This document shows, piece by piece, positions 1-64,000 of a stretch of 64,000 nt of DNA. Under the pieces are notes generated by a model. That model had not been told where the DNA came from and did not search any database. It saw only the letters and a list, made by a program, of their open reading frames with translations. Made by a program: the position numbers and the translations under genes. This stretch comes from a virus, in the IMG/VR virus record IMGVR_UViG_3300021368_000005, positions 9,614 through 73,613 of that record, one strand, 5' to 3'. Positions within the stretch are counted from its first letter, which is position 1, and each line of letters starts with the position of its first letter.

Positions 1-386
1 AATTTAATAAATTCATCATTGGATGGTATGTGAGGTGGATTACAAACAATCATATCTACTTTATCTCCATTATAATCATCAACACCATTACTTAAATAAA
101 AAGTTACCTCATCTTCCCAATTATTATCCTTATTTGTTTTTTTAATAACTGATTCTAATGGTTTGTGATTATCTACTAATGAAAGGGTTTTTATATTATA
201 TTTTTGCTTTAGGTGATATCCCATAAAACCAGGACCACTACACATTTCCATAAGAGAGTTTACTTTCGGCCAATCATAATCTTGCATCAATTCAATCCAA
301 AACTTTCCACCTCCATCTTGATTCCCTTCAAAATAAATTGGATACTTTCCATGTGTTAATGATTTTTCTAAATGATAAACCTTCAT
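1..386 (-). CDS. Class I SAM-dependent methyltransferase (partial, runs off window start)
   Basis: Not in the ORF track. Manual translation from the ATG overlapping the upstream TAA (TAATG) gives MKVYHLEK...LMEMCSGPGFMG...VDMIVCNPPH: Gly-rich motif I plus an NPP motif. Confidence 0.75.
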   Translation of the reverse strand, partial: MKVYHLEKSLTHGKYPIYFEGNQDGGGKFWIELMQDYDWPKVNSLMEMCSGPGFMGYHLKQKYNIKTLSLVDNHKPLESVIKKTNKDNNWEDEVTFYLSNGVDDYNGDKVDMIVCNPPHIPSNDEFIK

Positions 387-3300
387 TAAAACCTAACTTG
401 TGAAAATCCTTTTTCTTTTTTAATTTCAATAAGTCCATCTACTACATCTCTCATTGAATCGATGTGTGAGATTACCATTACAAAATCAAACTGAGTTTTA
501 AGGTATGTAAACAACATAAATAAGGATTGTAGGTTCTCACTATCTAATGTACCGAAACCTTCATCTATCACAAGGAAATTAGGTCTTGGTAGGTTACATA
601 CATTGATTAGAGCAACTCTAATTGCTAAACCACTAATAAACCTTTCCATACCACTACACATTTCCAAACTCCATCTTTGGTCTCCATATACAAGATATGC
701 ATTAATATTCTTACCATCAATCTCTAACTGCATTCCAAACTCTACAATTTGTGCAAGGATGTTATTTACCTCACCCTCAATCATTGGTAGAGATTTTTCA
801 ATCAATTCATATGATACACCATCTTTCGAAAGTGCATTTAGATAAAAATCAAATAATTTAGATTGTTGTTCTAAATCCTTTACCTCTTGAATTCTATCTT
901 CAATTGTTTCTTTTTGGTTCTGAAGAGCAGATATTTTACCATTTAGTTTAAGAACATCAGAGTTAACTCTTTTCAACTCATCTTTAACAGATGATTGTTT
1001 TGTTCGTACTCCACCAATTTGTTCTCTGATTTCTTTATTCTTCTGAATTTGTTTCTCATTCTTATAATATTCATCAATAAGTTGTTCTTGTTGAGCAGTT
1101 TGTGTATCTAATCGAATTTCTTCAGTTTCGGTTGTTGATAACTTGTTTATAAGTTGGGATATTTCTCTATCTAATTTATCCTCTTTATCTTTAGCATCTT
1201 TATATTTATCCCACTCTTCTTCATATGATTGTAAAGTTTCTATATCTACCTTAAGATTTAACCTATCTTCATTTTCTTTTTGTATCAACCCTTGATACTC
1301 TTTTATCTCAGTTTCAACCTTTTCTTTTGTTTCTAAAATAGATTTAGAATTTTCCATACAAATATCACACTCTTCATTATACTTGTGAGAATCTAAGTGT
1401 TCTTTTCTTTCATATAAGGAATCTAACTTTACTTGTAATTTATCTATATTTGATTCTACATCTCTTAATTTATCCTTTGATTTTTTTAAGTTACCAATAC
1501 CAACTTCTAAATCTTCTTCATCAAATTTATCCAAAATCTCATCTAATGTGATTTGTTGTTCTTCTCTAAAAGTGATTCTATCTTGTAAAGAACCCTTTGT
1601 GGTTTCTAGGTTCTCTTTTTTGATTTCGAGGTTTTTCAATCTTTTCTCTAACTCTTCGATTGAAACTCCACTATCAGCGTTTAACTTTACGATTTTCTCA
1701 TTTAGAGATATAATCTGTTTATTGAGAATATCTTCTTCATCTACCAAAGCCTTTTGGGACATCTCCAAAAGTTTATATTCGTTCTTGTCGGTTTTAAGTT
1801 CTGTGTCGATTTGAGCTAATTTTGTCGTAAAATCATCACTCTTAAATTTTCTGATAAGTGTTGCATTATCCCTATTTTCATCTGCTGCCTTTTGATATAA
1901 TTTATCAAAGATATCTACTCCAATAAATTGAGAGAGTATCTCCTTACGTTCCGATTGTGATTTATCAATGAATAAAGCGTTGTTACCTTGTAGAGAAAGA
2001 GCAGTTAAAACAAAGTCCTCAAACTTACCTAAGTACTTTTCAATTTCTTTGTTGGTATCTTTTCTTTGTTCACCATTAAGTGATTCAACAACTCCAGCAT
2101 CTTCTTTCCAAAAATCTACATCTACCTTTACAGAAGTTTTCTTTCTAACGTACTTAGCCCGTCTTTCAATAAAGTAATCTACCCCATCTATCTCAAAGTT
2201 AAACTTACAATAAAAGTTTTCTTTTCTATTGTTTAATATGTTCTTAGATATATTAGTACGAGAAGTTTTATCATATATACAAAAAGAAAGAGCATCCCAC
2301 ATAGATGATTTACCACTTGCATTTGGTGCAAAGATACCCATGATACCTTGTGCTTTATCAAATCTGATTTGATTACCTTCACCATACGAGAACATATTAG
2401 AGAACTCAAATGTTTTTGGTGTCCATAAGATGTTACCAACAGAATCATTATCTTTTATCTGTCCATTTAACTCTGTATTTATTTCTGATATCTTATCTAG
2501 TTCATCTGATTCTAGTAGATATTGTCTTTCTAAGTAATCTCTAATCAGTTGGTTTTGGAAGGTTTCATCTTTTACATTACCAACAATGTTTTTATTTACC
2601 TTTTGATTTGTTTTTAGTTGTCCGATTGTATCGGTTCTAGTTACAGTAACTTCAGCAACTTTGAATAACTTCTTTAGTTCAGTTATTTTTCTCTTCATAT
2701 CTGAAGCTTCTGTTCTTGTAAACCTTAATCTTAATCTTGGATACTTTGGAAGTTTAGTACCAACTTCATCATACACCCATTGAGGTATCTTACCATCAAC
2801 TACATCGACTGTTAAGAATCCATAATCATTATGTATGTGATGCTCGGTAAAGGTTCGAGTGGGTATATCCCACAATAAGTAACCATGATTTTCAAGTAGT
2901 TCACCATGATTCTGTTGAATCATTGAACCTGCATAGGCAACCCACTCATATCCTTCACCAAATGTTTGTCTTTTGTGAATATCACCCAACATGGCCATAT
3001 CGTATCCATCAAACATATCTACTTGAAATGAGTTTGAAGAAACGGTATAGCCGATATCTGTTTGAGCTTTGTTTACTGGTCCATGAAATAAAACGATTTT
3101 ATTTTCTCCATCAACGGTATCTCCCTTAGGCCAATTTTCCTTGTCATCCAATATAGAATAGACAACGAAAGTAAGATTATGGATATTATAGATACCAGTA
3201 TCACGAAGATAATGAATTCTATCGTTGTTAAGATTTTCGATAATAGGCGTGAGTACATCTAGTCTGTGTGAGTTATTTAAGTTACAATCGTGATTACCTG

Positions 3301-3544
3301 TGATTAACACAGTTTCTCTTAACTTCGCACACTCGGTGAGAAACCAACTAATTTCGTGTACGAGTTCTGGTGACATCTCTGTTTTAGCATGAGCAATATC
3401 ACCTGCAATATAAATGAGGGAATCCTCAATTTTATCTTCTTTTACTTGTTTTAGGAATTTTTTGAATACCAATTTGTATTCTTTATGCCTTTGTAGATTT
3501 CTAATGTGTAAATCTGCAAGGTGGTAAACTTTATTTACTATCAT
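386..3544 (-). CDS. Fused Mre11/SbcD-like nuclease + Rad50/SbcC-like ATPase (gp47-gp46 fusion)
   Basis: N-terminal metallophosphoesterase motifs DLH, GD, GNHD, GDIH; Walker A APNASGKS; long coiled coil with CDIC zinc hook; signature CSGMERF; Walker B/D-loop VIDEGFGTLD; H-loop ISH. Confidence 0.93.
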   Translation of the reverse strand: MIVNKVYHLADLHIRNLQRHKEYKLVFKKFLKQVKEDKIEDSLIYIAGDIAHAKTEMSPELVHEISWFLTECAKLRETVLITGNHDCNLNNSHRLDVLTPIIENLNNDRIHYLRDTGIYNIHNLTFVVYSILDDKENWPKGDTVDGENKIVLFHGPVNKAQTDIGYTVSSNSFQVDMFDGYDMAMLGDIHKRQTFGEGYEWVAYAGSMIQQNHGELLENHGYLLWDIPTRTFTEHHIHNDYGFLTVDVVDGKIPQWVYDEVGTKLPKYPRLRLRFTRTEASDMKRKITELKKLFKVAEVTVTRTDTIGQLKTNQKVNKNIVGNVKDETFQNQLIRDYLERQYLLESDELDKISEINTELNGQIKDNDSVGNILWTPKTFEFSNMFSYGEGNQIRFDKAQGIMGIFAPNASGKSSMWDALSFCIYDKTSRTNISKNILNNRKENFYCKFNFEIDGVDYFIERRAKYVRKKTSVKVDVDFWKEDAGVVESLNGEQRKDTNKEIEKYLGKFEDFVLTALSLQGNNALFIDKSQSERKEILSQFIGVDIFDKLYQKAADENRDNATLIRKFKSDDFTTKLAQIDTELKTDKNEYKLLEMSQKALVDEEDILNKQIISLNEKIVKLNADSGVSIEELEKRLKNLEIKKENLETTKGSLQDRITFREEQQITLDEILDKFDEEDLEVGIGNLKKSKDKLRDVESNIDKLQVKLDSLYERKEHLDSHKYNEECDICMENSKSILETKEKVETEIKEYQGLIQKENEDRLNLKVDIETLQSYEEEWDKYKDAKDKEDKLDREISQLINKLSTTETEEIRLDTQTAQQEQLIDEYYKNEKQIQKNKEIREQIGGVRTKQSSVKDELKRVNSDVLKLNGKISALQNQKETIEDRIQEVKDLEQQSKLFDFYLNALSKDGVSYELIEKSLPMIEGEVNNILAQIVEFGMQLEIDGKNINAYLVYGDQRWSLEMCSGMERFISGLAIRVALINVCNLPRPNFLVIDEGFGTLDSENLQSLFMLFTYLKTQFDFVMVISHIDSMRDVVDGLIEIKKEKGFSQVRF

Positions 3545-4482
3545 AAACCTTTTAATTTTTGTGATATAATATCACCAAATCCCGTCTGTTCGGATTCCTT
3601 TAATTTACTATTAACTTCTGAAAACCCCATATCAGATGCATCTTTATCTGTGGGTTTTATATTTTTTGTATCGATACCTTGTTGTTGAAATTGTATTGTA
3701 TATTTTAGTGCTTGGTCTTGAGCATCTTCATCTAATAAAATATTAATATCTTTAACCTCGTTACTATATATACTATCATTTAATTTTCTTGGAACAAACT
3801 TACCAAGTAGAGGAATAGCATTTCGTTTCACAGCCATTGCATCAAATACTCCCTCTACTAAGGTAATTGGTTCATCCCAATTTATTTGGTTTTCAAACAT
3901 TATAACATTTTTAGAAACCGGTGGATTCTTATACTTAAACTTTTCCTCATCGAATACAGAACGTGCGATGAAGTAATTGAGTCTATTATTAGAATCATAA
4001 CTCGGAATAATAATACGATTGGCATAATGACCACCATCACAGTAACCAATATTATATTTGATAATATCTCCACGAGTGATACCTCTTCTTTCAGCATACT
4101 CCTTTACCTTTCTGAACAAAGGATTAATACCCTTTGGTTCTTTTAGAAGTGATTGAAACTCACTAGGTAACCTCAACTCTACCTTTTCATCTTCAGTATC
4201 CTTGTTGTAAACAACATAATCATCACCATATATTTCATATAACTTTCTCAATTTACGAGAATCTACATGAAGTCTCTTTAATAAACGATTTATTCGTTTT
4301 CCTTTTGCATCACATACCCAACAGTGCCATTGTTGTGTTTGTATGTTTATCTGTAATTTCTTTTTATGGTGATGACAAAATGGACAATAATGAGCTTGTT
4401 CATCATTTTTCATAGATGTACCAGGACCCAAAACGTCATCCAATATTGTTATAACAGATTGTTTTTCGTGATGTGAAAGCAT
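3541..4482 (-). CDS. DNA primase (Zn finger + TOPRIM)
   Basis: CPFC...CWVC zinc-binding domain; RIIIP; VEGVFDA and LLDED TOPRIM motifs; KDAS. Confidence 0.9.
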   Translation of the reverse strand: MLSHHEKQSVITILDDVLGPGTSMKNDEQAHYCPFCHHHKKKLQINIQTQQWHCWVCDAKGKRINRLLKRLHVDSRKLRKLYEIYGDDYVVYNKDTEDEKVELRLPSEFQSLLKEPKGINPLFRKVKEYAERRGITRGDIIKYNIGYCDGGHYANRIIIPSYDSNNRLNYFIARSVFDEEKFKYKNPPVSKNVIMFENQINWDEPITLVEGVFDAMAVKRNAIPLLGKFVPRKLNDSIYSNEVKDINILLDEDAQDQALKYTIQFQQQGIDTKNIKPTDKDASDMGFSEVNSKLKESEQTGFGDIISQKLKGL

Positions 4483-4501
4483 AATTAGTCAATAAAACAA
4501 T

Positions 4502-4533
4502 GTAAATATACGAAAAATATTTTAATTTTCCAA
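4502..4533 (-). promoter_or_regulatory. Early/host-type promoter (Bacteroidota -33/-7 like)
   Basis: Minus strand TTGG-N17-CGTATATTTA upstream of primase; one of 10 copies with the same 17-nt spacer. Confidence 0.7.
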
Positions 4534-4995
4534 GTCTTTTCTAAAAAATTTTCCTAATAGATTATCGTTTAATGCCATATCATCACCCAAAACATCGTGT
4601 GAAAACTGTTCTTGTAACTCATAGTAGGTTAAAGCCTTCTTATTTTTACAAAATTTAAGGATTTTTAACTCCAATCTATCATTTATATCATCTCTCCTAT
4701 CTTCTAAAAGAGCTGTTTCATTTTCATGAAACCATAATTGTACAGTAGGATTAGAAGAACGATACTTTCTCCAATCAGATTCTTTTTGAACCATTTCGTA
4801 CTTTTTCATTCGTTTATCTTCAAGTTTAGCAATTTCTCGTTTACCAAATTTTCTTTTTCTAACAGAAACTACTTGTTTCTTTCCGATATAGTATTGGCCT
4901 GTTTCGCCATTTGTTATTTTGTAGATAAAACCAAAAGTTCCTTCTGGCATGTCTGATAATTCTGTTATAATTTGTCCTTTATATGTCCAACTCAT
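4522..4995 (-). CDS. GIY-YIG endonuclease (Seg/EndoII-like)
   Basis: GFIYKITN...YYIGKKQ and W..Y.SS motifs; start placed at MSWTYKG. Confidence 0.75.
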   Translation of the reverse strand: MSWTYKGQIITELSDMPEGTFGFIYKITNGETGQYYIGKKQVVSVRKRKFGKREIAKLEDKRMKKYEMVQKESDWRKYRSSNPTVQLWFHENETALLEDRRDDINDRLELKILKFCKNKKALTYYELQEQFSHDVLGDDMALNDNLLGKFFRKDLEN

Positions 4996-5551
4996 AGTTA
5001 AAAATTTTGAAATCATTTGCGTACCTCTCTCGTACCCAAGTTAGAACATCCTTATCAATATATAGATGTTTATAAAAATTGTATTGATTTAGGTTAGGAT
5101 GTTTATCATAAATTGGATTACGATTTAGATGTGGTATATTTTCATTTGATTCTACTTTCTCTAAAATAAAATTCACATCGTTTATGAAATTTTCATACCT
5201 TCCAATAAAACTTACTTTTTTATCTTCGGTACTTCCATTTCGTATAAAATAGCTTTGGGGAAAAAACAAATAATCATTTTTATCGATAGTTTCTATGAAT
5301 CTATGTACTGACATGAATCCATCTTTTCTACATTGATGATTATATGCAGATGCAAATCGAGTATAAGGATTTCTTACAAAACACATGATGTAGTAATCCT
5401 TTATGTTCTCAAATTTACCAATATGATTATGTGATTTAGAAACCCATTCAGTACCTACTACGTTTTGTAGTACTGATGTAATAGATGTTCCACCAGTCTT
5501 AGGTATATGAATAAATCCCCATTTTTTAGAACGATTTATCAGTAAACTCAA
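4979..5551 (-). CDS. Sulfotransferase family 2 protein
   Basis: FIHIPKTGGTSI (5'-PSB), VRNPYTRFASAY (3'-PB), FIGRYENF, Y..DF..F.Y. Confidence 0.85.
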   Translation of the reverse strand: MSLLINRSKKWGFIHIPKTGGTSITSVLQNVVGTEWVSKSHNHIGKFENIKDYYIMCFVRNPYTRFASAYNHQCRKDGFMSVHRFIETIDKNDYLFFPQSYFIRNGSTEDKKVSFIGRYENFINDVNFILEKVESNENIPHLNRNPIYDKHPNLNQYNFYKHLYIDKDVLTWVRERYANDFKIFNYELDI

Positions 5552-5561
5552 ATTATATATT

Positions 5562-5750
5562 TTATAATTGTATTGTAGAAGAGTATGGTGTTTGGTTTAA
5601 CTTACCACCTCTAGCTTGTTTAAGAGCTTTTTCATCTTTAGATAGTTCTTTCAAATCGAAATCATCTTTAGATATAGGAGTCTTATCAGCTCCTGTTCTT
5701 GGAAGCTTAGAAAAATCTGATTTATCGTATAAGTCTTTAATTGAAGCCAT
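5562..5750 (-). CDS. Small hypothetical late protein
   Basis: 62-aa ORF preceded by the TATTTATA motif at 5773-5780. Confidence 0.6.
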   Translation of the reverse strand: MASIKDLYDKSDFSKLPRTGADKTPISKDDFDLKELSKDEKALKQARGGKLNQTPYSSTIQL

Positions 5751-5804
5751 AATTATTTTCCTCGTTATATAATATAAATATAACTTTTTTTAGTTTAACG
5801 ATTT

Positions 5805-7142
5805 TTATAAGTCTATTCTAACTATAAAGTTAACATCCATATCAGGATATTTTTTTATTGGTTTTGGTAATTTTGCTGTTGCAACTAAATCTCCTCTATC
5901 GTTATATAAACCAATAGTTGTTATAAATGTTGTTAAGTATGAACCAGTTGGGTCTGTTAGTGCTTTTGAGTAGTAATCATCCCAAGAACCACTTACATAA
6001 TCATTAGTTACAGAAGATGTTACTGAACCTGTATAGTGAGATACTCTTGAAATATCTTGTACATACTTTATTTTACGAGGTTCACTATCCCAATTTAATG
6101 GTGGTCTACCAAACCTTCTTGGACCTATTGGAGTTGGTGTAAAATCATACGAACCACTTAAAGTAACTTCAACTGCAGATGGATTTTGTGAGTAGTTAAA
6201 TTCACAACTACCAGCCTGTACTAATACTTCTAATTCATTTATTGTTTTAGTAGAACGATATTCTAATTCATATGTGGAGATATCTTCTAATGTATCATCG
6301 TTATGAACATCATGTGTAGTAATAGCAACAATACCATCTTGATATAAAACATTACCATATTGAATAGGTTTTAGTTTTGATGTTAAGAAATTTAATGGTT
6401 CGGTAAATTGAATAGTACCTTGTGTTCTTATATCAGAAGAACCACTAATATATTCTCCACCAATATCATTTGTAAACATATCCCATCTAACAAGGGTTCT
6501 ATCATCAGTATCTCCCTCTACTGTTAGTGTCATCTCTGGTTCCATTAAATCTAAGTCCGATGATAATAAAATAGATTCTGTAACAGATGTATCGGATACT
6601 CTCAAGTAAACTCCTCTACTTAAATCCCCATCATTACTCAATGAACCAGTTCCGAAAGAACCAAAATCTGCATCTAAGAATTGATATTTTTTTCTAGTTC
6701 CAACTAAGTTTCCTTTTTTATCATCAACAAGAACTGAACCAGATGCTAATTGTGGAGAGGTAAACTTTACTGAACCTGGTTTTATTTCATCACCATATCT
6801 ACTTTGAGTAATTGGAATTAAAAATAAAGTTTCATCTATTCTTCTTTCGTTAGAAAAATCAGACATATCAGTTATAGCACCAAACATATTTATCAAACCA
6901 TTATCAGTAAAGTATTTGTGTTTGATTGATTGATACATAGGATACTTATGAAACGATGAAGTTATAGAACCACTTACTGTTCTTTCAAAGTTATCAGAAT
7001 CAAACATTCCACTACCTGTATGGAAATCAGATGATTTATCGTATATCTTTAATACAGGATACTCCGCATGAGTTGCGTTAAATTTCTTATAGACTTTGAA
7101 TTGTCTATTAGATACATTTGATTTTGGAATATTCTTAAGCAT
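5805..7142 (-). CDS. Putative virion (baseplate/tail) protein, paralogue of 7216-8448
   Basis: In the structural cluster; C-terminal FNYSQNP...ITTIGLYND..LVATAKLPKPIKK...VRIDL shared with its neighbour; start at MLKNIPK just after the late motif. Confidence 0.6.
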   Translation of the reverse strand: MLKNIPKSNVSNRQFKVYKKFNATHAEYPVLKIYDKSSDFHTGSGMFDSDNFERTVSGSITSSFHKYPMYQSIKHKYFTDNGLINMFGAITDMSDFSNERRIDETLFLIPITQSRYGDEIKPGSVKFTSPQLASGSVLVDDKKGNLVGTRKKYQFLDADFGSFGTGSLSNDGDLSRGVYLRVSDTSVTESILLSSDLDLMEPEMTLTVEGDTDDRTLVRWDMFTNDIGGEYISGSSDIRTQGTIQFTEPLNFLTSKLKPIQYGNVLYQDGIVAITTHDVHNDDTLEDISTYELEYRSTKTINELEVLVQAGSCEFNYSQNPSAVEVTLSGSYDFTPTPIGPRRFGRPPLNWDSEPRKIKYVQDISRVSHYTGSVTSSVTNDYVSGSWDDYYSKALTDPTGSYLTTFITTIGLYNDRGDLVATAKLPKPIKKYPDMDVNFIVRIDL

Positions 7143-7173
7143 ATATTTCTCCTCTATATAAATATATGGAAAC

Positions 7174-7197
7174 AAAAAACCCCACCGAAGTGGGGTT
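7174..7197 (-). terminator. Intrinsic terminator
   Basis: AACCCCAC-TTCG-GTGGGGTT followed by a T-run on the minus strand. Confidence 0.85.
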
Positions 7198-7215
7198 GTT
7201 TAAGGTTAAGTTCTA

Positions 7216-8448
7216 TTAGAAGTCAAGTTTTACTTTGATTAATACTTCTTTATCGAATGATTTTTCAATTGGTTGTGAAGTTTTAGCAACTGCCAACATT
7301 TCATTTGCATCATTCATCAATCCAATTGATGTGATGTAAGTTCTTGGGTCTTGTTCAAAAGAAGATTCTCTAAACGTACCATCTGAACCAGTTACGAATG
7401 TTGGGTTGTTTGAGAAGTTAAATTCTCTGTTTTGTGCTCTTACAAAGTAATGTGATGTAGAAAGGTTTTCTACTCTTCTTGCTTGGAAATCATCACCACC
7501 TTTAATCATTTCATGTAGTAAATAATGATTTCTTCCTTCATAATCAAATCCTTTATATAATCCAGCTCCACCAACAGAACCACTATCAATTGAATCACCA
7601 ACAGTAGCATGAATAGCTGCAGGGTTAAATACTATGATACCTTGGTCAGGATAGAATAATCCAAATCCTTGTCCAGCGGCAACACCACTAGAATAATTTT
7701 CTGCAATTGTTGCATCGTTTTCAGTTCCTAAATTAAGTGAACCACTAACGATGTTAAATACTCTACCAGCTTTTCCTACTGAATCAGAAAATTTCTTTCC
7801 ACTATCATCGATGAACCTATGTGAACCATTAGAACCACTAAGTAGAATTTCTAAGTTTCCAGCATCTACTGATTCTTTATAGCGGGCACGAGCTATATTA
7901 ACCACATAGATATCTTCAGAATCTACACTTGCTCCAGATGAAGATGCAAATGAGAATAGTTCATCATCTTGTTCTAGTAATATTTGTCTATATTGAGCAT
8001 AAGTTGCTTTAGTTGCTTGTAGTGAATTATCATCATTTGCTAATGATACCGAACCACTACCATATTTGTTACCAAAAGCAACTGAATATTGTACTTCAGC
8101 AGATGCATCAGATGCTGGGTCTGTTGAGTAAACATTCACATAGTATTGTGTTGAAGCAGCTGTTTGAGCTGATGATGTAAAGAAATTAGATAGAGAACCA
8201 GTATCTCCAGTCCAAAGACCAGTTGTTACTGTTTCTACTTTTCCTTGTACAGTATCAAACTCACCGAATCTTTTATAGATTCCAGTAGAAAGATTCCCAC
8301 CTTGAGCGGCAATCTTATCACCACCAGTTAGATACTGATTGATGATTTCCGATAATTGTTCAGAAGTTACTTCACCATTTTGTGCCGATAGATATGCTGC
8401 TAAATCGGATGATAAGTTTACTCCTGCTTGTCCTGTTATTTGTGCCAT
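7216..8448 (-). CDS. Putative virion (baseplate/tail) protein
   Basis: S/G/T-rich; C-terminal FNFSNNP...ITSIGLMND..MLAVAKTSQPIEK...VKLDF. Confidence 0.6.
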   Translation of the reverse strand: MAQITGQAGVNLSSDLAAYLSAQNGEVTSEQLSEIINQYLTGGDKIAAQGGNLSTGIYKRFGEFDTVQGKVETVTTGLWTGDTGSLSNFFTSSAQTAASTQYYVNVYSTDPASDASAEVQYSVAFGNKYGSGSVSLANDDNSLQATKATYAQYRQILLEQDDELFSFASSSGASVDSEDIYVVNIARARYKESVDAGNLEILLSGSNGSHRFIDDSGKKFSDSVGKAGRVFNIVSGSLNLGTENDATIAENYSSGVAAGQGFGLFYPDQGIIVFNPAAIHATVGDSIDSGSVGGAGLYKGFDYEGRNHYLLHEMIKGGDDFQARRVENLSTSHYFVRAQNREFNFSNNPTFVTGSDGTFRESSFEQDPRTYITSIGLMNDANEMLAVAKTSQPIEKSFDKEVLIKVKLDF

Positions 8449-8461
8449 CTTTTATTTATCC

Positions 8462-9091
8462 TTATTTTGGTTGTACATAAGTAACTGTTACTGGTATTGT
8501 TTGTGAACCACCAGTTTCATTACCATATACAGTAATTGTTGTTTTTACAGTTGAGGTTATATTTGGATTTGGAATAAATGTAAATCCTAATCCAGTTTCT
8601 ATTGCCGCAGTAGTTGTTATTTCATCACCAAGTGCCAGAGGAATAGTACCTGATGTTGCTGCTAAACCAGTACCAACGATTGAACCTGCATTCTTATTAG
8701 AAAGAATAACAGTATAACCTGATTGTTGATTTCCACTTGGTGAAGTAGTTGGTGACAACTGTACCTGACCAGAGTTTTGGTTTACTGATATTGAAGGAAT
8801 ACCAAATTCTACTTTTGGAATTTTCTTTGTTCCTTTTGGTAAAGTTACCAATTTATATTTTAATGATTGTGTTTCATCTGGTGAAGCTTCTGTGATTGGA
8901 ATCGCTTTAATAGCGGCATCGTAGTAAGCACTTCCTTTAGGGTGTGCTGGTTCGTACAATGAATAATCAATCTCATCATCTCCCAATGCAAACTTAGTGA
9001 TGTTTAATCCACCACCGTTAGCAAGTAGTTCTCTACCCTTTCTTGTAAGGATAGCATCAACTGTGATTTCTGCGTTATCTAAATATGCCAT
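8462..9091 (-). CDS. Putative virion structural protein
   Basis: MAYLDN..ITVDAILTRKGRELLA...ITKFALGDDEIDY N-terminus resembling tail/baseplate proteins; beta-rich C-terminus; late motif upstream. Confidence 0.6.
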   Translation of the reverse strand: MAYLDNAEITVDAILTRKGRELLANGGGLNITKFALGDDEIDYSLYEPAHPKGSAYYDAAIKAIPITEASPDETQSLKYKLVTLPKGTKKIPKVEFGIPSISVNQNSGQVQLSPTTSPSGNQQSGYTVILSNKNAGSIVGTGLAATSGTIPLALGDEITTTAAIETGLGFTFIPNPNITSTVKTTITVYGNETGGSQTIPVTVTYVQPK

Positions 9092-9150
9092 AATTTTTTT
9101 CCTCTATGTTATTCAATATATAAATATAACTATTTTTAATTTTATTGTTT

Positions 9151-12100
9151 TTATTTTTTGTTCACCTCTAAAATTGGTTCACCTTTTCCTCTTGCAGTAT
9201 CAGCAACCTTAAGAACATTAGGGTTCGTACAGAAAGTTTCTACTGGTGAACGTCTATCTAAAGTAGTATTTGAAGTTTGTCGTGAACGTCCAAACAAACC
9301 TCTCTTTTTACCTAAATTAGAACCTGGTAGTTTACCTCCATTAGAATTTGCTCTCGATGCTGAGATTATATTTCCACCAGAAGGAGCTGGGTCACCAGGA
9401 TTATTCATTACTATTATTTTTCTATCTTCTTGTTTTGTTACAATTTCATAATCAGGTTCTACAATCCAAACAAGTTTACCAAATCTAAAACCTTTTCTAC
9501 CTGTTCCAGCAATAGGCCTTCTTTCTTTTACAGTAAATCTTTCAGTAACAACCCACACTTGTTTTCTTTCCTTTATCAATTTACCATTCCCATCCAATCT
9601 AGTAATGTTAGCATATCCATTCTGTGCAAATATTCCAGCCAATCCATTTTTAAGATTTCTAGGGTCTACACCAATTTGCTGTTGACCTTGAGTTTCGAAT
9701 TGTCTTAGTAGTTGTTGAACTTTAAGAACATCTGTTATTCTACCATCTCTTAAATCAGCTGAACTAATTAAAGTTGGAACACCTCCACCCATTCTTGCAT
9801 TATAACTAGGAACACCAAAGGTAAATCTTGGAGTTGTTCCTATCATTCTTCCTTCTCTTCTAAAGAATTCACTTCTGAATCTTAATCTTTGTAAAGCCGC
9901 AACTCTTGGGTCTAATCTTTTTACGTTTTGAGAACTTAATTTAACCTGGTCTTTTAAGTCAATCTTAGGGTCTTTTATTCTTGCAAGAACATCTTCTGCC
10001 GATGGCTTTCTATGTTGATATTTACTTCTTTCAAGTATATGTGGTTCAATTAATAATCCACTAGATACAATCGCTCTCGCAGGTACAAGAGTTTCTAATG
10101 TTTCAAATAATGATTGGTCTATATATCTTATCAACTGAATATATTCATATAAATTCAGAGTAAACCTTTCGAAATAATAGTTTCTAAGAGTTTTTAGTTG
10201 TTGATATTCTGCTTTATATCTATCAGATGGGTCTCCAATATAATCATCTATTTCAAACTGACCTAGTGATTTCATAATATCTGTATTAATCTCTTTTATT
10301 GGAGAGAAGAATAATCCTAACTTATTAGAATCAATAGGTGAAGTATCGAATGATTTTTTAGTTGAACGTTCTCTATAAGAAAGAGTTAACCCATTTGATA
10401 TATCTTCATTTACACCTTCTTGTGTTTCAAATCTAAATTTATTCCCAACACCAAATCCACTTGAAGGAACATTTGCTGTTACAGTTCTTTCATAAGTTGT
10501 ATAGTGGTATGGATAATCTGTTATAGAATCAAAGTTTGATGCAGTTACAAATGGAACTAAGTATGATTCATTTATAGATACATTTTTAATAGCAGTATCT
10601 GCATTTCTATCTTTAGGATATTCAAAATCTAAACGTAGAAGTAAATCTTCGGTAGATGATGAATGGTGGTTACCATCAATTGCATCTGGCATTAATGTGT
10701 GGTTATCTATTCTAGATTCACTCAATGCAGTTGTCCAATATCTAAACTCATCAATAGAACCAGTCATACTAGAACCACCAATAGTTAATTGGCTATCTAG
10801 TTCCCAAGAGGAAGTTGGAACATTAGTAACGGACATTGATACCGCATTTCTAATTCTTTCATTAAATCCTTCTTTTACATATACATCAAACGAACCAGTT
10901 CCTATATGTTGTACAACTATCTGATTATATTCTTCATTGAAGAAAGGAATATTTTCTGTTGATGAACTTAATAAGTTAGAACCACTTACATATTGTAGTT
11001 CAATCTTACCTTGGTTTCCTGATTGATATTTAACACCTAAGTTCCAACCAGATGAAGATATAAATGTTTGGTCTTGTTTTTGTTCAGTATTAAGTCTAAT
11101 CTCAACAGCTTGAGGATGGTCTGATGTTTCTGTATATTCTTTCCATGGAACTAATATAGATTGAGAATCTTTGATATTAATTGCGGCTGTTCTATCTTCA
11201 AACGAGAACTTACTAACACCTCCATCCGCATTTCTAGGTCCTCCAAATTCAAGAACAGTTAGCATTGATGATGGTACACCATAACAAGCTAATGCTGCTT
11301 TTACTGCCCTACCAGTACCCTTGTGTTTTAGTAAATAAGGTAAGTTATTTAATAATCTTCTCCAAACTTCATTTTGTCTATCCTTACCAGTCATTGAACG
11401 AACTGATGTTCCATCTTCAGTTGTTCCAAATGCATATTCCCAAAGTGCCTGTGCACTCGCTCCCATTTTAGAATCCCAACCTAGGGATTTTAACATAGAT
11501 GATAGTAGAGCATCTTTTATACCTGAGTTATATTTGTGTTCTAAGTTTTTAGATTCTGCCAATGATTTGGTATATGCCCATAATACATCGAAATGATTAC
11601 CAATCATATTAAAGAACATTTTGAACTCTTCATTTTCGGTACTATTCTTTACATGATTAGGTAAGTTATTTACTAAATAATCTTTATTATAGTAATCATA
11701 TTGTTGAGCAGATAGTGAGATACTATTTAACCAATCAACTGCTTCAGTAGAATCAGATGAAGATATAGAATTACCACCAGCACCAGGATATGTTAATCCA
11801 TCCAATGATGAACTTGTATATAAGAATGATTCGAATCCATCAAAATTATCTGAAACTTTCTGTTTAGATTCTTCATTTTGTTGTATTTCTTTTTTGATTC
11901 TTACTGAACCTGTGTAGAAAGAACCTGATTTTAGATTTTCTATTTTATCATCATAGAATTCTAATAGTTTTATTTTATATACGAAGTTGTTAACTCTTTC
12001 TTCAGCCGATGAATATTTTACAAAATTATTCCATGCCCAAGTAGAAGTTCCATCTATAAGAACAGAACCACTTGTTTCTAAAGATGAACTAGCATAAGGT

Positions 12101-14703
12101 ATCTTTAATGTTTTTAATGAGAACCCACTACCACTAACAAACTGACTCATTAAGTTGGTAGATGTTGTTGAACCACTTGCAACTAAGTCATCATATAGTT
12201 GGAATCCGATTGGGTCACATATACCTTCTCCAAAGTTAGGAGATAGTTCAATACACTCTTTTAATTCTTCATTTACTAAAGTAATCTGTTCTATTATAGG
12301 AAGAGATTGTATTTTTGAAATCCAAATCTGTTGGTTTGGTTCAACACTTCTAGGTAATGGTTCGTACATTTTAAGAACCAACGTTTGTTCTTCATGTGTT
12401 TTTTTATTGACTATCTGAGGTACGAATTCTCCATCTTCATTTTCTACATCTTGTACAACATCCTTATATTTTGCAAATGTTTCATAGTCAGTACACCATG
12501 TTGCAATAAGTTTATTATCTCCATCACCAAAGTGCATTAAGTGAGTTAGGAACTTTGAATTATCTTGTGCAAGTGCAGATGAATCAAATTGATGACATAT
12601 AGCCTCTGATATATCTCTATGTACCTCGGCTCTATCAAGAACTAGATTACCTTTATCGAATGCAATTTTTATTGATTCGGTTTTACCTTTAGTTACCGAA
12701 TCACCTTCTTCGTTATATGGACAGAAATATAAATCAAAATAAATCCAATCAGCAGTATCAAGTAACGCTTCTCCAGCTTGTTTTAATATTTTTCCAATAT
12801 TAAATTCTTGAGAACCTTGTGCCGGTCCTTTATTTAATATTTTATTTTTATTATCTACTTTACCAATAAAAATATCAATGTAATTAGTATTAACAGATTC
12901 CCAATTTACAGCAAAGTCAATATTATATCCTTTGAAATCTGCACCAATAATTGTCTCAGGATAATCTATTCGTGTAATATCTGGTCCTGGTAATAATTGC
13001 TTTTCAATAACAATAACAGGTATTTGTTTAGCATCACCTGTACCATTTATGTTGGAATCGGGTTGTAAATAAACTTGATAAGAACCTGGTCTATCAAAAT
13101 CACTTGGTTTTAATACAAGTTTATTTGTGTGAGTATTTTTTCTAAACCTTCCTTTAGTTTTTATATTAACCCAATCAGCATTTTTAGTAGTGTATGGTAT
13201 TACAAGTTCTTTATCAGCAACATCACCAATATTAATATAAACAATATCTTGAGATACCTCTAAAATAGGTTTTGTGTATCCTGGTGCACTTTCACCACTA
13301 GTTCTAGTTTCAGTTACAGTATATGATGTTAGAGTATATGATGGACTAGGTGCTGGTTTTGGTTGATATTCTGGTTCAACCGCAATTTCTCCTTTAGTAA
13401 TAGTAATTTTTAGATTATACTCTTTTTTCAATTCTAGAGCTTGGAATGAAAATCTAACATCCCCTCCCTTACCTACTTCTGATTTTTGTTCTGCTAATTT
13501 TTTTCCACTACCTACTTCATATAATGTATATTGATGATTATGTGTTGAAGTTGATGATGATGGAGTCCAATTTAAGAAAGTTGCAGTATTTATAATAGTA
13601 CTTTGTGCTGAACCCGATAATGTTTGTACTTTACCACCAAAATCAATCTCACCAGTCACACCCATTGGTAAATCATGTGTAATATTAAGTTTAGTAGTGT
13701 TATCAACTACTGGTTCTGGTTTTGGTGCTGACTGATTATAAGTAAATGTTATAGTTGTACCTGTATTAGTTGGTGTAAGGCTAGTAACTAATTTACCATC
13801 TTTGGTTATATCAACTACATACTTAGTAATTGGTGCTACCTGATTGATTTTATCAACTGGTACTACAACTAGTCGTGTTTTAATTCTATAAACTTCGTTT
13901 GCTTTACCAAGAGCTGAATCTTGTGCACCAATAGTTCTACCACTTAAATAATCTTTGGCATTTGCACGATGTGAAACTGTATATTGAGTTTTTTCACCAG
14001 TATCAGTAAACAATGCACCACGAGCTGTATTTGGTGTAAATGTGAAATGAATATTGGTTGAAAAATCTTTTGGTGGAATTGGTCTTGATGGTTTCGGCTC
14101 GTCAGGCTCAACTCCGATTCTTACTTCTTTATCTAATTGTATAACCCCAATATCCCTACCAATTCTTTCTCCTGCATTCATTCGAGGTCCAACACCTATG
14201 GTGTTTACCACAATATCATTAAAAGTATCATCAACTGCAGGATTAAAAAAGTTTTGTTGTCTAATTTCTTCTGCTTGTCTATTATATTCATCTACTCTAA
14301 CCTGCATTGGTTCATAAACAATATCAGGTTCAGGTGGTTTTGGCTTTACCACCGCTGGTTTAGGAGTTTGTTTTGGTTTAGCGGGTTGTGGTGGTGCTGG
14401 AAGTGTAAACTGAGGCTCAGGTCTCGGAGTAAACCTCGGAGTTGCATTAAAAGCAGCAGGTAAATCCATCAATCTATTTATCTCATTCCCAATAGGTACT
14501 CCTCCACTTGTTGGCCCACCTCCCATAAGATTGGCCATATTACCACCACCTACTGAATAAGCTGCGCCTCCAGTCATGGCCGCAGGTGTGAACCCTCCCA
14601 ATATACCCATAGAACTAGTATCATACCAGTTAGAACCATTCCAAGTCCAGTTACCTACTGATTGTCCTACAAATCTTCCGTTAAATCTTGGTTTCATTGC
14701 CAT
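9151..14703 (-). CDS. Very large virion protein (baseplate/tail) with LamG-like domain and Pro-rich N-terminus
   Basis: 1850 aa; LPYLLKHKGT..AVKAALACYG baseplate-like motif; LTIGGSSMTGSIDEFRYW concanavalin/LamG-like segment. Confidence 0.65.
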   Translation of the reverse strand: MAMKPRFNGRFVGQSVGNWTWNGSNWYDTSSMGILGGFTPAAMTGGAAYSVGGGNMANLMGGGPTSGGVPIGNEINRLMDLPAAFNATPRFTPRPEPQFTLPAPPQPAKPKQTPKPAVVKPKPPEPDIVYEPMQVRVDEYNRQAEEIRQQNFFNPAVDDTFNDIVVNTIGVGPRMNAGERIGRDIGVIQLDKEVRIGVEPDEPKPSRPIPPKDFSTNIHFTFTPNTARGALFTDTGEKTQYTVSHRANAKDYLSGRTIGAQDSALGKANEVYRIKTRLVVVPVDKINQVAPITKYVVDITKDGKLVTSLTPTNTGTTITFTYNQSAPKPEPVVDNTTKLNITHDLPMGVTGEIDFGGKVQTLSGSAQSTIINTATFLNWTPSSSTSTHNHQYTLYEVGSGKKLAEQKSEVGKGGDVRFSFQALELKKEYNLKITITKGEIAVEPEYQPKPAPSPSYTLTSYTVTETRTSGESAPGYTKPILEVSQDIVYINIGDVADKELVIPYTTKNADWVNIKTKGRFRKNTHTNKLVLKPSDFDRPGSYQVYLQPDSNINGTGDAKQIPVIVIEKQLLPGPDITRIDYPETIIGADFKGYNIDFAVNWESVNTNYIDIFIGKVDNKNKILNKGPAQGSQEFNIGKILKQAGEALLDTADWIYFDLYFCPYNEEGDSVTKGKTESIKIAFDKGNLVLDRAEVHRDISEAICHQFDSSALAQDNSKFLTHLMHFGDGDNKLIATWCTDYETFAKYKDVVQDVENEDGEFVPQIVNKKTHEEQTLVLKMYEPLPRSVEPNQQIWISKIQSLPIIEQITLVNEELKECIELSPNFGEGICDPIGFQLYDDLVASGSTTSTNLMSQFVSGSGFSLKTLKIPYASSSLETSGSVLIDGTSTWAWNNFVKYSSAEERVNNFVYKIKLLEFYDDKIENLKSGSFYTGSVRIKKEIQQNEESKQKVSDNFDGFESFLYTSSSLDGLTYPGAGGNSISSSDSTEAVDWLNSISLSAQQYDYYNKDYLVNNLPNHVKNSTENEEFKMFFNMIGNHFDVLWAYTKSLAESKNLEHKYNSGIKDALLSSMLKSLGWDSKMGASAQALWEYAFGTTEDGTSVRSMTGKDRQNEVWRRLLNNLPYLLKHKGTGRAVKAALACYGVPSSMLTVLEFGGPRNADGGVSKFSFEDRTAAINIKDSQSILVPWKEYTETSDHPQAVEIRLNTEQKQDQTFISSSGWNLGVKYQSGNQGKIELQYVSGSNLLSSSTENIPFFNEEYNQIVVQHIGTGSFDVYVKEGFNERIRNAVSMSVTNVPTSSWELDSQLTIGGSSMTGSIDEFRYWTTALSESRIDNHTLMPDAIDGNHHSSSTEDLLLRLDFEYPKDRNADTAIKNVSINESYLVPFVTASNFDSITDYPYHYTTYERTVTANVPSSGFGVGNKFRFETQEGVNEDISNGLTLSYRERSTKKSFDTSPIDSNKLGLFFSPIKEINTDIMKSLGQFEIDDYIGDPSDRYKAEYQQLKTLRNYYFERFTLNLYEYIQLIRYIDQSLFETLETLVPARAIVSSGLLIEPHILERSKYQHRKPSAEDVLARIKDPKIDLKDQVKLSSQNVKRLDPRVAALQRLRFRSEFFRREGRMIGTTPRFTFGVPSYNARMGGGVPTLISSADLRDGRITDVLKVQQLLRQFETQGQQQIGVDPRNLKNGLAGIFAQNGYANITRLDGNGKLIKERKQVWVVTERFTVKERRPIAGTGRKGFRFGKLVWIVEPDYEIVTKQEDRKIIVMNNPGDPAPSGGNIISASRANSNGGKLPGSNLGKKRGLFGRSRQTSNTTLDRRSPVETFCTNPNVLKVADTARGKGEPILEVNKK

Positions 14704-14768
14704 AATATTTTATCCATACATATTCATACGATTATAATCGTTTTGAGTGAAATCACTTTTATAATTTA

Positions 14769-17012
14769 TTATAAAAATATATTTTTATAATTGTGAGTTA
14801 ATATCCCATTCGCATAATAAGTATGTTTACCATCTAATGTTAGTAGATAAACTGTATCTACTCTTACAAGAAATAAACTATTTATTACTATTTCTTCTTT
14901 TTCTCTTGTTAAAAATATATCACCTGTTTCAATTTCTAAGGTGGTTTTTATCATCCACTCATCTCCTCTTTTTACAAGATGTTTATGTTCTTCACTACAT
15001 TCTAATAACCCATCATTGATAGAATAAACATTTCTATCATGCAACTCTTTGAAATCAACTACCTTATACTCATCATAATCATATTGTTCTATATTTTTAC
15101 CTTTCCAATTATCTTCCACTTTATTCCAAGATGATAGTGTTTTTATATTCAACCCTCTTAAAGATTGTCCTTTTTTAACATCCTGAACATTTATCATTGT
15201 ACCATCTGCAGTTTCTATTTTTGTGTCAGCAACGAGACATCCGCCTCCGCCTCCACTTGAGAATCCTCCTCCACCACCACCACCTTTTGGTGTTGGTTTT
15301 GGTGCAGTATATCCACATTTAGGACTATTGTATTGTGATGTAATAGGACTTTTTAATCCACCGTTTCCATCTGCATACCCTATTTTTCTAGTTGTACCAC
15401 TACAAGTATCTTTTACGATAGTACCTCTTGCGGGGTAACTTGGTCTTGGTGTGACAGTACCCGCTTGAGTCCAAGTTACAGAAGCAGATTTTCCAGAGGC
15501 ATCTCCACTACCAGTACAAGTAACTGTACCAGTTCTTGTAGGTCCTGTGTTTTCTGTAACTGTAACATTTGCTGTTCCTCCAAATCCACCTGGGATACCA
15601 TTACTTTTTATTTGAACCCAACTTGGGAAACTACAAGTTACACCAACTTTACCACTACACTTTGACCTTACAGGTGACCTCATGTGGTCGTTGTTATGAA
15701 AAACCCAACCTCCACTTAATGTATTTGGTCTTTCTTTTGAGGTGAAAGTTCTATCTGAAGCTGGAATGTAAATACTTATTCCACTCTTATAGGTTGCACA
15801 GGTAGTTCCTCCACTTGGTTTAGGTTGTGGTGGTTTTGGCCTAGGGGTTGGTGGATTAGGTCTTGGTGGAGGCGGTGGAGGTGGAGGTGGTGGTGGAACC
15901 GGTACTTTTCTGTACTTAGTTACCTGAACCTCATATGTACACTTATCATCCACAGTTGCCGAAGCATTATAGTTTTTAGCCTTAGGGTCTCTACATCCTC
16001 TTATAGCAGGTTTCTTTTCTGTTGGAGGTTCTGCATAAAATTCACCATCCGATTTGACAGTTTTTAATATTTTATCAACCTTATCTAAAGTTTCTTGTTG
16101 TTTTCTAGTTCTAACTGTTTTTTGAGCTATATCTTGTTTTGGTAAATGATAATCAACACAATTTTCTGCAATATCACATAATTGCATTATTATTCCTTTA
16201 CTATTAAAGTTAATACCAAATTTCTCACCAGTTGGTTGGCCAAATGTTGATTGTTCTTTAATATTAAAAAATCTATTATTTCTAAAGTTATCTAATGATT
16301 TATCAAATGAAATCTTTACTAAACTTAAAAATCTTTCAAAGTTATCAATTTTGAATTCCTTTTGTATTAACTTAATATAATTTTGACCATCTTCAATCTT
16401 TCCTCTAAGTTGTAGCATTTTTTCTACAATCTTAGTTATATCGAATTGCTGAGAAAATTCATCTAAAAATAAAACAACATCTGCAAAGAAATCATCTCCA
16501 CTAGTAAATGTTTTATATCTTAAATCTAAATCATCATTAGGTAATCCAGTCGATTCATCTATTACTGGTAAAACTCTAACTTCTGTTCTAGATGGTGATA
16601 TTTCATGTATCCATGCTCTATCAAACATTCTATCTTCAGAACCCAATCTTCTGTTTAATAAAGCAACTGATGTTTTGAATACACCTTGTGAATATCCAGC
16701 TTCTTTAATTAATTTTTCAACATCAATAAAAAATTCTTCTGCTTGATTTCTCTTTATATTAAATTTTGTTTTATCAGCTTTACTAAAATATTTTTTAATA
16801 TTAGTATCTGTATATGAAATATATCTTACAGGTTTTCCATTTGAAGATTCTTGAGGTAGGGCGTTATCATTTGAATCATATACTATAAATTCAATTAAAT
16901 CACCAACATCGAGACCAAAGATACCTCTACGAACTTCTCTTTCGAAAATTTCTCTATCTTTTTTCTCAACTCGATAACCTTTTTTTTCTTCTATGTTTTT
17001 GAAATCCTTCAT
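14769..17012 (-). CDS. Virion-associated protein with poly-Pro linker, BACON-like domain and C-terminal Hint domain
   Basis: GCRDPKAKNYNASATVDDKC motif; poly-Pro; SWVQI...VTVTENTGPTRTGTVT (BACON-like); GGGG-CLVADTKI...CSEEHKHL...HTYYANGILTHN Hint motifs. Confidence 0.75.
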   Translation of the reverse strand: MKDFKNIEEKKGYRVEKKDREIFEREVRRGIFGLDVGDLIEFIVYDSNDNALPQESSNGKPVRYISYTDTNIKKYFSKADKTKFNIKRNQAEEFFIDVEKLIKEAGYSQGVFKTSVALLNRRLGSEDRMFDRAWIHEISPSRTEVRVLPVIDESTGLPNDDLDLRYKTFTSGDDFFADVVLFLDEFSQQFDITKIVEKMLQLRGKIEDGQNYIKLIQKEFKIDNFERFLSLVKISFDKSLDNFRNNRFFNIKEQSTFGQPTGEKFGINFNSKGIIMQLCDIAENCVDYHLPKQDIAQKTVRTRKQQETLDKVDKILKTVKSDGEFYAEPPTEKKPAIRGCRDPKAKNYNASATVDDKCTYEVQVTKYRKVPVPPPPPPPPPPPRPNPPTPRPKPPQPKPSGGTTCATYKSGISIYIPASDRTFTSKERPNTLSGGWVFHNNDHMRSPVRSKCSGKVGVTCSFPSWVQIKSNGIPGGFGGTANVTVTENTGPTRTGTVTCTGSGDASGKSASVTWTQAGTVTPRPSYPARGTIVKDTCSGTTRKIGYADGNGGLKSPITSQYNSPKCGYTAPKPTPKGGGGGGGFSSGGGGGCLVADTKIETADGTMINVQDVKKGQSLRGLNIKTLSSWNKVEDNWKGKNIEQYDYDEYKVVDFKELHDRNVYSINDGLLECSEEHKHLVKRGDEWMIKTTLEIETGDIFLTREKEEIVINSLFLVRVDTVYLLTLDGKHTYYANGILTHNYKNIFL

Positions 17013-17015
17013 TTA

Positions 17016-18302
17016 TTATTTTTTATTCTTTCTAATCTTCCAACTCATCGAACTACCACTAGCAGTACTACCATCATCATATCTTACAGATATTGTAAAG
17101 TTTCCACTATAATCTTTTGCTGACCACCACATATTACTTTTCTCTGGAGCAGGTGCACCTCTTCCACCGATGTTTTTATTCATATATAGTTTAACATCTG
17201 TTTTTGAACCTTTTGCAATACTAACACTTTGTGATGTTCTTGGTTTACCATTATCAGTACCAAATCCAAGTGGACCATAACTAGATAAACCACCACTTAC
17301 TCTTATACTTACTTGAGTAATTTTAGCACCACTATCTTTTAAGTTTTGTACTGTTAATGTTGCTATCTTACCTGGCTTTGGATTATCTACCGAAGTAACC
17401 CATTCAACATCATATCCATTTGATGGTGTATCTGCCTTTACTCCATAATAAGATTCACTATCACTCAATGGTTCTAATCCAGCTGCTGCCGCCGCTGTTT
17501 CTGCCGCCTGACCAGATAGTTGAGATTCTAATGCCTTTTGTTGGTTTTCTAAAGCCAATCGTTGAGCTTCAGCCGCTTTAGCCGCCGCTTCCCTTTGTGC
17601 CGCCGCTTGTTCGGTTTGTACCTTCAGAGCCTCCACACCAGCTTCAACTTGTCCTTCAAGACCAGATACAATTTTTCTAAGTGAAAGGAGTTCTTGTCTT
17701 AATACATCTTTTTGAGCAACTAAACCTTCTACTTGTGCATTTAATCTAACTCTTTCATTTGCTTCCTTAGTTGATTTTATAATAGCAACAGTAAGTTTTC
17801 CAGCCACTTCTTTATATCGTTCAGTTGATTGTTGTAATTGATTATCCACAATCGCCTTACTAACTTGTACCGCATCTACTTCTACTAAAGCGGCTTGTAG
17901 TTCTGAAGATAACCTAGCATTTTCACCCTCTAACCTACTAACTTCTTCTACAGCTTCTGATAGTTCTTGTAGAGTCTGTTGATAATCATCTTGTAAATCA
18001 TCATATACTTCTCTAGGAACAACATCTGGTCTTGGAGGTCCTTCTGGTTTTACTAACTCATCTATTACAGTATCAACCGCCTTTTTAAGTTGGTCCTCTT
18101 TGTATGCAGGTTTTTCTATATAAGAAACAATCTCACCATCTCTATCACCCTTCATGTGGTCATATGGTTGGTCTGAGCCTGTTAGGAAAGTTGGTGAACC
18201 ATCTATAAACGTATGGGTTTTAGACAAAGAATCTTCCGAGACTATGGCTCTGGAGCCACTCTTTACAAGTTCATCAAATCTAAATCTATTTTCTAAAGCC
18301 AT
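17016..18302 (-). CDS. Coiled-coil virion-associated protein
   Basis: Long heptad region followed by a beta-rich C-terminal domain; inside the structural operon. Confidence 0.55.
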   Translation of the reverse strand: MALENRFRFDELVKSGSRAIVSEDSLSKTHTFIDGSPTFLTGSDQPYDHMKGDRDGEIVSYIEKPAYKEDQLKKAVDTVIDELVKPEGPPRPDVVPREVYDDLQDDYQQTLQELSEAVEEVSRLEGENARLSSELQAALVEVDAVQVSKAIVDNQLQQSTERYKEVAGKLTVAIIKSTKEANERVRLNAQVEGLVAQKDVLRQELLSLRKIVSGLEGQVEAGVEALKVQTEQAAAQREAAAKAAEAQRLALENQQKALESQLSGQAAETAAAAAGLEPLSDSESYYGVKADTPSNGYDVEWVTSVDNPKPGKIATLTVQNLKDSGAKITQVSIRVSGGLSSYGPLGFGTDNGKPRTSQSVSIAKGSKTDVKLYMNKNIGGRGAPAPEKSNMWWSAKDYSGNFTISVRYDDGSTASGSSMSWKIRKNKK

Positions 18303-18303
18303 T

Positions 18304-19365
18304 TTACCTCTCTACTGTAAACGTTAAATCTTTATCTGAAAAATATTCTATAACCCCATTTCTTTCGGTCTTTACTTCAATATAATAATCTCTTTCTGTT
18401 TCAAAGTTTGTAAGATTAAGCTTAAAGTAATTACCATTAGAATCACAAGATACTTTAGTGTAATCACTAAATGGAAGAATTACTTCATCTGTTTGTATAT
18501 CTTTAATTTGATAATACGTTGTTGATGGTAAAAAATACACATCTGTATATGCATGTTGATTTGAATAAGTTTTAAGAGGATATTTTTCTCTTCCAAAAAC
18601 TCTAATCTGTGGTGTACTTCCTTTTTTGTATTTTGTTTTTAATCTCTTAAATGTTACATGAATATCATCAGATGTAAGTTCTGTTAGCGAACCAGTAGAA
18701 AAAGATGAATCATCCCAACCTATTCTTATTTTTGGTTGGTAAATTGTATTTGTCTCTTTGGAGAAAAATTTTAGTTGGCCATAGTCATTTACATCATTCT
18801 CCAATGATGATGTATATTTTAGAATAAATCCTTCGTTTGGTAAATCACCACTAATCCAAGTATTAAGTGTTCCTAGAACATCCATTTCTATATCAGATGT
18901 CTCATATGAAAATGATTGTGATGAGAAAGAACCAGTAAACCAAATACCACCCTTACCATTAAATGAACCAGTTGTATCAGATGAGTGATTTTCTTGACTC
19001 ATCCAGTCTTGTCCTGTTCTACAACTATTCCATGTTACACCATCTGTTGATATTTCATCAAATCTAGTTCCTATACCCATATCCCACGATTGAGATACTG
19101 CATAAGCATAAATTGTATAATCTGTTGGTATTTCACTTGATTCACATTCTCTAAGAATAAGTTCTGCAGAACTTGCAGTTATTTCTCCACTTGCTATTGA
19201 TTGAGATATTGCATTAGTATCAAACTTAATTAAAGAATGAGATATATCTTTGAGATTACCATAGTATGTTTTTGATATCTCAAGTATCTCATCTCTACCT
19301 GTATTTTGAGATGGTTGTTGTAAGTAAATGGTTGCATCTTTTGATGCTGTTACGAAGTAATACAT
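18304..19365 (-). CDS. Virion protein, DNRLRE-like beta-sandwich
   Basis: KDATIY...NTG...SLIKFD...SAELIL...W...N.GFILK...F.SKE....PK pattern. Confidence 0.55.
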   Translation of the reverse strand: MYYFVTASKDATIYLQQPSQNTGRDEILEISKTYYGNLKDISHSLIKFDTNAISQSIASGEITASSAELILRECESSEIPTDYTIYAYAVSQSWDMGIGTRFDEISTDGVTWNSCRTGQDWMSQENHSSDTTGSFNGKGGIWFTGSFSSQSFSYETSDIEMDVLGTLNTWISGDLPNEGFILKYTSSLENDVNDYGQLKFFSKETNTIYQPKIRIGWDDSSFSTGSLTELTSDDIHVTFKRLKTKYKKGSTPQIRVFGREKYPLKTYSNQHAYTDVYFLPSTTYYQIKDIQTDEVILPFSDYTKVSCDSNGNYFKLNLTNFETERDYYIEVKTERNGVIEYFSDKDLTFTVER

Positions 19366-21401
19366 TAGATAACCCTCCCTTTTATATCTTTACCAGGATA
19401 CTTTAACTCAAATACCGATGGGTCTAAAGATGGATAAACCATCTTACCTTTAGTTGCATTACTAATATTGTATTTGTGTTTAGAGTAAACTCCTCCACAT
19501 TTATTAACTATTTCACACTTTGGTACAGATAACACACCCTCTACTCCTGCAATTATTAATTCCAATTCAGAAATATTAATTGGTTGATTAAATGCCCAAT
19601 CATCAATATTAAAATATTTTTCTATTTCGGTTATACATTTTAACATTACTTCTCTTTTATTATAAGAGTTGTAAACCATTATCTCAAAGTCAACACCAAT
19701 ATTTATTACAAATCCATCTAATAAATTTATACCATCTGTTAATAATCTAAACTCTGATAAATATGTTTTAACATTTTCTTTAACTGCTTTATTTAATGAA
19801 GTTAAGTTTTTACTTGAGTTATAACCAAGTAAATATAAGTTTATAGCAAAAGGATTGTTTTTTTCTTCTTGACCAGATTTTCCAACTAAGAATCTCTGTA
19901 ATTCTGTTTTTATCTCTTGTTCTGTTTTTTTATCTCCACTATTTAGTTTTTGAACCAATCCAGCAAATTCTTCAAGAGAATCAGGATTATTCAATATAGA
20001 ACTAGGTGAATTATTATCTAACTCTCCATCTGGTGCACAATAAGCTTTTGCAACTCCACCAAACTTAGGAGGAAGTGCCAATGCTCTTACTTGATAATCT
20101 TTTCTTGTTACTGCTCTATTTTGTGAACCAAAGTGTGCAAGTGCATTTTCTCTAATCTCATCAATAGTTTCTGCACCTCTACCACCACTAGCAGGAATTT
20201 CATTTTCAGCTGCTATCGAGTTTTTAACAGTTCCATACATTTGTAGTTCATCATCATCAAACAAACTTAAATCTTCATCAAACTCCATCTTAGTAATTCT
20301 TTTTATAGATGCTTTTGATACATTTGATTCAACACCACCACCAACTAAATATCTAATAGATAATGTGGTATTTGATGGAGCCTGTCCATATGATTTAGAT
20401 TTCAAGAAATTTGCTGGGTCAAATGATGCTCCTAACCTATCAATAGAATTATTTAATCCTAATCCTACATTCTTAAAGTTTGGTAAAAAAGTTTCATCAG
20501 ATGAAGTTGAGTTACCCGCTCCAAATACAATACTTGTTGTATTATTTGGGTTTACTTGTCTAACAAATCTACGAGATGTTTTAGTTACTCTTAATATACT
20601 AGGTACTGAATCCTTAAACTGTGCCAAATCTCCATCAAATTGAGATGTGTTTGGATAATCAGTATAAACCATTTCTTGAGCAAGGTAAGGAACTTCGTAC
20701 CATTTATTTCCATTTGAATCTCTCACATCATATATTTGGATAATATTAGTATCAGCCAAATCTATTTTATCAAATTGTTTAGGTGAACCAAATTCTATAT
20801 TAACCTCTTTTTCTTCTGCTGAAATTGCATTAACATACTTTCTTATTAAGTAAAAAGTTGGTTCTTGTAATTCATTTCTTTCGTAAACAGAAACTTCTCT
20901 TTCAAACTCATCATTAAAATCAACAAGTTCTGTTGTTCTAAATATAACTCCTGTGTCGGATGTAAGTTCCATTCCTTCTTTTATTCTAAGTAAATAACCC
21001 TCATCCATTTCGAACCTATTATCACCTTCGTATAAGTTTCCACTTGCTCTCCTTTTACTTGGAGTAAGTTGGTAAACAGCAACTTTTGTTAATGCAGGTG
21101 AAGTAACTTTTGGTTTATATCCTAAAAAGTTTGCAAGAGCAACAACATTATCTTTATCCTCCGCAGTATGTATCATTGATTCTTTTAATGTATCATCGAT
21201 ATAATATCCAAGAACATCTCCTAAATAAGATGCCATTTCTATGAACATCATACCTGGTGATGATTCATTAAAATCAGAATATGTTGTAGGGAAATAAGTT
21301 TTAGCGTATTCAATTAAGTTATTTCTGAACTCACCAAAATCTTTATTAAGATACTGAATGTTCTTTCCTAAGTTTTTTCTATTTGTACTGTTTAATGCCA
21401 T
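19365..21401 (-). CDS. Baseplate wedge subunit (T4 gp6-like)
   Basis: DFGEFRNNLIEYAK...DFNESSPGMMFIEMASYLGDVL; FGAG; GGRGAETIDEIRENA...QNRAVTRKDY. Confidence 0.88.
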   Translation of the reverse strand: MALNSTNRKNLGKNIQYLNKDFGEFRNNLIEYAKTYFPTTYSDFNESSPGMMFIEMASYLGDVLGYYIDDTLKESMIHTAEDKDNVVALANFLGYKPKVTSPALTKVAVYQLTPSKRRASGNLYEGDNRFEMDEGYLLRIKEGMELTSDTGVIFRTTELVDFNDEFEREVSVYERNELQEPTFYLIRKYVNAISAEEKEVNIEFGSPKQFDKIDLADTNIIQIYDVRDSNGNKWYEVPYLAQEMVYTDYPNTSQFDGDLAQFKDSVPSILRVTKTSRRFVRQVNPNNTTSIVFGAGNSTSSDETFLPNFKNVGLGLNNSIDRLGASFDPANFLKSKSYGQAPSNTTLSIRYLVGGGVESNVSKASIKRITKMEFDEDLSLFDDDELQMYGTVKNSIAAENEIPASGGRGAETIDEIRENALAHFGSQNRAVTRKDYQVRALALPPKFGGVAKAYCAPDGELDNNSPSSILNNPDSLEEFAGLVQKLNSGDKKTEQEIKTELQRFLVGKSGQEEKNNPFAINLYLLGYNSSKNLTSLNKAVKENVKTYLSEFRLLTDGINLLDGFVINIGVDFEIMVYNSYNKREVMLKCITEIEKYFNIDDWAFNQPINISELELIIAGVEGVLSVPKCEIVNKCGGVYSKHKYNISNATKGKMVYPSLDPSVFELKYPGKDIKGRVI

Positions 21402-21405
21402 AATC

Positions 21406-21837
21406 CTATTCCGCTATTTCTAATGAGACTTGATTAGTATCTATTGAATCACCAACTCTAAAAGTTAGATTTAATGTTGCTCGGTGTCTATCTTTCATCT
21501 CATCAGTCATATCTATTTCTATTTCTTCAATCGTAACATAAGGTAACCAATAACTTACAGAGTTTGTTATTTCTTTTTGAACTGATGTTTCAAATTCAGT
21601 TGTCATTGGTTCAAACAACAATTCATGTAAACCAGTACCAAATTCTGGTTGCATGATTCGTTCACCTTTTCTAGTTTGTAGAAGATTTCTAATGTTAGCC
21701 GAAGCCGCATCTACCAAGTTAAACGTTGACTTAAAAAGATTTGCACCTAACCTAACAGGATAATCTAAACCATAAGCATGATTATCAAAATCAGAATCAG
21801 TATCCTTTACAATACGTTTTGGTAAAACATATGACAT
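21406..21837 (-). CDS. Baseplate wedge protein gp25-like
   Basis: NIRNLLQTRKGERIMQPEFGTGLHELLFEP...WLPYV. Confidence 0.9.
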   Translation of the reverse strand: MSYVLPKRIVKDTDSDFDNHAYGLDYPVRLGANLFKSTFNLVDAASANIRNLLQTRKGERIMQPEFGTGLHELLFEPMTTEFETSVQKEITNSVSYWLPYVTIEEIEIDMTDEMKDRHRATLNLTFRVGDSIDTNQVSLEIAE

Positions 21838-21850
21838 TATTTATCTCCAA

Positions 21851-22438
21851 TTACTTCTTAAACTTTTTTACAAGTGCCGAATTATCTCTGTTTAGAATTC
21901 TATCTAATCCAGCTAATCCAGTCGATACACCCAATCCACCTTTTCTACTTCCTTGAGATGGCATATCACCATATCCCATTTTAGCAGCCATTGAATGTTG
22001 CAAGTTCGGTGGTACACCTCCTCCCATAGCAACATCTGTTGAATCAAATGAAACCGTCTTATCCATTCCTTCATTTACTGTTTGTTGTGGCAAATTATCT
22101 AATACAGATTTTGCTGACGCTCCTCCAGCTTTTTGTTCTTTGGTAAACGGTTTTGTGTTATTCAATACCTCATTTATTTTTTCATTTCTTGTGAAACGTT
22201 TTTGAGGTTGTTTCGCTCTTTCTTGTTTTAGAACCTCATCTACTTTTGTAAATGGGTCTATATCTTCTGATATAGTTGATAAAGATAAATTTTCCCCACC
22301 ACCTATACTATTTATTCTACGAGAAACTTCTTCCTCTAATATTTTAGGAAAAGTTTTCGTTAGAAAAGCCTCGTGCTTTTTAGCAACTTCAGCTTCTACT
22401 ATTGTTTTTATTACTTTTACTAGTTTTTTTGAATCCAT
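21851..22438 (-). CDS. Hypothetical late protein
   Basis: ORF preceded by the late motif at 22464-22471; start placed at MDSKK. Confidence 0.6.
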   Translation of the reverse strand: MDSKKLVKVIKTIVEAEVAKKHEAFLTKTFPKILEEEVSRRINSIGGGENLSLSTISEDIDPFTKVDEVLKQERAKQPQKRFTRNEKINEVLNNTKPFTKEQKAGGASAKSVLDNLPQQTVNEGMDKTVSFDSTDVAMGGGVPPNLQHSMAAKMGYGDMPSQGSRKGGLGVSTGLAGLDRILNRDNSALVKKFKK

Positions 22439-22494
22439 TGTCAATTGTTTTCATTTATCTTAATATAAATATATTAATTTAGTTTTTATAGATT

Positions 22495-23508
22495 TTAAGT
22501 ACAATCATTACAACATAACTTTCTTTCTTTTTCCAATTCTTTTTGTAATTGAAATAAATTTTTAGCAAATTGTTCGTTTTTATCTGGTTGTACAGCCGCA
22601 ATACTTCCTACCGCTTTTATAGCTTCTGAATAGAATCTATCCATTCCTAATTGGTCTTTTTTAATCTCCGCATCTAAAACCATTTCGGCTTTTTCAATTA
22701 CACCATCAGCATCTTGTAATTTTTCTTTTAATTCATCATCAACAGAATCTGCTGGGAAAGATGTATTTAATCCCAATCTATCAGCTTCTTTTTCAGTTTC
22801 AGTTTTTAGATTTCCTACTCTATTTGTATTTCGTATATCAAACTCTGCTGAACCATTATCTAGTGGTCCTGATTGGTTGTTACTTGTGTTTGGTGCATCA
22901 GTTGAACTATTTTGATTTTTAGTTATACCAAACATAGGAATATCAGGAATATTATAAGCTGTCCAATTAACTACACCAGGTGCAGGTATTGGTGATGGTG
23001 CCGATGGATACAAAGAAGTTGTCATAAACATTCCTTGAACAGTAAATAAATGTATTTTAGCAAACATTGTAAATGCACTTAAAAATGTAAGACAAGAAGC
23101 TGTAGGTATTTCAAATGGAACACTAGGCCATGTACCAGGATTTGTAACCATTCCAGATTGCATAAAAAGATTTTGTATTGAACCAGGTGCTGGTATTGGA
23201 TAAGTTGGAAATGGTACAAGGGTTGCACCAGTCCAATAACCTTTAACAGCATTTCCTATATCTTTTATAAATGCATGACCAGATGGTGTTGTTGCCGCTA
23301 AAGCTGACATTTGTGATACGTTCATTAAGGATGTCATTAAAGGAATGTTACCTGCCATAATTGGTTCTTTACCAATCATAACACCACCCCTTCTCATACA
23401 TGAATCATATTCAGTAACAAACTTAACACCAAACTGTTGAGGTGTGTTTATCGCTATTGGATTGTTCATGTACAATAGCATATTTACTTTGAACAAAGTC
23501 CACGACAT
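22495..23508 (-). CDS. Hypothetical baseplate-associated protein
   Basis: Immediately downstream of the spike-like gene; Pro/Met-rich N-domain and charged C-domain. Confidence 0.5.
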   Translation of the reverse strand: MSWTLFKVNMLLYMNNPIAINTPQQFGVKFVTEYDSCMRRGGVMIGKEPIMAGNIPLMTSLMNVSQMSALAATTPSGHAFIKDIGNAVKGYWTGATLVPFPTYPIPAPGSIQNLFMQSGMVTNPGTWPSVPFEIPTASCLTFLSAFTMFAKIHLFTVQGMFMTTSLYPSAPSPIPAPGVVNWTAYNIPDIPMFGITKNQNSSTDAPNTSNNQSGPLDNGSAEFDIRNTNRVGNLKTETEKEADRLGLNTSFPADSVDDELKEKLQDADGVIEKAEMVLDAEIKKDQLGMDRFYSEAIKAVGSIAAVQPDKNEQFAKNLFQLQKELEKERKLCCNDCT

Positions 23509-23511
23509 AAT

Positions 23512-24777
23512 TTACTCCGTAAAGTTTTTAGTTGATTTCGCATCTTTCAATTGAGATTTGATACGATTAAATACTGGTTTATTAATTGGTCCTGGTGATG
23601 TTGGTCCAGCTGGTGTTTTGAATACTTGTTGATTTATTGCATCTATAAGTTGTTCCAACAAATCAACTAACTTAGCACCTCTAATCAAAGGTTCTTTTTG
23701 TCCTGTTCCACCATTACCACTATCATCTGTATTCAGTCTTATTTGACCATCACCAGTTCCTAAGAAAAATGTACTGTTATTTCTATCAAGTGTTATGTTA
23801 ACATTTCCACCAAAATCTAAATCGGCACCAGCCTCCCCATTATCAATCTTAAATGTACCATCTGAAATAAATCCATAATCTCCCTTAGAGAAAAATAACA
23901 TTTCTGCGGCTTTTGATGAAATTAAAACTCTTTCTGAGTTTATTAGTATTTGGTCATTACCTTCATAATCGGGTAGTTCATGTTTTATGGGATTTGTTTG
24001 AAAGTTAGAATTACCCTTTTCATCAACAGTACCAGGTTGAAATGGGATTCTATATTTATCACCTCCCATTAGAATGATAGAACCATCCTTATTTATATCT
24101 TCTTCAGTTACATCATTAACCTCTAAATCATTAATAGATGCATCGTTTTGTCTATTACGAATGATTATAGTTGGTGAAAATAAATTTTCACTATTATTAT
24201 ATCCACTAAATCTAATTGATTGGCCAAACCTAGATTGTATTATTCTATCTCCTTCATACAATCTTAACTTATGTACATTTTCTGGTGAAAAGTATTCTCC
24301 TAATTCAGATTCTCTTTCAGAACTATTAGAAGTTGCAGTACCAGTTTGAGATGTTTCTGAGTATGAGTTACCTGCTCCACCTGAATCTGCTTTTTCTGAT
24401 AGTTTTTCTTCTGCATTAATTCTAGCGTTTCCAATATTAATATTAACACTTGGAATTCTTTTATAGTAAGTTGTTCCAGCTACCTCTACTAATTGAACCG
24501 TTTCTCCTACAAGTGGAACACCTTCATCTGGTACTAGTGGTAAAAATAAAGGAAGGGCTTTTTTGTTTACAGAAAAATCACTAGCCTTTCGGATTCTTGC
24601 CGAACCAATATAAGCATCTACTAATTTAGTATTAGATTCTCCTTGAGATGATTCTATAATATTTTCATCATCTTCATTTAATATTATATGCTCAACAATA
24701 CCAACATCAACACTTTTACCTGCAATGCTAAAACTAGATGCTCCTTGATATTGTTGTGATATTGTTTTTCTACCCAT
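23512..24777 (-). CDS. Baseplate hub/central spike (gp5/Vgr-like)
   Basis: P.VGE.V OB-fold signature; EGDRIIQSRFGQSIRF; QILINSERV; C-terminal LIRGAKL...TPAGPT. Confidence 0.6.
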   Translation of the reverse strand: MGRKTISQQYQGASSFSIAGKSVDVGIVEHIILNEDDENIIESSQGESNTKLVDAYIGSARIRKASDFSVNKKALPLFLPLVPDEGVPLVGETVQLVEVAGTTYYKRIPSVNINIGNARINAEEKLSEKADSGGAGNSYSETSQTGTATSNSSERESELGEYFSPENVHKLRLYEGDRIIQSRFGQSIRFSGYNNSENLFSPTIIIRNRQNDASINDLEVNDVTEEDINKDGSIILMGGDKYRIPFQPGTVDEKGNSNFQTNPIKHELPDYEGNDQILINSERVLISSKAAEMLFFSKGDYGFISDGTFKIDNGEAGADLDFGGNVNITLDRNNSTFFLGTGDGQIRLNTDDSGNGGTGQKEPLIRGAKLVDLLEQLIDAINQQVFKTPAGPTSPGPINKPVFNRIKSQLKDAKSTKNFTE

Positions 24778-25187
24778 TACTTACCTACCTTTTGTTTGAG
24801 TTCCTCTATCTCATTTGTAAGTTCATCAACCTTGTGGTCTTGTTCATCAACTACTTCTTTTGCAGTATCTTCTATTTCTTTTAGTAGTTGTTCTTTTTCA
24901 TCATCTGTTAGGAATCCTGTATCACCTTCTACCTTATCTTTAGATGCAATTATTCGTTGTGCAATTGCTGCCATCTTAATTAGTGATTCATCGTTTCTAA
25001 CTGATGTATCAACCAAATCTTTTATGATTGGACCAATTACTGCCATATCACCAGCATGTCTAATTACCTTTTTCATTTCGGCAATCAGTTCTGATATTCT
25101 TTGTTTCTTGTTTTGTTGGTTATCATAGATATCCTTAAACAATCCACTTAAATTTTTACCAGGAAATAATTCAAAGTTTGTACTCAT
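24777..25187 (-). CDS. Hypothetical helical protein
   Basis: First gene of the late operon; motif at 25210-25217. Confidence 0.6.
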   Translation of the reverse strand: MSTNFELFPGKNLSGLFKDIYDNQQNKKQRISELIAEMKKVIRHAGDMAVIGPIIKDLVDTSVRNDESLIKMAAIAQRIIASKDKVEGDTGFLTDDEKEQLLKEIEDTAKEVVDEQDHKVDELTNEIEELKQKVGK

Positions 25188-25236
25188 GATTATACCATAT
25201 TATCTTGTATATAAATATGGTAAATCAAAAAAGTGA

Positions 25237-25329
25237 CTATTTATCCATCCATTTGAAGAGTCTGTTCATAATAAACCAGAATGCAATTAAGATTCCAATT
25301 ACCTTAGATAACATGAATAAATTTTCCAT
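25237..25329 (-). CDS. 30-aa single-TM peptide
   Basis: Manual translation MENLFMLSKVIGILIAFWFIMNRLFKWMDK. Confidence 0.4.
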   Translation of the reverse strand: MENLFMLSKVIGILIAFWFIMNRLFKWMDK

Positions 25330-25343
25330 ATTGAGGGGTTAAT

Positions 25344-25370
25344 AAAAGACCCCACCGAAGTGAGGTCTTT
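25344..25370 (-). terminator. Intrinsic terminator
   Basis: AAAGACCTCAC-TTCG-GTGGGGTCTTTT on the minus strand. Confidence 0.75.
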
Positions 25371-25392
25371 AATCAATTGATTTTAATAATCC

Positions 25393-25626
25393 TTATTTTT
25401 TCTTAAGGATGTGGTATAGAATAAAGGCACCTACTAATCCAAGTAAACCTTCACTACTCAATCCGCCTAAAATACCCATAATGTTTTCCACTACCGAGTT
25501 TTCTGGCCAGAATGGTATCGCCATTCCTTTGAATAATACTTCAAGTACTACTCCAAGAGCGATGATACTTATACCAATTTCTGTTAGTGATTTGGCCCAA
25601 TCGCCAATCTTATTTAGAAATTCCAT
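25393..25626 (-). CDS. Small membrane protein (2 hydrophobic segments)
   Basis: MEFLNKIG...; preceded by AAAGGAGA; basic C-terminus. Confidence 0.6.
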   Translation of the reverse strand: MEFLNKIGDWAKSLTEIGISIIALGVVLEVLFKGMAIPFWPENSVVENIMGILGGLSSEGLLGLVGAFILYHILKKK

Positions 25627-25775
25627 ATAGTTCTCCTTTGCTTTAATTAAGAAAATAACTTTTCCATATTCCAAAACATCGGACTGTCCAAGTAATAACT
25701 ATGTAAGCTTGATAAAAAAAATAGTGAATATATATTGAATCCTCAATTAGAAGTGTGTATTGATGAAATATATAT

Positions 25776-25800
25776 AAAAAAACCCCACAGTAGTGGGGTT
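25776..25800 (-). terminator. Intrinsic terminator
   Basis: AACCCCAC-N4-GTGGGGTT plus T-run; same stem as 7178-7197. Confidence 0.8.
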
Positions 25801-25829
25801 GAAACGTTACTAATCACTTTGAATTACGA

Positions 25830-26207
25830 TTAGGGCATATAACTTGCCAGTTTGTTTTCTAAGAACTTAATACGAGCTTTCATTTGTTCGTACTCTATCT
25901 CTTCATAAGTATAACGAGATTGTCCTTTCGGTTTAATCCAAACTAACTTTCCTTTGTTATACAACGCTTTTGTTCCTACATCATCACTCCAATAAGAATG
26001 AGTTAATAATTTACCATCTTCAGTTTTGATGTATGTTCCTTTTTGGTGTATAGAACCATCTTCGTTGAATGCTCTATACTCGTAAAGATTGTTATCTATC
26101 TGTGTAATAACTTTGGATTCTTGTCCAAAGAGTGGAATGGTACACATAGAAAATAATAGGATTGCTATTATTTGAACAATCTTTACTTTGATTAATTGTT
26201 CATTCAT
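25830..26207 (-). CDS. Secreted hypothetical protein
   Basis: Hydrophobic signal peptide ending LFG-Q, resembling Bacteroidota signal peptides. Confidence 0.55.
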   Translation of the reverse strand: MNEQLIKVKIVQIIAILLFSMCTIPLFGQESKVITQIDNNLYEYRAFNEDGSIHQKGTYIKTEDGKLLTHSYWSDDVGTKALYNKGKLVWIKPKGQSRYTYEEIEYEQMKARIKFLENKLASYMP

Positions 26208-26264
26208 AATTCCTCCTTTAGTATAAATATACCAATGTTAAGAAAATGTTACGGAATTGTTAAA

Positions 26265-27971
26265 TTATAGTATCTTTTTTTTGATAATGTAGTTGTGAAT
26301 CACAAGAGTATCCATTTCACAATTTAAGAAGGTTTCTATTGCCGATTTGGGGTCTAATACCATTGTCTGGTCTTTTAGATTAAATGAAGTATTAATTACA
26401 ATAGGATATCCATTATCAGTATTCAACTGTGTAAGTAACTTATATAATCGATTATGTTGTTTGTGTTGTAGTGATTGAATTCTAGCAGAACCATCTATGT
26501 GGGTTATAGCAGGAAGTTTATCTCTATACTCTTCTTTAACTTTAACAACTTGATTCATATATGGAACATCTTTAATATAATCAAAATATCTAGATTGTTC
26601 TTCTGATTTTACTATTGGAGCGAAAGGTCTAAACCCTTCTCTCTTTTTAATAATACTGTTCAGTTTATCTTTCATCTGAGGGTCACATGGATTGGCAAGA
26701 ATAGAACGATTGCCTAATGCTCTTGCACCAAATTCCATTTTACCTTCAAACCACCCCACTACATTTCCATTTGTAATTTCTTTAGAAATGATAGGTATGA
26801 TTTCAGAATGTGTTTTCTTCTCGAACCAAACATCAACATTCATTTCTTCTAATACATCTTCAACATCCGAGTTTAAGTAATGAGGTCCTAGGTATGGAGT
26901 TTTGTTGTCAGGTCTATGCTCTCCATTTCTAACATGATATAGATGTAACGCGGCTCCAATTGCAGAACCTGCATCAGATGGAGCTGGTGGAATCCAAATA
27001 TTTCTAAAGTTTGATTTTTCTAACACTTTTCCATTAGCAGTTCCATTATAGGCACACCCACCACTTAAACATAAGTTATGAGATGAACGAAGTGCATATA
27101 ATCTATCCACCAATCTAAAGAATAAAAATTCATATTCTTGTTGTAAAGTTGCTGCCAAATCTTTATGTGGTTGATTTAGGTTATCTTCGGGTAATCTGTT
27201 AGGTATCCCAAATAATTTTCCTAGTTTTTCATTAAACATATGAGTATCCGACCAATCATATGTAAAATAATCCATATTAAATTCAAACCCACCATCATCA
27301 GTAAGAGTATATAGTTTTTTGAATTTATGAGTAAACTTTTTTGGATTACCATAAGGAGCCAATCCCATAACTTTATATTCACCCTCGTTTGGTTTGAATC
27401 CTAAGAATGCAGTTATTGCTGAGTACAACATACCAAGTGAATGTGGGAATTTTATATGTTGTACTTTTGTGATTTTATTTGCCTCACCATAATACATACA
27501 AGTAGTTTCCCACTCACCCACTCCATCTACTGTTAGTATGGATGCTTTATCAAAAGGTGATGTATAGAATGCATAAGCAGCATGAGAAAGATGGTGGTCT
27601 CCATAAAATATTTCAATATCTTTATGAGTTATATCTACAATTTGATTTTCAAATCTAGTGTACTTTAGTTTATTTCTTTTAACTATATTAGTACGATTAA
27701 AAAATTGAGATATGGGCCCTCTCTTAACTGATTGTGTTATTCTATCTATTTTGGATTCAGGATTATCATAAAAAGCAACACCTTCAATATTAATTCCCTT
27801 AATATTAAATTCTTTATACAACCAATTGATTGTATTAATAGGAAAAGATGAATCGTGTTTTACACCTGTGAATCGTTCTTCCTCACAAGCACCTAAAACC
27901 TTTCCATCTTTAATTAAAGCTGCGGCACTATCATGATACCCACATGATACTCCTAAAATATAACCTTGCAT
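26265..27971 (-). CDS. Carbamoyltransferase (NodU/CmcH/TobZ family)
   Basis: HDSAAAL, EEERF, HHLSHA, DGVGE, EYKVMGLAPYG, GGCAYN, EFGARALGNRSILA, KREGFRPFAP, NTSFN. Confidence 0.95.
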   Translation of the reverse strand: MQGYILGVSCGYHDSAAALIKDGKVLGACEEERFTGVKHDSSFPINTINWLYKEFNIKGINIEGVAFYDNPESKIDRITQSVKRGPISQFFNRTNIVKRNKLKYTRFENQIVDITHKDIEIFYGDHHLSHAAYAFYTSPFDKASILTVDGVGEWETTCMYYGEANKITKVQHIKFPHSLGMLYSAITAFLGFKPNEGEYKVMGLAPYGNPKKFTHKFKKLYTLTDDGGFEFNMDYFTYDWSDTHMFNEKLGKLFGIPNRLPEDNLNQPHKDLAATLQQEYEFLFFRLVDRLYALRSSHNLCLSGGCAYNGTANGKVLEKSNFRNIWIPPAPSDAGSAIGAALHLYHVRNGEHRPDNKTPYLGPHYLNSDVEDVLEEMNVDVWFEKKTHSEIIPIISKEITNGNVVGWFEGKMEFGARALGNRSILANPCDPQMKDKLNSIIKKREGFRPFAPIVKSEEQSRYFDYIKDVPYMNQVVKVKEEYRDKLPAITHIDGSARIQSLQHKQHNRLYKLLTQLNTDNGYPIVINTSFNLKDQTMVLDPKSAIETFLNCEMDTLVIHNYIIKKKIL

Positions 27972-27976
27972 TTATT

Positions 27977-28747
27977 TTATAAATATTCGTTATCTAAATA
28001 AGGATTTTCTTCTTCTACTTCTTTTTTAGGCTCCCAAAAAGAAGGTCTCCTTGGTTCTCTAAATTCACCATGTTCTAAATATTCATTTAGCATTTTTTTC
28101 TGATGTTTTTTCATTACGTTTACAACTTTTGTAATATAATGAGTTTTACAATCAGTCATTTCTCTTATAAGAAGATACAAATGCTTTTTATTAAAATTTT
28201 CAATGTGTTCACTTCTTCTAAATAATTCCAATACTGCATCTGCTATTTGTAAATCTCGTTTTTTTGTAAATACTGAATTTAAGTTTTCATCCCAATATCT
28301 TAACATTATATTCTTAAACTCTTTGAATTCATTATTTTCCTCTGATTCATAAAAATCATTTTCAGGATTCCATGTTGGTGGCATTTCTGAAAGAAGTGCG
28401 TTTTGTTTCCATCTTTTATAGTTACCATTGTTCTTTAGAATCAAGTGGTTTTTTGCAATAATAGTAAAGTAGGAAAAGGCCCTACCCTTACCTTCTTGGA
28501 ACATATGAATTTTTTCTACCATAGTAGAAACTACTTCGGTTTGAATATCTTTTTTTGGTACATCAAAATAAGTAAACTTAAATGTATTAATTACATTTTC
28601 TGCTAATTTTTCAAATGGATATTTAATTCTTTCTTCATATATTTTAGACCTTTCAGCGGGGTCTTTACTTTTATTGTATTCTATAATTGCTTCTTGAGCA
28701 GGTGTTCCAAAATATATCTTGGATTTTTTTCTTCTAGGTCTAGGCAT
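27977..28747 (-). CDS. Phage sigma factor (gp55-like late sigma)
   Basis: KLAENVI...F...GRAFSYFTIIAKN resembling the gp55 region-2 F(A/S)YFT motif. Confidence 0.65.
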   Translation of the reverse strand: MPRPRRKKSKIYFGTPAQEAIIEYNKSKDPAERSKIYEERIKYPFEKLAENVINTFKFTYFDVPKKDIQTEVVSTMVEKIHMFQEGKGRAFSYFTIIAKNHLILKNNGNYKRWKQNALLSEMPPTWNPENDFYESEENNEFKEFKNIMLRYWDENLNSVFTKKRDLQIADAVLELFRRSEHIENFNKKHLYLLIREMTDCKTHYITKVVNVMKKHQKKMLNEYLEHGEFREPRRPSFWEPKKEVEEENPYLDNEYL

Positions 28748-28748
28748 A

Positions 28749-29027
28749 TTATTTTATATCGGTGTTTAGTTCATCAACAACCTTTTTTAATTCGTCAAAG
28801 GTAGCACCTACCTCATCATCTTTTTCAAAAGCTTGTTTATGGTCAAGTACTCTCATTCTATCCAATGATGCTTGTACTTTCTCCTGTACGAACTTATTGT
28901 TTTCTACTAATGTATCTTCCAACTGTTCATTCTGTCTTAAAAGGTTTCTTACACCTATTAGTAAGACAATATTTAATATAACCGAAATACCAATAATGAT
29001 ATTATAGGTTGTAAATAGTTCTATCAT
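28749..29027 (-). CDS. Membrane-anchored coiled-coil protein
   Basis: N-terminal TM helix followed by heptads. Confidence 0.55.
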   Translation of the reverse strand: MIELFTTYNIIIGISVILNIVLLIGVRNLLRQNEQLEDTLVENNKFVQEKVQASLDRMRVLDHKQAFEKDDEVGATFDELKKVVDELNTDIK

Positions 29028-29028
29028 A

Positions 29029-29607
29029 TTATTTTATATTTAATTCGTAACCACTAAATTGAGTAAGGTACTTTGTTAACTTTGTACCATTACCATCTGA
29101 GAAATCTTTCCCTTTCTTAAAGAATCTCTTAACATTACCAGGACCTGCCAAATGAGCAGCTGCCAATATTCCACTTTCAGTAATAGTTTCACCATTGATA
29201 GTTCTACCATCCCAATAAATTATATAATCTTTAAGAATTTTTTTATTATGAGAAAGTAAATCTAACATAGCCTGTTCCTGTAAATTTGGGTTATTTAAGA
29301 ATTCTTTTTTAGATACTTTGTATCCGAGGTTTCTTAATGTTTTTCTACCAAACTGATATTTTCCCATGTAACCCCATTTGTTTACAACATCATATCTGTT
29401 TGAAGATTCTCTCATTCCTATCGCATCAAGAAACATTTCTTGTTGGTCAATTTTGAGAGGTTCAACCTCAATTCTGATTACTGGCATTTCAACTGGTTGT
29501 GTTGAAATAATAATCGGTTCTTCTTGTTTGAAAAAGAAATTATTTGCAAATCCTGTCGTTACTAGACAGGCTAAAATAATTCCTATCGATTTTTTTATCA
29601 AATTCAT
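29029..29607 (-). CDS. Lysozyme-like/transglycosylase peptidoglycan hydrolase with N-terminal hydrophobic anchor
   Basis: AIGMRESSNRY...GYMGKYQFG...QEQAM...LAAAHLAGPG lysozyme-fold motifs. Confidence 0.7.
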   Translation of the reverse strand: MNLIKKSIGIILACLVTTGFANNFFFKQEEPIIISTQPVEMPVIRIEVEPLKIDQQEMFLDAIGMRESSNRYDVVNKWGYMGKYQFGRKTLRNLGYKVSKKEFLNNPNLQEQAMLDLLSHNKKILKDYIIYWDGRTINGETITESGILAAAHLAGPGNVKRFFKKGKDFSDGNGTKLTKYLTQFSGYELNIK

Positions 29608-29623
29608 ATGGTACTCCTTCTGA

Positions 29624-29664
29624 ATTTACTATGTAAATATACGAAAAATATTTCATATATCCAA
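29624..29664 (-). promoter_or_regulatory. Early promoter with palindrome
   Basis: TTGG-N17-CGTATATTTA overlapping ATTTAC-N3-GTAAAT. Confidence 0.75.
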
Positions 29665-29681
29665 ATATTTTTTAACTTTTT

Positions 29682-29969
29682 TTAGGCTTTTCCTATTGGC
29701 CCCCAATATAACCCTTCCATTAGTGTTTCATCAAATGAATCGCTTATATCTTCTTCTATGTTTGTTGTAATTTCTTCGGATAGCTTTTCTTTAAGCTCCT
29801 GAACTTGTTTCTTTCTTGATTTAACATTACTCATAATCAATTCCTCAAGTTCATCGTGTGATACAACTTTTTTTTCTATAAGAAGTTCGCACAACGTTTC
29901 TATAACGGTAGATTGTGTAAATAATCTCTCGTTAAGGTTTTTAATTAATTCTCTTGATGTTAAGTTCAT
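29682..29969 (-). CDS. Hypothetical protein
   Basis: 95-aa ORF in the operon. Confidence 0.55.
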   Translation of the reverse strand: MNLTSRELIKNLNERLFTQSTVIETLCELLIEKKVVSHDELEELIMSNVKSRKKQVQELKEKLSEEITTNIEEDISDSFDETLMEGLYWGPIGKA

Positions 29970-30192
29970 CTAATAAGTCCTTTAAGTTATCTACATCTTC
30001 ATTTCCATAGACCAAATCACCAAATCCCTTTTCGATTGATTTTTCAGTATATCCCATGGCTTGAGCCATTCTAACACACATAACTTTGAATTCACTAATA
30101 TCCATATCATCTGGTACTGTGAATTCTATTTCTTTTGCTTCTCGTATTTCATTTACGAGTTTATCGGTATATCTAAATATAAGTTTTCCCAT
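29941..30192 (-). CDS. Hypothetical protein
   Basis: 83-aa ORF in the operon. Confidence 0.55.
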   Translation of the reverse strand: MGKLIFRYTDKLVNEIREAKEIEFTVPDDMDISEFKVMCVRMAQAMGYTEKSIEKGFGDLVYGNEDVDNLKDLLDELNIKRIN

Positions 30193-30203
30193 CTTTCCGT
30201 AAG

Positions 30204-30821
30204 TTATAAGATTTCAGCTCCACTTTTTAATAGTGGTTCTGCTTTCTTGTATTTCATAAATTGAGTAGTTCCATCGGATAATTTTACCATTACCCTTTCG
30301 TTTCTACCATACTTTTTTTCTCTAATAATTGTTTGAGTGTATCTCCTATCTGAATCAGTTATTAACTTCCCATCCAAGTGGTCAATCTCATGTTGAGCAC
30401 AAACACACTCTAACAATCCCTCATCATTAAAAAACTCATCTGAGTTTTCCCATGTACCTGTTTCTGAATCAGGTGAGAATATAACTGTTCCTAAATTATC
30501 ACACTCTAAAGTAAATGATTTATGTCTTACGGTTTTAACTGGTTTTCTCATTGTTTTATCTAAGGATAAACATTGTTCTACATAAGCAACTGTATCCTTT
30601 GATACCTCAGTTACTTTTGGGTTTATCAATACTAAAGGTTCTTTAACATTGATTACACAAGCACGAACATCTAATCCTATTTGATTGGCGGATAAACCTA
30701 TACCGCCATGTCTTTTAAGTTCTTGTAGAAGAGTTGTTGATACTTCATCAATCATCTCTTGAGTCATTGGTTTTGGAGGTATAACACCTCTTAACTTATT
30801 TGGGTCTTTAATTAATTTCAT
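30204..30821 (-). CDS. def: Peptide deformylase
   Basis: GIGLSANQIG, EQCLS (EGCLS variant), QHEIDHLDG. Confidence 0.92.
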   Translation of the reverse strand: MKLIKDPNKLRGVIPPKPMTQEMIDEVSTTLLQELKRHGGIGLSANQIGLDVRACVINVKEPLVLINPKVTEVSKDTVAYVEQCLSLDKTMRKPVKTVRHKSFTLECDNLGTVIFSPDSETGTWENSDEFFNDEGLLECVCAQHEIDHLDGKLITDSDRRYTQTIIREKKYGRNERVMVKLSDGTTQFMKYKKAEPLLKSGAEIL

Positions 30822-31051
30822 TCGAATAAATTTAATTGTGTTTTGTCTTTTACTAATTTTCTTTCTGATATATCCGAACCAATTGGTCTTTCATAAACAG
30901 TTTCACCACCATCAGGTGATTCATATATTATACCTGTTAATCCCAGTCCATCTGTTTTATCAATTCTATCCCAATACATCTTTCTAATTTTCGCTCCCAA
31001 TTCTTGGTCGTTGGGTGTTTCTTCCACTAAAGATTTTATATTTACAATCAT
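30818..31051 (-). CDS. Small hypothetical protein with C-terminal QLNLF motif
   Basis: PNDQELGAKIR and IYESPDGGETVY segments; ends QLNLFE. Confidence 0.6.
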   Translation of the reverse strand: MIVNIKSLVEETPNDQELGAKIRKMYWDRIDKTDGLGLTGIIYESPDGGETVYERPIGSDISERKLVKDKTQLNLFE

Positions 31052-31479
31052 CTCTCATTTTCACTTTTTAATAACCAACTAGATGATTGAATCTTATCAC
31101 CAAGTCCATCAATTAGTTCAATACCAAATTTCTCACATATTTCTCTTTCAGGAATAGTATCATTATTTTGGTCACCTCCATTAGCAAAAGCCAACTTTAG
31201 TGAATCATAAAATTTATTTACCATTACCTCTAGTGTTTTGTTTTGTGTAGAATCCTTATCAACAGATATCCAAGCCATATCTACTACACTTAGAGCTCTG
31301 ATGATTTCAATTCTTTCTTCCTCATCTTGGAAGAACTTAGAGCCTTTTAGCTCTCTTTGTTTATCATTATTAACTATTACTATCAAAATATCCCCTACCT
31401 CTTTGGCCTTTTCAAATAACTCTAAATGACCTTTATGAAGTGGATTGAAATATCCTGATACAATAACTGCTTTTTTCAT
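31048..31479 (-). CDS. Cytidylyltransferase-like (HxGH) nucleotidyltransferase
   Basis: SGYFNPLHKGH, ER.EII, FANGGD, KIQSSS. Confidence 0.85.
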   Translation of the reverse strand: MKKAVIVSGYFNPLHKGHLELFEKAKEVGDILIVIVNNDKQRELKGSKFFQDEEERIEIIRALSVVDMAWISVDKDSTQNKTLEVMVNKFYDSLKLAFANGGDQNNDTIPEREICEKFGIELIDGLGDKIQSSSWLLKSENER

Positions 31480-31499
31480 TTAATTATACTTTTGTTATA

Positions 31500-31531
31500 C
31501 AAAGATACGAAAATTATTTTACAATTCCAAA
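31500..31531 (-). promoter_or_regulatory. Early promoter, canonical TAnnTTTG
   Basis: TTTGG-N17-CGTATCTTTG. Confidence 0.75.
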
Positions 31532-31532
31532 T

Positions 31533-32495
31533 TTATTTCCAAGAAAAATTTGCACCCATGTGTCCGAATGATGCCGAATCACCGAATATGGGTTTTTTAA
31601 GTTCTAAGAAATCTATAATTCCTTTTGGTGATAAATCATATCCTTTAATAAATTCATGTTCTCCATCAACCATGGCAGTTGCTTGAAGAGGTTGGTCATA
31701 TCCAATTGCATATGCAAGTTGTACGAATACTTCCTTTGCTCCTCTCTCTCGAAGAATATCTACTGCGATTCTTCTTGCCATGTAAGCGGCACTTCTATCA
31801 ACTTTAGTTGCATCCTTACCACTAAATGCTCCACCACCAAGTGGAACTCTTGGGCCATAATTATCTACTGCTAATTTTCTACCAGTCAACCCAGCATCGG
31901 CGGTGAACCCACCAATGTTCCAATCACCTGCAGGATTACAATGTAATGATTCAATATGATACTGAGGAAAATCCTCAAAGTATTCCATTACTAATTTTTC
32001 TAATTCATCTGCTGGTGCACAACAGAATGATGCAACAACTCTTAATGAATTACCATTCATCGTAACTTGAGTCTTACCATCAGTTGGATATTTGTTAAAA
32101 ATAGATTTATTAAGTTCTCTTGATAAATAATATTCCTGTGGAAGATATTCTTGATTATCATCACAAGCATAACCAATCATAATTCCTTGGTCACCTGCTC
32201 CACCAGTATCAACTCCATTAGCAATCTCTGGTGATTGTGTATTGATGTTGGTTATAACTTTTAGTGAATCATCAGTTGTAATATCTTTTACTACTGATTC
32301 TATTTCTTCATCTGTAATTTTATACTCCGAGGTAACCTCACCTGTTACATATACTAACCCATTGCCTCCACAAGTTTCTATTGCTACTCGTGAATTTGGG
32401 TCATGTGTTAAGTGAATATCTAATAATGTGTCTGAAATTCTATCACACATTTTATCTGGATGCATCGGAGATACACATTCTGCTGTTCTAATCAT
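31533..32495 (-). CDS. metK: S-adenosylmethionine synthetase
   Basis: HPDKMCD.ISD, GAGDQG, DAGLTGRK, GGGAFSGKD.TKVDRSAAY.AR, QLAYAIG. Confidence 0.95.
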   Translation of the reverse strand: MIRTAECVSPMHPDKMCDRISDTLLDIHLTHDPNSRVAIETCGGNGLVYVTGEVTSEYKITDEEIESVVKDITTDDSLKVITNINTQSPEIANGVDTGGAGDQGIMIGYACDDNQEYLPQEYYLSRELNKSIFNKYPTDGKTQVTMNGNSLRVVASFCCAPADELEKLVMEYFEDFPQYHIESLHCNPAGDWNIGGFTADAGLTGRKLAVDNYGPRVPLGGGAFSGKDATKVDRSAAYMARRIAVDILRERGAKEVFVQLAYAIGYDQPLQATAMVDGEHEFIKGYDLSPKGIIDFLELKKPIFGDSASFGHMGANFSWK

Positions 32496-32769
32496 TTATT
32501 TAATTTTTGTTGTAGTTTTTGAATTTTTAACTTTATTTCTTGTGTTTGTGGTTTCACAAGTTTTAACTTTACTATTTCTTCTATTACCTTTTCGTTATCC
32601 ATTTTTCTTCATTTGATTTAATAAGTCTTTATACTTTTTATTCCACTTAGAAATTTCTTCTTTATATCCTTGTTTTATAGACTCTTGTTTTTCTAATTTT
32701 TGTCTAAGGTCTTTATTTTCTTTTTCTAAGTTTTCTATCTTAAGTTGGTATAATCTTGTATGTTCCATA

Positions 32770-33660
32770 TTAATTACTTAAAGGTGCTTTTATTGTGGGG
32801 TGAGATTTATATCCTATGATTTCATAATCAAATTCACCATTTAGAATATCCACATTTGATAATTTTATTGTTGGTAGTTGGTATGAACTTCTTAATCTTT
32901 GTTCTTCTGCCTGTTCTAAGTGATTCTTATATAAGTGAGTATCACCTAAGTTACCAATCAGCTCACCAGGTTGTAAATTTGTTTCTTCACATAATAGTAG
33001 TAATAACATCCCATAAGATGCGATGTTAAATGGTAACCCCAAGAAAGTATCAACACTTCTCTGATTCCATAATAGAGATAACTTACCATCGTTTACATAA
33101 CATTGAAAAGAATAATGACAAGGTGGTAAAGTCATTTGGTCTAACTTACCAACATCCCATGCAGATATCATCAATCTTCTACTGTGGGGATTTTCTTTTA
33201 AGTTTGTAATAAGTTCTTTTAGTTGGTCAATATGTCCTCCCCAAGTTTTCCAAGCTCTCCAACCTTTTCCATAAACAGGACCAAGTTCCCCCCATGTTCT
33301 TGAAAACAACTCATCATCTTTTATTTTTTGAACAAAATCTTTTTCTGATAGATACTCATCCAAATCCCATGTAGCTGCTCTTTCATATGTTTTATAAGCA
33401 TCACCATTCCAAATATTACATCCATTCTGAACAAGATATCGGATGTTGGTATCTCCTTTGAGAAACCATTTTAGTTCTGTCATGATTGATTTTATCGCCA
33501 TCTTTTTTGTTGTAAGAAGTGGAAACCCATCACTCATCTTATGTCTGATTTGTTTTCCGAAAACAGATATTGTACCTGTACCAGTTCTATCGGTTTTTTC
33601 TTTTCCTTCTAATAATATTTCCTGAAGTAATTGTTGGTAGTCTAAATCTAAGTTATTCAT
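32770..33660 (-). CDS. thyA: Thymidylate synthase
   Basis: DRTGTGT, FPLLTTKK, LGPVYG..WR, LPPCH, QRSVD.FLGLPFNIASY, GDTHLY.NH. Confidence 0.97.
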   Translation of the reverse strand: MNNLDLDYQQLLQEILLEGKEKTDRTGTGTISVFGKQIRHKMSDGFPLLTTKKMAIKSIMTELKWFLKGDTNIRYLVQNGCNIWNGDAYKTYERAATWDLDEYLSEKDFVQKIKDDELFSRTWGELGPVYGKGWRAWKTWGGHIDQLKELITNLKENPHSRRLMISAWDVGKLDQMTLPPCHYSFQCYVNDGKLSLLWNQRSVDTFLGLPFNIASYGMLLLLLCEETNLQPGELIGNLGDTHLYKNHLEQAEEQRLRSSYQLPTIKLSNVDILNGEFDYEIIGYKSHPTIKAPLSN

Positions 33661-33988
33661 ATTGTGCTGTCATTCCATCATAGGATTCAAACCTATAATA
33701 TACTGTTAATTCTTCTCCTGCCTTTATTGGTCTTATAGAGTGTAATGTTCTTTCTTCTGTATTGGTACTGATATAACAATTAGGATTTTCACTATGATTG
33801 ATAAATCCACCAAGAGGAGTTCGTACCCATTCTCTTCTTGTGGTAGAAACTGCAAATACATGAGTTTCACCAAATACTTCTCCAGCTGAGAAATCTCTTT
33901 CTGCAGTTAACCCTAAACCCTCAATTGCACTTCCCATTATTGTTAACCCTTCTGGCAATGGTCTATATGTATCTTCGAATTGTTTCAT
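33653..33988 (-). CDS. SET-domain protein-lysine methyltransferase
   Basis: S.IEGLGL.A, GFINHSENPNC, I.AGEELTVYY. Confidence 0.85.
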   Translation of the reverse strand: MKQFEDTYRPLPEGLTIMGSAIEGLGLTAERDFSAGEVFGETHVFAVSTTRREWVRTPLGGFINHSENPNCYISTNTEERTLHSIRPIKAGEELTVYYRFESYDGMTAQYE

Positions 33989-35367
33989 TTTATATTAGCC
34001 AAACGTTCTATTTCTTTTTTTACTTTTATGTTCCAAGGCCCCCAAGTGATATTATCAATCAACCACTTTCTGTAATAAGGTGGGATTGATGCAACTGGTT
34101 TACCTTTATATTTTCCAAAGGTCATATAAACCTTTTCTATATCACCATCTTCATTCTTCTTTTCTGCAAGATTAATACCACCTTCTAAGTGGATTCCTAT
34201 TTCGTGCATTGGAATACCTGTGATTTGTTTCTTACCTTCACCAAACAATTCCCACTCTTCACCACCAGTATCTTTATAATATAGTTCTTCTACCTTACCA
34301 AACTTTTCTACTGAACCTACAAAATCAACAACTAAACAATTTTCTTTTTCATCGTGGATACGAGTTCCTCTACCAACAAACTGATACCACCAAGAGATTG
34401 ATGCGGTTGGTCTACCTGTAATCAAGCAATCTAATTCAGGATAATCGAATCCAACTGTAAGTACATTAACTTGTACAATAACTCGTATCTGTTGGTTTCT
34501 AAACTCTTCTATGATTCTCTTTCTATCTGCCTTAGGAGTTCCACCATGTACAACTGCAGCTTGTGGAATCTTTCTTGCAAGTTCTGTTGCTTGTTCTATC
34601 GTTGGTACTGCAACAAGAATAGATTTTCTATCATATACTTCTTCAATCTTCTTTACAATCTTATCACCAATGTTTTGGTTCTCATAAGAACGAGCAATAG
34701 ATTCTTGTGTATATTCAGCACCACTTGAATTGTAAACTAAGGCACCAGTATCGAAATCATAAGATTGATATTCTAATGGTGTCCAATAACCCAACTTAAC
34801 AATATCTTGAATCTGAGAAACATGAAGAATGTATTTGAAGAACACTCCATGTTTAGAACGATTTGTTAACATTACCAACTTTGAATATGGGCCAGTATCT
34901 CCCATGTTGGTTTGTAATTTTAAGGGGGTTGCAGTAAGACCAAGTACATGAGTTGCTTTCATACCATCTACAAACCTTCGAAGTTGACCGGATTTGTTTC
35001 GTGGATACCTATCGCACTCATCGATTATAATCTTAGTGACCCCCATATCTTTGAATTGATGTGCTATGTTAATTATCGAACCGATAGTTGCATAAGTAAC
35101 ATCACCCAATTCTTTACTACCCATTGAGGCTGAGTAGATTGATGCCTCTCCACCAAGTGTTATGAACTTATTATAGTTTTGTTCTAATAGTTCTTTTGAT
35201 GGTTGTAGTACAAGAATCTTTTCACCAAGTTCTTTTGCAATTGCAGCGATAACAATCGATTTACCGAAGGCAGTTGGTGCCACGATAATTGATGGTTTCA
35301 TCTTTGGAGTTCGTAAAAACTCAACTCCAATTGCTACTGGTTCTATTTGATTCTTTCTTAGTTTCAA
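33985..35367 (-). CDS. SF2 helicase (RadD/UvsW-like) with C-terminal FGKYKG domain
   Basis: PTAFGKS, IDECD, GLTATP, LTVGFD.P, Q..GRG.R; MTFGKYKG...W. Confidence 0.88.
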   Translation of the reverse strand: MKLRKNQIEPVAIGVEFLRTPKMKPSIIVAPTAFGKSIVIAAIAKELGEKILVLQPSKELLEQNYNKFITLGGEASIYSASMGSKELGDVTYATIGSIINIAHQFKDMGVTKIIIDECDRYPRNKSGQLRRFVDGMKATHVLGLTATPLKLQTNMGDTGPYSKLVMLTNRSKHGVFFKYILHVSQIQDIVKLGYWTPLEYQSYDFDTGALVYNSSGAEYTQESIARSYENQNIGDKIVKKIEEVYDRKSILVAVPTIEQATELARKIPQAAVVHGGTPKADRKRIIEEFRNQQIRVIVQVNVLTVGFDYPELDCLITGRPTASISWWYQFVGRGTRIHDEKENCLVVDFVGSVEKFGKVEELYYKDTGGEEWELFGEGKKQITGIPMHEIGIHLEGGINLAEKKNEDGDIEKVYMTFGKYKGKPVASIPPYYRKWLIDNITWGPWNIKVKKEIERLANIK

Positions 35368-35951
35368 AGTCCTAAATCTTTTCTAATATCTTCTTTTACT
35401 GTTCTTAAATATTTGGTTCTTTTTTTATGAGAAACAAAAGGAACAGACCAGAATTGTTTTGTTTTGAACCACATAGATAACCTCCAACCAAACACGAAGG
35501 TAAATACACCCATTACTAGTCTTAGTTTGACTGAGTTAAGATATAGAGTTCTAACAGGTAGTGATGGAGCTCCATGTGTAATGTAAGTTCTAACTTTTTT
35601 ATCTTTAAGGAATGGTTTTGGATATGCATATAGTTTTGTAAAGTTTACAAACTTATATGCAAAACCTGGTGTAAATACCTCATCAAAGAATACTTCCATT
35701 CTTGGTGTTAACCTAAACCACCATACTGGTGAAATAAAATAAATATGAGTTGACCAAGTTACCAATTCTTGGTACTTCTTAATCAAATCTGTTCTTGGTC
35801 TTTGGAAACTATCTCTGTATAAATCAATCACTCGATATGATTGTTTATGTTTCCTCATCTGTCTTGTAGCAGTTTTGTAGATACCATTCCAACAGAATGA
35901 TTTCTTATCAGGATGACCCACTACAATTAAAATCTTTTTTTGTTTACTCAC
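35364..35951 (-). CDS. Flavodoxin-fold NAD(P)H dehydrogenase (MdaB/KefF-like)
   Basis: ILIVVGHP...SF, IDLY, SPVWW...FDEVF.PGFAY, ITHGAP. Confidence 0.8.
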   Translation of the reverse strand: MSKQKKILIVVGHPDKKSFCWNGIYKTATRQMRKHKQSYRVIDLYRDSFQRPRTDLIKKYQELVTWSTHIYFISPVWWFRLTPRMEVFFDEVFTPGFAYKFVNFTKLYAYPKPFLKDKKVRTYITHGAPSLPVRTLYLNSVKLRLVMGVFTFVFGWRLSMWFKTKQFWSVPFVSHKKRTKYLRTVKEDIRKDLGL

Positions 35952-36163
35952 AACTTATATTTCTTTTTATATTTCTCTAAAAAATACATACCTACTCCTA
36001 TTTCTAAAATCTCATGTTCATATGGAACATAAGGTTTTCTTTTTGTAGTAGATATAATATCATCGACTCTTACGTGCTCAAATACCTCGATGAATATTTT
36101 ACCATTCTTTCTTGGCTTCTTGTGTACTACAACTACCGGTGATATTCTATTGTAGTTACCCAC
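35948..36163 (-). CDS. Hypothetical protein
   Basis: 71-aa ORF, coupled to its neighbours. Confidence 0.5.
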   Translation of the reverse strand: MGNYNRISPVVVVHKKPRKNGKIFIEVFEHVRVDDIISTTKRKPYVPYEHEILEIGVGMYFLEKYKKKYKL

Positions 36164-36631
36164 TTAATAAACCATATATTATAACACCCAATATAACAAC
36201 TAAAAGGCCCATGCAAGAAACAAACATTAGTTTTTCATTACTATTGGCTTGTTTTTTACTTCTACCTTGTCTGTATTTCATATCATTTTCCGTCATGATG
36301 TCTCCTCTTTAATTTTTTATATTTCTTTTTAAGATTCTTAGCATCTGCTCTTTTTCTTTTTTCAATAGTTTCTAAAGTTTCTTTAACTTTCTTTCTTTTA
36401 TTCCTAGCGGTTTCTGATTTTTGTAATCTTTTTCCTCTATCCATAATAACTCCTTATATAAATTTATTAACATTGATTTTCTTTTCAATATCTTTTAACT
36501 TTTCTTTCATGTAGTACTTTGCATATTCTTCCATCAAAGTATCTAACATTGTATAATGTGACCAAGCCTCTGATTCAATGGGTTTGTTTTCCCATTCGTT
36601 TTCGTCTAACCACTCTTTAGGTTTCATCATA

Positions 36632-36877
36632 TTACATCATCATTTCTACTTTTAATCCCAAGTAGAGTGTTACACTTACAATTGTTATTAAAAATATCCA
36701 ATACAAAATTTTCTTAAAAGTAAAGTAAGGTGGAGTTGTTGCCCACTTCCATCTTTCCTCACCTTTTGCTTGGTTTCGTTTGTACATATCAGTTTTCTCA
36801 AAAAGGTCTTGACCAAATTGATATAAGAAAAAAATTGTTCCTACGAATATAAAAATGAATATTGTTTCCCAGTTCAT
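36632..36877 (-). CDS. Small two-TM membrane protein
   Basis: Two hydrophobic segments. Confidence 0.5.
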   Translation of the reverse strand: MNWETIFIFIFVGTIFFLYQFGQDLFEKTDMYKRNQAKGEERWKWATTPPYFTFKKILYWIFLITIVSVTLYLGLKVEMMM

Positions 36878-36881
36878 ATTT

Positions 36882-37781
36882 TTATTTTATATAAGGTAAT
36901 ATTGATAACTCTTTTGCTTTAGCTTCTACCATAACATCTACATCGTTGCCATATAAGTTAGGTAACTCGTTGATGTAATCTGAATGAGCTTGTGGTTTTA
37001 GTTTCTCATTACTCTCATGTAATGCTTTTGATTCTGAATAGTGAACAATTGGTTTGATATTTTTTGGCCATGTAGAGATTGCCAATTCAAGTGCCTCTTG
37101 TTCTGATAAACCACCTGTGTTGAATTTGTGGTGGTGATAATCGAATACAATAGGGATACCAATTCTTTCGTGTATGTACATCAAATCTTTTACTGAGTAC
37201 ATAGATGCTTTATCATCATTCTCAACAGTTAACCTACCTTGTACTGATTCTGATAATCTTTCAAAGTTCTTACAGAATCTATCCATAGCAGATTTCTTAT
37301 CACCATACACACCATTACAATGAATGTTTAGTTTGTTGTAAGGTGTACGAGATAATCCTAACATATCGAATACTTTACCATGTAATTCTAAATCAGTAAT
37401 AGTATTTTGTACAACATTCTCTCTTGGAGATACAAGTACATTGAAAGGACCAGGATGTGCGGTGATACGAATACCATGTTCTTTAGCGTAATATCCACAT
37501 GCCTGAAGTACTGTTTCAATTCGTTTGTAATATGGTGAGTTTTCAATGCCATACTCTGAAGCCCATGGAAATATATCAGAAGATAATCTAAAACATTTGA
37601 TATTGTTCTGATTGTTCCATTCTAAGATAGTGAATAAATCTCTAGCGTTTTGAAGAGATAATTCACCAGCATATCCAACACCCTTCTCTAAAAAGGTTCT
37701 CTTAATCATTGAACGATTAGTAGTTACTTTTGGTTTTTGTTTACCCAAAGTCATGTTAATACAAGCGTATCCTAAATTCAT
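36882..37781 (-). CDS. uvsE: UV-damage endonuclease (UvdE/UvsE)
   Basis: LGYACIN, FRLSSDIFP, HPGPFNVL, IHCNGVYGDK, ENDD, FDYHHH, HYSES, AHSDY, MVEAKAKE. Confidence 0.95.
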   Translation of the reverse strand: MNLGYACINMTLGKQKPKVTTNRSMIKRTFLEKGVGYAGELSLQNARDLFTILEWNNQNNIKCFRLSSDIFPWASEYGIENSPYYKRIETVLQACGYYAKEHGIRITAHPGPFNVLVSPRENVVQNTITDLELHGKVFDMLGLSRTPYNKLNIHCNGVYGDKKSAMDRFCKNFERLSESVQGRLTVENDDKASMYSVKDLMYIHERIGIPIVFDYHHHKFNTGGLSEQEALELAISTWPKNIKPIVHYSESKALHESNEKLKPQAHSDYINELPNLYGNDVDVMVEAKAKELSILPYIK

Positions 37782-37799
37782 ATTATATCTTTTATAGTT

Positions 37800-37842
37800 T
37801 ATTTACAAAGTAAATATACGAAAAAAAATCGATATATCCAAA
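37800..37842 (-). promoter_or_regulatory. Early promoter with palindrome
   Basis: TTGG-N17-CGTATATTTA; TATTTAC-AAA-GTAAATA. Confidence 0.75.
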
Positions 37843-37846
37843 TTTT

Positions 37847-39079
37847 TTAGTAAGTTTTTGTAGTAAAATCGTCAGGATAACCTTCTTTTAACTTATCAAG
37901 CTGTCCTTGAGAACCACCAGCATGATTTAACCAGTACTCAATTGCCTGCCTATTGTTAATCCATCTTTCTTTTTTTGACCAATCAAACCATGGGTGAAAC
38001 CAATATGCTTTACCTTTATATGATTGTTTCCATCCATCGGTTTCGTAATATTTTCTAAGTTCCTCTTGTGATATCTGACCATCTCCATCCAAGTCAGCTT
38101 CTCTTTCTTCATCTGATATTATACCATCGCCATCAATATCTAAATCAGATTCATCAATAGAATCTTCCCATTCTTCATCTTCTAAACCATCTCCTAAAGT
38201 ATTATCCCATAAATCATCTTCTTCATCTTCCTCAGGTACTTCATCATATAACTCTCTCTTACGAATTACTTTTTCTTTTTTAACAACACCTCTATCAATT
38301 AATACAGCGTTGTTAAAAGCAATTACAAGTGCAACCGCCAATGGGTCAAATACAAATATAATAATTAAGATAAACCAATTGATAATTTGGTCCATGGGTT
38401 TATCTAACAATCCACTAAGATATTGTAGAGGTCCTAATTCGGATGATACTCCCTCCATTGATTCAACATCTAATATTTTTATTTGAATAGATTGTAGTGA
38501 ATCTGCCGCTACTTCTCTTTTCGCTTGAACACCTTTACGATTTTCTTCCTCCACTCCAATACGTTGTTGAGCCAATCTAAGTTCAGTAGTGGAGATTGTG
38601 TTTCTAACGCCCCCAACCACCGAGGTGTCTCGTACTTGGATTGAGGAACTCCTTGCATTACTGAGAGTACTAATGTTATTACTAATTCTTTCAAGTTCTT
38701 CATCATAACGTGCTAAATCATCAGCCCAAAACTTTTCTTTCTGTTGTAAGAAAGCCAATTGTTTTTCTTTTATGTTGAATTGGTTAAATGTATCTTGGAA
38801 TGCCGATGTTAAGAATCCATAGATACCCAATGATGTTATAAGGATTAAAATAATAACTGCTCCACTTAGATACAATCTAAACGCTTTATTTATTTTATCC
38901 CAATAGTTGTAAAGATATCCAGCGGTAATAAGTTTAGCAGCTTCTAATGAACTTGCCATGATTATTACAGATAATGAAGCACCAGCAAATAGTTTAGATA
39001 AACCACTAACTGAAAAGAACGCCGCATTAAATGCCACGAATAAAGCCGATAATCCTAATAATAAAGTTCTGAATTTCAT
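37847..39079 (-). CDS. Multi-TM coiled-coil membrane protein with two DxDGDG (EF-hand-like) loops
   Basis: Three N-terminal TMs, coiled coil, TM with FDPLAV, then DIDGDGIISDEE and DLDGDGQISQEE. Confidence 0.6.
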   Translation of the reverse strand: MKFRTLLLGLSALFVAFNAAFFSVSGLSKLFAGASLSVIIMASSLEAAKLITAGYLYNYWDKINKAFRLYLSGAVIILILITSLGIYGFLTSAFQDTFNQFNIKEKQLAFLQQKEKFWADDLARYDEELERISNNISTLSNARSSSIQVRDTSVVGGVRNTISTTELRLAQQRIGVEEENRKGVQAKREVAADSLQSIQIKILDVESMEGVSSELGPLQYLSGLLDKPMDQIINWFILIIIFVFDPLAVALVIAFNNAVLIDRGVVKKEKVIRKRELYDEVPEEDEEDDLWDNTLGDGLEDEEWEDSIDESDLDIDGDGIISDEEREADLDGDGQISQEELRKYYETDGWKQSYKGKAYWFHPWFDWSKKERWINNRQAIEYWLNHAGGSQGQLDKLKEGYPDDFTTKTY

Positions 39080-39312
39080 AAGGTCTACCCCCTAACTACA
39101 ATCTCTCGGACTTTCTCCAGTCCTCCAAGTACTTCTCGTAGATAAGTATCTGCCGTTTTAGAATCGGCAGGTCTTTCACCTGTAACCATTTCTTTTACAA
39201 TCTTAACTCGTGTTTCCATCATTTCGATTGTATCGTCTACTTTTTGTTTGTAAATATCTTTCATTTGATATATTTTATTGTTACTATTATAAATATTAAG
39301 ATATAAAATTTC

Positions 39313-40047
39313 TTATAAATAATGTATCCTTGAACCTAACGATACTCTTTTATAATTTTTAGGTACATCTTGTGTCATGCTGTGCCAAGCATCATAGGTA
39401 TTTGAGTGTAATACTGTAATTCCATTTTGGAATGGAATTGATTTTACTTTATTAAACATATGTTTTCTATGGGTAAATGCATTACATGGATGTTCATATG
39501 GTAACTCAGAAGGTATAAATGCATCTTCGTAAATATCATTACCAATGTGTTTATAAAAACTAGTACCAATATCTGTGTAATCGTTTGTTGGTGGTACATA
39601 AGTTTGCATAGTTACAACAGGATAAGGTATTTTACTTTTATAATCCGCACCACCTGGATGTAAAAAATCTATATGTATATCGGTTGCGTCCCCACCTGTT
39701 TTGAAAGTATCTTCCCAAATATAAGTTGTAAATTCACCAAGTTCTTTAGTTTGTTCTTGATGTAGTTCTAGATTAAACTTTTCTAGTATAATTTTTTTTA
39801 TTTCCCCCTTTTTCTCAAATGCATTCATATGAATACCATCAATAGTATCCTCGTAATACGAATCAGTAAATTTAATAGGAGAAGAGGCTCTTCCATTAAA
39901 TGAGTCACTTTGTTCAATATGAAACTTAGTATAATCTATATGATAGCCCAAGTCTAAAATCATATGAGGAAATGGTTCTGATAAAACCTCAGCAACTTTT
40001 AGTTTTTCTAATACTGTATTCAAATATAAGTGATAATAATCATTCAT
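39313..40047 (-). CDS. 2OG-Fe(II) oxygenase-like protein
   Basis: EPFPH, IHID, Q.Y.P, GTSFY, PF, WHS, R motifs. Confidence 0.6.
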   Translation of the reverse strand: MNDYYHLYLNTVLEKLKVAEVLSEPFPHMILDLGYHIDYTKFHIEQSDSFNGRASSPIKFTDSYYEDTIDGIHMNAFEKKGEIKKIILEKFNLELHQEQTKELGEFTTYIWEDTFKTGGDATDIHIDFLHPGGADYKSKIPYPVVTMQTYVPPTNDYTDIGTSFYKHIGNDIYEDAFIPSELPYEHPCNAFTHRKHMFNKVKSIPFQNGITVLHSNTYDAWHSMTQDVPKNYKRVSLGSRIHYL

Positions 40048-40050
40048 GTT

Positions 40051-40875
40051 TTATATTTTTGGATATGATATATACATATGTTTTCTAACTATATCTTCTT
40101 CGATATCAGGTGAAGAATGATAAGATGTCATATCAGATAACATTGCATATCCTGTATTTAGTTTGAATGGTGCTCTGAATATAAAATCACAGTTTTCTTT
40201 TCTAAATCCCTCTTCCCAATCTTCAGAGTATTTGTGTGGGTCCCAGTATTCAGTACCATAATCTATCGTAGATTCATCATCAGGTAAGAATATTCCTAAT
40301 GTTATATAAAAATCATTGAAATCAATATGTACATCATTAACAGTAAAAGATTGAGTATCTTCCCATAAACTTACACCTGGTGTTCCTAATTCTACCTTTT
40401 CAAATAACTTGTCAACTAATGCACATTTAACATGAATATTATTAATAACATCAGTATAAAGTTCGTTTAGGTATTTATGATTTTTGAAATCATGGAATTG
40501 ATATCTACCTGGTGGTTCACCTGTACTCATCTCATCTCGTGATGGCCAATGATTTTGTATATTACTTAACAAGGTTGGTTCAATTATATTATCCAACATT
40601 ATATGTTTAGATGGATATACCTTTAACTCAGAATCTTGTATTGATTGAAGAGCATGTTCTGTTACCTTTGATATCTTTATTTCAAATCCATCAGGATGGG
40701 TTATACTTTCAACCATCCCACCCATTAGTAAAATAGGTAATCTAGGATATCTTGGTACTTTTCTCTCATCACAATTACAAGAATTCATATAACCACACTT
40801 AACACACCTAACCCTCGGCCAATCGGGGTCGTATTCTGATGGGTGGTATGGTATTCCTTCTTTAGTTCTTGCCAT
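40051..40875 (-). CDS. 2OG-Fe(II) oxygenase-like protein with N-terminal Cys cluster
   Basis: VHID, GTEYW, PF..NTGY, YHS, R; CVKC..SCNC N-terminus; tandem paralogue of the previous gene. Confidence 0.6.
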   Translation of the reverse strand: MARTKEGIPYHPSEYDPDWPRVRCVKCGYMNSCNCDERKVPRYPRLPILLMGGMVESITHPDGFEIKISKVTEHALQSIQDSELKVYPSKHIMLDNIIEPTLLSNIQNHWPSRDEMSTGEPPGRYQFHDFKNHKYLNELYTDVINNIHVKCALVDKLFEKVELGTPGVSLWEDTQSFTVNDVHIDFNDFYITLGIFLPDDESTIDYGTEYWDPHKYSEDWEEGFRKENCDFIFRAPFKLNTGYAMLSDMTSYHSSPDIEEDIVRKHMYISYPKI

Positions 40876-40891
40876 TGTATATTATAAATAT

Positions 40892-40916
40892 AAAAAAAGG
40901 GGAATTGCTTCCCCTT
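40892..40916 (-). terminator. Intrinsic terminator after Hsp20
   Basis: AAGGGGAA-GCAA-TTCCCCTT plus T-run. Confidence 0.8.
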
Positions 40917-40939
40917 CTCTTATTGGCTCAAAATCAAGA

Positions 40940-41311
40940 TTAATATGCAATCTTTAGTGATTTTGCTTTTTTATTGACCTTTTTGTCAATAAGGAGAGTG
41001 AGTAGTCCGTTATCGAACTTAGCAGTTGTTTTTGTACCATCATAATCAGTACCAACTGTTAGTGTTAAATCAATATCTTTAACAAATGAAGAAGTATCTT
41101 CTGCTTTTTTAGATTTGATTGTAATTTCTTCTTCAGTAACATCTACTGTAATATCTTTTGGATTATGTCCAATAGTGTTAACTGTAACTTTTTGTTTTCC
41201 ATCTTCTAAAGTTTCTGCTTCAAATGATGAATTTAATCTGTTTGTTGTTTTTGTTGTGTAGATATCTCTAAAAAAATTATCTACGAAGTTTTCATTAATT
41301 GTGTAAAACAT
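40940..41311 (-). CDS. Small heat-shock protein (Hsp20/alpha-crystallin)
   Basis: G..PKDITVDV....ITI...AKFDNGLLTLLI.K. Confidence 0.8.
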   Translation of the reverse strand: MFYTINENFVDNFFRDIYTTKTTNRLNSSFEAETLEDGKQKVTVNTIGHNPKDITVDVTEEEITIKSKKAEDTSSFVKDIDLTLTVGTDYDGTKTTAKFDNGLLTLLIDKKVNKKAKSLKIAY

Positions 41312-41432
41312 AATATTCCTTTTTTTTTAATTAAACATTTACTATCTAATGTACCAAATTTGTACCAATCGATATTTTCATGACATAAGATGACAGTTTG
41401 TCAGTTTTATGAATGTATGTAATGACACTTTG

Positions 41433-42686
41433 TCATTTTTCAAATATCCAAATAGGTTCTCCAAAAGTTTTATCTTGATTCTCTTCTGAATTTTTTAGAG
41501 TTTCTTCTGAGTATTGATTTTGATTATGTTCTGTATTCTTTACTGTTCCTGCTCCTCCACTATTAGGTCTCTTAGCCATTTCCATACCAATACAACCTTT
41601 GTAAGTTAATCCTTTTGATATTAAGAAATCTCCCATTGGGTTTGTGATTTCTTTCCAATCTTTACCACCACCCTTTCCACTAGTGAATACATCAGCAATA
41701 TTGATTGCCATTTTACCACCCTTTTTCATAGTTGGTATAATTTTTTCTAATGCCTTGTGTAGGAAATATTCATTCCAAGCATCTATTGATTTGTATCTTA
41801 CCCAACTTTGAGTTTCATCATCACCATATCTTTCTACGTTAAAGTAAGGAGGTGATGTAAATACTAAATCAAAGTAATCGTTATATTCTGAATAATCAAA
41901 ATCTTCTGCTGGTGATTGGTGAAAGTTTGTTTTAGTTGGTGATTCAAAGAAAGTAGTATGTTTTTGATAAAAATCTCTTTGTTGTTCATAGATAGGATGG
42001 TTCTCTTTACGAGGGTCTAATCCAACATAATGTTCTATGGTTTCACTTGCAAAGGCTCCACTTAATCTATCGCCCCATCCCATTGAGAAATCTAACATAG
42101 TTTTACTACCTAGATATTCTGTAAGAGCCTTTGTAACATTTGGTTTGTGTTGAGATGCGATATACTTTCTCAAACCAATCATTACTCTCAATTCTTTTTT
42201 ACCAACTTGATTTAGTTTCAATGAATAAGCCGCTCCCATTAAAGATATCATAAAGTCCCTCGTTCTCCAAGTTCTTGCTGGACCAGGATAACCTGATGAA
42301 CATATACTCCACCTATTCTTCTCTTGAAAAAAATTAGATGAAAGATTACCTAGATTATATCGTTTGAATAATATTTGTTTATCTTCATATGTAAGAGGAT
42401 ATTTAGATTCTCTTGATTTTCTTGGAAACCATTCTTCTTCCTTTAACAACTCATTCCACCTAATACCTTTAAGTTTCATATAATCATCTCGTGCATCTTC
42501 TATACTGTACTTATCAGTTGCATATGGAAGTGGGTACTTCATAAACAAATCCGCCAACATTTCTTTTACTTGGTCTTTGGGATATGATTCTTTTAAGGTT
42601 TCCCAATCTTCTGGTGATATAGTAGGATACTCTCCATCGTAATTACCTTTTTCATATTTTCCTAATATATCTTCACCTATATTCAT
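41433..42686 (-). CDS. Amino-group DNA methyltransferase (N4C/N6A type)
   Basis: LDFSMGWGDRL SAM-binding motif; FTSPPYF catalytic motif. Confidence 0.8.
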   Translation of the reverse strand: MNIGEDILGKYEKGNYDGEYPTISPEDWETLKESYPKDQVKEMLADLFMKYPLPYATDKYSIEDARDDYMKLKGIRWNELLKEEEWFPRKSRESKYPLTYEDKQILFKRYNLGNLSSNFFQEKNRWSICSSGYPGPARTWRTRDFMISLMGAAYSLKLNQVGKKELRVMIGLRKYIASQHKPNVTKALTEYLGSKTMLDFSMGWGDRLSGAFASETIEHYVGLDPRKENHPIYEQQRDFYQKHTTFFESPTKTNFHQSPAEDFDYSEYNDYFDLVFTSPPYFNVERYGDDETQSWVRYKSIDAWNEYFLHKALEKIIPTMKKGGKMAINIADVFTSGKGGGKDWKEITNPMGDFLISKGLTYKGCIGMEMAKRPNSGGAGTVKNTEHNQNQYSEETLKNSEENQDKTFGEPIWIFEK

Positions 42687-43015
42687 TCTTCTATTTCTTG
42701 TTTTGTTAGAGCTCTATAAAGTATTTCTACTTCTTCTTCTGAGGTACATATTCCTAAACCATTAAAGTCATTTATCTCAGTATAGAACTCTCCTTTCTTT
42801 ATTTTCAAATCTTGATAATCATCATTATAAGAGGATACCATTATAGGAGCATCAGGGTCAGGATTATCTTTTGGTAAAACAAGCTCATAGTAATAATATT
42901 CTCCACTATCTCCATCTTCACCTTCGTGTGGTTCTTCTACTTTTTTAACCCACCCCTGTCTTTCAAATGTTTCTTCTGTTATTGGAGTTAATGGCCAAGG
43001 TTCTTCTTTTATCAT
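42683..43015 (-). CDS. Acidic hypothetical protein
   Basis: 110-aa coupled ORF. Confidence 0.55.
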   Translation of the reverse strand: MIKEEPWPLTPITEETFERQGWVKKVEEPHEGEDGDSGEYYYYELVLPKDNPDPDAPIMVSSYNDDYQDLKIKKGEFYTEINDFNGLGICTSEEEVEILYRALTKQEIEE

Positions 43016-43467
43016 TCTAATACTATTTTAATTGTATCTGAAACTAGATGTTCTCGTATCGTACCAGTTAATATAAGAGTATCTCCTACCATTGTTTTTA
43101 CAGGTCCGATTACATTGTTTACTTTACCATCTATAACGTAGGAGGATTGATTAGAAGTACTCACAGAGGTTTCATCTTGTAGATACCATTCTAAGTTACT
43201 ATCCCAACTTACTTTAAGTGGTTCATCTTGGTAGTAATCATATACTCTACCACTAACTCGATGTATCGTTTGGTGTACATCTTGTCTTAGTTCTAAATGA
43301 TAATACCCATTATTATCAAGTGGAAGTCTACCATCGAGTTCTAATTTTGGTTCTTCTAATAATATTATATCTTCATCGGGTGTACATGATGCTGCTATGA
43401 ACATCAAAGCCAGTACAATAAATAACATTACATAATCAAAGAATCCTAATCTTTCTTTTTTTCTCAT
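43012..43467 (-). CDS. Putative lipoprotein
   Basis: Basic N-terminus, hydrophobic core, lipobox AAS-C followed by TPDED. Confidence 0.65.
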   Translation of the reverse strand: MRKKERLGFFDYVMLFIVLALMFIAASCTPDEDIILLEEPKLELDGRLPLDNNGYYHLELRQDVHQTIHRVSGRVYDYYQDEPLKVSWDSNLEWYLQDETSVSTSNQSSYVIDGKVNNVIGPVKTMVGDTLILTGTIREHLVSDTIKIVLE

Positions 43468-43949
43468 AAAAGATAATCTAAAATTGATTGCCAGTTTGGG
43501 AATTTACCTTCTTTACCAGTTTCCCAATTTACACCGAATTGTAATAGTTCACCACTAAACTCACCAGCACCATTCTTAGTTCTATCATCAATTAAGTAAT
43601 CACCCATCAATAAATCTTTTCTGTGAGTAACAAACATCTTTTTGTGGAACAAGTCACCGAAGTAATCTTCTATCCACATTCTCTTATCACCAGCCGAACC
43701 CGCGTTACCCCAAGGAGCTGAAGTAGCTATGTATAAATCATATTTACCACTTTCATGTAGTTTATTAATCGCCTCAATAGCACCCTCGATTGGAGGTGGG
43801 TTTCTGAATAACCCTTGTATGTGGTCAGGAAACTCCTTGTACCTTTCTACTAAGTGGGGGTGTTTATCAAACCAATCTTGTATTGCCGCTCCAAAGTCAA
43901 CAATCACACCATCCATATCAATGTAAACTATTTTTTTCTTATTCACCAT
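43464..43949 (-). CDS. 5'(3')-deoxyribonucleotidase (HAD)
   Basis: IDMDGVIVDF, PIEGAIEA, K..W, GDYLIDDR. Confidence 0.9.
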   Translation of the reverse strand: MVNKKKIVYIDMDGVIVDFGAAIQDWFDKHPHLVERYKEFPDHIQGLFRNPPPIEGAIEAINKLHESGKYDLYIATSAPWGNAGSAGDKRMWIEDYFGDLFHKKMFVTHRKDLLMGDYLIDDRTKNGAGEFSGELLQFGVNWETGKEGKFPNWQSILDYLL

Positions 43950-43955
43950 ATCACT

Positions 43956-43998
43956 TATTTACAATGTAAATATACGAAAAATATTTGGATTTACCAAA
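43956..43998 (-). promoter_or_regulatory. Early promoter with palindrome
   Basis: TTGG-N17-CGTATATTTA; TATTTAC-AAT-GTAAATA. Confidence 0.75.
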
Positions 43999-44224
43999 TA
44001 TTTTCGTAACTATTTTTAATAATTTTTGTTTAATCTTCTTGGGGTAGGTGAGACCTAAATCCTAATACTGGTACATGACCTGTAATTTCGATTTCTCTTT
44101 TTCTAATAAATTGTTTAGATACTTTTAGGGTTTCTAAATCTGTTTCATTCATTACCCAATCTTTGAAAAGGTAAGTTAACACTTTGGATTTAATTGCTTT
44201 AATCATAATTTAAGTTTTAATTGT

Positions 44225-44422
44225 TTAATAAAAATTGCTCATTGCCGTTTTTAATCCTTCCTTAGTTGCTAAGTGAACTGAATCTACCCTTACTACAAGG
44301 TTAGGATTATCTTTATATTGTTGTACTGCTAATTTCTTAGCTCCTCGTAGAGTTCTTGCCCAACAAGTATTCCACCCTCCACCTTCAAAGGTGAACATAT
44401 ATTCTTTTAATTCTAAGCCCAT
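44225..44422 (-). CDS. Small early hypothetical protein
   Basis: 65-aa ORF in the early cassette. Confidence 0.55.
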   Translation of the reverse strand: MGLELKEYMFTFEGGGWNTCWARTLRGAKKLAVQQYKDNPNLVVRVDSVHLATKEGLKTAMSNFY

Positions 44423-44604
44423 ATTATTTGTGATTTATCGATTAATGTATTTACAGTTCCTAAAAGATTATTACCATAATCTACTTGTACTCTAACCAAA
44501 CCATTAAGGTCTTTATCCCAATCGCATTGGTAGTTATCATCTGTAACAATTCCTTCTTGGATTTGTCCGTATTTATTTTCAAATTTAATTTTAGTATTTA
44601 TCAT
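44413..44604 (-). CDS. Small early hypothetical protein
   Basis: 63-aa ORF. Confidence 0.55.
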   Translation of the reverse strand: MINTKIKFENKYGQIQEGIVTDDNYQCDWDKDLNGLVRVQVDYGNNLLGTVNTLIDKSQIIWA

Positions 44605-44614
44605 ATTTTAAGTT

Positions 44615-44842
44615 TTATTTTAACCAAAGGTCGTATATGTAATCGTAAGAAGTTTTAAGATTCTCAGCTAACTTAGCAAATAATCTTTCTCTAACTATAC
44701 TATCATCAACACCGAAGTAGTTATAAACATCACCTCCGATGAATAGTTCATTTAACAAACCTTCAAAGTTTGCATTTTCATTAATTTCAACACCCAACTC
44801 ATCAGTTGGATAGTTTTCTAAATAAAATTCTTTAAGTGTCAT
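44615..44842 (-). CDS. Small early hypothetical protein
   Basis: 75-aa ORF directly behind a promoter repeat. Confidence 0.55.
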   Translation of the reverse strand: MTLKEFYLENYPTDELGVEINENANFEGLLNELFIGGDVYNYFGVDDSIVRERLFAKLAENLKTSYDYIYDLWLK

Positions 44843-44857
44843 ATTTTAATTATTAAT

Positions 44858-44908
44858 CATTTACATTGTAAATGTACGAAAAAAAGCCGAGACTGCCAAA
44901 TATTTTAA
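44858..44908 (-). repeat. Early promoter repeat (GCCGAGACTG type)
   Basis: Near-identical to 57733-57784; palindrome CATTTAC-ATT-GTAAATG. Confidence 0.8.
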
Positions 44909-45028
44909 CACTTATTTTAGTGTCATTGTTATTAACTCAAACTCTTCATTAGTAATTATACCTTCCATAAGAGCCAAATACTCTTTCGATACATCTCTAC
45001 CAGTTATTTTATTTATTATAATCATATC

Positions 45029-45247
45029 TTATCTATATAAAGTTACAAATAGTCCGAAGTTCTTATCAAATACCTGAATAAGGTTTTCATAATCACCACT
45101 TTTCATTTCGTTAAGAATTTTATTACTATCTAAATCAAGTTGTTTAGCAAGATTCTTAGCAGTTGCCAAAAGGTAAAAAGCATTACCTTGAGGTCCAGTC
45201 AAATCGATTTCGATTCCTTTGTTTTGAGTTTTTTTACTTTTAATCAT
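45029..45247 (-). CDS. Small early hypothetical protein
   Basis: IDLTGPQGNAFYLL...SGDYENL; behind a promoter repeat. Confidence 0.6.
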   Translation of the reverse strand: MIKSKKTQNKGIEIDLTGPQGNAFYLLATAKNLAKQLDLDSNKILNEMKSGDYENLIQVFDKNFGLFVTLYR

Positions 45248-45253
45248 ATCACT

Positions 45254-45315
45254 TATTTACATAGTAAATATACGAAAAAAAGCCGAGACTGCCAAGCAAA
45301 AAGTGAATTATTTTT
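45254..45315 (-). repeat. Early promoter repeat (mosaic copy)
   Basis: Shares GCCGAGACTGCCAA with 44.9/57.7 kb and CCAAGCAAAAAGTGAATTATTTT with 60.3 kb. Confidence 0.8.
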
Positions 45316-45317
45316 GA

Positions 45318-46379
45318 TTAAATTAGGGTTGTTTTTTCCTCTATAAATTCATGTAAATTATGAAATGTCTGAGGAGCTGGTAAGAACTCATTGGCGTGTT
45401 TTATAAAGTCTTTGTGATTTTCGTGAGTTGTATCCCACACATTATGTTTATCAAATTCTTGTGGAGTAAAAGTTCCCCAATTATTTATCTTACCATAAAA
45501 CACTTTTGTTTTCTTCTTGAAGATACTCATCATCAAGTCATAGAATATTTTCATTTCCATGTAGTTATGATTCTGAACAACGAATGATGTTTTTACACTA
45601 TTTAGTGTTCTTATTGTAGAAATAAATTTTAGGTTATCAATTAATTCATTCCATTTACCATTTATTCTTGTTTTATTTTCATAAGTATCTTTAGTTCCAG
45701 CATCAATACTTATTTCACATGATTTGACAAATCTATGTATGTTTGGCATAGAATCCCACATTTTTTTATTCCAATAAGTTGCGTTGGTATGTAAGTGAAT
45801 TCTTTCTAATTTAGGATACTTAGATGTATCAAAGTTTCTTAAATAATCTCTAAACCCAACTGATATAAATGGGTCTCCACTTCCTGTTATGTATATTACT
45901 TTTACTGATGAAGCATAATCATCCTCTATTTCTTGGATGGTTGCTTTAACAGTTTTTATTTTATTACTATCGGCAATAAACATTTCAATTCTACAAGAAG
46001 GACATGCCAAATTACAACTTCTATCAAAAGAAAATTGTATTGTTCTTGGTGCGAATTCTATATCCTTTTTATGTTTATCTACTTTCTCTTGAACCTCATC
46101 TGGTAAGAATCCTTTTCGATATAAAGGTCTGTGTTCTTTTACTCCCTTTGGTATAGCAAGTAAAAATGGACACTGTTGTTTATCACAGTATTTATAAGAA
46201 CCATCTATTATAGAATCTCTTATATCTTTAGCAACATCAGAATTAAAAGATTCTCGTGCACTCATACCCTTTGGAAGATGTTTAGTTAACCAAGAAGGGC
46301 AACATAAAAAACTTCTAAAGTCATGTACTTCAATTCCATCAAATGGAACTGCACAAATAAAATCTTTATATTCACTCAT
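45318..46379 (-). CDS. Radical SAM protein with N-terminal SPASM/twitch-like Cys cluster
   Basis: CNLACPSC, ITGSGDPF, HTNA, ISIDA; N-terminal C..PF...CC...C...C. Confidence 0.88.
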   Translation of the reverse strand: MSEYKDFICAVPFDGIEVHDFRSFLCCPSWLTKHLPKGMSARESFNSDVAKDIRDSIIDGSYKYCDKQQCPFLLAIPKGVKEHRPLYRKGFLPDEVQEKVDKHKKDIEFAPRTIQFSFDRSCNLACPSCRIEMFIADSNKIKTVKATIQEIEDDYASSVKVIYITGSGDPFISVGFRDYLRNFDTSKYPKLERIHLHTNATYWNKKMWDSMPNIHRFVKSCEISIDAGTKDTYENKTRINGKWNELIDNLKFISTIRTLNSVKTSFVVQNHNYMEMKIFYDLMMSIFKKKTKVFYGKINNWGTFTPQEFDKHNVWDTTHENHKDFIKHANEFLPAPQTFHNLHEFIEEKTTLI

Positions 46380-47041
46380 TACGAATATTCGTTTAGTAAT
46401 TTTAATAACTCATCGAGAGCTTCATGTCTATGATTATCTTGTAAAGATACAGAATATACATATTGTGATGATTTGAGTTTTGGTACATCATGTACTGCAG
46501 AATCATTTGAAAACTTCAAATCTATTTGTTGAGGGTCACCTGTAAGAACCATAGTAGAACCTTTACCCAACCTACCCAATACCATACCAAGTTGTTGTTT
46601 AGTTAGATTTTGAAACTCATCTACAATCACACAAGCGTTATCAAATGTTCTACCTCTAAAGTGAGATAGTGATACTAACTCAATGTTTTCATCCGATTCC
46701 ATCTTCTGTAATATATCAGGTTTGTTATAAACCTTTCTCATATTAGAACGAATCGGTACTAACCAAGGCTCCATCTTTTCATCTAATGAACCTGGTAGGT
46801 ATCCATTATCTTCGTTTGATACTGTTGGTCTTGTTATAATGATTTGATTTATCTGTCTTGTAAAAAACATATCTAATGCAACTTGTACCGCTAGTAAGGT
46901 TTTTCCACTACCAGCTTTACCCAATATAAAATTATATGGGTGATATAAGATGTTTGCTTTAGCATCTTTTTGTTCTTCTGAAAGAGTTATTGAAAATTTT
47001 ATTTTACCTTTTGGTGCCTGTTTACTCATGTTCTGTGCCAT
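46379..47041 (-). CDS. phoH: PhoH-like ATPase
   Basis: GKAGSGKT, ITRP, GYLPG, RGRTF, DEFQN, RLG, GD..QID. Confidence 0.93.
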   Translation of the reverse strand: MAQNMSKQAPKGKIKFSITLSEEQKDAKANILYHPYNFILGKAGSGKTLLAVQVALDMFFTRQINQIIITRPTVSNEDNGYLPGSLDEKMEPWLVPIRSNMRKVYNKPDILQKMESDENIELVSLSHFRGRTFDNACVIVDEFQNLTKQQLGMVLGRLGKGSTMVLTGDPQQIDLKFSNDSAVHDVPKLKSSQYVYSVSLQDNHRHEALDELLKLLNEYS

Positions 47042-47576
47042 TTTTTTCCTTTATAAAATTATGATTAGTGAAACCGTTTCTATAACATAATTGTGCAGAT
47101 GCTCGATTCCAATCATCTGAGTAAAGATACATTGTGTCTGTATTCGTTGAATCGAAACTATATTCAAATCCTTGTCTATAAAATATCATTGCAGAATTAC
47201 CTCTATCTGGTTTGTGCTTTCTACTTACCAGAGCTCCTCCAATATAAATTTCATTTTCGTTTATATCCTGATAATGAGATTTCCAATCAACAGTTACACA
47301 ATTAGTATTAGTCCAATGCCATCCTAAACACTTTTCTTCATACATCCATAAATGACATTGTGAACCAAACTCCAACCTTTCATAAACTATTTCAGGAGTT
47401 GGTGTACCATCCCATTGTAAATCTTCATGGTGATACTCGATTGATTTTTTTATGTGATTTAAGTTTTGGGAAAAGTTATCTGTTGATAGTGTATTGAACC
47501 AATATCTATTATCAAACTTATGAGGACGTAGATTATGTTTATATAATCTAAATTGAACTATGTTATTTATATTCAT
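47022..47576 (-). CDS. GNAT-like acetyltransferase
   Basis: C-terminal YLYSDDWNRASAQLCYRNGF, the GNAT N..S....GF motif. Confidence 0.6.
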   Translation of the reverse strand: MNINNIVQFRLYKHNLRPHKFDNRYWFNTLSTDNFSQNLNHIKKSIEYHHEDLQWDGTPTPEIVYERLEFGSQCHLWMYEEKCLGWHWTNTNCVTVDWKSHYQDINENEIYIGGALVSRKHKPDRGNSAMIFYRQGFEYSFDSTNTDTMYLYSDDWNRASAQLCYRNGFTNHNFIKEKNGTEHE

Positions 47577-47619
47577 AAAGTAACTTCTTTACTAATATAA
47601 ATATTATACTATTTTTTTA

Positions 47620-48126
47620 TTATATGATAGAGTTAGTTTTTAGATGTTTTGTTTCATCGAACCACCAAAAAACAGCAACTTCTCTATAACCATTTTTTAT
47701 TTCTCGTACTTCGTGCATATCAGTACCACCATTATAAGTTATATATTCTTTCTTACTTTCAAATGGAACAAATTTATTATTGATATAAAACTCCCCACCT
47801 TCCAATTCAATTGATTCCAACATTATAACAAGAGTAAATGTAGATTTATCATAATGAGCTTTTGTTTTTGCATTTGGAGAATACTGTATTTTATGCATTG
47901 TTACAATATTATTCTCATCTTGATTAACCAATTCACTAACAAATTTTTTAAGTTCGGTATTATCTAAACTATAATAAGTCATTTTATGATGACCACCAAC
48001 ATATCCCTTTGTTTTGTAAACACCAGGTGCTGTTTCTTTTAATTCTTCGTATTCTTTAGGATTAGATATTTTAGCGGAGTTTAACAAATCTTTCAATTTG
48101 TTATATTCTATATCAGTTAGTTTCAT
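47620..48126 (-). CDS. 2OG-Fe(II) oxygenase
   Basis: HYD...T.VI.L...EGGEF...HEV..I..G.R...V.W. Confidence 0.8.
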   Translation of the reverse strand: MKLTDIEYNKLKDLLNSAKISNPKEYEELKETAPGVYKTKGYVGGHHKMTYYSLDNTELKKFVSELVNQDENNIVTMHKIQYSPNAKTKAHYDKSTFTLVIMLESIELEGGEFYINNKFVPFESKKEYITYNGGTDMHEVREIKNGYREVAVFWWFDETKHLKTNSII

Positions 48127-48135
48127 TATAAGAAA

Positions 48136-48516
48136 TTAAATTACCTTTTCTCTGTACTTTCCATTTAGAGGAATCCCTCTTCTGATTGCCTCTAAATCAG
48201 ATAAGAACCAATCTATATCTGCACACTTTTCGTAGTTTTCTTGTTTTTCAAACCATCGTAGACATATAGTTAGAAATTCTTTGAATTCTTCATTTGGGAT
48301 TCTAATAACTGCACCAGCATTTGGATGAATTACCATCACCAATTCTTTTTTACCTAATTTAGAAGCTTTGTGTATTTGAGATGATATCTGGTCAAGAACT
48401 TCATTTCCTCTAGATTCCAAAAATGTTTTTGCTCTAGGATTCTCGTTTACATCTAAGTATCTTCTCCAATTTACCGTACTAAATGCTGTTGCTCTTTTCA
48501 TACAATTACTGTTCAT
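48136..48516 (-). CDS. Hypothetical protein with ENYEKCA (UVR-like) motif
   Basis: FEKQENYEKCADI. Confidence 0.5.
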   Translation of the reverse strand: MNSNCMKRATAFSTVNWRRYLDVNENPRAKTFLESRGNEVLDQISSQIHKASKLGKKELVMVIHPNAGAVIRIPNEEFKEFLTICLRWFEKQENYEKCADIDWFLSDLEAIRRGIPLNGKYREKVI

Positions 48517-49417
48517 TAAATGATGTTATTGGAGCATAACTATTTTTTTGGTCTATACCTGTTATAACATCATCAAAGTTTAATCCCATTGGTTGGTCAT
48601 ATGATATAACAGAGAATGGTTGAATTCCACTTCCTCCACTTGATGGTGCAATTCTTATAGTATCTCCCTTAACATTATTACTATTATCTGATGATTTAAT
48701 TCTATCAGTTAACTTACCTCTACTACGCGAAAAGAATCCACCTCCTTTACTTTTTGGTGCTGGTCTAGGAACATCTCCCTTCTTAACTGTAATTGGTTTC
48801 GGTTCTTCTGCTTCCACTTTAATTACAGGTTCAGGTGGTTTGGGTTGTGTAATTGTTGGTGGAGTTGATATAGTAACCGAGGTTGCTGTTGAAATATCTT
48901 CAAATGTTTCAAACTCCAAACCAGGATATTGACCAGAAACATCTAAATCAGGTGAATAACTAGTAGTGAATATACTAAAGCTTCCAATACTTTGTGGAGC
49001 CAAAACAGTATCAGTTGTGTTTGGATTGAAAAAATCATTTAAGTAAGTTAATACATCGGTTACTGTTGTAATTTTTCTAGTTACAGCAACTTCCGCATAT
49101 CTAGTTCGTGTTGTACCACCATGAACAATAACATCGGGTTCTTGTCTAGTTACAGAACCCAATGTAACACTTATAGTTGGTATTGTACTTTTAGATATAT
49201 AAGGGTTACCTAATCTTTTTAGTGAATTTAGATAACCAGCATCTGTGTATGCGGCTCCATTTATTTTTATAATTATTCCATTTAGGTATGGATAATTGAC
49301 ACCACTAATCCCTTCAAGTCCATCGTTTCTTACAGACCCTATTGAACCAAGTGGTCCTCTTAATGAGTTTCCACTATATGTTCCATACTGATTCGTTATG
49401 TCAGATAATGATATCAT
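48506..49417 (-). CDS. S/T/P-rich hypothetical (possibly virion) protein
   Basis: Composition like the structural proteins; TATTTATT motif directly upstream. Confidence 0.5.
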   Translation of the reverse strand: MISLSDITNQYGTYSGNSLRGPLGSIGSVRNDGLEGISGVNYPYLNGIIIKINGAAYTDAGYLNSLKRLGNPYISKSTIPTISVTLGSVTRQEPDVIVHGGTTRTRYAEVAVTRKITTVTDVLTYLNDFFNPNTTDTVLAPQSIGSFSIFTTSYSPDLDVSGQYPGLEFETFEDISTATSVTISTPPTITQPKPPEPVIKVEAEEPKPITVKKGDVPRPAPKSKGGGFFSRSRGKLTDRIKSSDNSNNVKGDTIRIAPSSGGSGIQPFSVISYDQPMGLNFDDVITGIDQKNSYAPITSFNEQ

Positions 49418-49604
49418 ATACTAATAAATATAGGGAAAACTAATTACTTGGTAAGTTCGTGAAAAGCTTTATGAATGGAGTTGTGTGTATCTAGTGAAGA
49501 GTCATCTTCTCTAAATTTTTGTGCAAGTTCCCAGACCTCTGTTCTTATTCCGAGTGAATGGGATTTGTATAGGATTTCTTCTGTGATTTTTTCATTTGTC
49601 ATAA

Positions 49605-50063
49605 CTACATACCTGCAAAAGAATCATCGTAAAATTGTACATTAACTCCTGCCTCCTCTAACATTGACCAACTTCTTTCGTAGTTTTCTTCCCAATGTGA
49701 GCCTTTAGTAGTAACACCTCTTTCACAAAAAATTCTTGTTATACCTGAGTTTATAATTCCTCGTGCACAATCTGAACAAGGGATTCCACAACTGAGATAC
49801 ATTGTACAATCTTTGGTTGATACTCCAATTCTTGCTGCATTATAAATAGCATTTCTCTCAGCATGTTCAAACCAAAAATACTTTTCTGGCCTTTGTTGTC
49901 TTTCTTTTTCGTTATCCTTTAATCCTCTTGGAAATGAGTTGTAACCAGTAGATACAATTTCCTTATCCTTACCAACAATGATTGCACCGATTTGTGTGTT
50001 CTCATCTTTGGATTTAAGTTTGACTGTGTGAGCCAATGTTCTAAAATATTCTACCCATCTCAT
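49605..50063 (-). CDS. dCMP deaminase
   Basis: SKD..TQIGA, TGYN.FPRG, HAERNAI, PCSDC. Confidence 0.92.
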   Translation of the reverse strand: MRWVEYFRTLAHTVKLKSKDENTQIGAIIVGKDKEIVSTGYNSFPRGLKDNEKERQQRPEKYFWFEHAERNAIYNAARIGVSTKDCTMYLSCGIPCSDCARGIINSGITRIFCERGVTTKGSHWEENYERSWSMLEEAGVNVQFYDDSFAGM

Positions 50064-50590
50064 ATTATATAACTATCTATGTTTTTATTTTTTATTTTAT
50101 CTACTCTAAGTCTATTATTTGAATTTGTATCAAAAATATCTTCATAATAAGTTATGGGTATTGAGGTTTTTTCAGATAAGGAATTCAAATATTTATTAGA
50201 TTCAGTTATGTGATTTAATGCATGCTTAATATTTGGTAATGATTTATATTCATATTTATCATACCAGTTATTTGTCCAAAGAGCGCTTGCATATGATTCT
50301 GAGGCTTCTTTTGTATTTTTTCTTGATAATAAAATTACTTCATCAAATTCTTTTACAAAATCTATTGACCATTCTAGCCATCTATCATAATTAATTTTTT
50401 TAGAATAAGTGCCATCTTGTCCTACAAGTAATTTAACAACAACATTTTTTTTATCACTAGTATATAAGTTTTTTTCATATGCCCTATAACTAAATGGTTC
50501 GAATATATGTTCTAAATTTTTTTCAGAAGAAATGGATTTCATTAAAGAAGTAGAGCCAGACCTTGGTACTGATATTATTAATACTTTCAT
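50060..50590 (-). CDS. Sulfotransferase-like protein
   Basis: ISVPRSGSTSL, EPF, L.R.N...S, YEDI. Confidence 0.7.
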   Translation of the reverse strand: MKVLIISVPRSGSTSLMKSISSEKNLEHIFEPFSYRAYEKNLYTSDKKNVVVKLLVGQDGTYSKKINYDRWLEWSIDFVKEFDEVILLSRKNTKEASESYASALWTNNWYDKYEYKSLPNIKHALNHITESNKYLNSLSEKTSIPITYYEDIFDTNSNNRLRVDKIKNKNIDSYII

Positions 50591-50598
50591 ATATATAA

Positions 50599-50814
50599 CT
50601 ATATTAGTTTAACTATTTCAGCATCTTCTATTTCATTACAAAAGATAAATAAGTTTAATCTGTTAGATTTGAATACGATATCACACCCCAACCACTCCTT
50701 TACTGCCTGTGCATTTAGAACTCGTGTTATTGGATATCTAGCTACAATTTGATATGGGGTTTGGTTTATATATTCTATGGGACCACATTTATCAGGATAC
50801 CTACCAGTTCTCAT
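50599..50814 (-). CDS. Hypothetical protein
   Basis: 71-aa coupled ORF. Confidence 0.5.
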   Translation of the reverse strand: MRTGRYPDKCGPIEYINQTPYQIVARYPITRVLNAQAVKEWLGCDIVFKSNRLNLFIFCNEIEDAEIVKLI

Positions 50815-51377
50815 TACACAAATTTATTTTCACGAACCCATACAATTAATATCCACTTTTCACCTTTAGTAACAGGTAAACCAGCATGTTCTGATTCGGC
50901 TATCCCCATTCCATTTTCATAATTTAACCAACATATAGCTTTTCCTAATTCTGGTTTAACTACTTTTTTTAGTTGAGGAAACTCAGTTGCACCACCTTCA
51001 AAATCATCATTTAAGTAAACTAAAAAAGAATGTGTTCTATTTCCAGATTCACCGATTTCAACGTTCTCATCAACACTATCTTTAGAAAAAAAATCATGAT
51101 GAATTTTATACTCACCCCCCACATCATATTTTACGATATGAAGTTCTTCTTGATTTTCAATTGGGGTTTGTGTCAAATAAGATACTTGTTTTTTTATTTC
51201 ATCTAAATAAGGTGAATCTATATCACCCAACCAACAAGAGTTAGCAACTCTATATCCTTCTATTTCCTCACCAACAGTACCAGCCTCTTCTAACTTAGTT
51301 GATGCAAGTCCAATTAAGAAGTCACACCATTGTTTAGAAAAAAACTTAGGATACTGTACTAATATGTTAGATTCCAT
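50814..51377 (-). CDS. Prolyl 4-hydroxylase-like 2OG-Fe(II) oxygenase
   Basis: E.L.IVKY..GGEY..HHDF...NR...LVYLND..EGG.T.FP...P..G.A..W.N...HAGLPV..GEKW...W.R. Confidence 0.88.
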
Positions 51378-51393
51378 AATAATAAATTATTTA

Positions 51394-51479
<86 letters not shown>

Positions 51480-51521
51480 TACCTTTGAATTACCAAATAG
51501 TAAATTGTGTTTTAATATTAG

Positions 51522-51595
51522 AGCCTTTGGAGGGACTCGAACCCACGACCTGTTGATTACAAATCAACTGCTCTAGCCAGCTGAGCTACAAAGGC
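51522..51595 (-). tRNA. tRNA-Thr(TGT)
   Basis: GCCTTTG acceptor, GTTGA-TTTGTAA-TCAAC, GGTTCGAGTCC. Confidence 0.95.
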
Positions 51596-51601
51596 GTTTT
51601 G

Positions 51602-51940
51602 TTAGAAGTTTTGTCTTAGTGCCAAAAAATCATCTCTCATTTGTTGTACCTCTTTTAGTAGTTCTTCGTTTGTTGGAGGTATTCTTTCCATAATAGATTT
51701 TGTAAGTATATCTAATTTATTTATTGTATCTTTTTTTATATTGGTTTCAGTATCAACAATAAATTGATTTAACTCTAACAAATCATTATTAATTCTTAAA
51801 TGAGTTTGTTGGTCAGTTATAGATATTCTATTATTCGTTTCTATATGTAAATCTTCTACTCTTTTTTGTAGTTTATATATTCCTCTTGCTAACAAAATAC
51901 ATGAGGTAGATAAAAGTACTATTGCTATTGTTGTAATCAT
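51602..51940 (-). CDS. Membrane-anchored hypothetical protein
   Basis: N-terminal TM plus helical body, between tRNAs. Confidence 0.55.
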   Translation of the reverse strand: MITTIAIVLLSTSCILLARGIYKLQKRVEDLHIETNNRISITDQQTHLRINNDLLELNQFIVDTETNIKKDTINKLDILTKSIMERIPPTNEELLKEVQQMRDDFLALRQNF

Positions 51941-51954
51941 AATTTATAATTTAG

Positions 51955-52026
51955 TAGCCCCTAGGAGAATCGAACTCCTCTTTCCAGGATGAAAACCTGG
52001 CGTCCTAACCGATAGACGAAGGGGCC
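51955..52026 (-). tRNA. tRNA-Glu(TTC)
   Basis: GGCCCCT acceptor, CCAGG-TTTTCAT-CCTGG, GTTCGATTC. Confidence 0.93.
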
Positions 52027-52496
52027 AAAATTTTCTTCTCAACTGATTGAAAAGAAAACTTAAGTAGGTAACTGAAAAACAAATCACCTAATATAGAGTT
52101 TATAAAGAAGGGTAATGCCATTGTATAACAAAGTAAAAACCCTTCCAATGTTTTAGGGTAACCACCTAACCAAACTCCAAAGTTGGTGATTATGAAAAAT
52201 ATTAGAGATGATATTAGTACGTTGTGTACTTTTATTTTTTTCCAATATCTACCCAATAAACTTATTAATAAAAAAGAACCATAAACCCATAGTGTAATTC
52301 CATAGAATCCTAAATAGATATCTGATAGAACCATTGCTATAAGTGGTAGGGATATTCCCAACCATTTGTTCTTGAAATTTGTTGAACCAAATAAAGCCAA
52401 TGCTGTGATTGGTGTAAAGTTTGGTGGATGTGGTAATAATCTTACTAACACAGCCACAACAACAAATCCAATAAGTAATAGTTCTCTTTTATTCAT
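52005..52496 (-). CDS. Integral membrane protein, DUF6580/ECF S-component-like putative transporter
   Basis: RLLPHPPNFTPITALALFG...SD...FFIITNFGVW...CY.MALPFF.N. Confidence 0.7.
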   Translation of the reverse strand: MNKRELLLIGFVVVAVLVRLLPHPPNFTPITALALFGSTNFKNKWLGISLPLIAMVLSDIYLGFYGITLWVYGSFLLISLLGRYWKKIKVHNVLISSLIFFIITNFGVWLGGYPKTLEGFLLCYTMALPFFINSILGDLFFSYLLKFSFQSVEKKILAPSSIG

Positions 52497-52501
52497 ATAT
52501 T

Positions 52502-53380
52502 TTATAGATTCTCGTATTCAGTAATGAATTCGATGAACCAAGCAATTAACGTATATTCTTTAGCAGCGTTCCAAGCAGTTGTTAGTTCATCTACTAAAGT
52601 TCTAAAGTTAATCACATTTGTATCTGTTGATGTATCGTAAAAATTACTAACGGCTGTAGTCATTGATACAGTACCACTTTTGATTGCGTTATCGAATAAC
52701 CAATCAGATTCAGCACTAATCAATCCTTTCAACGTAGTTGCCGATACACTTGAAGAAGTTAAACCAATTGAGATTGAATCAATTGCTTTGTTAAGATTAA
52801 CATCTGTAATAGTTGCTGCAACCATAACATCTAATTTATCTCTCAATAGTTTGAAATTCTTATACGTTAAAATCTCATCTTCCAATACAGCAGCTTGTGC
52901 TTGTAACGTAGTAACTTGAGTTTGAAGAGAAGTTACACTTGTAGTAAGTGTAGTAACTTGTTCTGTCAATGTAGTGTTACTTGTTGTTAACGTAGTATTA
53001 GAAGTAGTTAACGTTGCTACTTGTGCATCTAAAACATCCTTTTCAGAAGTTAAAGTTGCAACTTGTGCATTCAAATCAGCTACGTTATCAGTTAATGTTT
53101 GAACTGTTGCATTTTCAGCGGTTAACGTAGTGTTTGATTCAGTAAGAGTACTTACAGAAGCTTCTAAACTAGCAACTTCAGTTGTTAGATTAGTAACTTG
53201 TGTTGTAAGGTCTGTTACTTGTGTTGTCAACGTATTGTTATCAAATTGTAACTCAGTAATCTGAGTGTTCAATTGATTCTTAATGTTGTCAACATCCTCT
53301 GGTGAAAGCCAATCGGACTTTTCACAACTTACAGTTATTCCAATAACTGAAAGCAAAAATAATAAAATTACTTTTTTCAT
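52502..53380 (-). CDS. Lipoprotein with long Thr-rich coiled coil
   Basis: MKK-hydrophobic-TVS-C lipobox; repeated heptads LTTQVTD/LTTQVTN/LTTSNTT. Confidence 0.7.
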   Translation of the reverse strand: MKKVILLFLLSVIGITVSCEKSDWLSPEDVDNIKNQLNTQITELQFDNNTLTTQVTDLTTQVTNLTTEVASLEASVSTLTESNTTLTAENATVQTLTDNVADLNAQVATLTSEKDVLDAQVATLTTSNTTLTTSNTTLTEQVTTLTTSVTSLQTQVTTLQAQAAVLEDEILTYKNFKLLRDKLDVMVAATITDVNLNKAIDSISIGLTSSSVSATTLKGLISAESDWLFDNAIKSGTVSMTTAVSNFYDTSTDTNVINFRTLVDELTTAWNAAKEYTLIAWFIEFITEYENL

Positions 53381-53405
53381 AATTACATTAATTTAGTTAA
53401 TGTAG

Positions 53406-53479
53406 TGGAGAATATCGGAGTCGAACCGATGACCTCTTCGGTGCAAGCGAAGCGCTCTAGCCATCTGAGCTAATTCCCC
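53406..53479 (-). tRNA. tRNA-Ala(TGC)
   Basis: GGGGAAT/ATTCTCC acceptor with G3:U70, CTTCG-CTTGCAC-CGAAG, GGTTCGACTCC. Confidence 0.95.
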
Positions 53480-53516
53480 TTCGAGTATATAAGTATATAT
53501 AACTTATATTCTTGAA

Positions 53517-53705
53517 TCAGGACCAATCATCATCATCATAGTTTTTCCAATTCTTTTTGGATTTACCTTTTCGAGAATAATCTTTTTTAGATTTATGAAC
53601 CCTTTCGGTAGTTTTTTTACCAATGTGGTGAGATGCCTCACCATAGGTCATATCATCCCAAGTCAATTTCTCTTGATACTGGTTTTTCTTCTTCTGTTTC
53701 TTCAT
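53517..53705 (-). CDS. Small basic protein, ArfA-like motif
   Basis: ERVHKSKKDYSRKGK segment. Confidence 0.45.
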   Translation of the reverse strand: MKKQKKKNQYQEKLTWDDMTYGEASHHIGKKTTERVHKSKKDYSRKGKSKKNWKNYDDDDWS

Positions 53706-53853
53706 CACTAATCAGTTCCATTTTGGTATTATTCCTATGTCTTAGATACTGTTGCTCAGTCCAAGTTGGAGTTCTATCGGTTATAAACTCTAATGAATAA
53801 ATCTTTTGAGATTGCTCTCCTTCTTCGGTAACTAAATATGTTAATTTTCTCAT
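53653..53853 (-). CDS. Hypothetical protein
   Basis: 66-aa coupled ORF. Confidence 0.5.
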   Translation of the reverse strand: MRKLTYLVTEEGEQSQKIYSLEFITDRTPTWTEQQYLRHRNNTKMELISDEETEEEKPVSREIDLG

Positions 53854-54344
53854 AAGTTTTCTTGGTATAAACTTTCTCTTAGAGTATCCAAATCTAACAA
53901 AATATCTGAATCCCCTACTGTGTGATTTAATTCTTCTATCTTATGTTCTTCTGAAGTATATCTGAATGCTCCACTTAAACCATCTTTATTAATATATGTT
54001 CCTGTCAGAAATGATTTTTTACTAACCTCTTTAATATTTTCAGCAAGCTTTAATAATAATTGATGAGGTACAGAGTTCTCTGTTGTTATTTCCAAAACTA
54101 TATTATCCAAATCATCAACATGATATGATGATGATATATTCCAAACTCCTGCTCCAAGTGTTTCATTCCATGATTGTTCATCTGTAATATCAACATCAAA
54201 TATATTCTTAACTAGTTCGTTTGCACCTAGAAAAGTTTCATCTTTAGATTTAGTAAATATTTTATCTAAATATTTAGATAACTTACTATTTCCACCATGG
54301 AATTTAAGTGATGTGTAAAATAAAACTGGTAATTGCTCTTCCAT
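53850..54344 (-). CDS. Hypothetical protein
   Basis: 164-aa ORF behind an early promoter. Confidence 0.55.
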   Translation of the reverse strand: MEEQLPVLFYTSLKFHGGNSKLSKYLDKIFTKSKDETFLGANELVKNIFDVDITDEQSWNETLGAGVWNISSSYHVDDLDNIVLEITTENSVPHQLLLKLAENIKEVSKKSFLTGTYINKDGLSGAFRYTSEEHKIEELNHTVGDSDILLDLDTLRESLYQENL

Positions 54345-54361
54345 TTGTTTGTAATGATTTA

Positions 54362-54393
54362 CAAATATACGAAAAAAATATTAGAAATACAAG
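54362..54393 (-). promoter_or_regulatory. Early promoter, canonical TAnnTTTG
   Basis: TTGT-N17-CGTATATTTG. Confidence 0.7.
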
Positions 54394-55682
54394 CAGTAAT
54401 CCATATATTTTTTATATTTGCTAATTTGATTAGTATCTGGTTTCCACTTTTCAATAGATTCATGGAAATCTCTAGTTATTATAACATCTAGCTTTTTAGA
54501 ATGCATTTGATAAGCTAGTTTGAAATTGTGGTCAATATTATCTTTATTTTCTTTTAGAAGTTGTTGTATTTCATCATCTGATAAATTTGATAATCTATCT
54601 ATCTCTTGACAAAACATATGTATCTTTCTTTTAAGATGAGGTTGATGTATGTATTCATAATTGATACCTGTCATTTCATATTTGAATCCTATATCATTTA
54701 TAAAGTCAAATGTTTTAGAATTCATGAGAACCATTGGTAGTTGTTTCCAAAACATCGGCTTAAATGTTTTCTCAGTAACAAATATAGAATCCTCTCGTAG
54801 TGATGATTCATTTGATATCCATAAATAAGAATCTCCATTTAGAGGTGTTTTCCTTGTATTAGGTATAACCTTAACTACACCCTCATTCAATGTATCTTCA
54901 CCAACACTCATATTGTTAAGATATCTGTACATAGATTCTCCATCTCTAACATTGAAATACTGTTCTAAATAAAACTGTGCTCTTTCTTTAATGAATTCTT
55001 TTGATTCAGTTTCTATTACCTCTTCTGTTTCATTTTCTCTATAAGGAGCAAATACATTCATTATATTTTCCCTATTGATAATATTTGTTTTAGATAATGA
55101 ATATGTAAGATAAGCTCTTTCAGGACAAATTCTTCTAAACAAAGAAGTTGAGAAATACTTTCTTTTAGTGTTGATTATAGTTTCTGCAGAATCTCCTTGG
55201 CCTGATTTATCAGGATACTCAGGTGCATAATGTGTCCACACTTCCCAATTAGAAAAAAATGGAAAAGGTTCGTGGTTGTTTTTTTCAGCAAGGTCTTTTA
55301 ACAAATCACCTACTATTAAATCATTAGATGAAATTCCTAAATACTTTATTCCATTGTTTACTTTTAGATTATAAAAGTCAGTATAAAAATCTCTTAACAA
55401 GGGAGCTTCTGAATAGAATGATATTATATATTTTAATGGAATATCATCATTTGGGAAATTAGGATTTTTATTTTTATAATGGTGAAGTATGGCTTCTATA
55501 AAATAATATTCATTTGATTCTAATCTAGGTCTTAATGATGATGTACCAATAAGTATTTTAATATCAAAGTAGTAAGGATGTCTATCAACTGTAACTCTTC
55601 CTTCTTTATGATAACCTCTTTCTTCAAATAATGAAATGGCCTTTCGCCATCCAATATATCTATCCTTGAACTCGTAATCCAT
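54381..55682 (-). CDS. Putative glycosyltransferase (GT10/fucosyltransferase-like C-terminal domain)
   Basis: ES....FVTEKTFKP.....P......GF...HN motif resembling the GT10 Y/F-x-TEK signature. Confidence 0.45.
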   Translation of the reverse strand: MDYEFKDRYIGWRKAISLFEERGYHKEGRVTVDRHPYYFDIKILIGTSSLRPRLESNEYYFIEAILHHYKNKNPNFPNDDIPLKYIISFYSEAPLLRDFYTDFYNLKVNNGIKYLGISSNDLIVGDLLKDLAEKNNHEPFPFFSNWEVWTHYAPEYPDKSGQGDSAETIINTKRKYFSTSLFRRICPERAYLTYSLSKTNIINRENIMNVFAPYRENETEEVIETESKEFIKERAQFYLEQYFNVRDGESMYRYLNNMSVGEDTLNEGVVKVIPNTRKTPLNGDSYLWISNESSLREDSIFVTEKTFKPMFWKQLPMVLMNSKTFDFINDIGFKYEMTGINYEYIHQPHLKRKIHMFCQEIDRLSNLSDDEIQQLLKENKDNIDHNFKLAYQMHSKKLDVIITRDFHESIEKWKPDTNQISKYKKYMDYCLYF

Positions 55683-56044
55683 TATATCATTGTTGTATCT
55701 TGCTTTCTAGATTCAAAATTTATATCATCATGATTCTCAATATCTAGAAGTATTGTATATATGTTGTTTGGGTCATCTCCTTCGAGTTTATTAACTTGAT
55801 AACCATTCTTAAATCCAACAAGAGTAGGTAACCCTTCCATTCCCCCAACGAAATCTCTACTCCAGTCTTGAGTATCAGGATTTGCATAATAGAATTGATA
55901 TTTTGGATTATCATTTGAAGCCTTTTCAAATTTTGGTTTAAGTTTTCTACAATAACCACAACTACCTTTTCCAAACATTACAATAACCTTTGAATTCTGT
56001 TGAACTATTTTTTCTAAATCATCAAGTACTATTTCTTTATACAT
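55682..56044 (-). CDS. Thioredoxin
   Basis: CGYC active site, P.F, GLPTL..FKNG; start reassigned to MYKEIV. Confidence 0.85.
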   Translation of the reverse strand: MYKEIVLDDLEKIVQQNSKVIVMFGKGSCGYCRKLKPKFEKASNDNPKYQFYYANPDTQDWSRDFVGGMEGLPTLVGFKNGYQVNKLEGDDPNNIYTILLDIENHDDINFESRKQDTTMI

Positions 56045-56582
56045 TTTCCTTTTCCCAATTAGCAGGACACATACCACCCTTTGTATCATTAAATATTTGA
56101 GCATCAATTAATCTTATGATATCATCAATTTTTCTACCAATGTACATATGATTAACTGATTGGTGAAATACTGTTCCATCTTCGTTTATAAGGTAAGTTG
56201 CTCTATATGTAACATTATCTTCATCATCACAGATATCTAGTAACTCAGCAAGTTCTCTTTTTGTATCTGATATCAATGGATATTCTACTCCTTTTATACC
56301 ACCATCATCTATATCAGTATTCAACCATGCAAAATGTACATCTGTTGTATCACATGATGCTCCATATACAAGTACGTTTCTTTTTTCTAGTTCATTAATT
56401 GATTCTTGTAATGCTATCAACTCGGTTGGACATATTGTTGTAAAATCTTTTGGATACCACAGTAGTAGTATTTTCTTTTCTTTATACTTGGCTACTTCTA
56501 CTAAACTTTCTTTAGATTCATCACCTAAATAATCAACCATCTTTACTTTGATGTTTGGAAATTTTTTACCTACTAAATTCAT
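56037..56582 (-). CDS. ahpC: 2-Cys peroxiredoxin (AhpC/TSA)
   Basis: YPKDFTTICPTE, S.D...H.AW, RATYLI, GR, MCPANW. Confidence 0.93.
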   Translation of the reverse strand: MNLVGKKFPNIKVKMVDYLGDESKESLVEVAKYKEKKILLLWYPKDFTTICPTELIALQESINELEKRNVLVYGASCDTTDVHFAWLNTDIDDGGIKGVEYPLISDTKRELAELLDICDDEDNVTYRATYLINEDGTVFHQSVNHMYIGRKIDDIIRLIDAQIFNDTKGGMCPANWEKENV

Positions 56583-56611
56583 ATTATTAAATATATTGTT
56601 TTTTATTTTTT

Positions 56612-57223
56612 TTAATCAACCCAACTCATCAATCTTGTTTCTTCTACATCATGTAGAACAATTGTTTTATCTGTAATTTTACTATCGTAGAAATATTCAT
56701 ATCCAAACAAAGCTACATCGGTATCACAATTTTTAATTATTTCATCGGAAAATAAACCACATCCATTTGCCCAATATTTATCTTTGTATGTATCTAAACA
56801 AAGATTCACAATTCGTGAGTTGGGTGTAGAGCCATATACAGTACAATCTATTAGTGTTCTATATTTTGTTGTTGGTTTCATTCCTGAAAAGAATGTATGT
56901 TGTTCGTTTAGTTTCTTTAGTATTAAATTAAATGATTGAATCGGATTACAATCTATATCAACATAGATACCTCCATAATCTCGTAACAATAATAATTTAA
57001 TTCTATCTGTAATATATGCCCATTTATATAGTGCAGGAGCCTTTATATATTCTTGTAAAAAAACATCATCTTTATATAATTCAAATATTTCATTTCCCCA
57101 TAACTTATACTCATAATCGGAGTTTACATCTTGTATTTTATTTGTAAACTCTTTGCAGTGTTCGGGTATATCTTCTTCACCAATCCATATTTGATGAATT
57201 TTTTTTGGTATTTTTGAATTCAT
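56612..57223 (-). CDS. Glycosyltransferase family 32 (DXD)
   Basis: IPKKIHQIWIG, D.I.L.LL..YGGIYVDID. Confidence 0.88.
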   Translation of the reverse strand: MNSKIPKKIHQIWIGEEDIPEHCKEFTNKIQDVNSDYEYKLWGNEIFELYKDDVFLQEYIKAPALYKWAYITDRIKLLLLRDYGGIYVDIDCNPIQSFNLILKKLNEQHTFFSGMKPTTKYRTLIDCTVYGSTPNSRIVNLCLDTYKDKYWANGCGLFSDEIIKNCDTDVALFGYEYFYDSKITDKTIVLHDVEETRLMSWVD

Positions 57224-57408
57224 ATTGCAAGGTGAGGTAATTTCTCATGTAATCTTTTCATATGTTTACAAGGAGTATATCTTCTAAATCCTCTTGCTGG
57301 ACATTCACAATCATCTATAACATAATCAGTAACTCTTACTTGGTAGTACTTAAGATTACCTTTCTTATCTCTACTACCCATTTCTCTATAATACCAACTA
57401 TTTGTCAT
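57220..57408 (-). CDS. SWIM zinc-finger protein
   Basis: Y.V...CECP..F....CKH. Confidence 0.7.
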   Translation of the reverse strand: MTNSWYYREMGSRDKKGNLKYYQVRVTDYVIDDCECPARGFRRYTPCKHMKRLHEKLPHLAI

Positions 57409-57724
57409 AACCTACAAAATCATATAGAACTGGCTCAACCAATCCTTGTTTAACTGCATATGGATATTCTTCATTCAACCAATAGTTCTGAACAGTTTCA
57501 ACTTCATGGTGAACATCTTGATAAAGGTCATCGATACTATATCCACCACCATATTTGATACCACCACAAAGAACCATCAGTTCATTGAGTTTATCGAAAT
57601 CGTTTTGGTATTTAACAATTGATTTGATTATGTTTTCTTTCATCAAATCTGCTACCTTGTCATTGTAATCATACATTTCTTTTGACCAAGGTTTTGTTAC
57701 TTTAGGTTTTATTAGTACATTCAT
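57398..57724 (-). CDS. Early hypothetical protein
   Basis: Directly behind a promoter repeat. Confidence 0.55.
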   Translation of the reverse strand: MNVLIKPKVTKPWSKEMYDYNDKVADLMKENIIKSIVKYQNDFDKLNELMVLCGGIKYGGGYSIDDLYQDVHHEVETVQNYWLNEEYPYAVKQGLVEPVLYDFVGYDK

Positions 57725-57732
57725 ATCTTAAT

Positions 57733-57784
57733 TATTTACATAGTAAATATACGAAAAAAAGCCGAGACTGCCAAATATTTTAAC
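57733..57784 (-). repeat. Early promoter repeat (GCCGAGACTG type)
   Basis: TATTTAC-ATA-GTAAATA-TACG-A7-GCCGAGACTGCCAAATATTTTAAC. Confidence 0.8.
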
Positions 57785-58001
57785 TAATAATTATACACCC
57801 TTGATTGTAGGATGGTATCATATATTTGAAGTCATGTTTATCCAAAACATCTTCTATGATTCTATCTTGGAGTGGCTTTGAGTTACCTGTAATAATTGTA
57901 CATTGGAAAAAGGGGTCTATCGATTTTCTAAGAACGAAATCTTCTGTTATCAATACCGCCTCATCATGAGTCATTCCATGTAAATCTATCTCATTCATCA
58001 T
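57780..58001 (-). CDS. Stand-alone Smr-domain protein
   Basis: IDLHGMT..EA, IITGNS, N.G. Confidence 0.75.
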   Translation of the reverse strand: MMNEIDLHGMTHDEAVLITEDFVLRKSIDPFFQCTIITGNSKPLQDRIIEDVLDKHDFKYMIPSYNQGCIIIS

Positions 58002-59188
58002 AATAAAGTTGTTTTTGTTTTGTTTATAAAATTATATTGACTTAACAGTTTATACTGTTCTAAACTAAATGCGGTATCTTTTATTATAGTATTAAATTTA
58101 CTTTCAGATATATCCGATATCTTCCCATTATCATCTAATAATTTTTTTAATTGCTTTGTTAACTTTACCGATTTATATCTTTTCCAAAATTCAGTATCAT
58201 TTCTATCACATACATAATGATATCTAATAAAACTAAGTGTTGATTTATAAACATTATTCACATAATCATTAAATGCCTTTCTATTTGTAAAGTTTAATTC
58301 TACTATTTTTTTTATTTGCATTAAACAAATCATTATAGATGTTGCTTCGATTGGTTCAAAGAAGTGTGAACTCATTCCAACTACAATAGTATTTCCAACC
58401 CATGTCTTGTTATAATAACCAGATTCAAACTCATAGTATCTCTTAAACTCAACATCACCAAATCTTTCTTTTATTTCAGATTTACATTCATCAATAGTTG
58501 TTAATTTGTTATCATGGAGGTATCCATAATTTTCTCTATCTTGTAATGGTATCTTAAAACACCATCCATTTTTCATTGATGTTGCATCTGTTCTTTGTGG
58601 TTCACCTTTTGGTGTAATCTTCGGTATAGTAAAACTGAGTACTGAATTAACTCTAAGTTCATCTGATGTTGATATCCACTCTTCATTAAATTCTTTACCA
58701 AATGTTATTCTACTAATACCACTACAATCAATTAAGAAATCACAATTATATTCGGCTGATTTTGTCTTAACTTTGTTTATCGTTTCACCATCTCTATCAA
58801 ATCCAACAACATCATCTATTATGTAATTTATTTTATTACTAAATTTATTCTTAAAATAATCACAAGCTTGATTCGTATCAATATGATAAGCGTGTGGATT
58901 ACCTCCATTGATGTTAAAATCATGATTGTATTCAGAATCATCACCAGCCCATCCTTTGAATGTAATTCCAATCTTTTTTGTAGAGTTTATTGAATTAAAA
59001 AAATCATCCCTATCTATATTAACATTATCTAGAAACTGTGTGAAGTTAGGAACAGTTCCTTCTCCAAATCCACTCTTAGGAATAGATGGACTTTCAATTA
59101 GAGTAATGTTATCATTATTAAAATAAGTGTATAGATAAGATGCAGCCATCCAACCAGTATTACCACCAATTATTACAAAATTTCTCAT
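57998..59188 (-). CDS. Flavin-dependent (tryptophan) halogenase-like protein
   Basis: IIGG.TGW, GEGT.P, K.GI.F.GW, AYH, DCSG, GW.F.IPL, F.EPIEATSI, HY...R.DT.FW. Confidence 0.85.
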   Translation of the reverse strand: MRNFVIIGGNTGWMAASYLYTYFNNDNITLIESPSIPKSGFGEGTVPNFTQFLDNVNIDRDDFFNSINSTKKIGITFKGWAGDDSEYNHDFNINGGNPHAYHIDTNQACDYFKNKFSNKINYIIDDVVGFDRDGETINKVKTKSAEYNCDFLIDCSGISRITFGKEFNEEWISTSDELRVNSVLSFTIPKITPKGEPQRTDATSMKNGWCFKIPLQDRENYGYLHDNKLTTIDECKSEIKERFGDVEFKRYYEFESGYYNKTWVGNTIVVGMSSHFFEPIEATSIMICLMQIKKIVELNFTNRKAFNDYVNNVYKSTLSFIRYHYVCDRNDTEFWKRYKSVKLTKQLKKLLDDNGKISDISESKFNTIIKDTAFSLEQYKLLSQYNFINKTKTTLL

Positions 59189-59192
59189 TTTA

Positions 59193-59558
59193 CTAAGATG
59201 GGTCTTTCCAAAATGTTTGTACTAGTATTATTGTAAAACACAATAATAACTGAAGGGCTATTTTAGTTGTAAACTTCTCACCAAAGAAAAGTTGTATCAT
59301 TACAGCATATACAGTCATACCAAGAGCAAATCCAACGAATCTAGCTCCCCATATACTTCCACCATATCCTTCTACATTATATCGTGTTGCTAGTATAAAT
59401 ACATAAGTAAGAGGAATTGCCAAAGCATACCATCCCCAATATGTTTCATCGTATTTAGGATACTTGAACTGTAAGTTATGTTGAAACCATGCTCCCAATT
59501 GAGCAATAATTGTTACTATCGCTCCAGCGAATATATAATACCAATTTAAGTCTTTCAT
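59193..59558 (-). CDS. Four-TM membrane protein (DMT-like)
   Basis: Four hydrophobic helices, FFGEK. Confidence 0.5.
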   Translation of the reverse strand: MKDLNWYYIFAGAIVTIIAQLGAWFQHNLQFKYPKYDETYWGWYALAIPLTYVFILATRYNVEGYGGSIWGARFVGFALGMTVYAVMIQLFFGEKFTTKIALQLLLCFTIILVQTFWKDPS

Positions 59559-59571
59559 GTTTTATTAAGTT

Positions 59572-59784
59572 TTATTTGGGATATAGAAACGTATCTATAT
59601 AATCTAATCTCATGTTTTGTAACCACTCTTTCTGAAAATCCTTATAGTAACCACTATCTAAGATATCCTCTAAACTAGTCCTTGTGGTATAGGAGTATAA
59701 AGACCAACCACCATCTATCTTATCTATCATCTTCTCTATAAAGATAATCTGCAATTCGGTTAGCCAATATTTCTTTTCTTTCAT
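59572..59784 (-). CDS. Hypothetical protein
   Basis: 70-aa ORF. Confidence 0.5.
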   Translation of the reverse strand: MKEKKYWLTELQIIFIEKMIDKIDGGWSLYSYTTRTSLEDILDSGYYKDFQKEWLQNMRLDYIDTFLYPK

Positions 59785-59787
59785 GTT

Positions 59788-60099
59788 TTATAAGTAAGCG
59801 GGTCCGTAGTAGTTCCACTTGTCAGAACCATCGAAGATATTACCTCTACTGTGTTTGGCTGGTGAGTTCCATGAAGCTGGTTTTAGTAAATCTCCTTTAC
59901 ATACCAAAGAACCTTTTACTACACCTTCCCACATAGAAACGAATGCCCATACCGAACCTTCATCAATAATCTTCATATATTTCTGTCCCTTTTTAACTGT
60001 AAGGGGAGTATAAGGTTTATGAGAATAATTTGTATCCCAATGTTGTTTTCTTTTTTGATTAACCTCAGTTAACCACATTTCAAATTTTGTATTACCCAT
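59788..60099 (-). CDS. Conserved phage early protein
   Basis: G.KY.KI...SVWAFV...GDLLKPASW..PAKH.RGNI motif, familiar from large phages. Confidence 0.6.
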   Translation of the reverse strand: MGNTKFEMWLTEVNQKRKQHWDTNYSHKPYTPLTVKKGQKYMKIIDEGSVWAFVSMWEGVVKGSLVCKGDLLKPASWNSPAKHSRGNIFDGSDKWNYYGPAYL

Positions 60100-60290
60100 A
60101 GTTAGTTTATTAAAATTGTATTAAATCAATTGCCATTTCACCAGTAGGATTACCGTCTTTAGTGATTTCATAATTAGGGTCTGAACCACTTATCATAACA
60201 TGATTGATTAACTCACCAATCGTGTTAAAGGTTTCAGTAAAATAAGAACAATCTAATGAATACATAGTTTAAGTTTTAAGTGTTATTAAT

Positions 60291-60351
60291 TATTTACATA
60301 GTAAATATACGAAAAATAAACGAGATTTCCAAGCAAAAAGTGAATTATTTT
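60291..60351 (-). repeat. Early promoter repeat
   Basis: Palindrome plus TTGG-N17-CGTATATTTA plus 23 bp shared with the 45.3-kb copy. Confidence 0.8.
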
Positions 60352-60352
60352 A

Positions 60353-61255
60353 CTACAATAAACCTCCCTTGGATGAGGTAAATGTGTTTGATATTCCAAT
60401 TTCTTCCATTAGAATTTTTACAACTGTATCGGTTGATTCTTGAAATACATCATATGAACTTAAATGAAGATAATCATATTTGTTTAACTGTTCTATTGTT
60501 ACATCTCCCAAGGGTATTAAATCATTTGATAATCTAACATACCCTCCAAAGAAATCAAAGTTACCCATTTTAGAATATATACCAACATCTATTTTATCTT
60601 TTTTTAGTAAATGATAGAATGTATATTGTTCTAGTAATTGAGAAACTCCAGCTTCTAATATATCTCCAAGTGATTTGGATTTTATAACTTCATTTGATTC
60701 AATAATATCAAGTACCTTTTTCCAATAATAAGAACCAAGTTTGGTGTTTTTTATGTATATGATATTATAGTTTGGAATAAATGAAAAATCATATTCACCA
60801 ATTTGTTCTTTTAGATTAATTCTATCATAAGGTTCTAAGTAAGCCTTTGTTAGAAAATCTATCACAGTTGGTGTAACTCTCTCTTTTAGATTAATCTCAG
60901 GATGAGAAAAAGCAAAAGATTTTTTTGGTTCTGATAACTTATTAATAATTACAGTATCTAAATCTATATGATAGAATGGTTGATTTGGATATCTCTTACA
61001 ATGTTCTAATATACCATATATTTTAGGCATAGGATAAATTACACCATCATACTTTTCTATCTCATCAACAATTATATATTCGTTAATAGGAACTTTGTTT
61101 GATTTGAAAAGCTTTTCAGTATTTGAATCACAATAAAGAATAGTATTATAGAATCGATTCGCATATGAAACAGATAATCTAGCTACATTCCAAAAGTTTG
61201 GACTTAGTTCTTTCTTATTTTGTAATACTCGTTTGTAAGAATATATAACGTTCAT
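60353..61255 (-). CDS. Putative GT-A nucleotide-sugar transferase-like protein
   Basis: LYCD, PKIY, PFYHIDLD (DxD), EQY, YLHL. Confidence 0.5.
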   Translation of the reverse strand: MNVIYSYKRVLQNKKELSPNFWNVARLSVSYANRFYNTILYCDSNTEKLFKSNKVPINEYIIVDEIEKYDGVIYPMPKIYGILEHCKRYPNQPFYHIDLDTVIINKLSEPKKSFAFSHPEINLKERVTPTVIDFLTKAYLEPYDRINLKEQIGEYDFSFIPNYNIIYIKNTKLGSYYWKKVLDIIESNEVIKSKSLGDILEAGVSQLLEQYTFYHLLKKDKIDVGIYSKMGNFDFFGGYVRLSNDLIPLGDVTIEQLNKYDYLHLSSYDVFQESTDTVVKILMEEIGISNTFTSSKGGLL

Positions 61256-61989
61256 TAAATTATTCTTCTTTTATTCAACTGTTTTTTTAGATAGTGTGCC
61301 CAATGTGTATGAGCCCACTCATTATAATGACCACCATTCCATTCAACATTTGGTTTATATTGGCAATAATCCCAATAAGTAGTGTTCTCTATATAATTAT
61401 TTTTATTTATATATTCATATAATTTTTTATCCAAAGGATGATTACCATCCCATAACTTGTTAACCCCATCATCACCTACTCCTGATATTGGAGCTTCCTT
61501 TCTAGTATTTTCCATAACATCAAAAAATATATGTGGTATTCTTAAACTATCAAGTAACGCTGAACATCTTATATGTGTTCTATATTTTTGTGCCAATAAA
61601 TCTTCGGATAGTAATTGTGGAAGTAATTGTTTGTATCTATCTCTATTCTGTCTATCCCATTCAGGATTTTCCCAAGATGAATGTAAGCTATATTGGTAAT
61701 CACCATTATCATCGAATCCATCACAAACTTCCATTCTGCCTAAACAAGTCCATCCAATAGTAACTAAATCTGGCTTAGGGTTAGTTGATAAGTAATCAAC
61801 CAAACCTCGTTCTACATACATAATACTGGCTCCACTTATTCCCCAATTATCTACCTTATCATATTCCAATAAACCTCTAAGTTTATTTGGGAAAGCAAAT
61901 TTTTTATTTTCTTCATCATACAACTTACCTGCTCCTAATATCTCTGCACCAAATGTATGTGAATCTCCTATGGAAAATAGTGTTTTCAT
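61255..61989 (-). CDS. SGNH/GDSL-like hydrolase or acyltransferase
   Basis: IGDSHTFG, N.GISGAS, IGWT..GR.E, GH....H..WA. Confidence 0.7.
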   Translation of the reverse strand: MKTLFSIGDSHTFGAEILGAGKLYDEENKKFAFPNKLRGLLEYDKVDNWGISGASIMYVERGLVDYLSTNPKPDLVTIGWTCLGRMEVCDGFDDNGDYQYSLHSSWENPEWDRQNRDRYKQLLPQLLSEDLLAQKYRTHIRCSALLDSLRIPHIFFDVMENTRKEAPISGVGDDGVNKLWDGNHPLDKKLYEYINKNNYIENTTYWDYCQYKPNVEWNGGHYNEWAHTHWAHYLKKQLNKRRII

Positions 61990-62612
61990 AATAGTGTAAT
62001 TTTTTTCTTCAAAGGTAATTTATGAAAACATACGTTTCCTGCAAGTACTATTCTATCTATATCCGAATCTTTTGCATCAAGAGGTGAATGTGGAACATCA
62101 CCATCTAATATTATTAATTGACCTTCCTCTGGCAATATACCCATTTCATTACCTTGGTCATCTTTCATAAACAACTTACCATCATCCCCTTTTAAGTTGT
62201 TCGGCATCTGAATATAAAATATAAATGTGAAATCGGGTTTTGGTTCTCCGAAATCTTTTGCCTTTTTGGTATGTGTGTGATAAATCAACGAACCATTGGC
62301 GTTTCGTATTCTCTGTTTTGGTTTAGATGCATTTATTATATTAATCCAAGCCGAAGAAGAAATGTATTCATAATCTTCTTTATATATTTCTTTACAGGTA
62401 TCAATCCCCATAAGTACGAGGTCTCCTATTCTTCCTATTCGTTTTTCTTTAATCCATTCTTCAGATTGTGAACCTTCCCAAATACCATGTCCGTCCGCTA
62501 CATCGTTAACCTTGTGTGATATCTCATACGAGGTTGTAACTATTTCTTTTATATGTTTGATATCCCATTCATATAAATAATAACTTATAGTATCACTTAG
62601 GTTTACTTTCAT
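61986..62612 (-). CDS. 2OG-Fe(II) oxygenase-like protein
   Basis: AWIN, H.H, FIFYIQMP, G.L, P.EG..I....PHS.......RIVLAGN. Confidence 0.7.
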   Translation of the reverse strand: MKVNLSDTISYYLYEWDIKHIKEIVTTSYEISHKVNDVADGHGIWEGSQSEEWIKEKRIGRIGDLVLMGIDTCKEIYKEDYEYISSSAWINIINASKPKQRIRNANGSLIYHTHTKKAKDFGEPKPDFTFIFYIQMPNNLKGDDGKLFMKDDQGNEMGILPEEGQLIILDGDVPHSPLDAKDSDIDRIVLAGNVCFHKLPLKKKITLL

Positions 62613-63046
62613 TCAAATAAGTTTTTAGTATCACTCTTATTAACAAAGTTTTCTAAGTTGGCATAACACTTGAGACATTCCCATATTCTTTCACAATCTT
62701 CATAGTTCTCTTTATCTTCATTATGTTGTAACATCAACTTAATCCAATCATCACCCCAACCATCAACAATCCAAGCTTTCATTTCTTTGATGTTATATTC
62801 CGAAGGATTATCCATTCCCATGATATGAGTCCATTCACCATCCTCGATTCCATTTATTACTGCAATAAATTGTGTGGTTAAGTCATCCAAATCATCTTGT
62901 TGGGGTTTCCCAAAGAGAGTAGTGAATTGTTCTACATTGAGTGGCATGGAATTACCTCGTTTGAGAGTTTGTTTCAGAAGAGCCATATCTATCTCTCTTT
63001 TTCTCTCATTTAAGAATTCTTCACCTTCATCAAAATCTTCGTTCAT
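62609..63046 (-). CDS. Acidic hypothetical protein with ENYEDC (UVR-like) motif
   Basis: NEDKENYEDCERI. Confidence 0.5.
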   Translation of the reverse strand: MNEDFDEGEEFLNERKREIDMALLKQTLKRGNSMPLNVEQFTTLFGKPQQDDLDDLTTQFIAVINGIEDGEWTHIMGMDNPSEYNIKEMKAWIVDGWGDDWIKLMLQHNEDKENYEDCERIWECLKCYANLENFVNKSDTKNLFE

Positions 63047-63246
63047 ATTGTTAATAACTTTATTTTATAATTTTTATTTTTTTGTATAGTTATGCGCACT
63101 ACCAGACAAACTTAAAAGAAAAATAATAACCTATAACTTAAATAGTATAAGCACTAAGGAAGTGTCGGTTTTTCAAAAAATTTTTGGTCGTTCCTAAAAA
63201 GAATTTTTGTCGATTCATTTTTTCCCTTTCTTTTTTATTGATAGTA

Positions 63247-63414
63247 TTACCATTTTCTCAGTATATTCCATACTATGAATGCATTTGTAATTACAGCTTG
63301 TAATACAATAACAGTCCTCCATATCGCTACCCAATCCGCACTTCTATTATCCTCACCTACCTTTTCTCCTAAGGCACGAGCCCAATACTTCCACCACCTT
63401 CTTATAGTACCCAT
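63247..63414 (-). CDS. Small membrane protein
   Basis: MGTIRRWWKYWARALGEKVG...AD.VA..RT.I...ITN..IV; start reassigned to the ATG at 63414. Confidence 0.55.
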   Translation of the reverse strand: MGTIRRWWKYWARALGEKVGEDNRSADWVAIWRTVIVLQAVITNAFIVWNILRKW

Positions 63415-63917
63415 AACCCACCGATTATAACGATGAAGGCTAGAATCTCGGCCCAAAAAATTAAAGTACCTCCTTTGTAATCTAGTTGGGTACTTAATAA
63501 GAGTGAGCCTCCTAACCATAGAGGAAGGGGTAACCATATACCATTAAGGAGTAATCCTACAAGAGAACATACGATACCTAGAACGGCTCCTATATAATGT
63601 ATGTCTCTCTTAATGGATATCCCCTTGAATTGTGTCTGTGTTCCTACCCAAAAGAATCCCATACCTGCTGGAAAGAATAAGAATGAACTTGGGTAGTGTA
63701 ATATTGTTCCTATACCGAGAAAGAAAGTGAATACACTAAATAGTATCTCTTCGTTACGTTCTTTCTTCTTAAGTATATAGTATGAATCTGATATACTATG
63801 GGGAACTATCCATTTGTTTCTCCATAAGATATATAGTGTGTATATAGGGAATACTATTGTTAAAGATAGTAATCCATAATATTGTCCTAATACTTGTATA
63901 AATGTTTCTTGTATCAT
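63402..63917 (-). CDS. Multi-TM membrane protein
   Basis: About six hydrophobic segments, P.SISDSYY. Confidence 0.55.
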   Translation of the reverse strand: MIQETFIQVLGQYYGLLSLTIVFPIYTLYILWRNKWIVPHSISDSYYILKKKERNEEILFSVFTFFLGIGTILHYPSSFLFFPAGMGFFWVGTQTQFKGISIKRDIHYIGAVLGIVCSLVGLLLNGIWLPLPLWLGGSLLLSTQLDYKGGTLIFWAEILAFIVIIGGLWVL

Positions 63918-64000
63918 ATGATTGTCTCCGTTCTTAATTATTATAGTTACCGAAAATTATATCCTTCTTTTGCTTTATCTTTTAGAAACTCCATCCTTAG

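Follow-up and report, generated by a model that had tools for sequence, protein, structure and literature searches.

Cells are known to mark unrelated enzymes with a common short terminal peptide that a single partner recognizes, as in encapsulins, microcompartments, peroxisomes and cellulosomes. In encapsulin cargo peptides, microcompartment encapsulation peptides and the peroxisomal PTS1 signal, a short terminal peptide is read by one shell or receptor, which allows a mix-and-match cargo; cohesin–dockerin pairs, the docking domains of NRPS and PKS and the RiPP leader/RRE systems similarly recruit different enzymes to one scaffold or substrate by a common element. On the phage side, two surveys (Iyer et al. 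2010, PMC2938197; Iyer et al. 2021, PMC7824862) describe tandem arrays of dioxygenase and tryptophan-halogenase genes in cyanophages; the predicted targets of these enzymes are peptides or glycans. The terms 'C-terminal tail', 'C-terminal motif' and 'C-terminal peptide' are absent from the main text of the former, the passages of the latter on halogenase, 2OG and Hint mention no shared tail, and our literature search found no description of such a shared terminal tag on phage auxiliary enzymes.

The locus analyzed here lies in a stretch of 64,000 nucleotides (the window) of a 73.6-kb contig amounting to about 40% of the genome. The phage belongs to a lineage of large T4-like marine phages (relatives 237–289 kb) that probably infects a marine Bacteroidota. 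The window contains a tailoring island of the cyanophage type, with several non-orthologous 2OG dioxygenases (47620, 50814 and 61986, genes being designated by their first coordinate), a Trp-type halogenase (57998) and other tailoring enzymes (45318, 50060, 60353, 61255 and 56612). The complete relative G001 (288.7 kb) likewise has such an island. The resemblance to the cyanophage arrays extends to the association of distantly related 2OG dioxygenases with halogenases and sulfo-, carbamoyl- and methyl-transferases. In this lineage, enzymes of the accessory-gene island end in a common short tail (Table 1), which is missing from the cultured relatives Pelagibacter phage HTVC008M (six dioxygenases and a halogenase) and S-SRM01 (a halogenase).

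Table 1. Tagged, loosely tagged and contrast proteins of the window
Coordinates	Strand	Protein	C-terminal end	Tail codons	Basis
45318..46379	-	Radical SAM enzyme, 353 aa	EEKTTLI	45321-45341	Pfam Radical_SAM, E 2.9e-6
47620..48126	-	Small putative 2OG oxygenase, 168 aa	LKTNSII	47623-47643	
55682..56107	-	Thioredoxin	RKQDTTMI	55685-55708	Pfam Thioredoxin, E 2.7e-10
57998..59188	-	Short flavin-dependent (Trp-type) halogenase, 396 aa	KTKTTLL	58001-58021	Pfam Trp_halogenase, E 3.9e-65
61986..62612	-	Prolyl-hydroxylase-like 2OG oxygenase, 208 aa	KKKITLL	61989-62009	AlphaFold2 and Foldseek
61255..61989	-	SGNH/GDSL hydrolase	NKRRII (looser)		Pfam Lipase_GDSL
60353..61255	-	DUF6734 (glycosyltransferase-like) protein	SSKGGLL (looser)		Pfam DUF6734
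50060..50590	-	Sulfotransferase-like protein	KNIDSYII (looser)		Family comparison
26265..27971	-	Carbamoyltransferase	IIKKKIL (looser)		G001 orthologue ends IVRKKIL
48136..48516	-	126-aa protein	YREKVI		Orthologue comparison
50814..51377	-	P4H-type 2OG oxygenase, untagged contrast	ENKFV		No appended tail (family alignment)

A preliminary description of the window had reported the strict motif K-x(1-3)-[ST]-[LIM]-[LI] at the C-terminus of five enzymes (45318, 47620, 55682, 57998 and 61986) and looser versions on four other proteins (60353, 50060, 61255 and 26265). All of these endings are present. The strict motif terminates 5 of the 88 minus-strand ORFs, while 0.06 would be expected from how often it occurs within these proteins (16/22407 positions; Poisson, 8e-9), and the bare ending [ST][LIM][LI] was observed 5 times for 0.27 expected. 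The core enzymes cited there as lacking the tail indeed end otherwise: MetK in FSWK, ThyA in PLSN, PhoH in NEYS, UvdE in PYIK, the primase in LKGL, the helicase in ANIK and the dCMP deaminase in FAGM. Because the strict motif was defined post hoc from the window data, its replication elsewhere is the decisive test, and the enrichment recurred in each set: 118 of 1421 ORFs from 80 related phage loci (1.0 expected), 8 of the 380 ORFs of G001 (0.22 expected), all eight within 16 kb, and 362 of 1326 ORFs around a co-occurring gene, fam8, described below (1.27 expected). The tail consensus is K(-7)-x-x-K(-4)-[ST](-3)-L(-2)-[IL](-1)-COOH; in a logo of 190 non-identical tails, pre-selected for a hydrophobic end, T or S accounted for 56% of residues at -3, L or I for 91% at -2 and I or L for 97% at -1. 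The tail is thus a genuine motif, common to non-homologous tailoring and redox enzymes that include 2OG oxygenases, a halogenase, a radical SAM enzyme, sulfotransferases, methyltransferases, SGNH hydrolases and thioredoxin.

Three of the five strict tails of the window overlap the next start codon (61986 and 57998 by ATGA, 55682 by TAATG), which would suit a tail with no function, generated incidentally by AT-rich initiation regions, by overlapping stops and starts or by a DNA element at the borders of cassettes. The preliminary description had raised this caveat, noting also that 45318, 47620 and 60353 are uncoupled; they are, their stops being followed by gaps of 70, 43 and 87 nt, respectively. 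This explanation is extremely improbable in our view. At least two strict tails are present in 27 loci, and none in 48 loci of similar GC. In tail-positive loci, 58% of tailed genes overlap the next start versus 34% of untailed genes, and ATA is over-used for the last-position Ile (72 of 94 Ile codons), as a by-product might predict. Yet 22 of 134 uncoupled genes of these loci are still tailed, and in the equally AT-rich tail-negative phage loci the motif was found at 0/283 overlapping, 0/205 close and 0/323 uncoupled stops. An AT-rich Bacteroidetes cell genome (28.7% GC) gave 1 motif end for 0.42 expected among 362 ORFs. Codon usage at -3 is diverse (ACA 34, ACT 25, AGT 14, TCT 14, TCA 10, ACG 6, AGC 5, TCG 4, ACC 3, TCC 3), and Leu at -2 is encoded by TTA, TTG, CTA and CTT in near-genomic proportions. 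This synonymous diversity, six-fold for Ser, rules out a single DNA word, and the use of both AGY and TCN codons for Ser indicates selection on the protein level. Together with the deep conservation of the tail within families (see below), these data show that the tail is lineage-specific and that AT-richness and start overlap do not explain it.

The preliminary description had also allowed that orthologues might fail to keep the motif, and had expected cellular homologues to be devoid of it. Orthologues do keep it, and neither core genes nor cellular homologues carry it. Families are nearly binary, 14 of them being 82–100% tailed and at least 15 not at all. Among the best 120 of 2679 radical SAM homologues at E<=1e-5 (55–94% identical), 115 have the tail at their end, with the consensus I-x-P-x-K-S-[LI]-I. 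Halogenase homologues of up to 420 aa are tailed in 62 of 65 cases, compared with 6 of 55 for the longer forms, none of these strict; in the alignment the short form stops where the long forms go on. The 61986 family is tailed in 27/28 members and, in a second set, in 66/66, close relatives ending in KKKFTLL or KKKSTLL, and all three members of the 47620 BLAST family end in K..[F/N]S[IL]I. For thioredoxin, the five sequences listed (the window protein and four orthologues, 74–86% identity) end in TTMI, TTVI and TTML, and two in TTLS; in G001 the orthologue is encoded away from the island and, at 103 aa, does not have the 15-residue extension of the island thioredoxin. The window thioredoxin probably starts at the ATG at 56044 (120 aa, matching database record P0241) rather than at the TTG at 56107 that had been assigned to it.

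Among the looser tails, those of the SGNH hydrolase are stable in close relatives (NKRRII, NKRQII), and 51/62 members of a related family with the GDS motif (273 aa) have a tail. DUF6734-like proteins are tailed in 21/21, distant orthologues of 60353 ending in KIIKNLM or KINKILM and close ones in SSESGLL, without Lys. The sulfotransferase family of 50060 is tailed in 16/18 members and, in a second set, in 66/68; one orthologue ends in KSNNTLI, a strict match. The G001 copy of 48136 has the strict tail FKSKKTLI and another orthologue ends in KKIKLI. The membership of the carbamoyltransferase 26265 in the tagged set is doubtful: elsewhere its family is tailed in 0/7 members of one set and only 1/13 of another. 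As a whole, the tail is confined to the accessory-gene island. A test for co-variation of tails within genomes gave a weak signal (1.748 versus 1.714, a value reached in 8 of 500 permutations, for loci that are mutually related).

The tail follows the catalytic fold. In the 2OG family alignment, tailed members have 8–22 extra residues past the last strand, whereas 50814 and the proteins of tail-negative phages stop 6–8 residues past it. The AlphaFold2 model of 61986 (mean pLDDT 88) places the last strand at residues 187–197 and predicts residues 201–208 as coil (pLDDT about 51). Alignment and model show a tail appended on a flexible linker of variable length and predicted to be unstructured. 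Foldseek searches with this model returned P4H/PHD2 matches, so that the 2OG oxygenase label given to 61986 is supported by a confident model; for 47620 the same label derives solely from a weak Pfam match (2OG-FeII_Oxy_3, E 0.0044). The tagged proteins have neither signal peptide nor membrane segment and, judging from their sequences, look cytoplasmic.

Being shared, selected at the protein level, appended, conserved and absent from core and cellular homologues, the tail has the properties of a signal with one common reader. We infer that a single reader exists and that it serves recruitment. The tail quite possibly is a docking or sorting tag, which is the reading we tentatively prefer: one partner would recognize the Leu-Ile end with its free carboxylate, together with the hydroxyl residue and the lysines, and would thereby gather a changeable set of unrelated enzymes at one place or on one substrate. 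The preliminary description had proposed a scaffold, an assembly site or the capsid as the meeting point; a scaffold would fit this reading, and nothing points to the capsid. It had also likened the tail to class I PDZ ligands ([ST]-x-hydrophobic-COOH). The pattern does fit exactly, through the last three residues ([ST]-[LI]-[IL]-COOH) of all five window tails, which are terminal, short and unstructured as PDZ ligands are, but the conserved Lys at -4 and -7 fall outside the PDZ definition, and among the phage proteins scanned with Pfam no PDZ, TPR, dockerin/cohesin or encapsulin-type family was found, either in 86 window ORFs (E<=1e-3) or in 376 of the 380 ORFs of G001 (E<=1e-4 or 1e-5). Bacterial PDZ proteins are, moreover, mostly periplasmic, unlike the apparently cytoplasmic tagged enzymes.

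The other tag systems differ from the phage tail in similar ways. The consensus sequences of encapsulin, microcompartment and PTS1 tags are unrelated to it, and we know of no compartment in these phages; the Pfam tables of the window and G001 contain no encapsulin (Linocin_M18-type) or BMC shell family, their sole HK97-like shell being the T4-type capsid Gp23. A dockerin is a folded module of ~70 aa, unlike the 6–8 residues of coil seen here. A sliding-clamp-binding tail (T4 gp45-type) was considered and rejected, as the G001 family B polymerase (836–838 aa) is not among the 28 ORFs of that genome with a loose tail.

The lack of a phage-encoded receptor among the Pfam-scanned ORFs also fits a host reader. 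Tags of 3–6 C-terminal residues suffice for ClpX, according to PMC5143411 and PMC8138137, examples being RRKKAI of the phage Mu transposase MuA and LPF of Streptococcus mutans SsbA. The main rival of the docking reading is a C-terminal degron recognized by a AAA+ protease of the host, such as ClpXP, by which the accessory enzymes would be short-lived or remodelled on schedule. The tail resembles the ClpX signals (ssrA LAA, MuA RRKKAI) in being a free C-terminus, unstructured and a few residues long, in which basic residues precede nonpolar ones. It is not Ala-rich, however, and its nearly invariant Ser/Thr at -3, Leu-Ile end and Lys spacing are foreign to known ClpX tags; nor does it mimic ssrA, the tmRNA tag being GENKYALAA in a candidate host-type Bacteroidetes genome. 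That genome's own proteins make no use of the motif, and it is hard to see what a phage would gain from keeping a degron on an entire operon of enzymes across 34–94% sequence divergence. We consider a degron rather unlikely, though a serious competitor.

A signal for a place rather than for a protein is improbable. The lysines and hydrophobic end might mediate peripheral binding to the anionic inner membrane, or the tail might load enzymes into the phage head. Several tagged enzymes are of kinds whose substrates are lipid-linked glycans (sulfo-, methyl- and glycosyl-transferases, SGNH), and their operons also encode small membrane proteins: DUF2061, a multi-pass protein of 111 aa adjoining the halogenase gene and, in the window, 59193..59558 directly upstream of the halogenase gene. 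But 6–7 residues with only two hydrophobic ones would make a weak membrane anchor, and the strictness of the Leu-Ile-COOH and Ser/Thr positions points rather to a pocket in a protein. As to the head, no link leads from these enzymes to the virion, and T4-type head targeting uses N-terminal signals.

The best candidate for the reader is found in relatives. fam8 is an untagged ~495-aa protein composed of an N-terminal domain, a Hint/intein-like domain that has His-Asn at its end and is supported by a profile match with inteins of solved structure (E 8e-8), and a hypervariable peptide rich in Cys, Trp, Tyr and Pro. It is the only untagged family limited to tail-positive loci (20/27 versus 0/46), on the basis of co-occurrence within +/-10 kb, an association that synteny alone could produce; it is present in 4/4 large tail-positive genomes, and five tail-negative records have no full-length copy. 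It is absent from the 73.6-kb contig, as it is from syntenic regions of 21 kb in the phages most closely related to the window, although tails persist there. Its structure model (pLDDT 47) was too poor for use. A language model gave leads from the N-domain to ATPgrasp_YheCD, TTL and ATP-grasp_3 clusters (0.88–0.89, below the tool's more-than-lead level), and Pfam and PDB sequence searches returned no ATP-grasp match. TTL- and RimK-type ATP-grasp enzymes modify protein C-termini, so the tail might conversely be a substrate, an island enzyme such as the fam8 N-domain acting on its carboxylate, Ser/Thr or Lys. The exclusive co-occurrence of fam8 with tagged genes agrees with this, but with leads of that level and no fam8 seen in the window's own clade we regard it as very improbable.

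If the tail is instead a docking tag, fam8 could in the relatives serve the tagged halogenase, hydroxylases and sulfotransferases as their scaffold and at once as their substrate, a likeness to RiPP and scaffold systems in that the candidate scaffold also bears the presumed substrate peptide. In a bolder version, itself unlikely, the phage would run a peptide factory: enzymes would dock via K-x-x-K-[ST]-L-I onto the fam8 N-domain, and the Hint domain would later release a conotoxin-like Cys/Trp/Tyr/Pro-rich peptide. In RiPP systems the enzyme has the reader and the substrate bears the recognition element; the leader-peptide logic would thus be reversed in the phage, where the substrate would have the reader and the enzymes the tag, and new enzymes would plug into the pathway by gaining six residues. 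The Hint-linked hypervariable cysteine-rich peptides form an undescribed family and are likely the products of the long-puzzling dioxygenase/halogenase arrays. The tail provides an easy sequence criterion for telling which 'auxiliary metabolic genes' of these uncultured large marine phages act together, hints at the way in which phages bring new enzymes into a pathway, and is a portable tag of 6–7 residues. The tag spans at least six unrelated folds and, near fam8, is found on about a quarter of all ORFs.

Our data show that, in one phage lineage, soluble enzymes forming a defined and exchangeable set are marked by a short C-terminal tail, a signal at the level of the protein. The preliminary description had reported that unrelated tailoring and redox enzymes of the window finish in nearly the same residues, K-x(1-3)-[ST]-[LIM]-[LI]-end (the strict motif). 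The five strict tails (genes being named by coordinate: radical SAM enzyme 45318, putative 2OG oxygenase 47620, thioredoxin 55682, halogenase 57998 and P4H-like 2OG oxygenase 61986), the four looser ones (DUF6734 protein 60353, sulfotransferase-like protein 50060, SGNH hydrolase 61255 and carbamoyltransferase 26265), the core enzymes without a tag and the coupling of stops were all found as it had said. The strict motif ends 5 of the 88 minus-strand genes of a greedy ORF set, against 0.06 predicted from its frequency inside the same 88 proteins; all five tails fall within a stretch of 30 genes from 45318 to 61986 (chance 0.004) and among 17 tailoring/redox genes (chance 1.6e-4, for classes that we drew ourselves post hoc). 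Since the motif was defined after looking, we took the window as the source of the hypothesis only and ran the tests elsewhere.

An IMG/VR scan with a single halogenase protein gave no match, but a scan with an alignment of short halogenases retrieved 80 loci (1.07 Mb), where the strict motif ends 118 of 1421 ORFs as against 1.0 expected, at most 7 of the 118 being halogenases that had served as query. The distribution is bimodal: 27 loci carry at least two strict tails (commonly 3-8 per locus) and 48 carry none. In G001, a complete related phage genome of 288,673 bp with terminal repeats, 8 of 380 ORFs are strict (0.22 expected), all of them in the interval 38.6-54.4 kb. We chose a second set, of 78 loci, via a different gene, that of the untagged family fam8, on contigs partly overlapping those of the first set. 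It holds 362 strict tails among 1326 ORFs (1.27 expected); looser tails end 713 ORFs, and 77 of its 78 loci have at least one strict tail. The enzymes of the cultured relatives HTVC008M and S-SRM01 lack the tail, and 50,697 phage records contain no match to the radical SAM enzyme. Co-variation of the tails within genomes is a weak effect.

Three observations bear on whether such ends could be artefacts. A single DNA element behind the tails was ruled out, as the codons differ both among the five window tails and across the 118: ACN, AGY and TCN are all used for the hydroxyl residue at position -3, Leu at -2 is written with four codons in near genomic proportions, and codon skew is limited to the last Ile (ATA). 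An origin in overlap with the next start codon or in A-rich initiation regions, a caveat of the preliminary description, was ruled out by position profiles and by the genes of tail-negative loci, none of which (0/811) carries the motif. Indeed, motif carriers in tail-positive versus tail-negative loci amount to 61/197 versus 0/283 for overlapping genes, 23/101 versus 0/205 for closely spaced ones and 22/134 versus 0/323 for uncoupled ones, and residue frequencies to 0.38 versus 0.13 for K(-4), 0.39 versus 0.10 for S+T(-3) and 0.59 versus 0.16 for L+I(-1). Finally, AT-richness was ruled out by loci at GC 0.27-0.32 with 0 tails and by an unenriched Bacteroidetes genome of 28.7% GC (362 ORFs: 1 strict tail versus 0.42 expected, 20 loose ones versus 17.2).

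The tail is nearly all-or-none per family, 14 families being 82-100% tailed and at least 15 being 0% tailed. Tagged are three or more 2OG subfamilies, the halogenase, radical SAM and DUF6734 families, FkbM and class I methyltransferases, a GDS-motif hydrolase family, two sulfotransferase-like families (one named via an Atlas score of 0.97) and proteins of 95, 231 and 416 aa with unassigned fold; Hsp20, UvdE, DUF2061, a cytidylyltransferase-like protein and fam8 are untagged. Among the best 120 homologues of the radical SAM enzyme (55-94% identity; 2679 database homologues at E<=1e-5), 115 are tailed, the split being 26 strict, 29 core only, 60 loose and 5 none. The 61986 family is tailed in 27/28 cases by one count and in 66/66 by another, and halogenases of up to 420 aa in 62/65, versus 6/55 for longer forms, none of those 6 strict. 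Orthologues of 61986, 57998 and 61255 in close relatives of the window (70-95% identity) kept their tails. As exceptions, two thioredoxin orthologues finish in TTLS, close 60353 orthologues finish in SSESGLL, and the carbamoyltransferase family bears the tag in the window/G001 pair only. In two related loci, L003 and L105, the last two residues of the halogenase and of the 95-aa protein are Leu-Phe rather than Leu-Ile, the other tagged proteins of these loci being unchanged, which is suggestive of a lineage-specific change of the last residue. That the tail has no function at all is hardly credible.

We drew the consensus from 190 non-identical tails that had been chosen beforehand for their hydrophobic end and for a basic residue; it reads K(-7) 48%, K(-4) 52%, T/S(-3) 56%, L(-2) 72%, I(-1) 67%. 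In the P4H-type oxygenase family, whose fold closes with the strand ...RYSLVNW, proteins of tail-negative phages end 6-8 residues past that strand, and tagged ones have 8-22 extra, poorly conserved residues and then the tail. An AlphaFold2 model of 61986 (24-sequence alignment, mean pLDDT 88), whose fold matches prolyl hydroxylases, places the final strand at 187-197 and shows coil at 201-208, with a pLDDT of about 51. In the halogenases, the tail takes the place of a C-terminal segment instead of merely lengthening the fold, since in the alignment the short forms stop where long cellular ones go on with more helices. The window thioredoxin bears its tail on a 15-residue extension, which is absent from the G001 orthologue, encoded 210 kb away from the island (the accessory region with tailoring enzymes). 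Note that its longest ORF, 55682-56107, has a TTG start and shares 71 nt with the peroxiredoxin gene; database orthologues begin at an internal ATG (56044), giving 120 aa. The tagged families have no signal peptides and no membrane segments. A role of the tail in localising enzymes to the membrane or the capsid seems to us distinctly unlikely; that the tail is itself the substrate of an enzyme is less probable still.

Only one untagged family, fam8, is confined to tail-positive loci (20/27 positive versus 0/46 negative loci). It is present in 4/4 large tail-positive genomes, with no full-length copy in 5 tail-negative records, and was not found in the window contig, which by CheckV completeness represents about 40% of a genome. 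Its members (~495 aa; 329 representatives at 50% clustering) are not described in the literature that we searched. A single-sequence Pfam scan gave nothing, an 18-sequence profile had no PDB match and an AlphaFold2 model (pLDDT 46.6) was unusable for the fold. With a 77-sequence profile, positions 287-446 match solved inteins and Hedgehog Hint domains (E 8e-8 to 0.008). This Hint/intein-like domain terminates in a nearly invariant His-Asn, past which comes a hypervariable peptide, about 25-60 residues long, in which Cys, Trp, Tyr and Pro are abundant. In the sub-lineage of L105:1488-3365 and L003:7885-9390, a second, canonical Hint domain (PT-HINT, E 3.8e-14), ending in ...VHNKK, follows the Cys-rich peptide. 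For the N-terminal 290 residues there are language-model leads only, to ATP-grasp/TTL clusters (0.88-0.89). fam8 looks to be a precursor protein from which Hint-type cleavage would free heavily modified peptides.

We tentatively favor a role of the tail in recruitment or docking because of the operon context and the binary family pattern, because the thioredoxin gained a tail on moving into the island, and because the tail co-occurs exclusively with a protein, fam8, that resembles the substrate precursor of the pathway. Most economically, one reader would recognize the free C-terminus of the tagged enzymes. The observation of the preliminary description is confirmed and generalized, and its interpretation as a docking or sorting signal is supported in part. 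The main rival, a degron, has good precedent in the RRKKAI end of MuA and in other short ClpX tags; we consider it rather unlikely, since ssrA mimicry by the tail was ruled out and the conserved hydroxyl residue would be left without a reason. As to the reader required for docking, Pfam detected no PDZ, TPR, dockerin, cohesin or encapsulin family in the window or in 376 of the 380 G001 ORFs (the other four span locus boundaries). Binding to the clamp was rejected, since the G001 DNA polymerase, being untagged, speaks against it. The groove of the phage Hsp20 was considered only: the tail is no I-x-I motif, and Hsp20 presumably occurs in tail-negative phages too. Cyanophage arrays of dioxygenases and halogenases, likely involved in peptide or glycan modification, have been described (Iyer et al. 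2010, PMC2938197; Iyer et al. 2021, PMC7824862); the main text of the former nowhere mentions a shared C-terminal tail. Subscription journals and supplements aside, we found no description of such a tail on phage enzymes in the literature.

The window (31% GC, every long ORF on the minus strand) belongs to a 73.6-kb viral contig that codes for T4-type baseplate and tail proteins, primase, helicase, SbcCD, ThyA, MetK, UvdE and PhoH, and whose accessory region is rich in tailoring enzymes (Pfam). G001 has homologues, largely syntenic, for 56 of the 88 contig proteins; the closest cultured phage match of the halogenase is in Pelagibacter phage HTVC008M (31% identity). The host is probably a marine Bacteroidota, a lead based on a DUF6580 membrane protein with 52-54% identity to its closest cellular relatives, from uncultured marine Bacteroidetes single-cell genomes, and on BACON domains (Pfam) in tail-fibre proteins. 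The 292-aa protein encoded next to the DUF6580 gene has long Thr/Leu/Val-rich, heptad-like repeats (TTLT..), with Pfam matches to coiled-coil only. The 2620-aa ORF is a giant tail fibre, judging from the resemblance of its N-terminal 445 residues to a 1845-aa G001 protein bearing an endosialidase-chaperone domain.

Location of features in the window, its contig (G000) and related phages
Feature	Location	Strand	Remarks
tRNA-Ser (TGA)	51394-51479	minus	within accessory region
tRNA-Thr (TGT)	51521-51595	minus	within accessory region
tRNA-Glu (TTC)	51954-52026	minus	within accessory region
tRNA-Ala (TGC)	53405-53479	minus	within accessory region
292-aa protein	52502-53380	minus	lipoprotein-like N-terminus (…ITVSC); adjoins DUF6580 membrane protein gene
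2620-aa ORF	G000:C1:1268-9130	minus	contig part upstream of window, just outside
fam8, related locus	L002:13707-15194	plus	outside window; mid-operon among tagged enzymes
fam8, G001	G001:C1:50818-52299		outside window; mid-operon among tagged enzymes
Untailed G001 gene, example	L096:6186-6446
Untailed G001 gene, example	L100:5181-5480
Untailed G001 gene, example	L102:12223-13431
TTTTCGTATATTTR copies	4503, 29634, 31500, 37811, 43967, 44869, 45265, 54362, 57744, 60302	minus

G001 also codes for ribosomal protein S21, a GroES-like Cpn10, NAMPT and asparagine synthase, all without the tail, and for numerous sugar-nucleotide and glycosyltransferase genes, none tailed. Its AAA_5 ATPase and the adjacent 700-aa ORF, a pair that we take to be CobS/CobT-like, are untailed as well.

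The intergenic word TTTTCGTATATTTR, of which the window has 10 copies with at most one mismatch, always on the gene strand (0.35 expected), is probably a phage promoter element and is similar to the Bacteroidetes -7 box TAnnTTTG. One ~23-nt sequence, AAAATAATTCACTTTTTGCTTGG, lies just downstream of both the 45318 and the 60353 stop, and the related GGCAGTCTCGGCTTTTTTT downstream of 57780 and 45318; at the borders of accessory genes, these sequences form repeated cassettes of terminator or promoter type.
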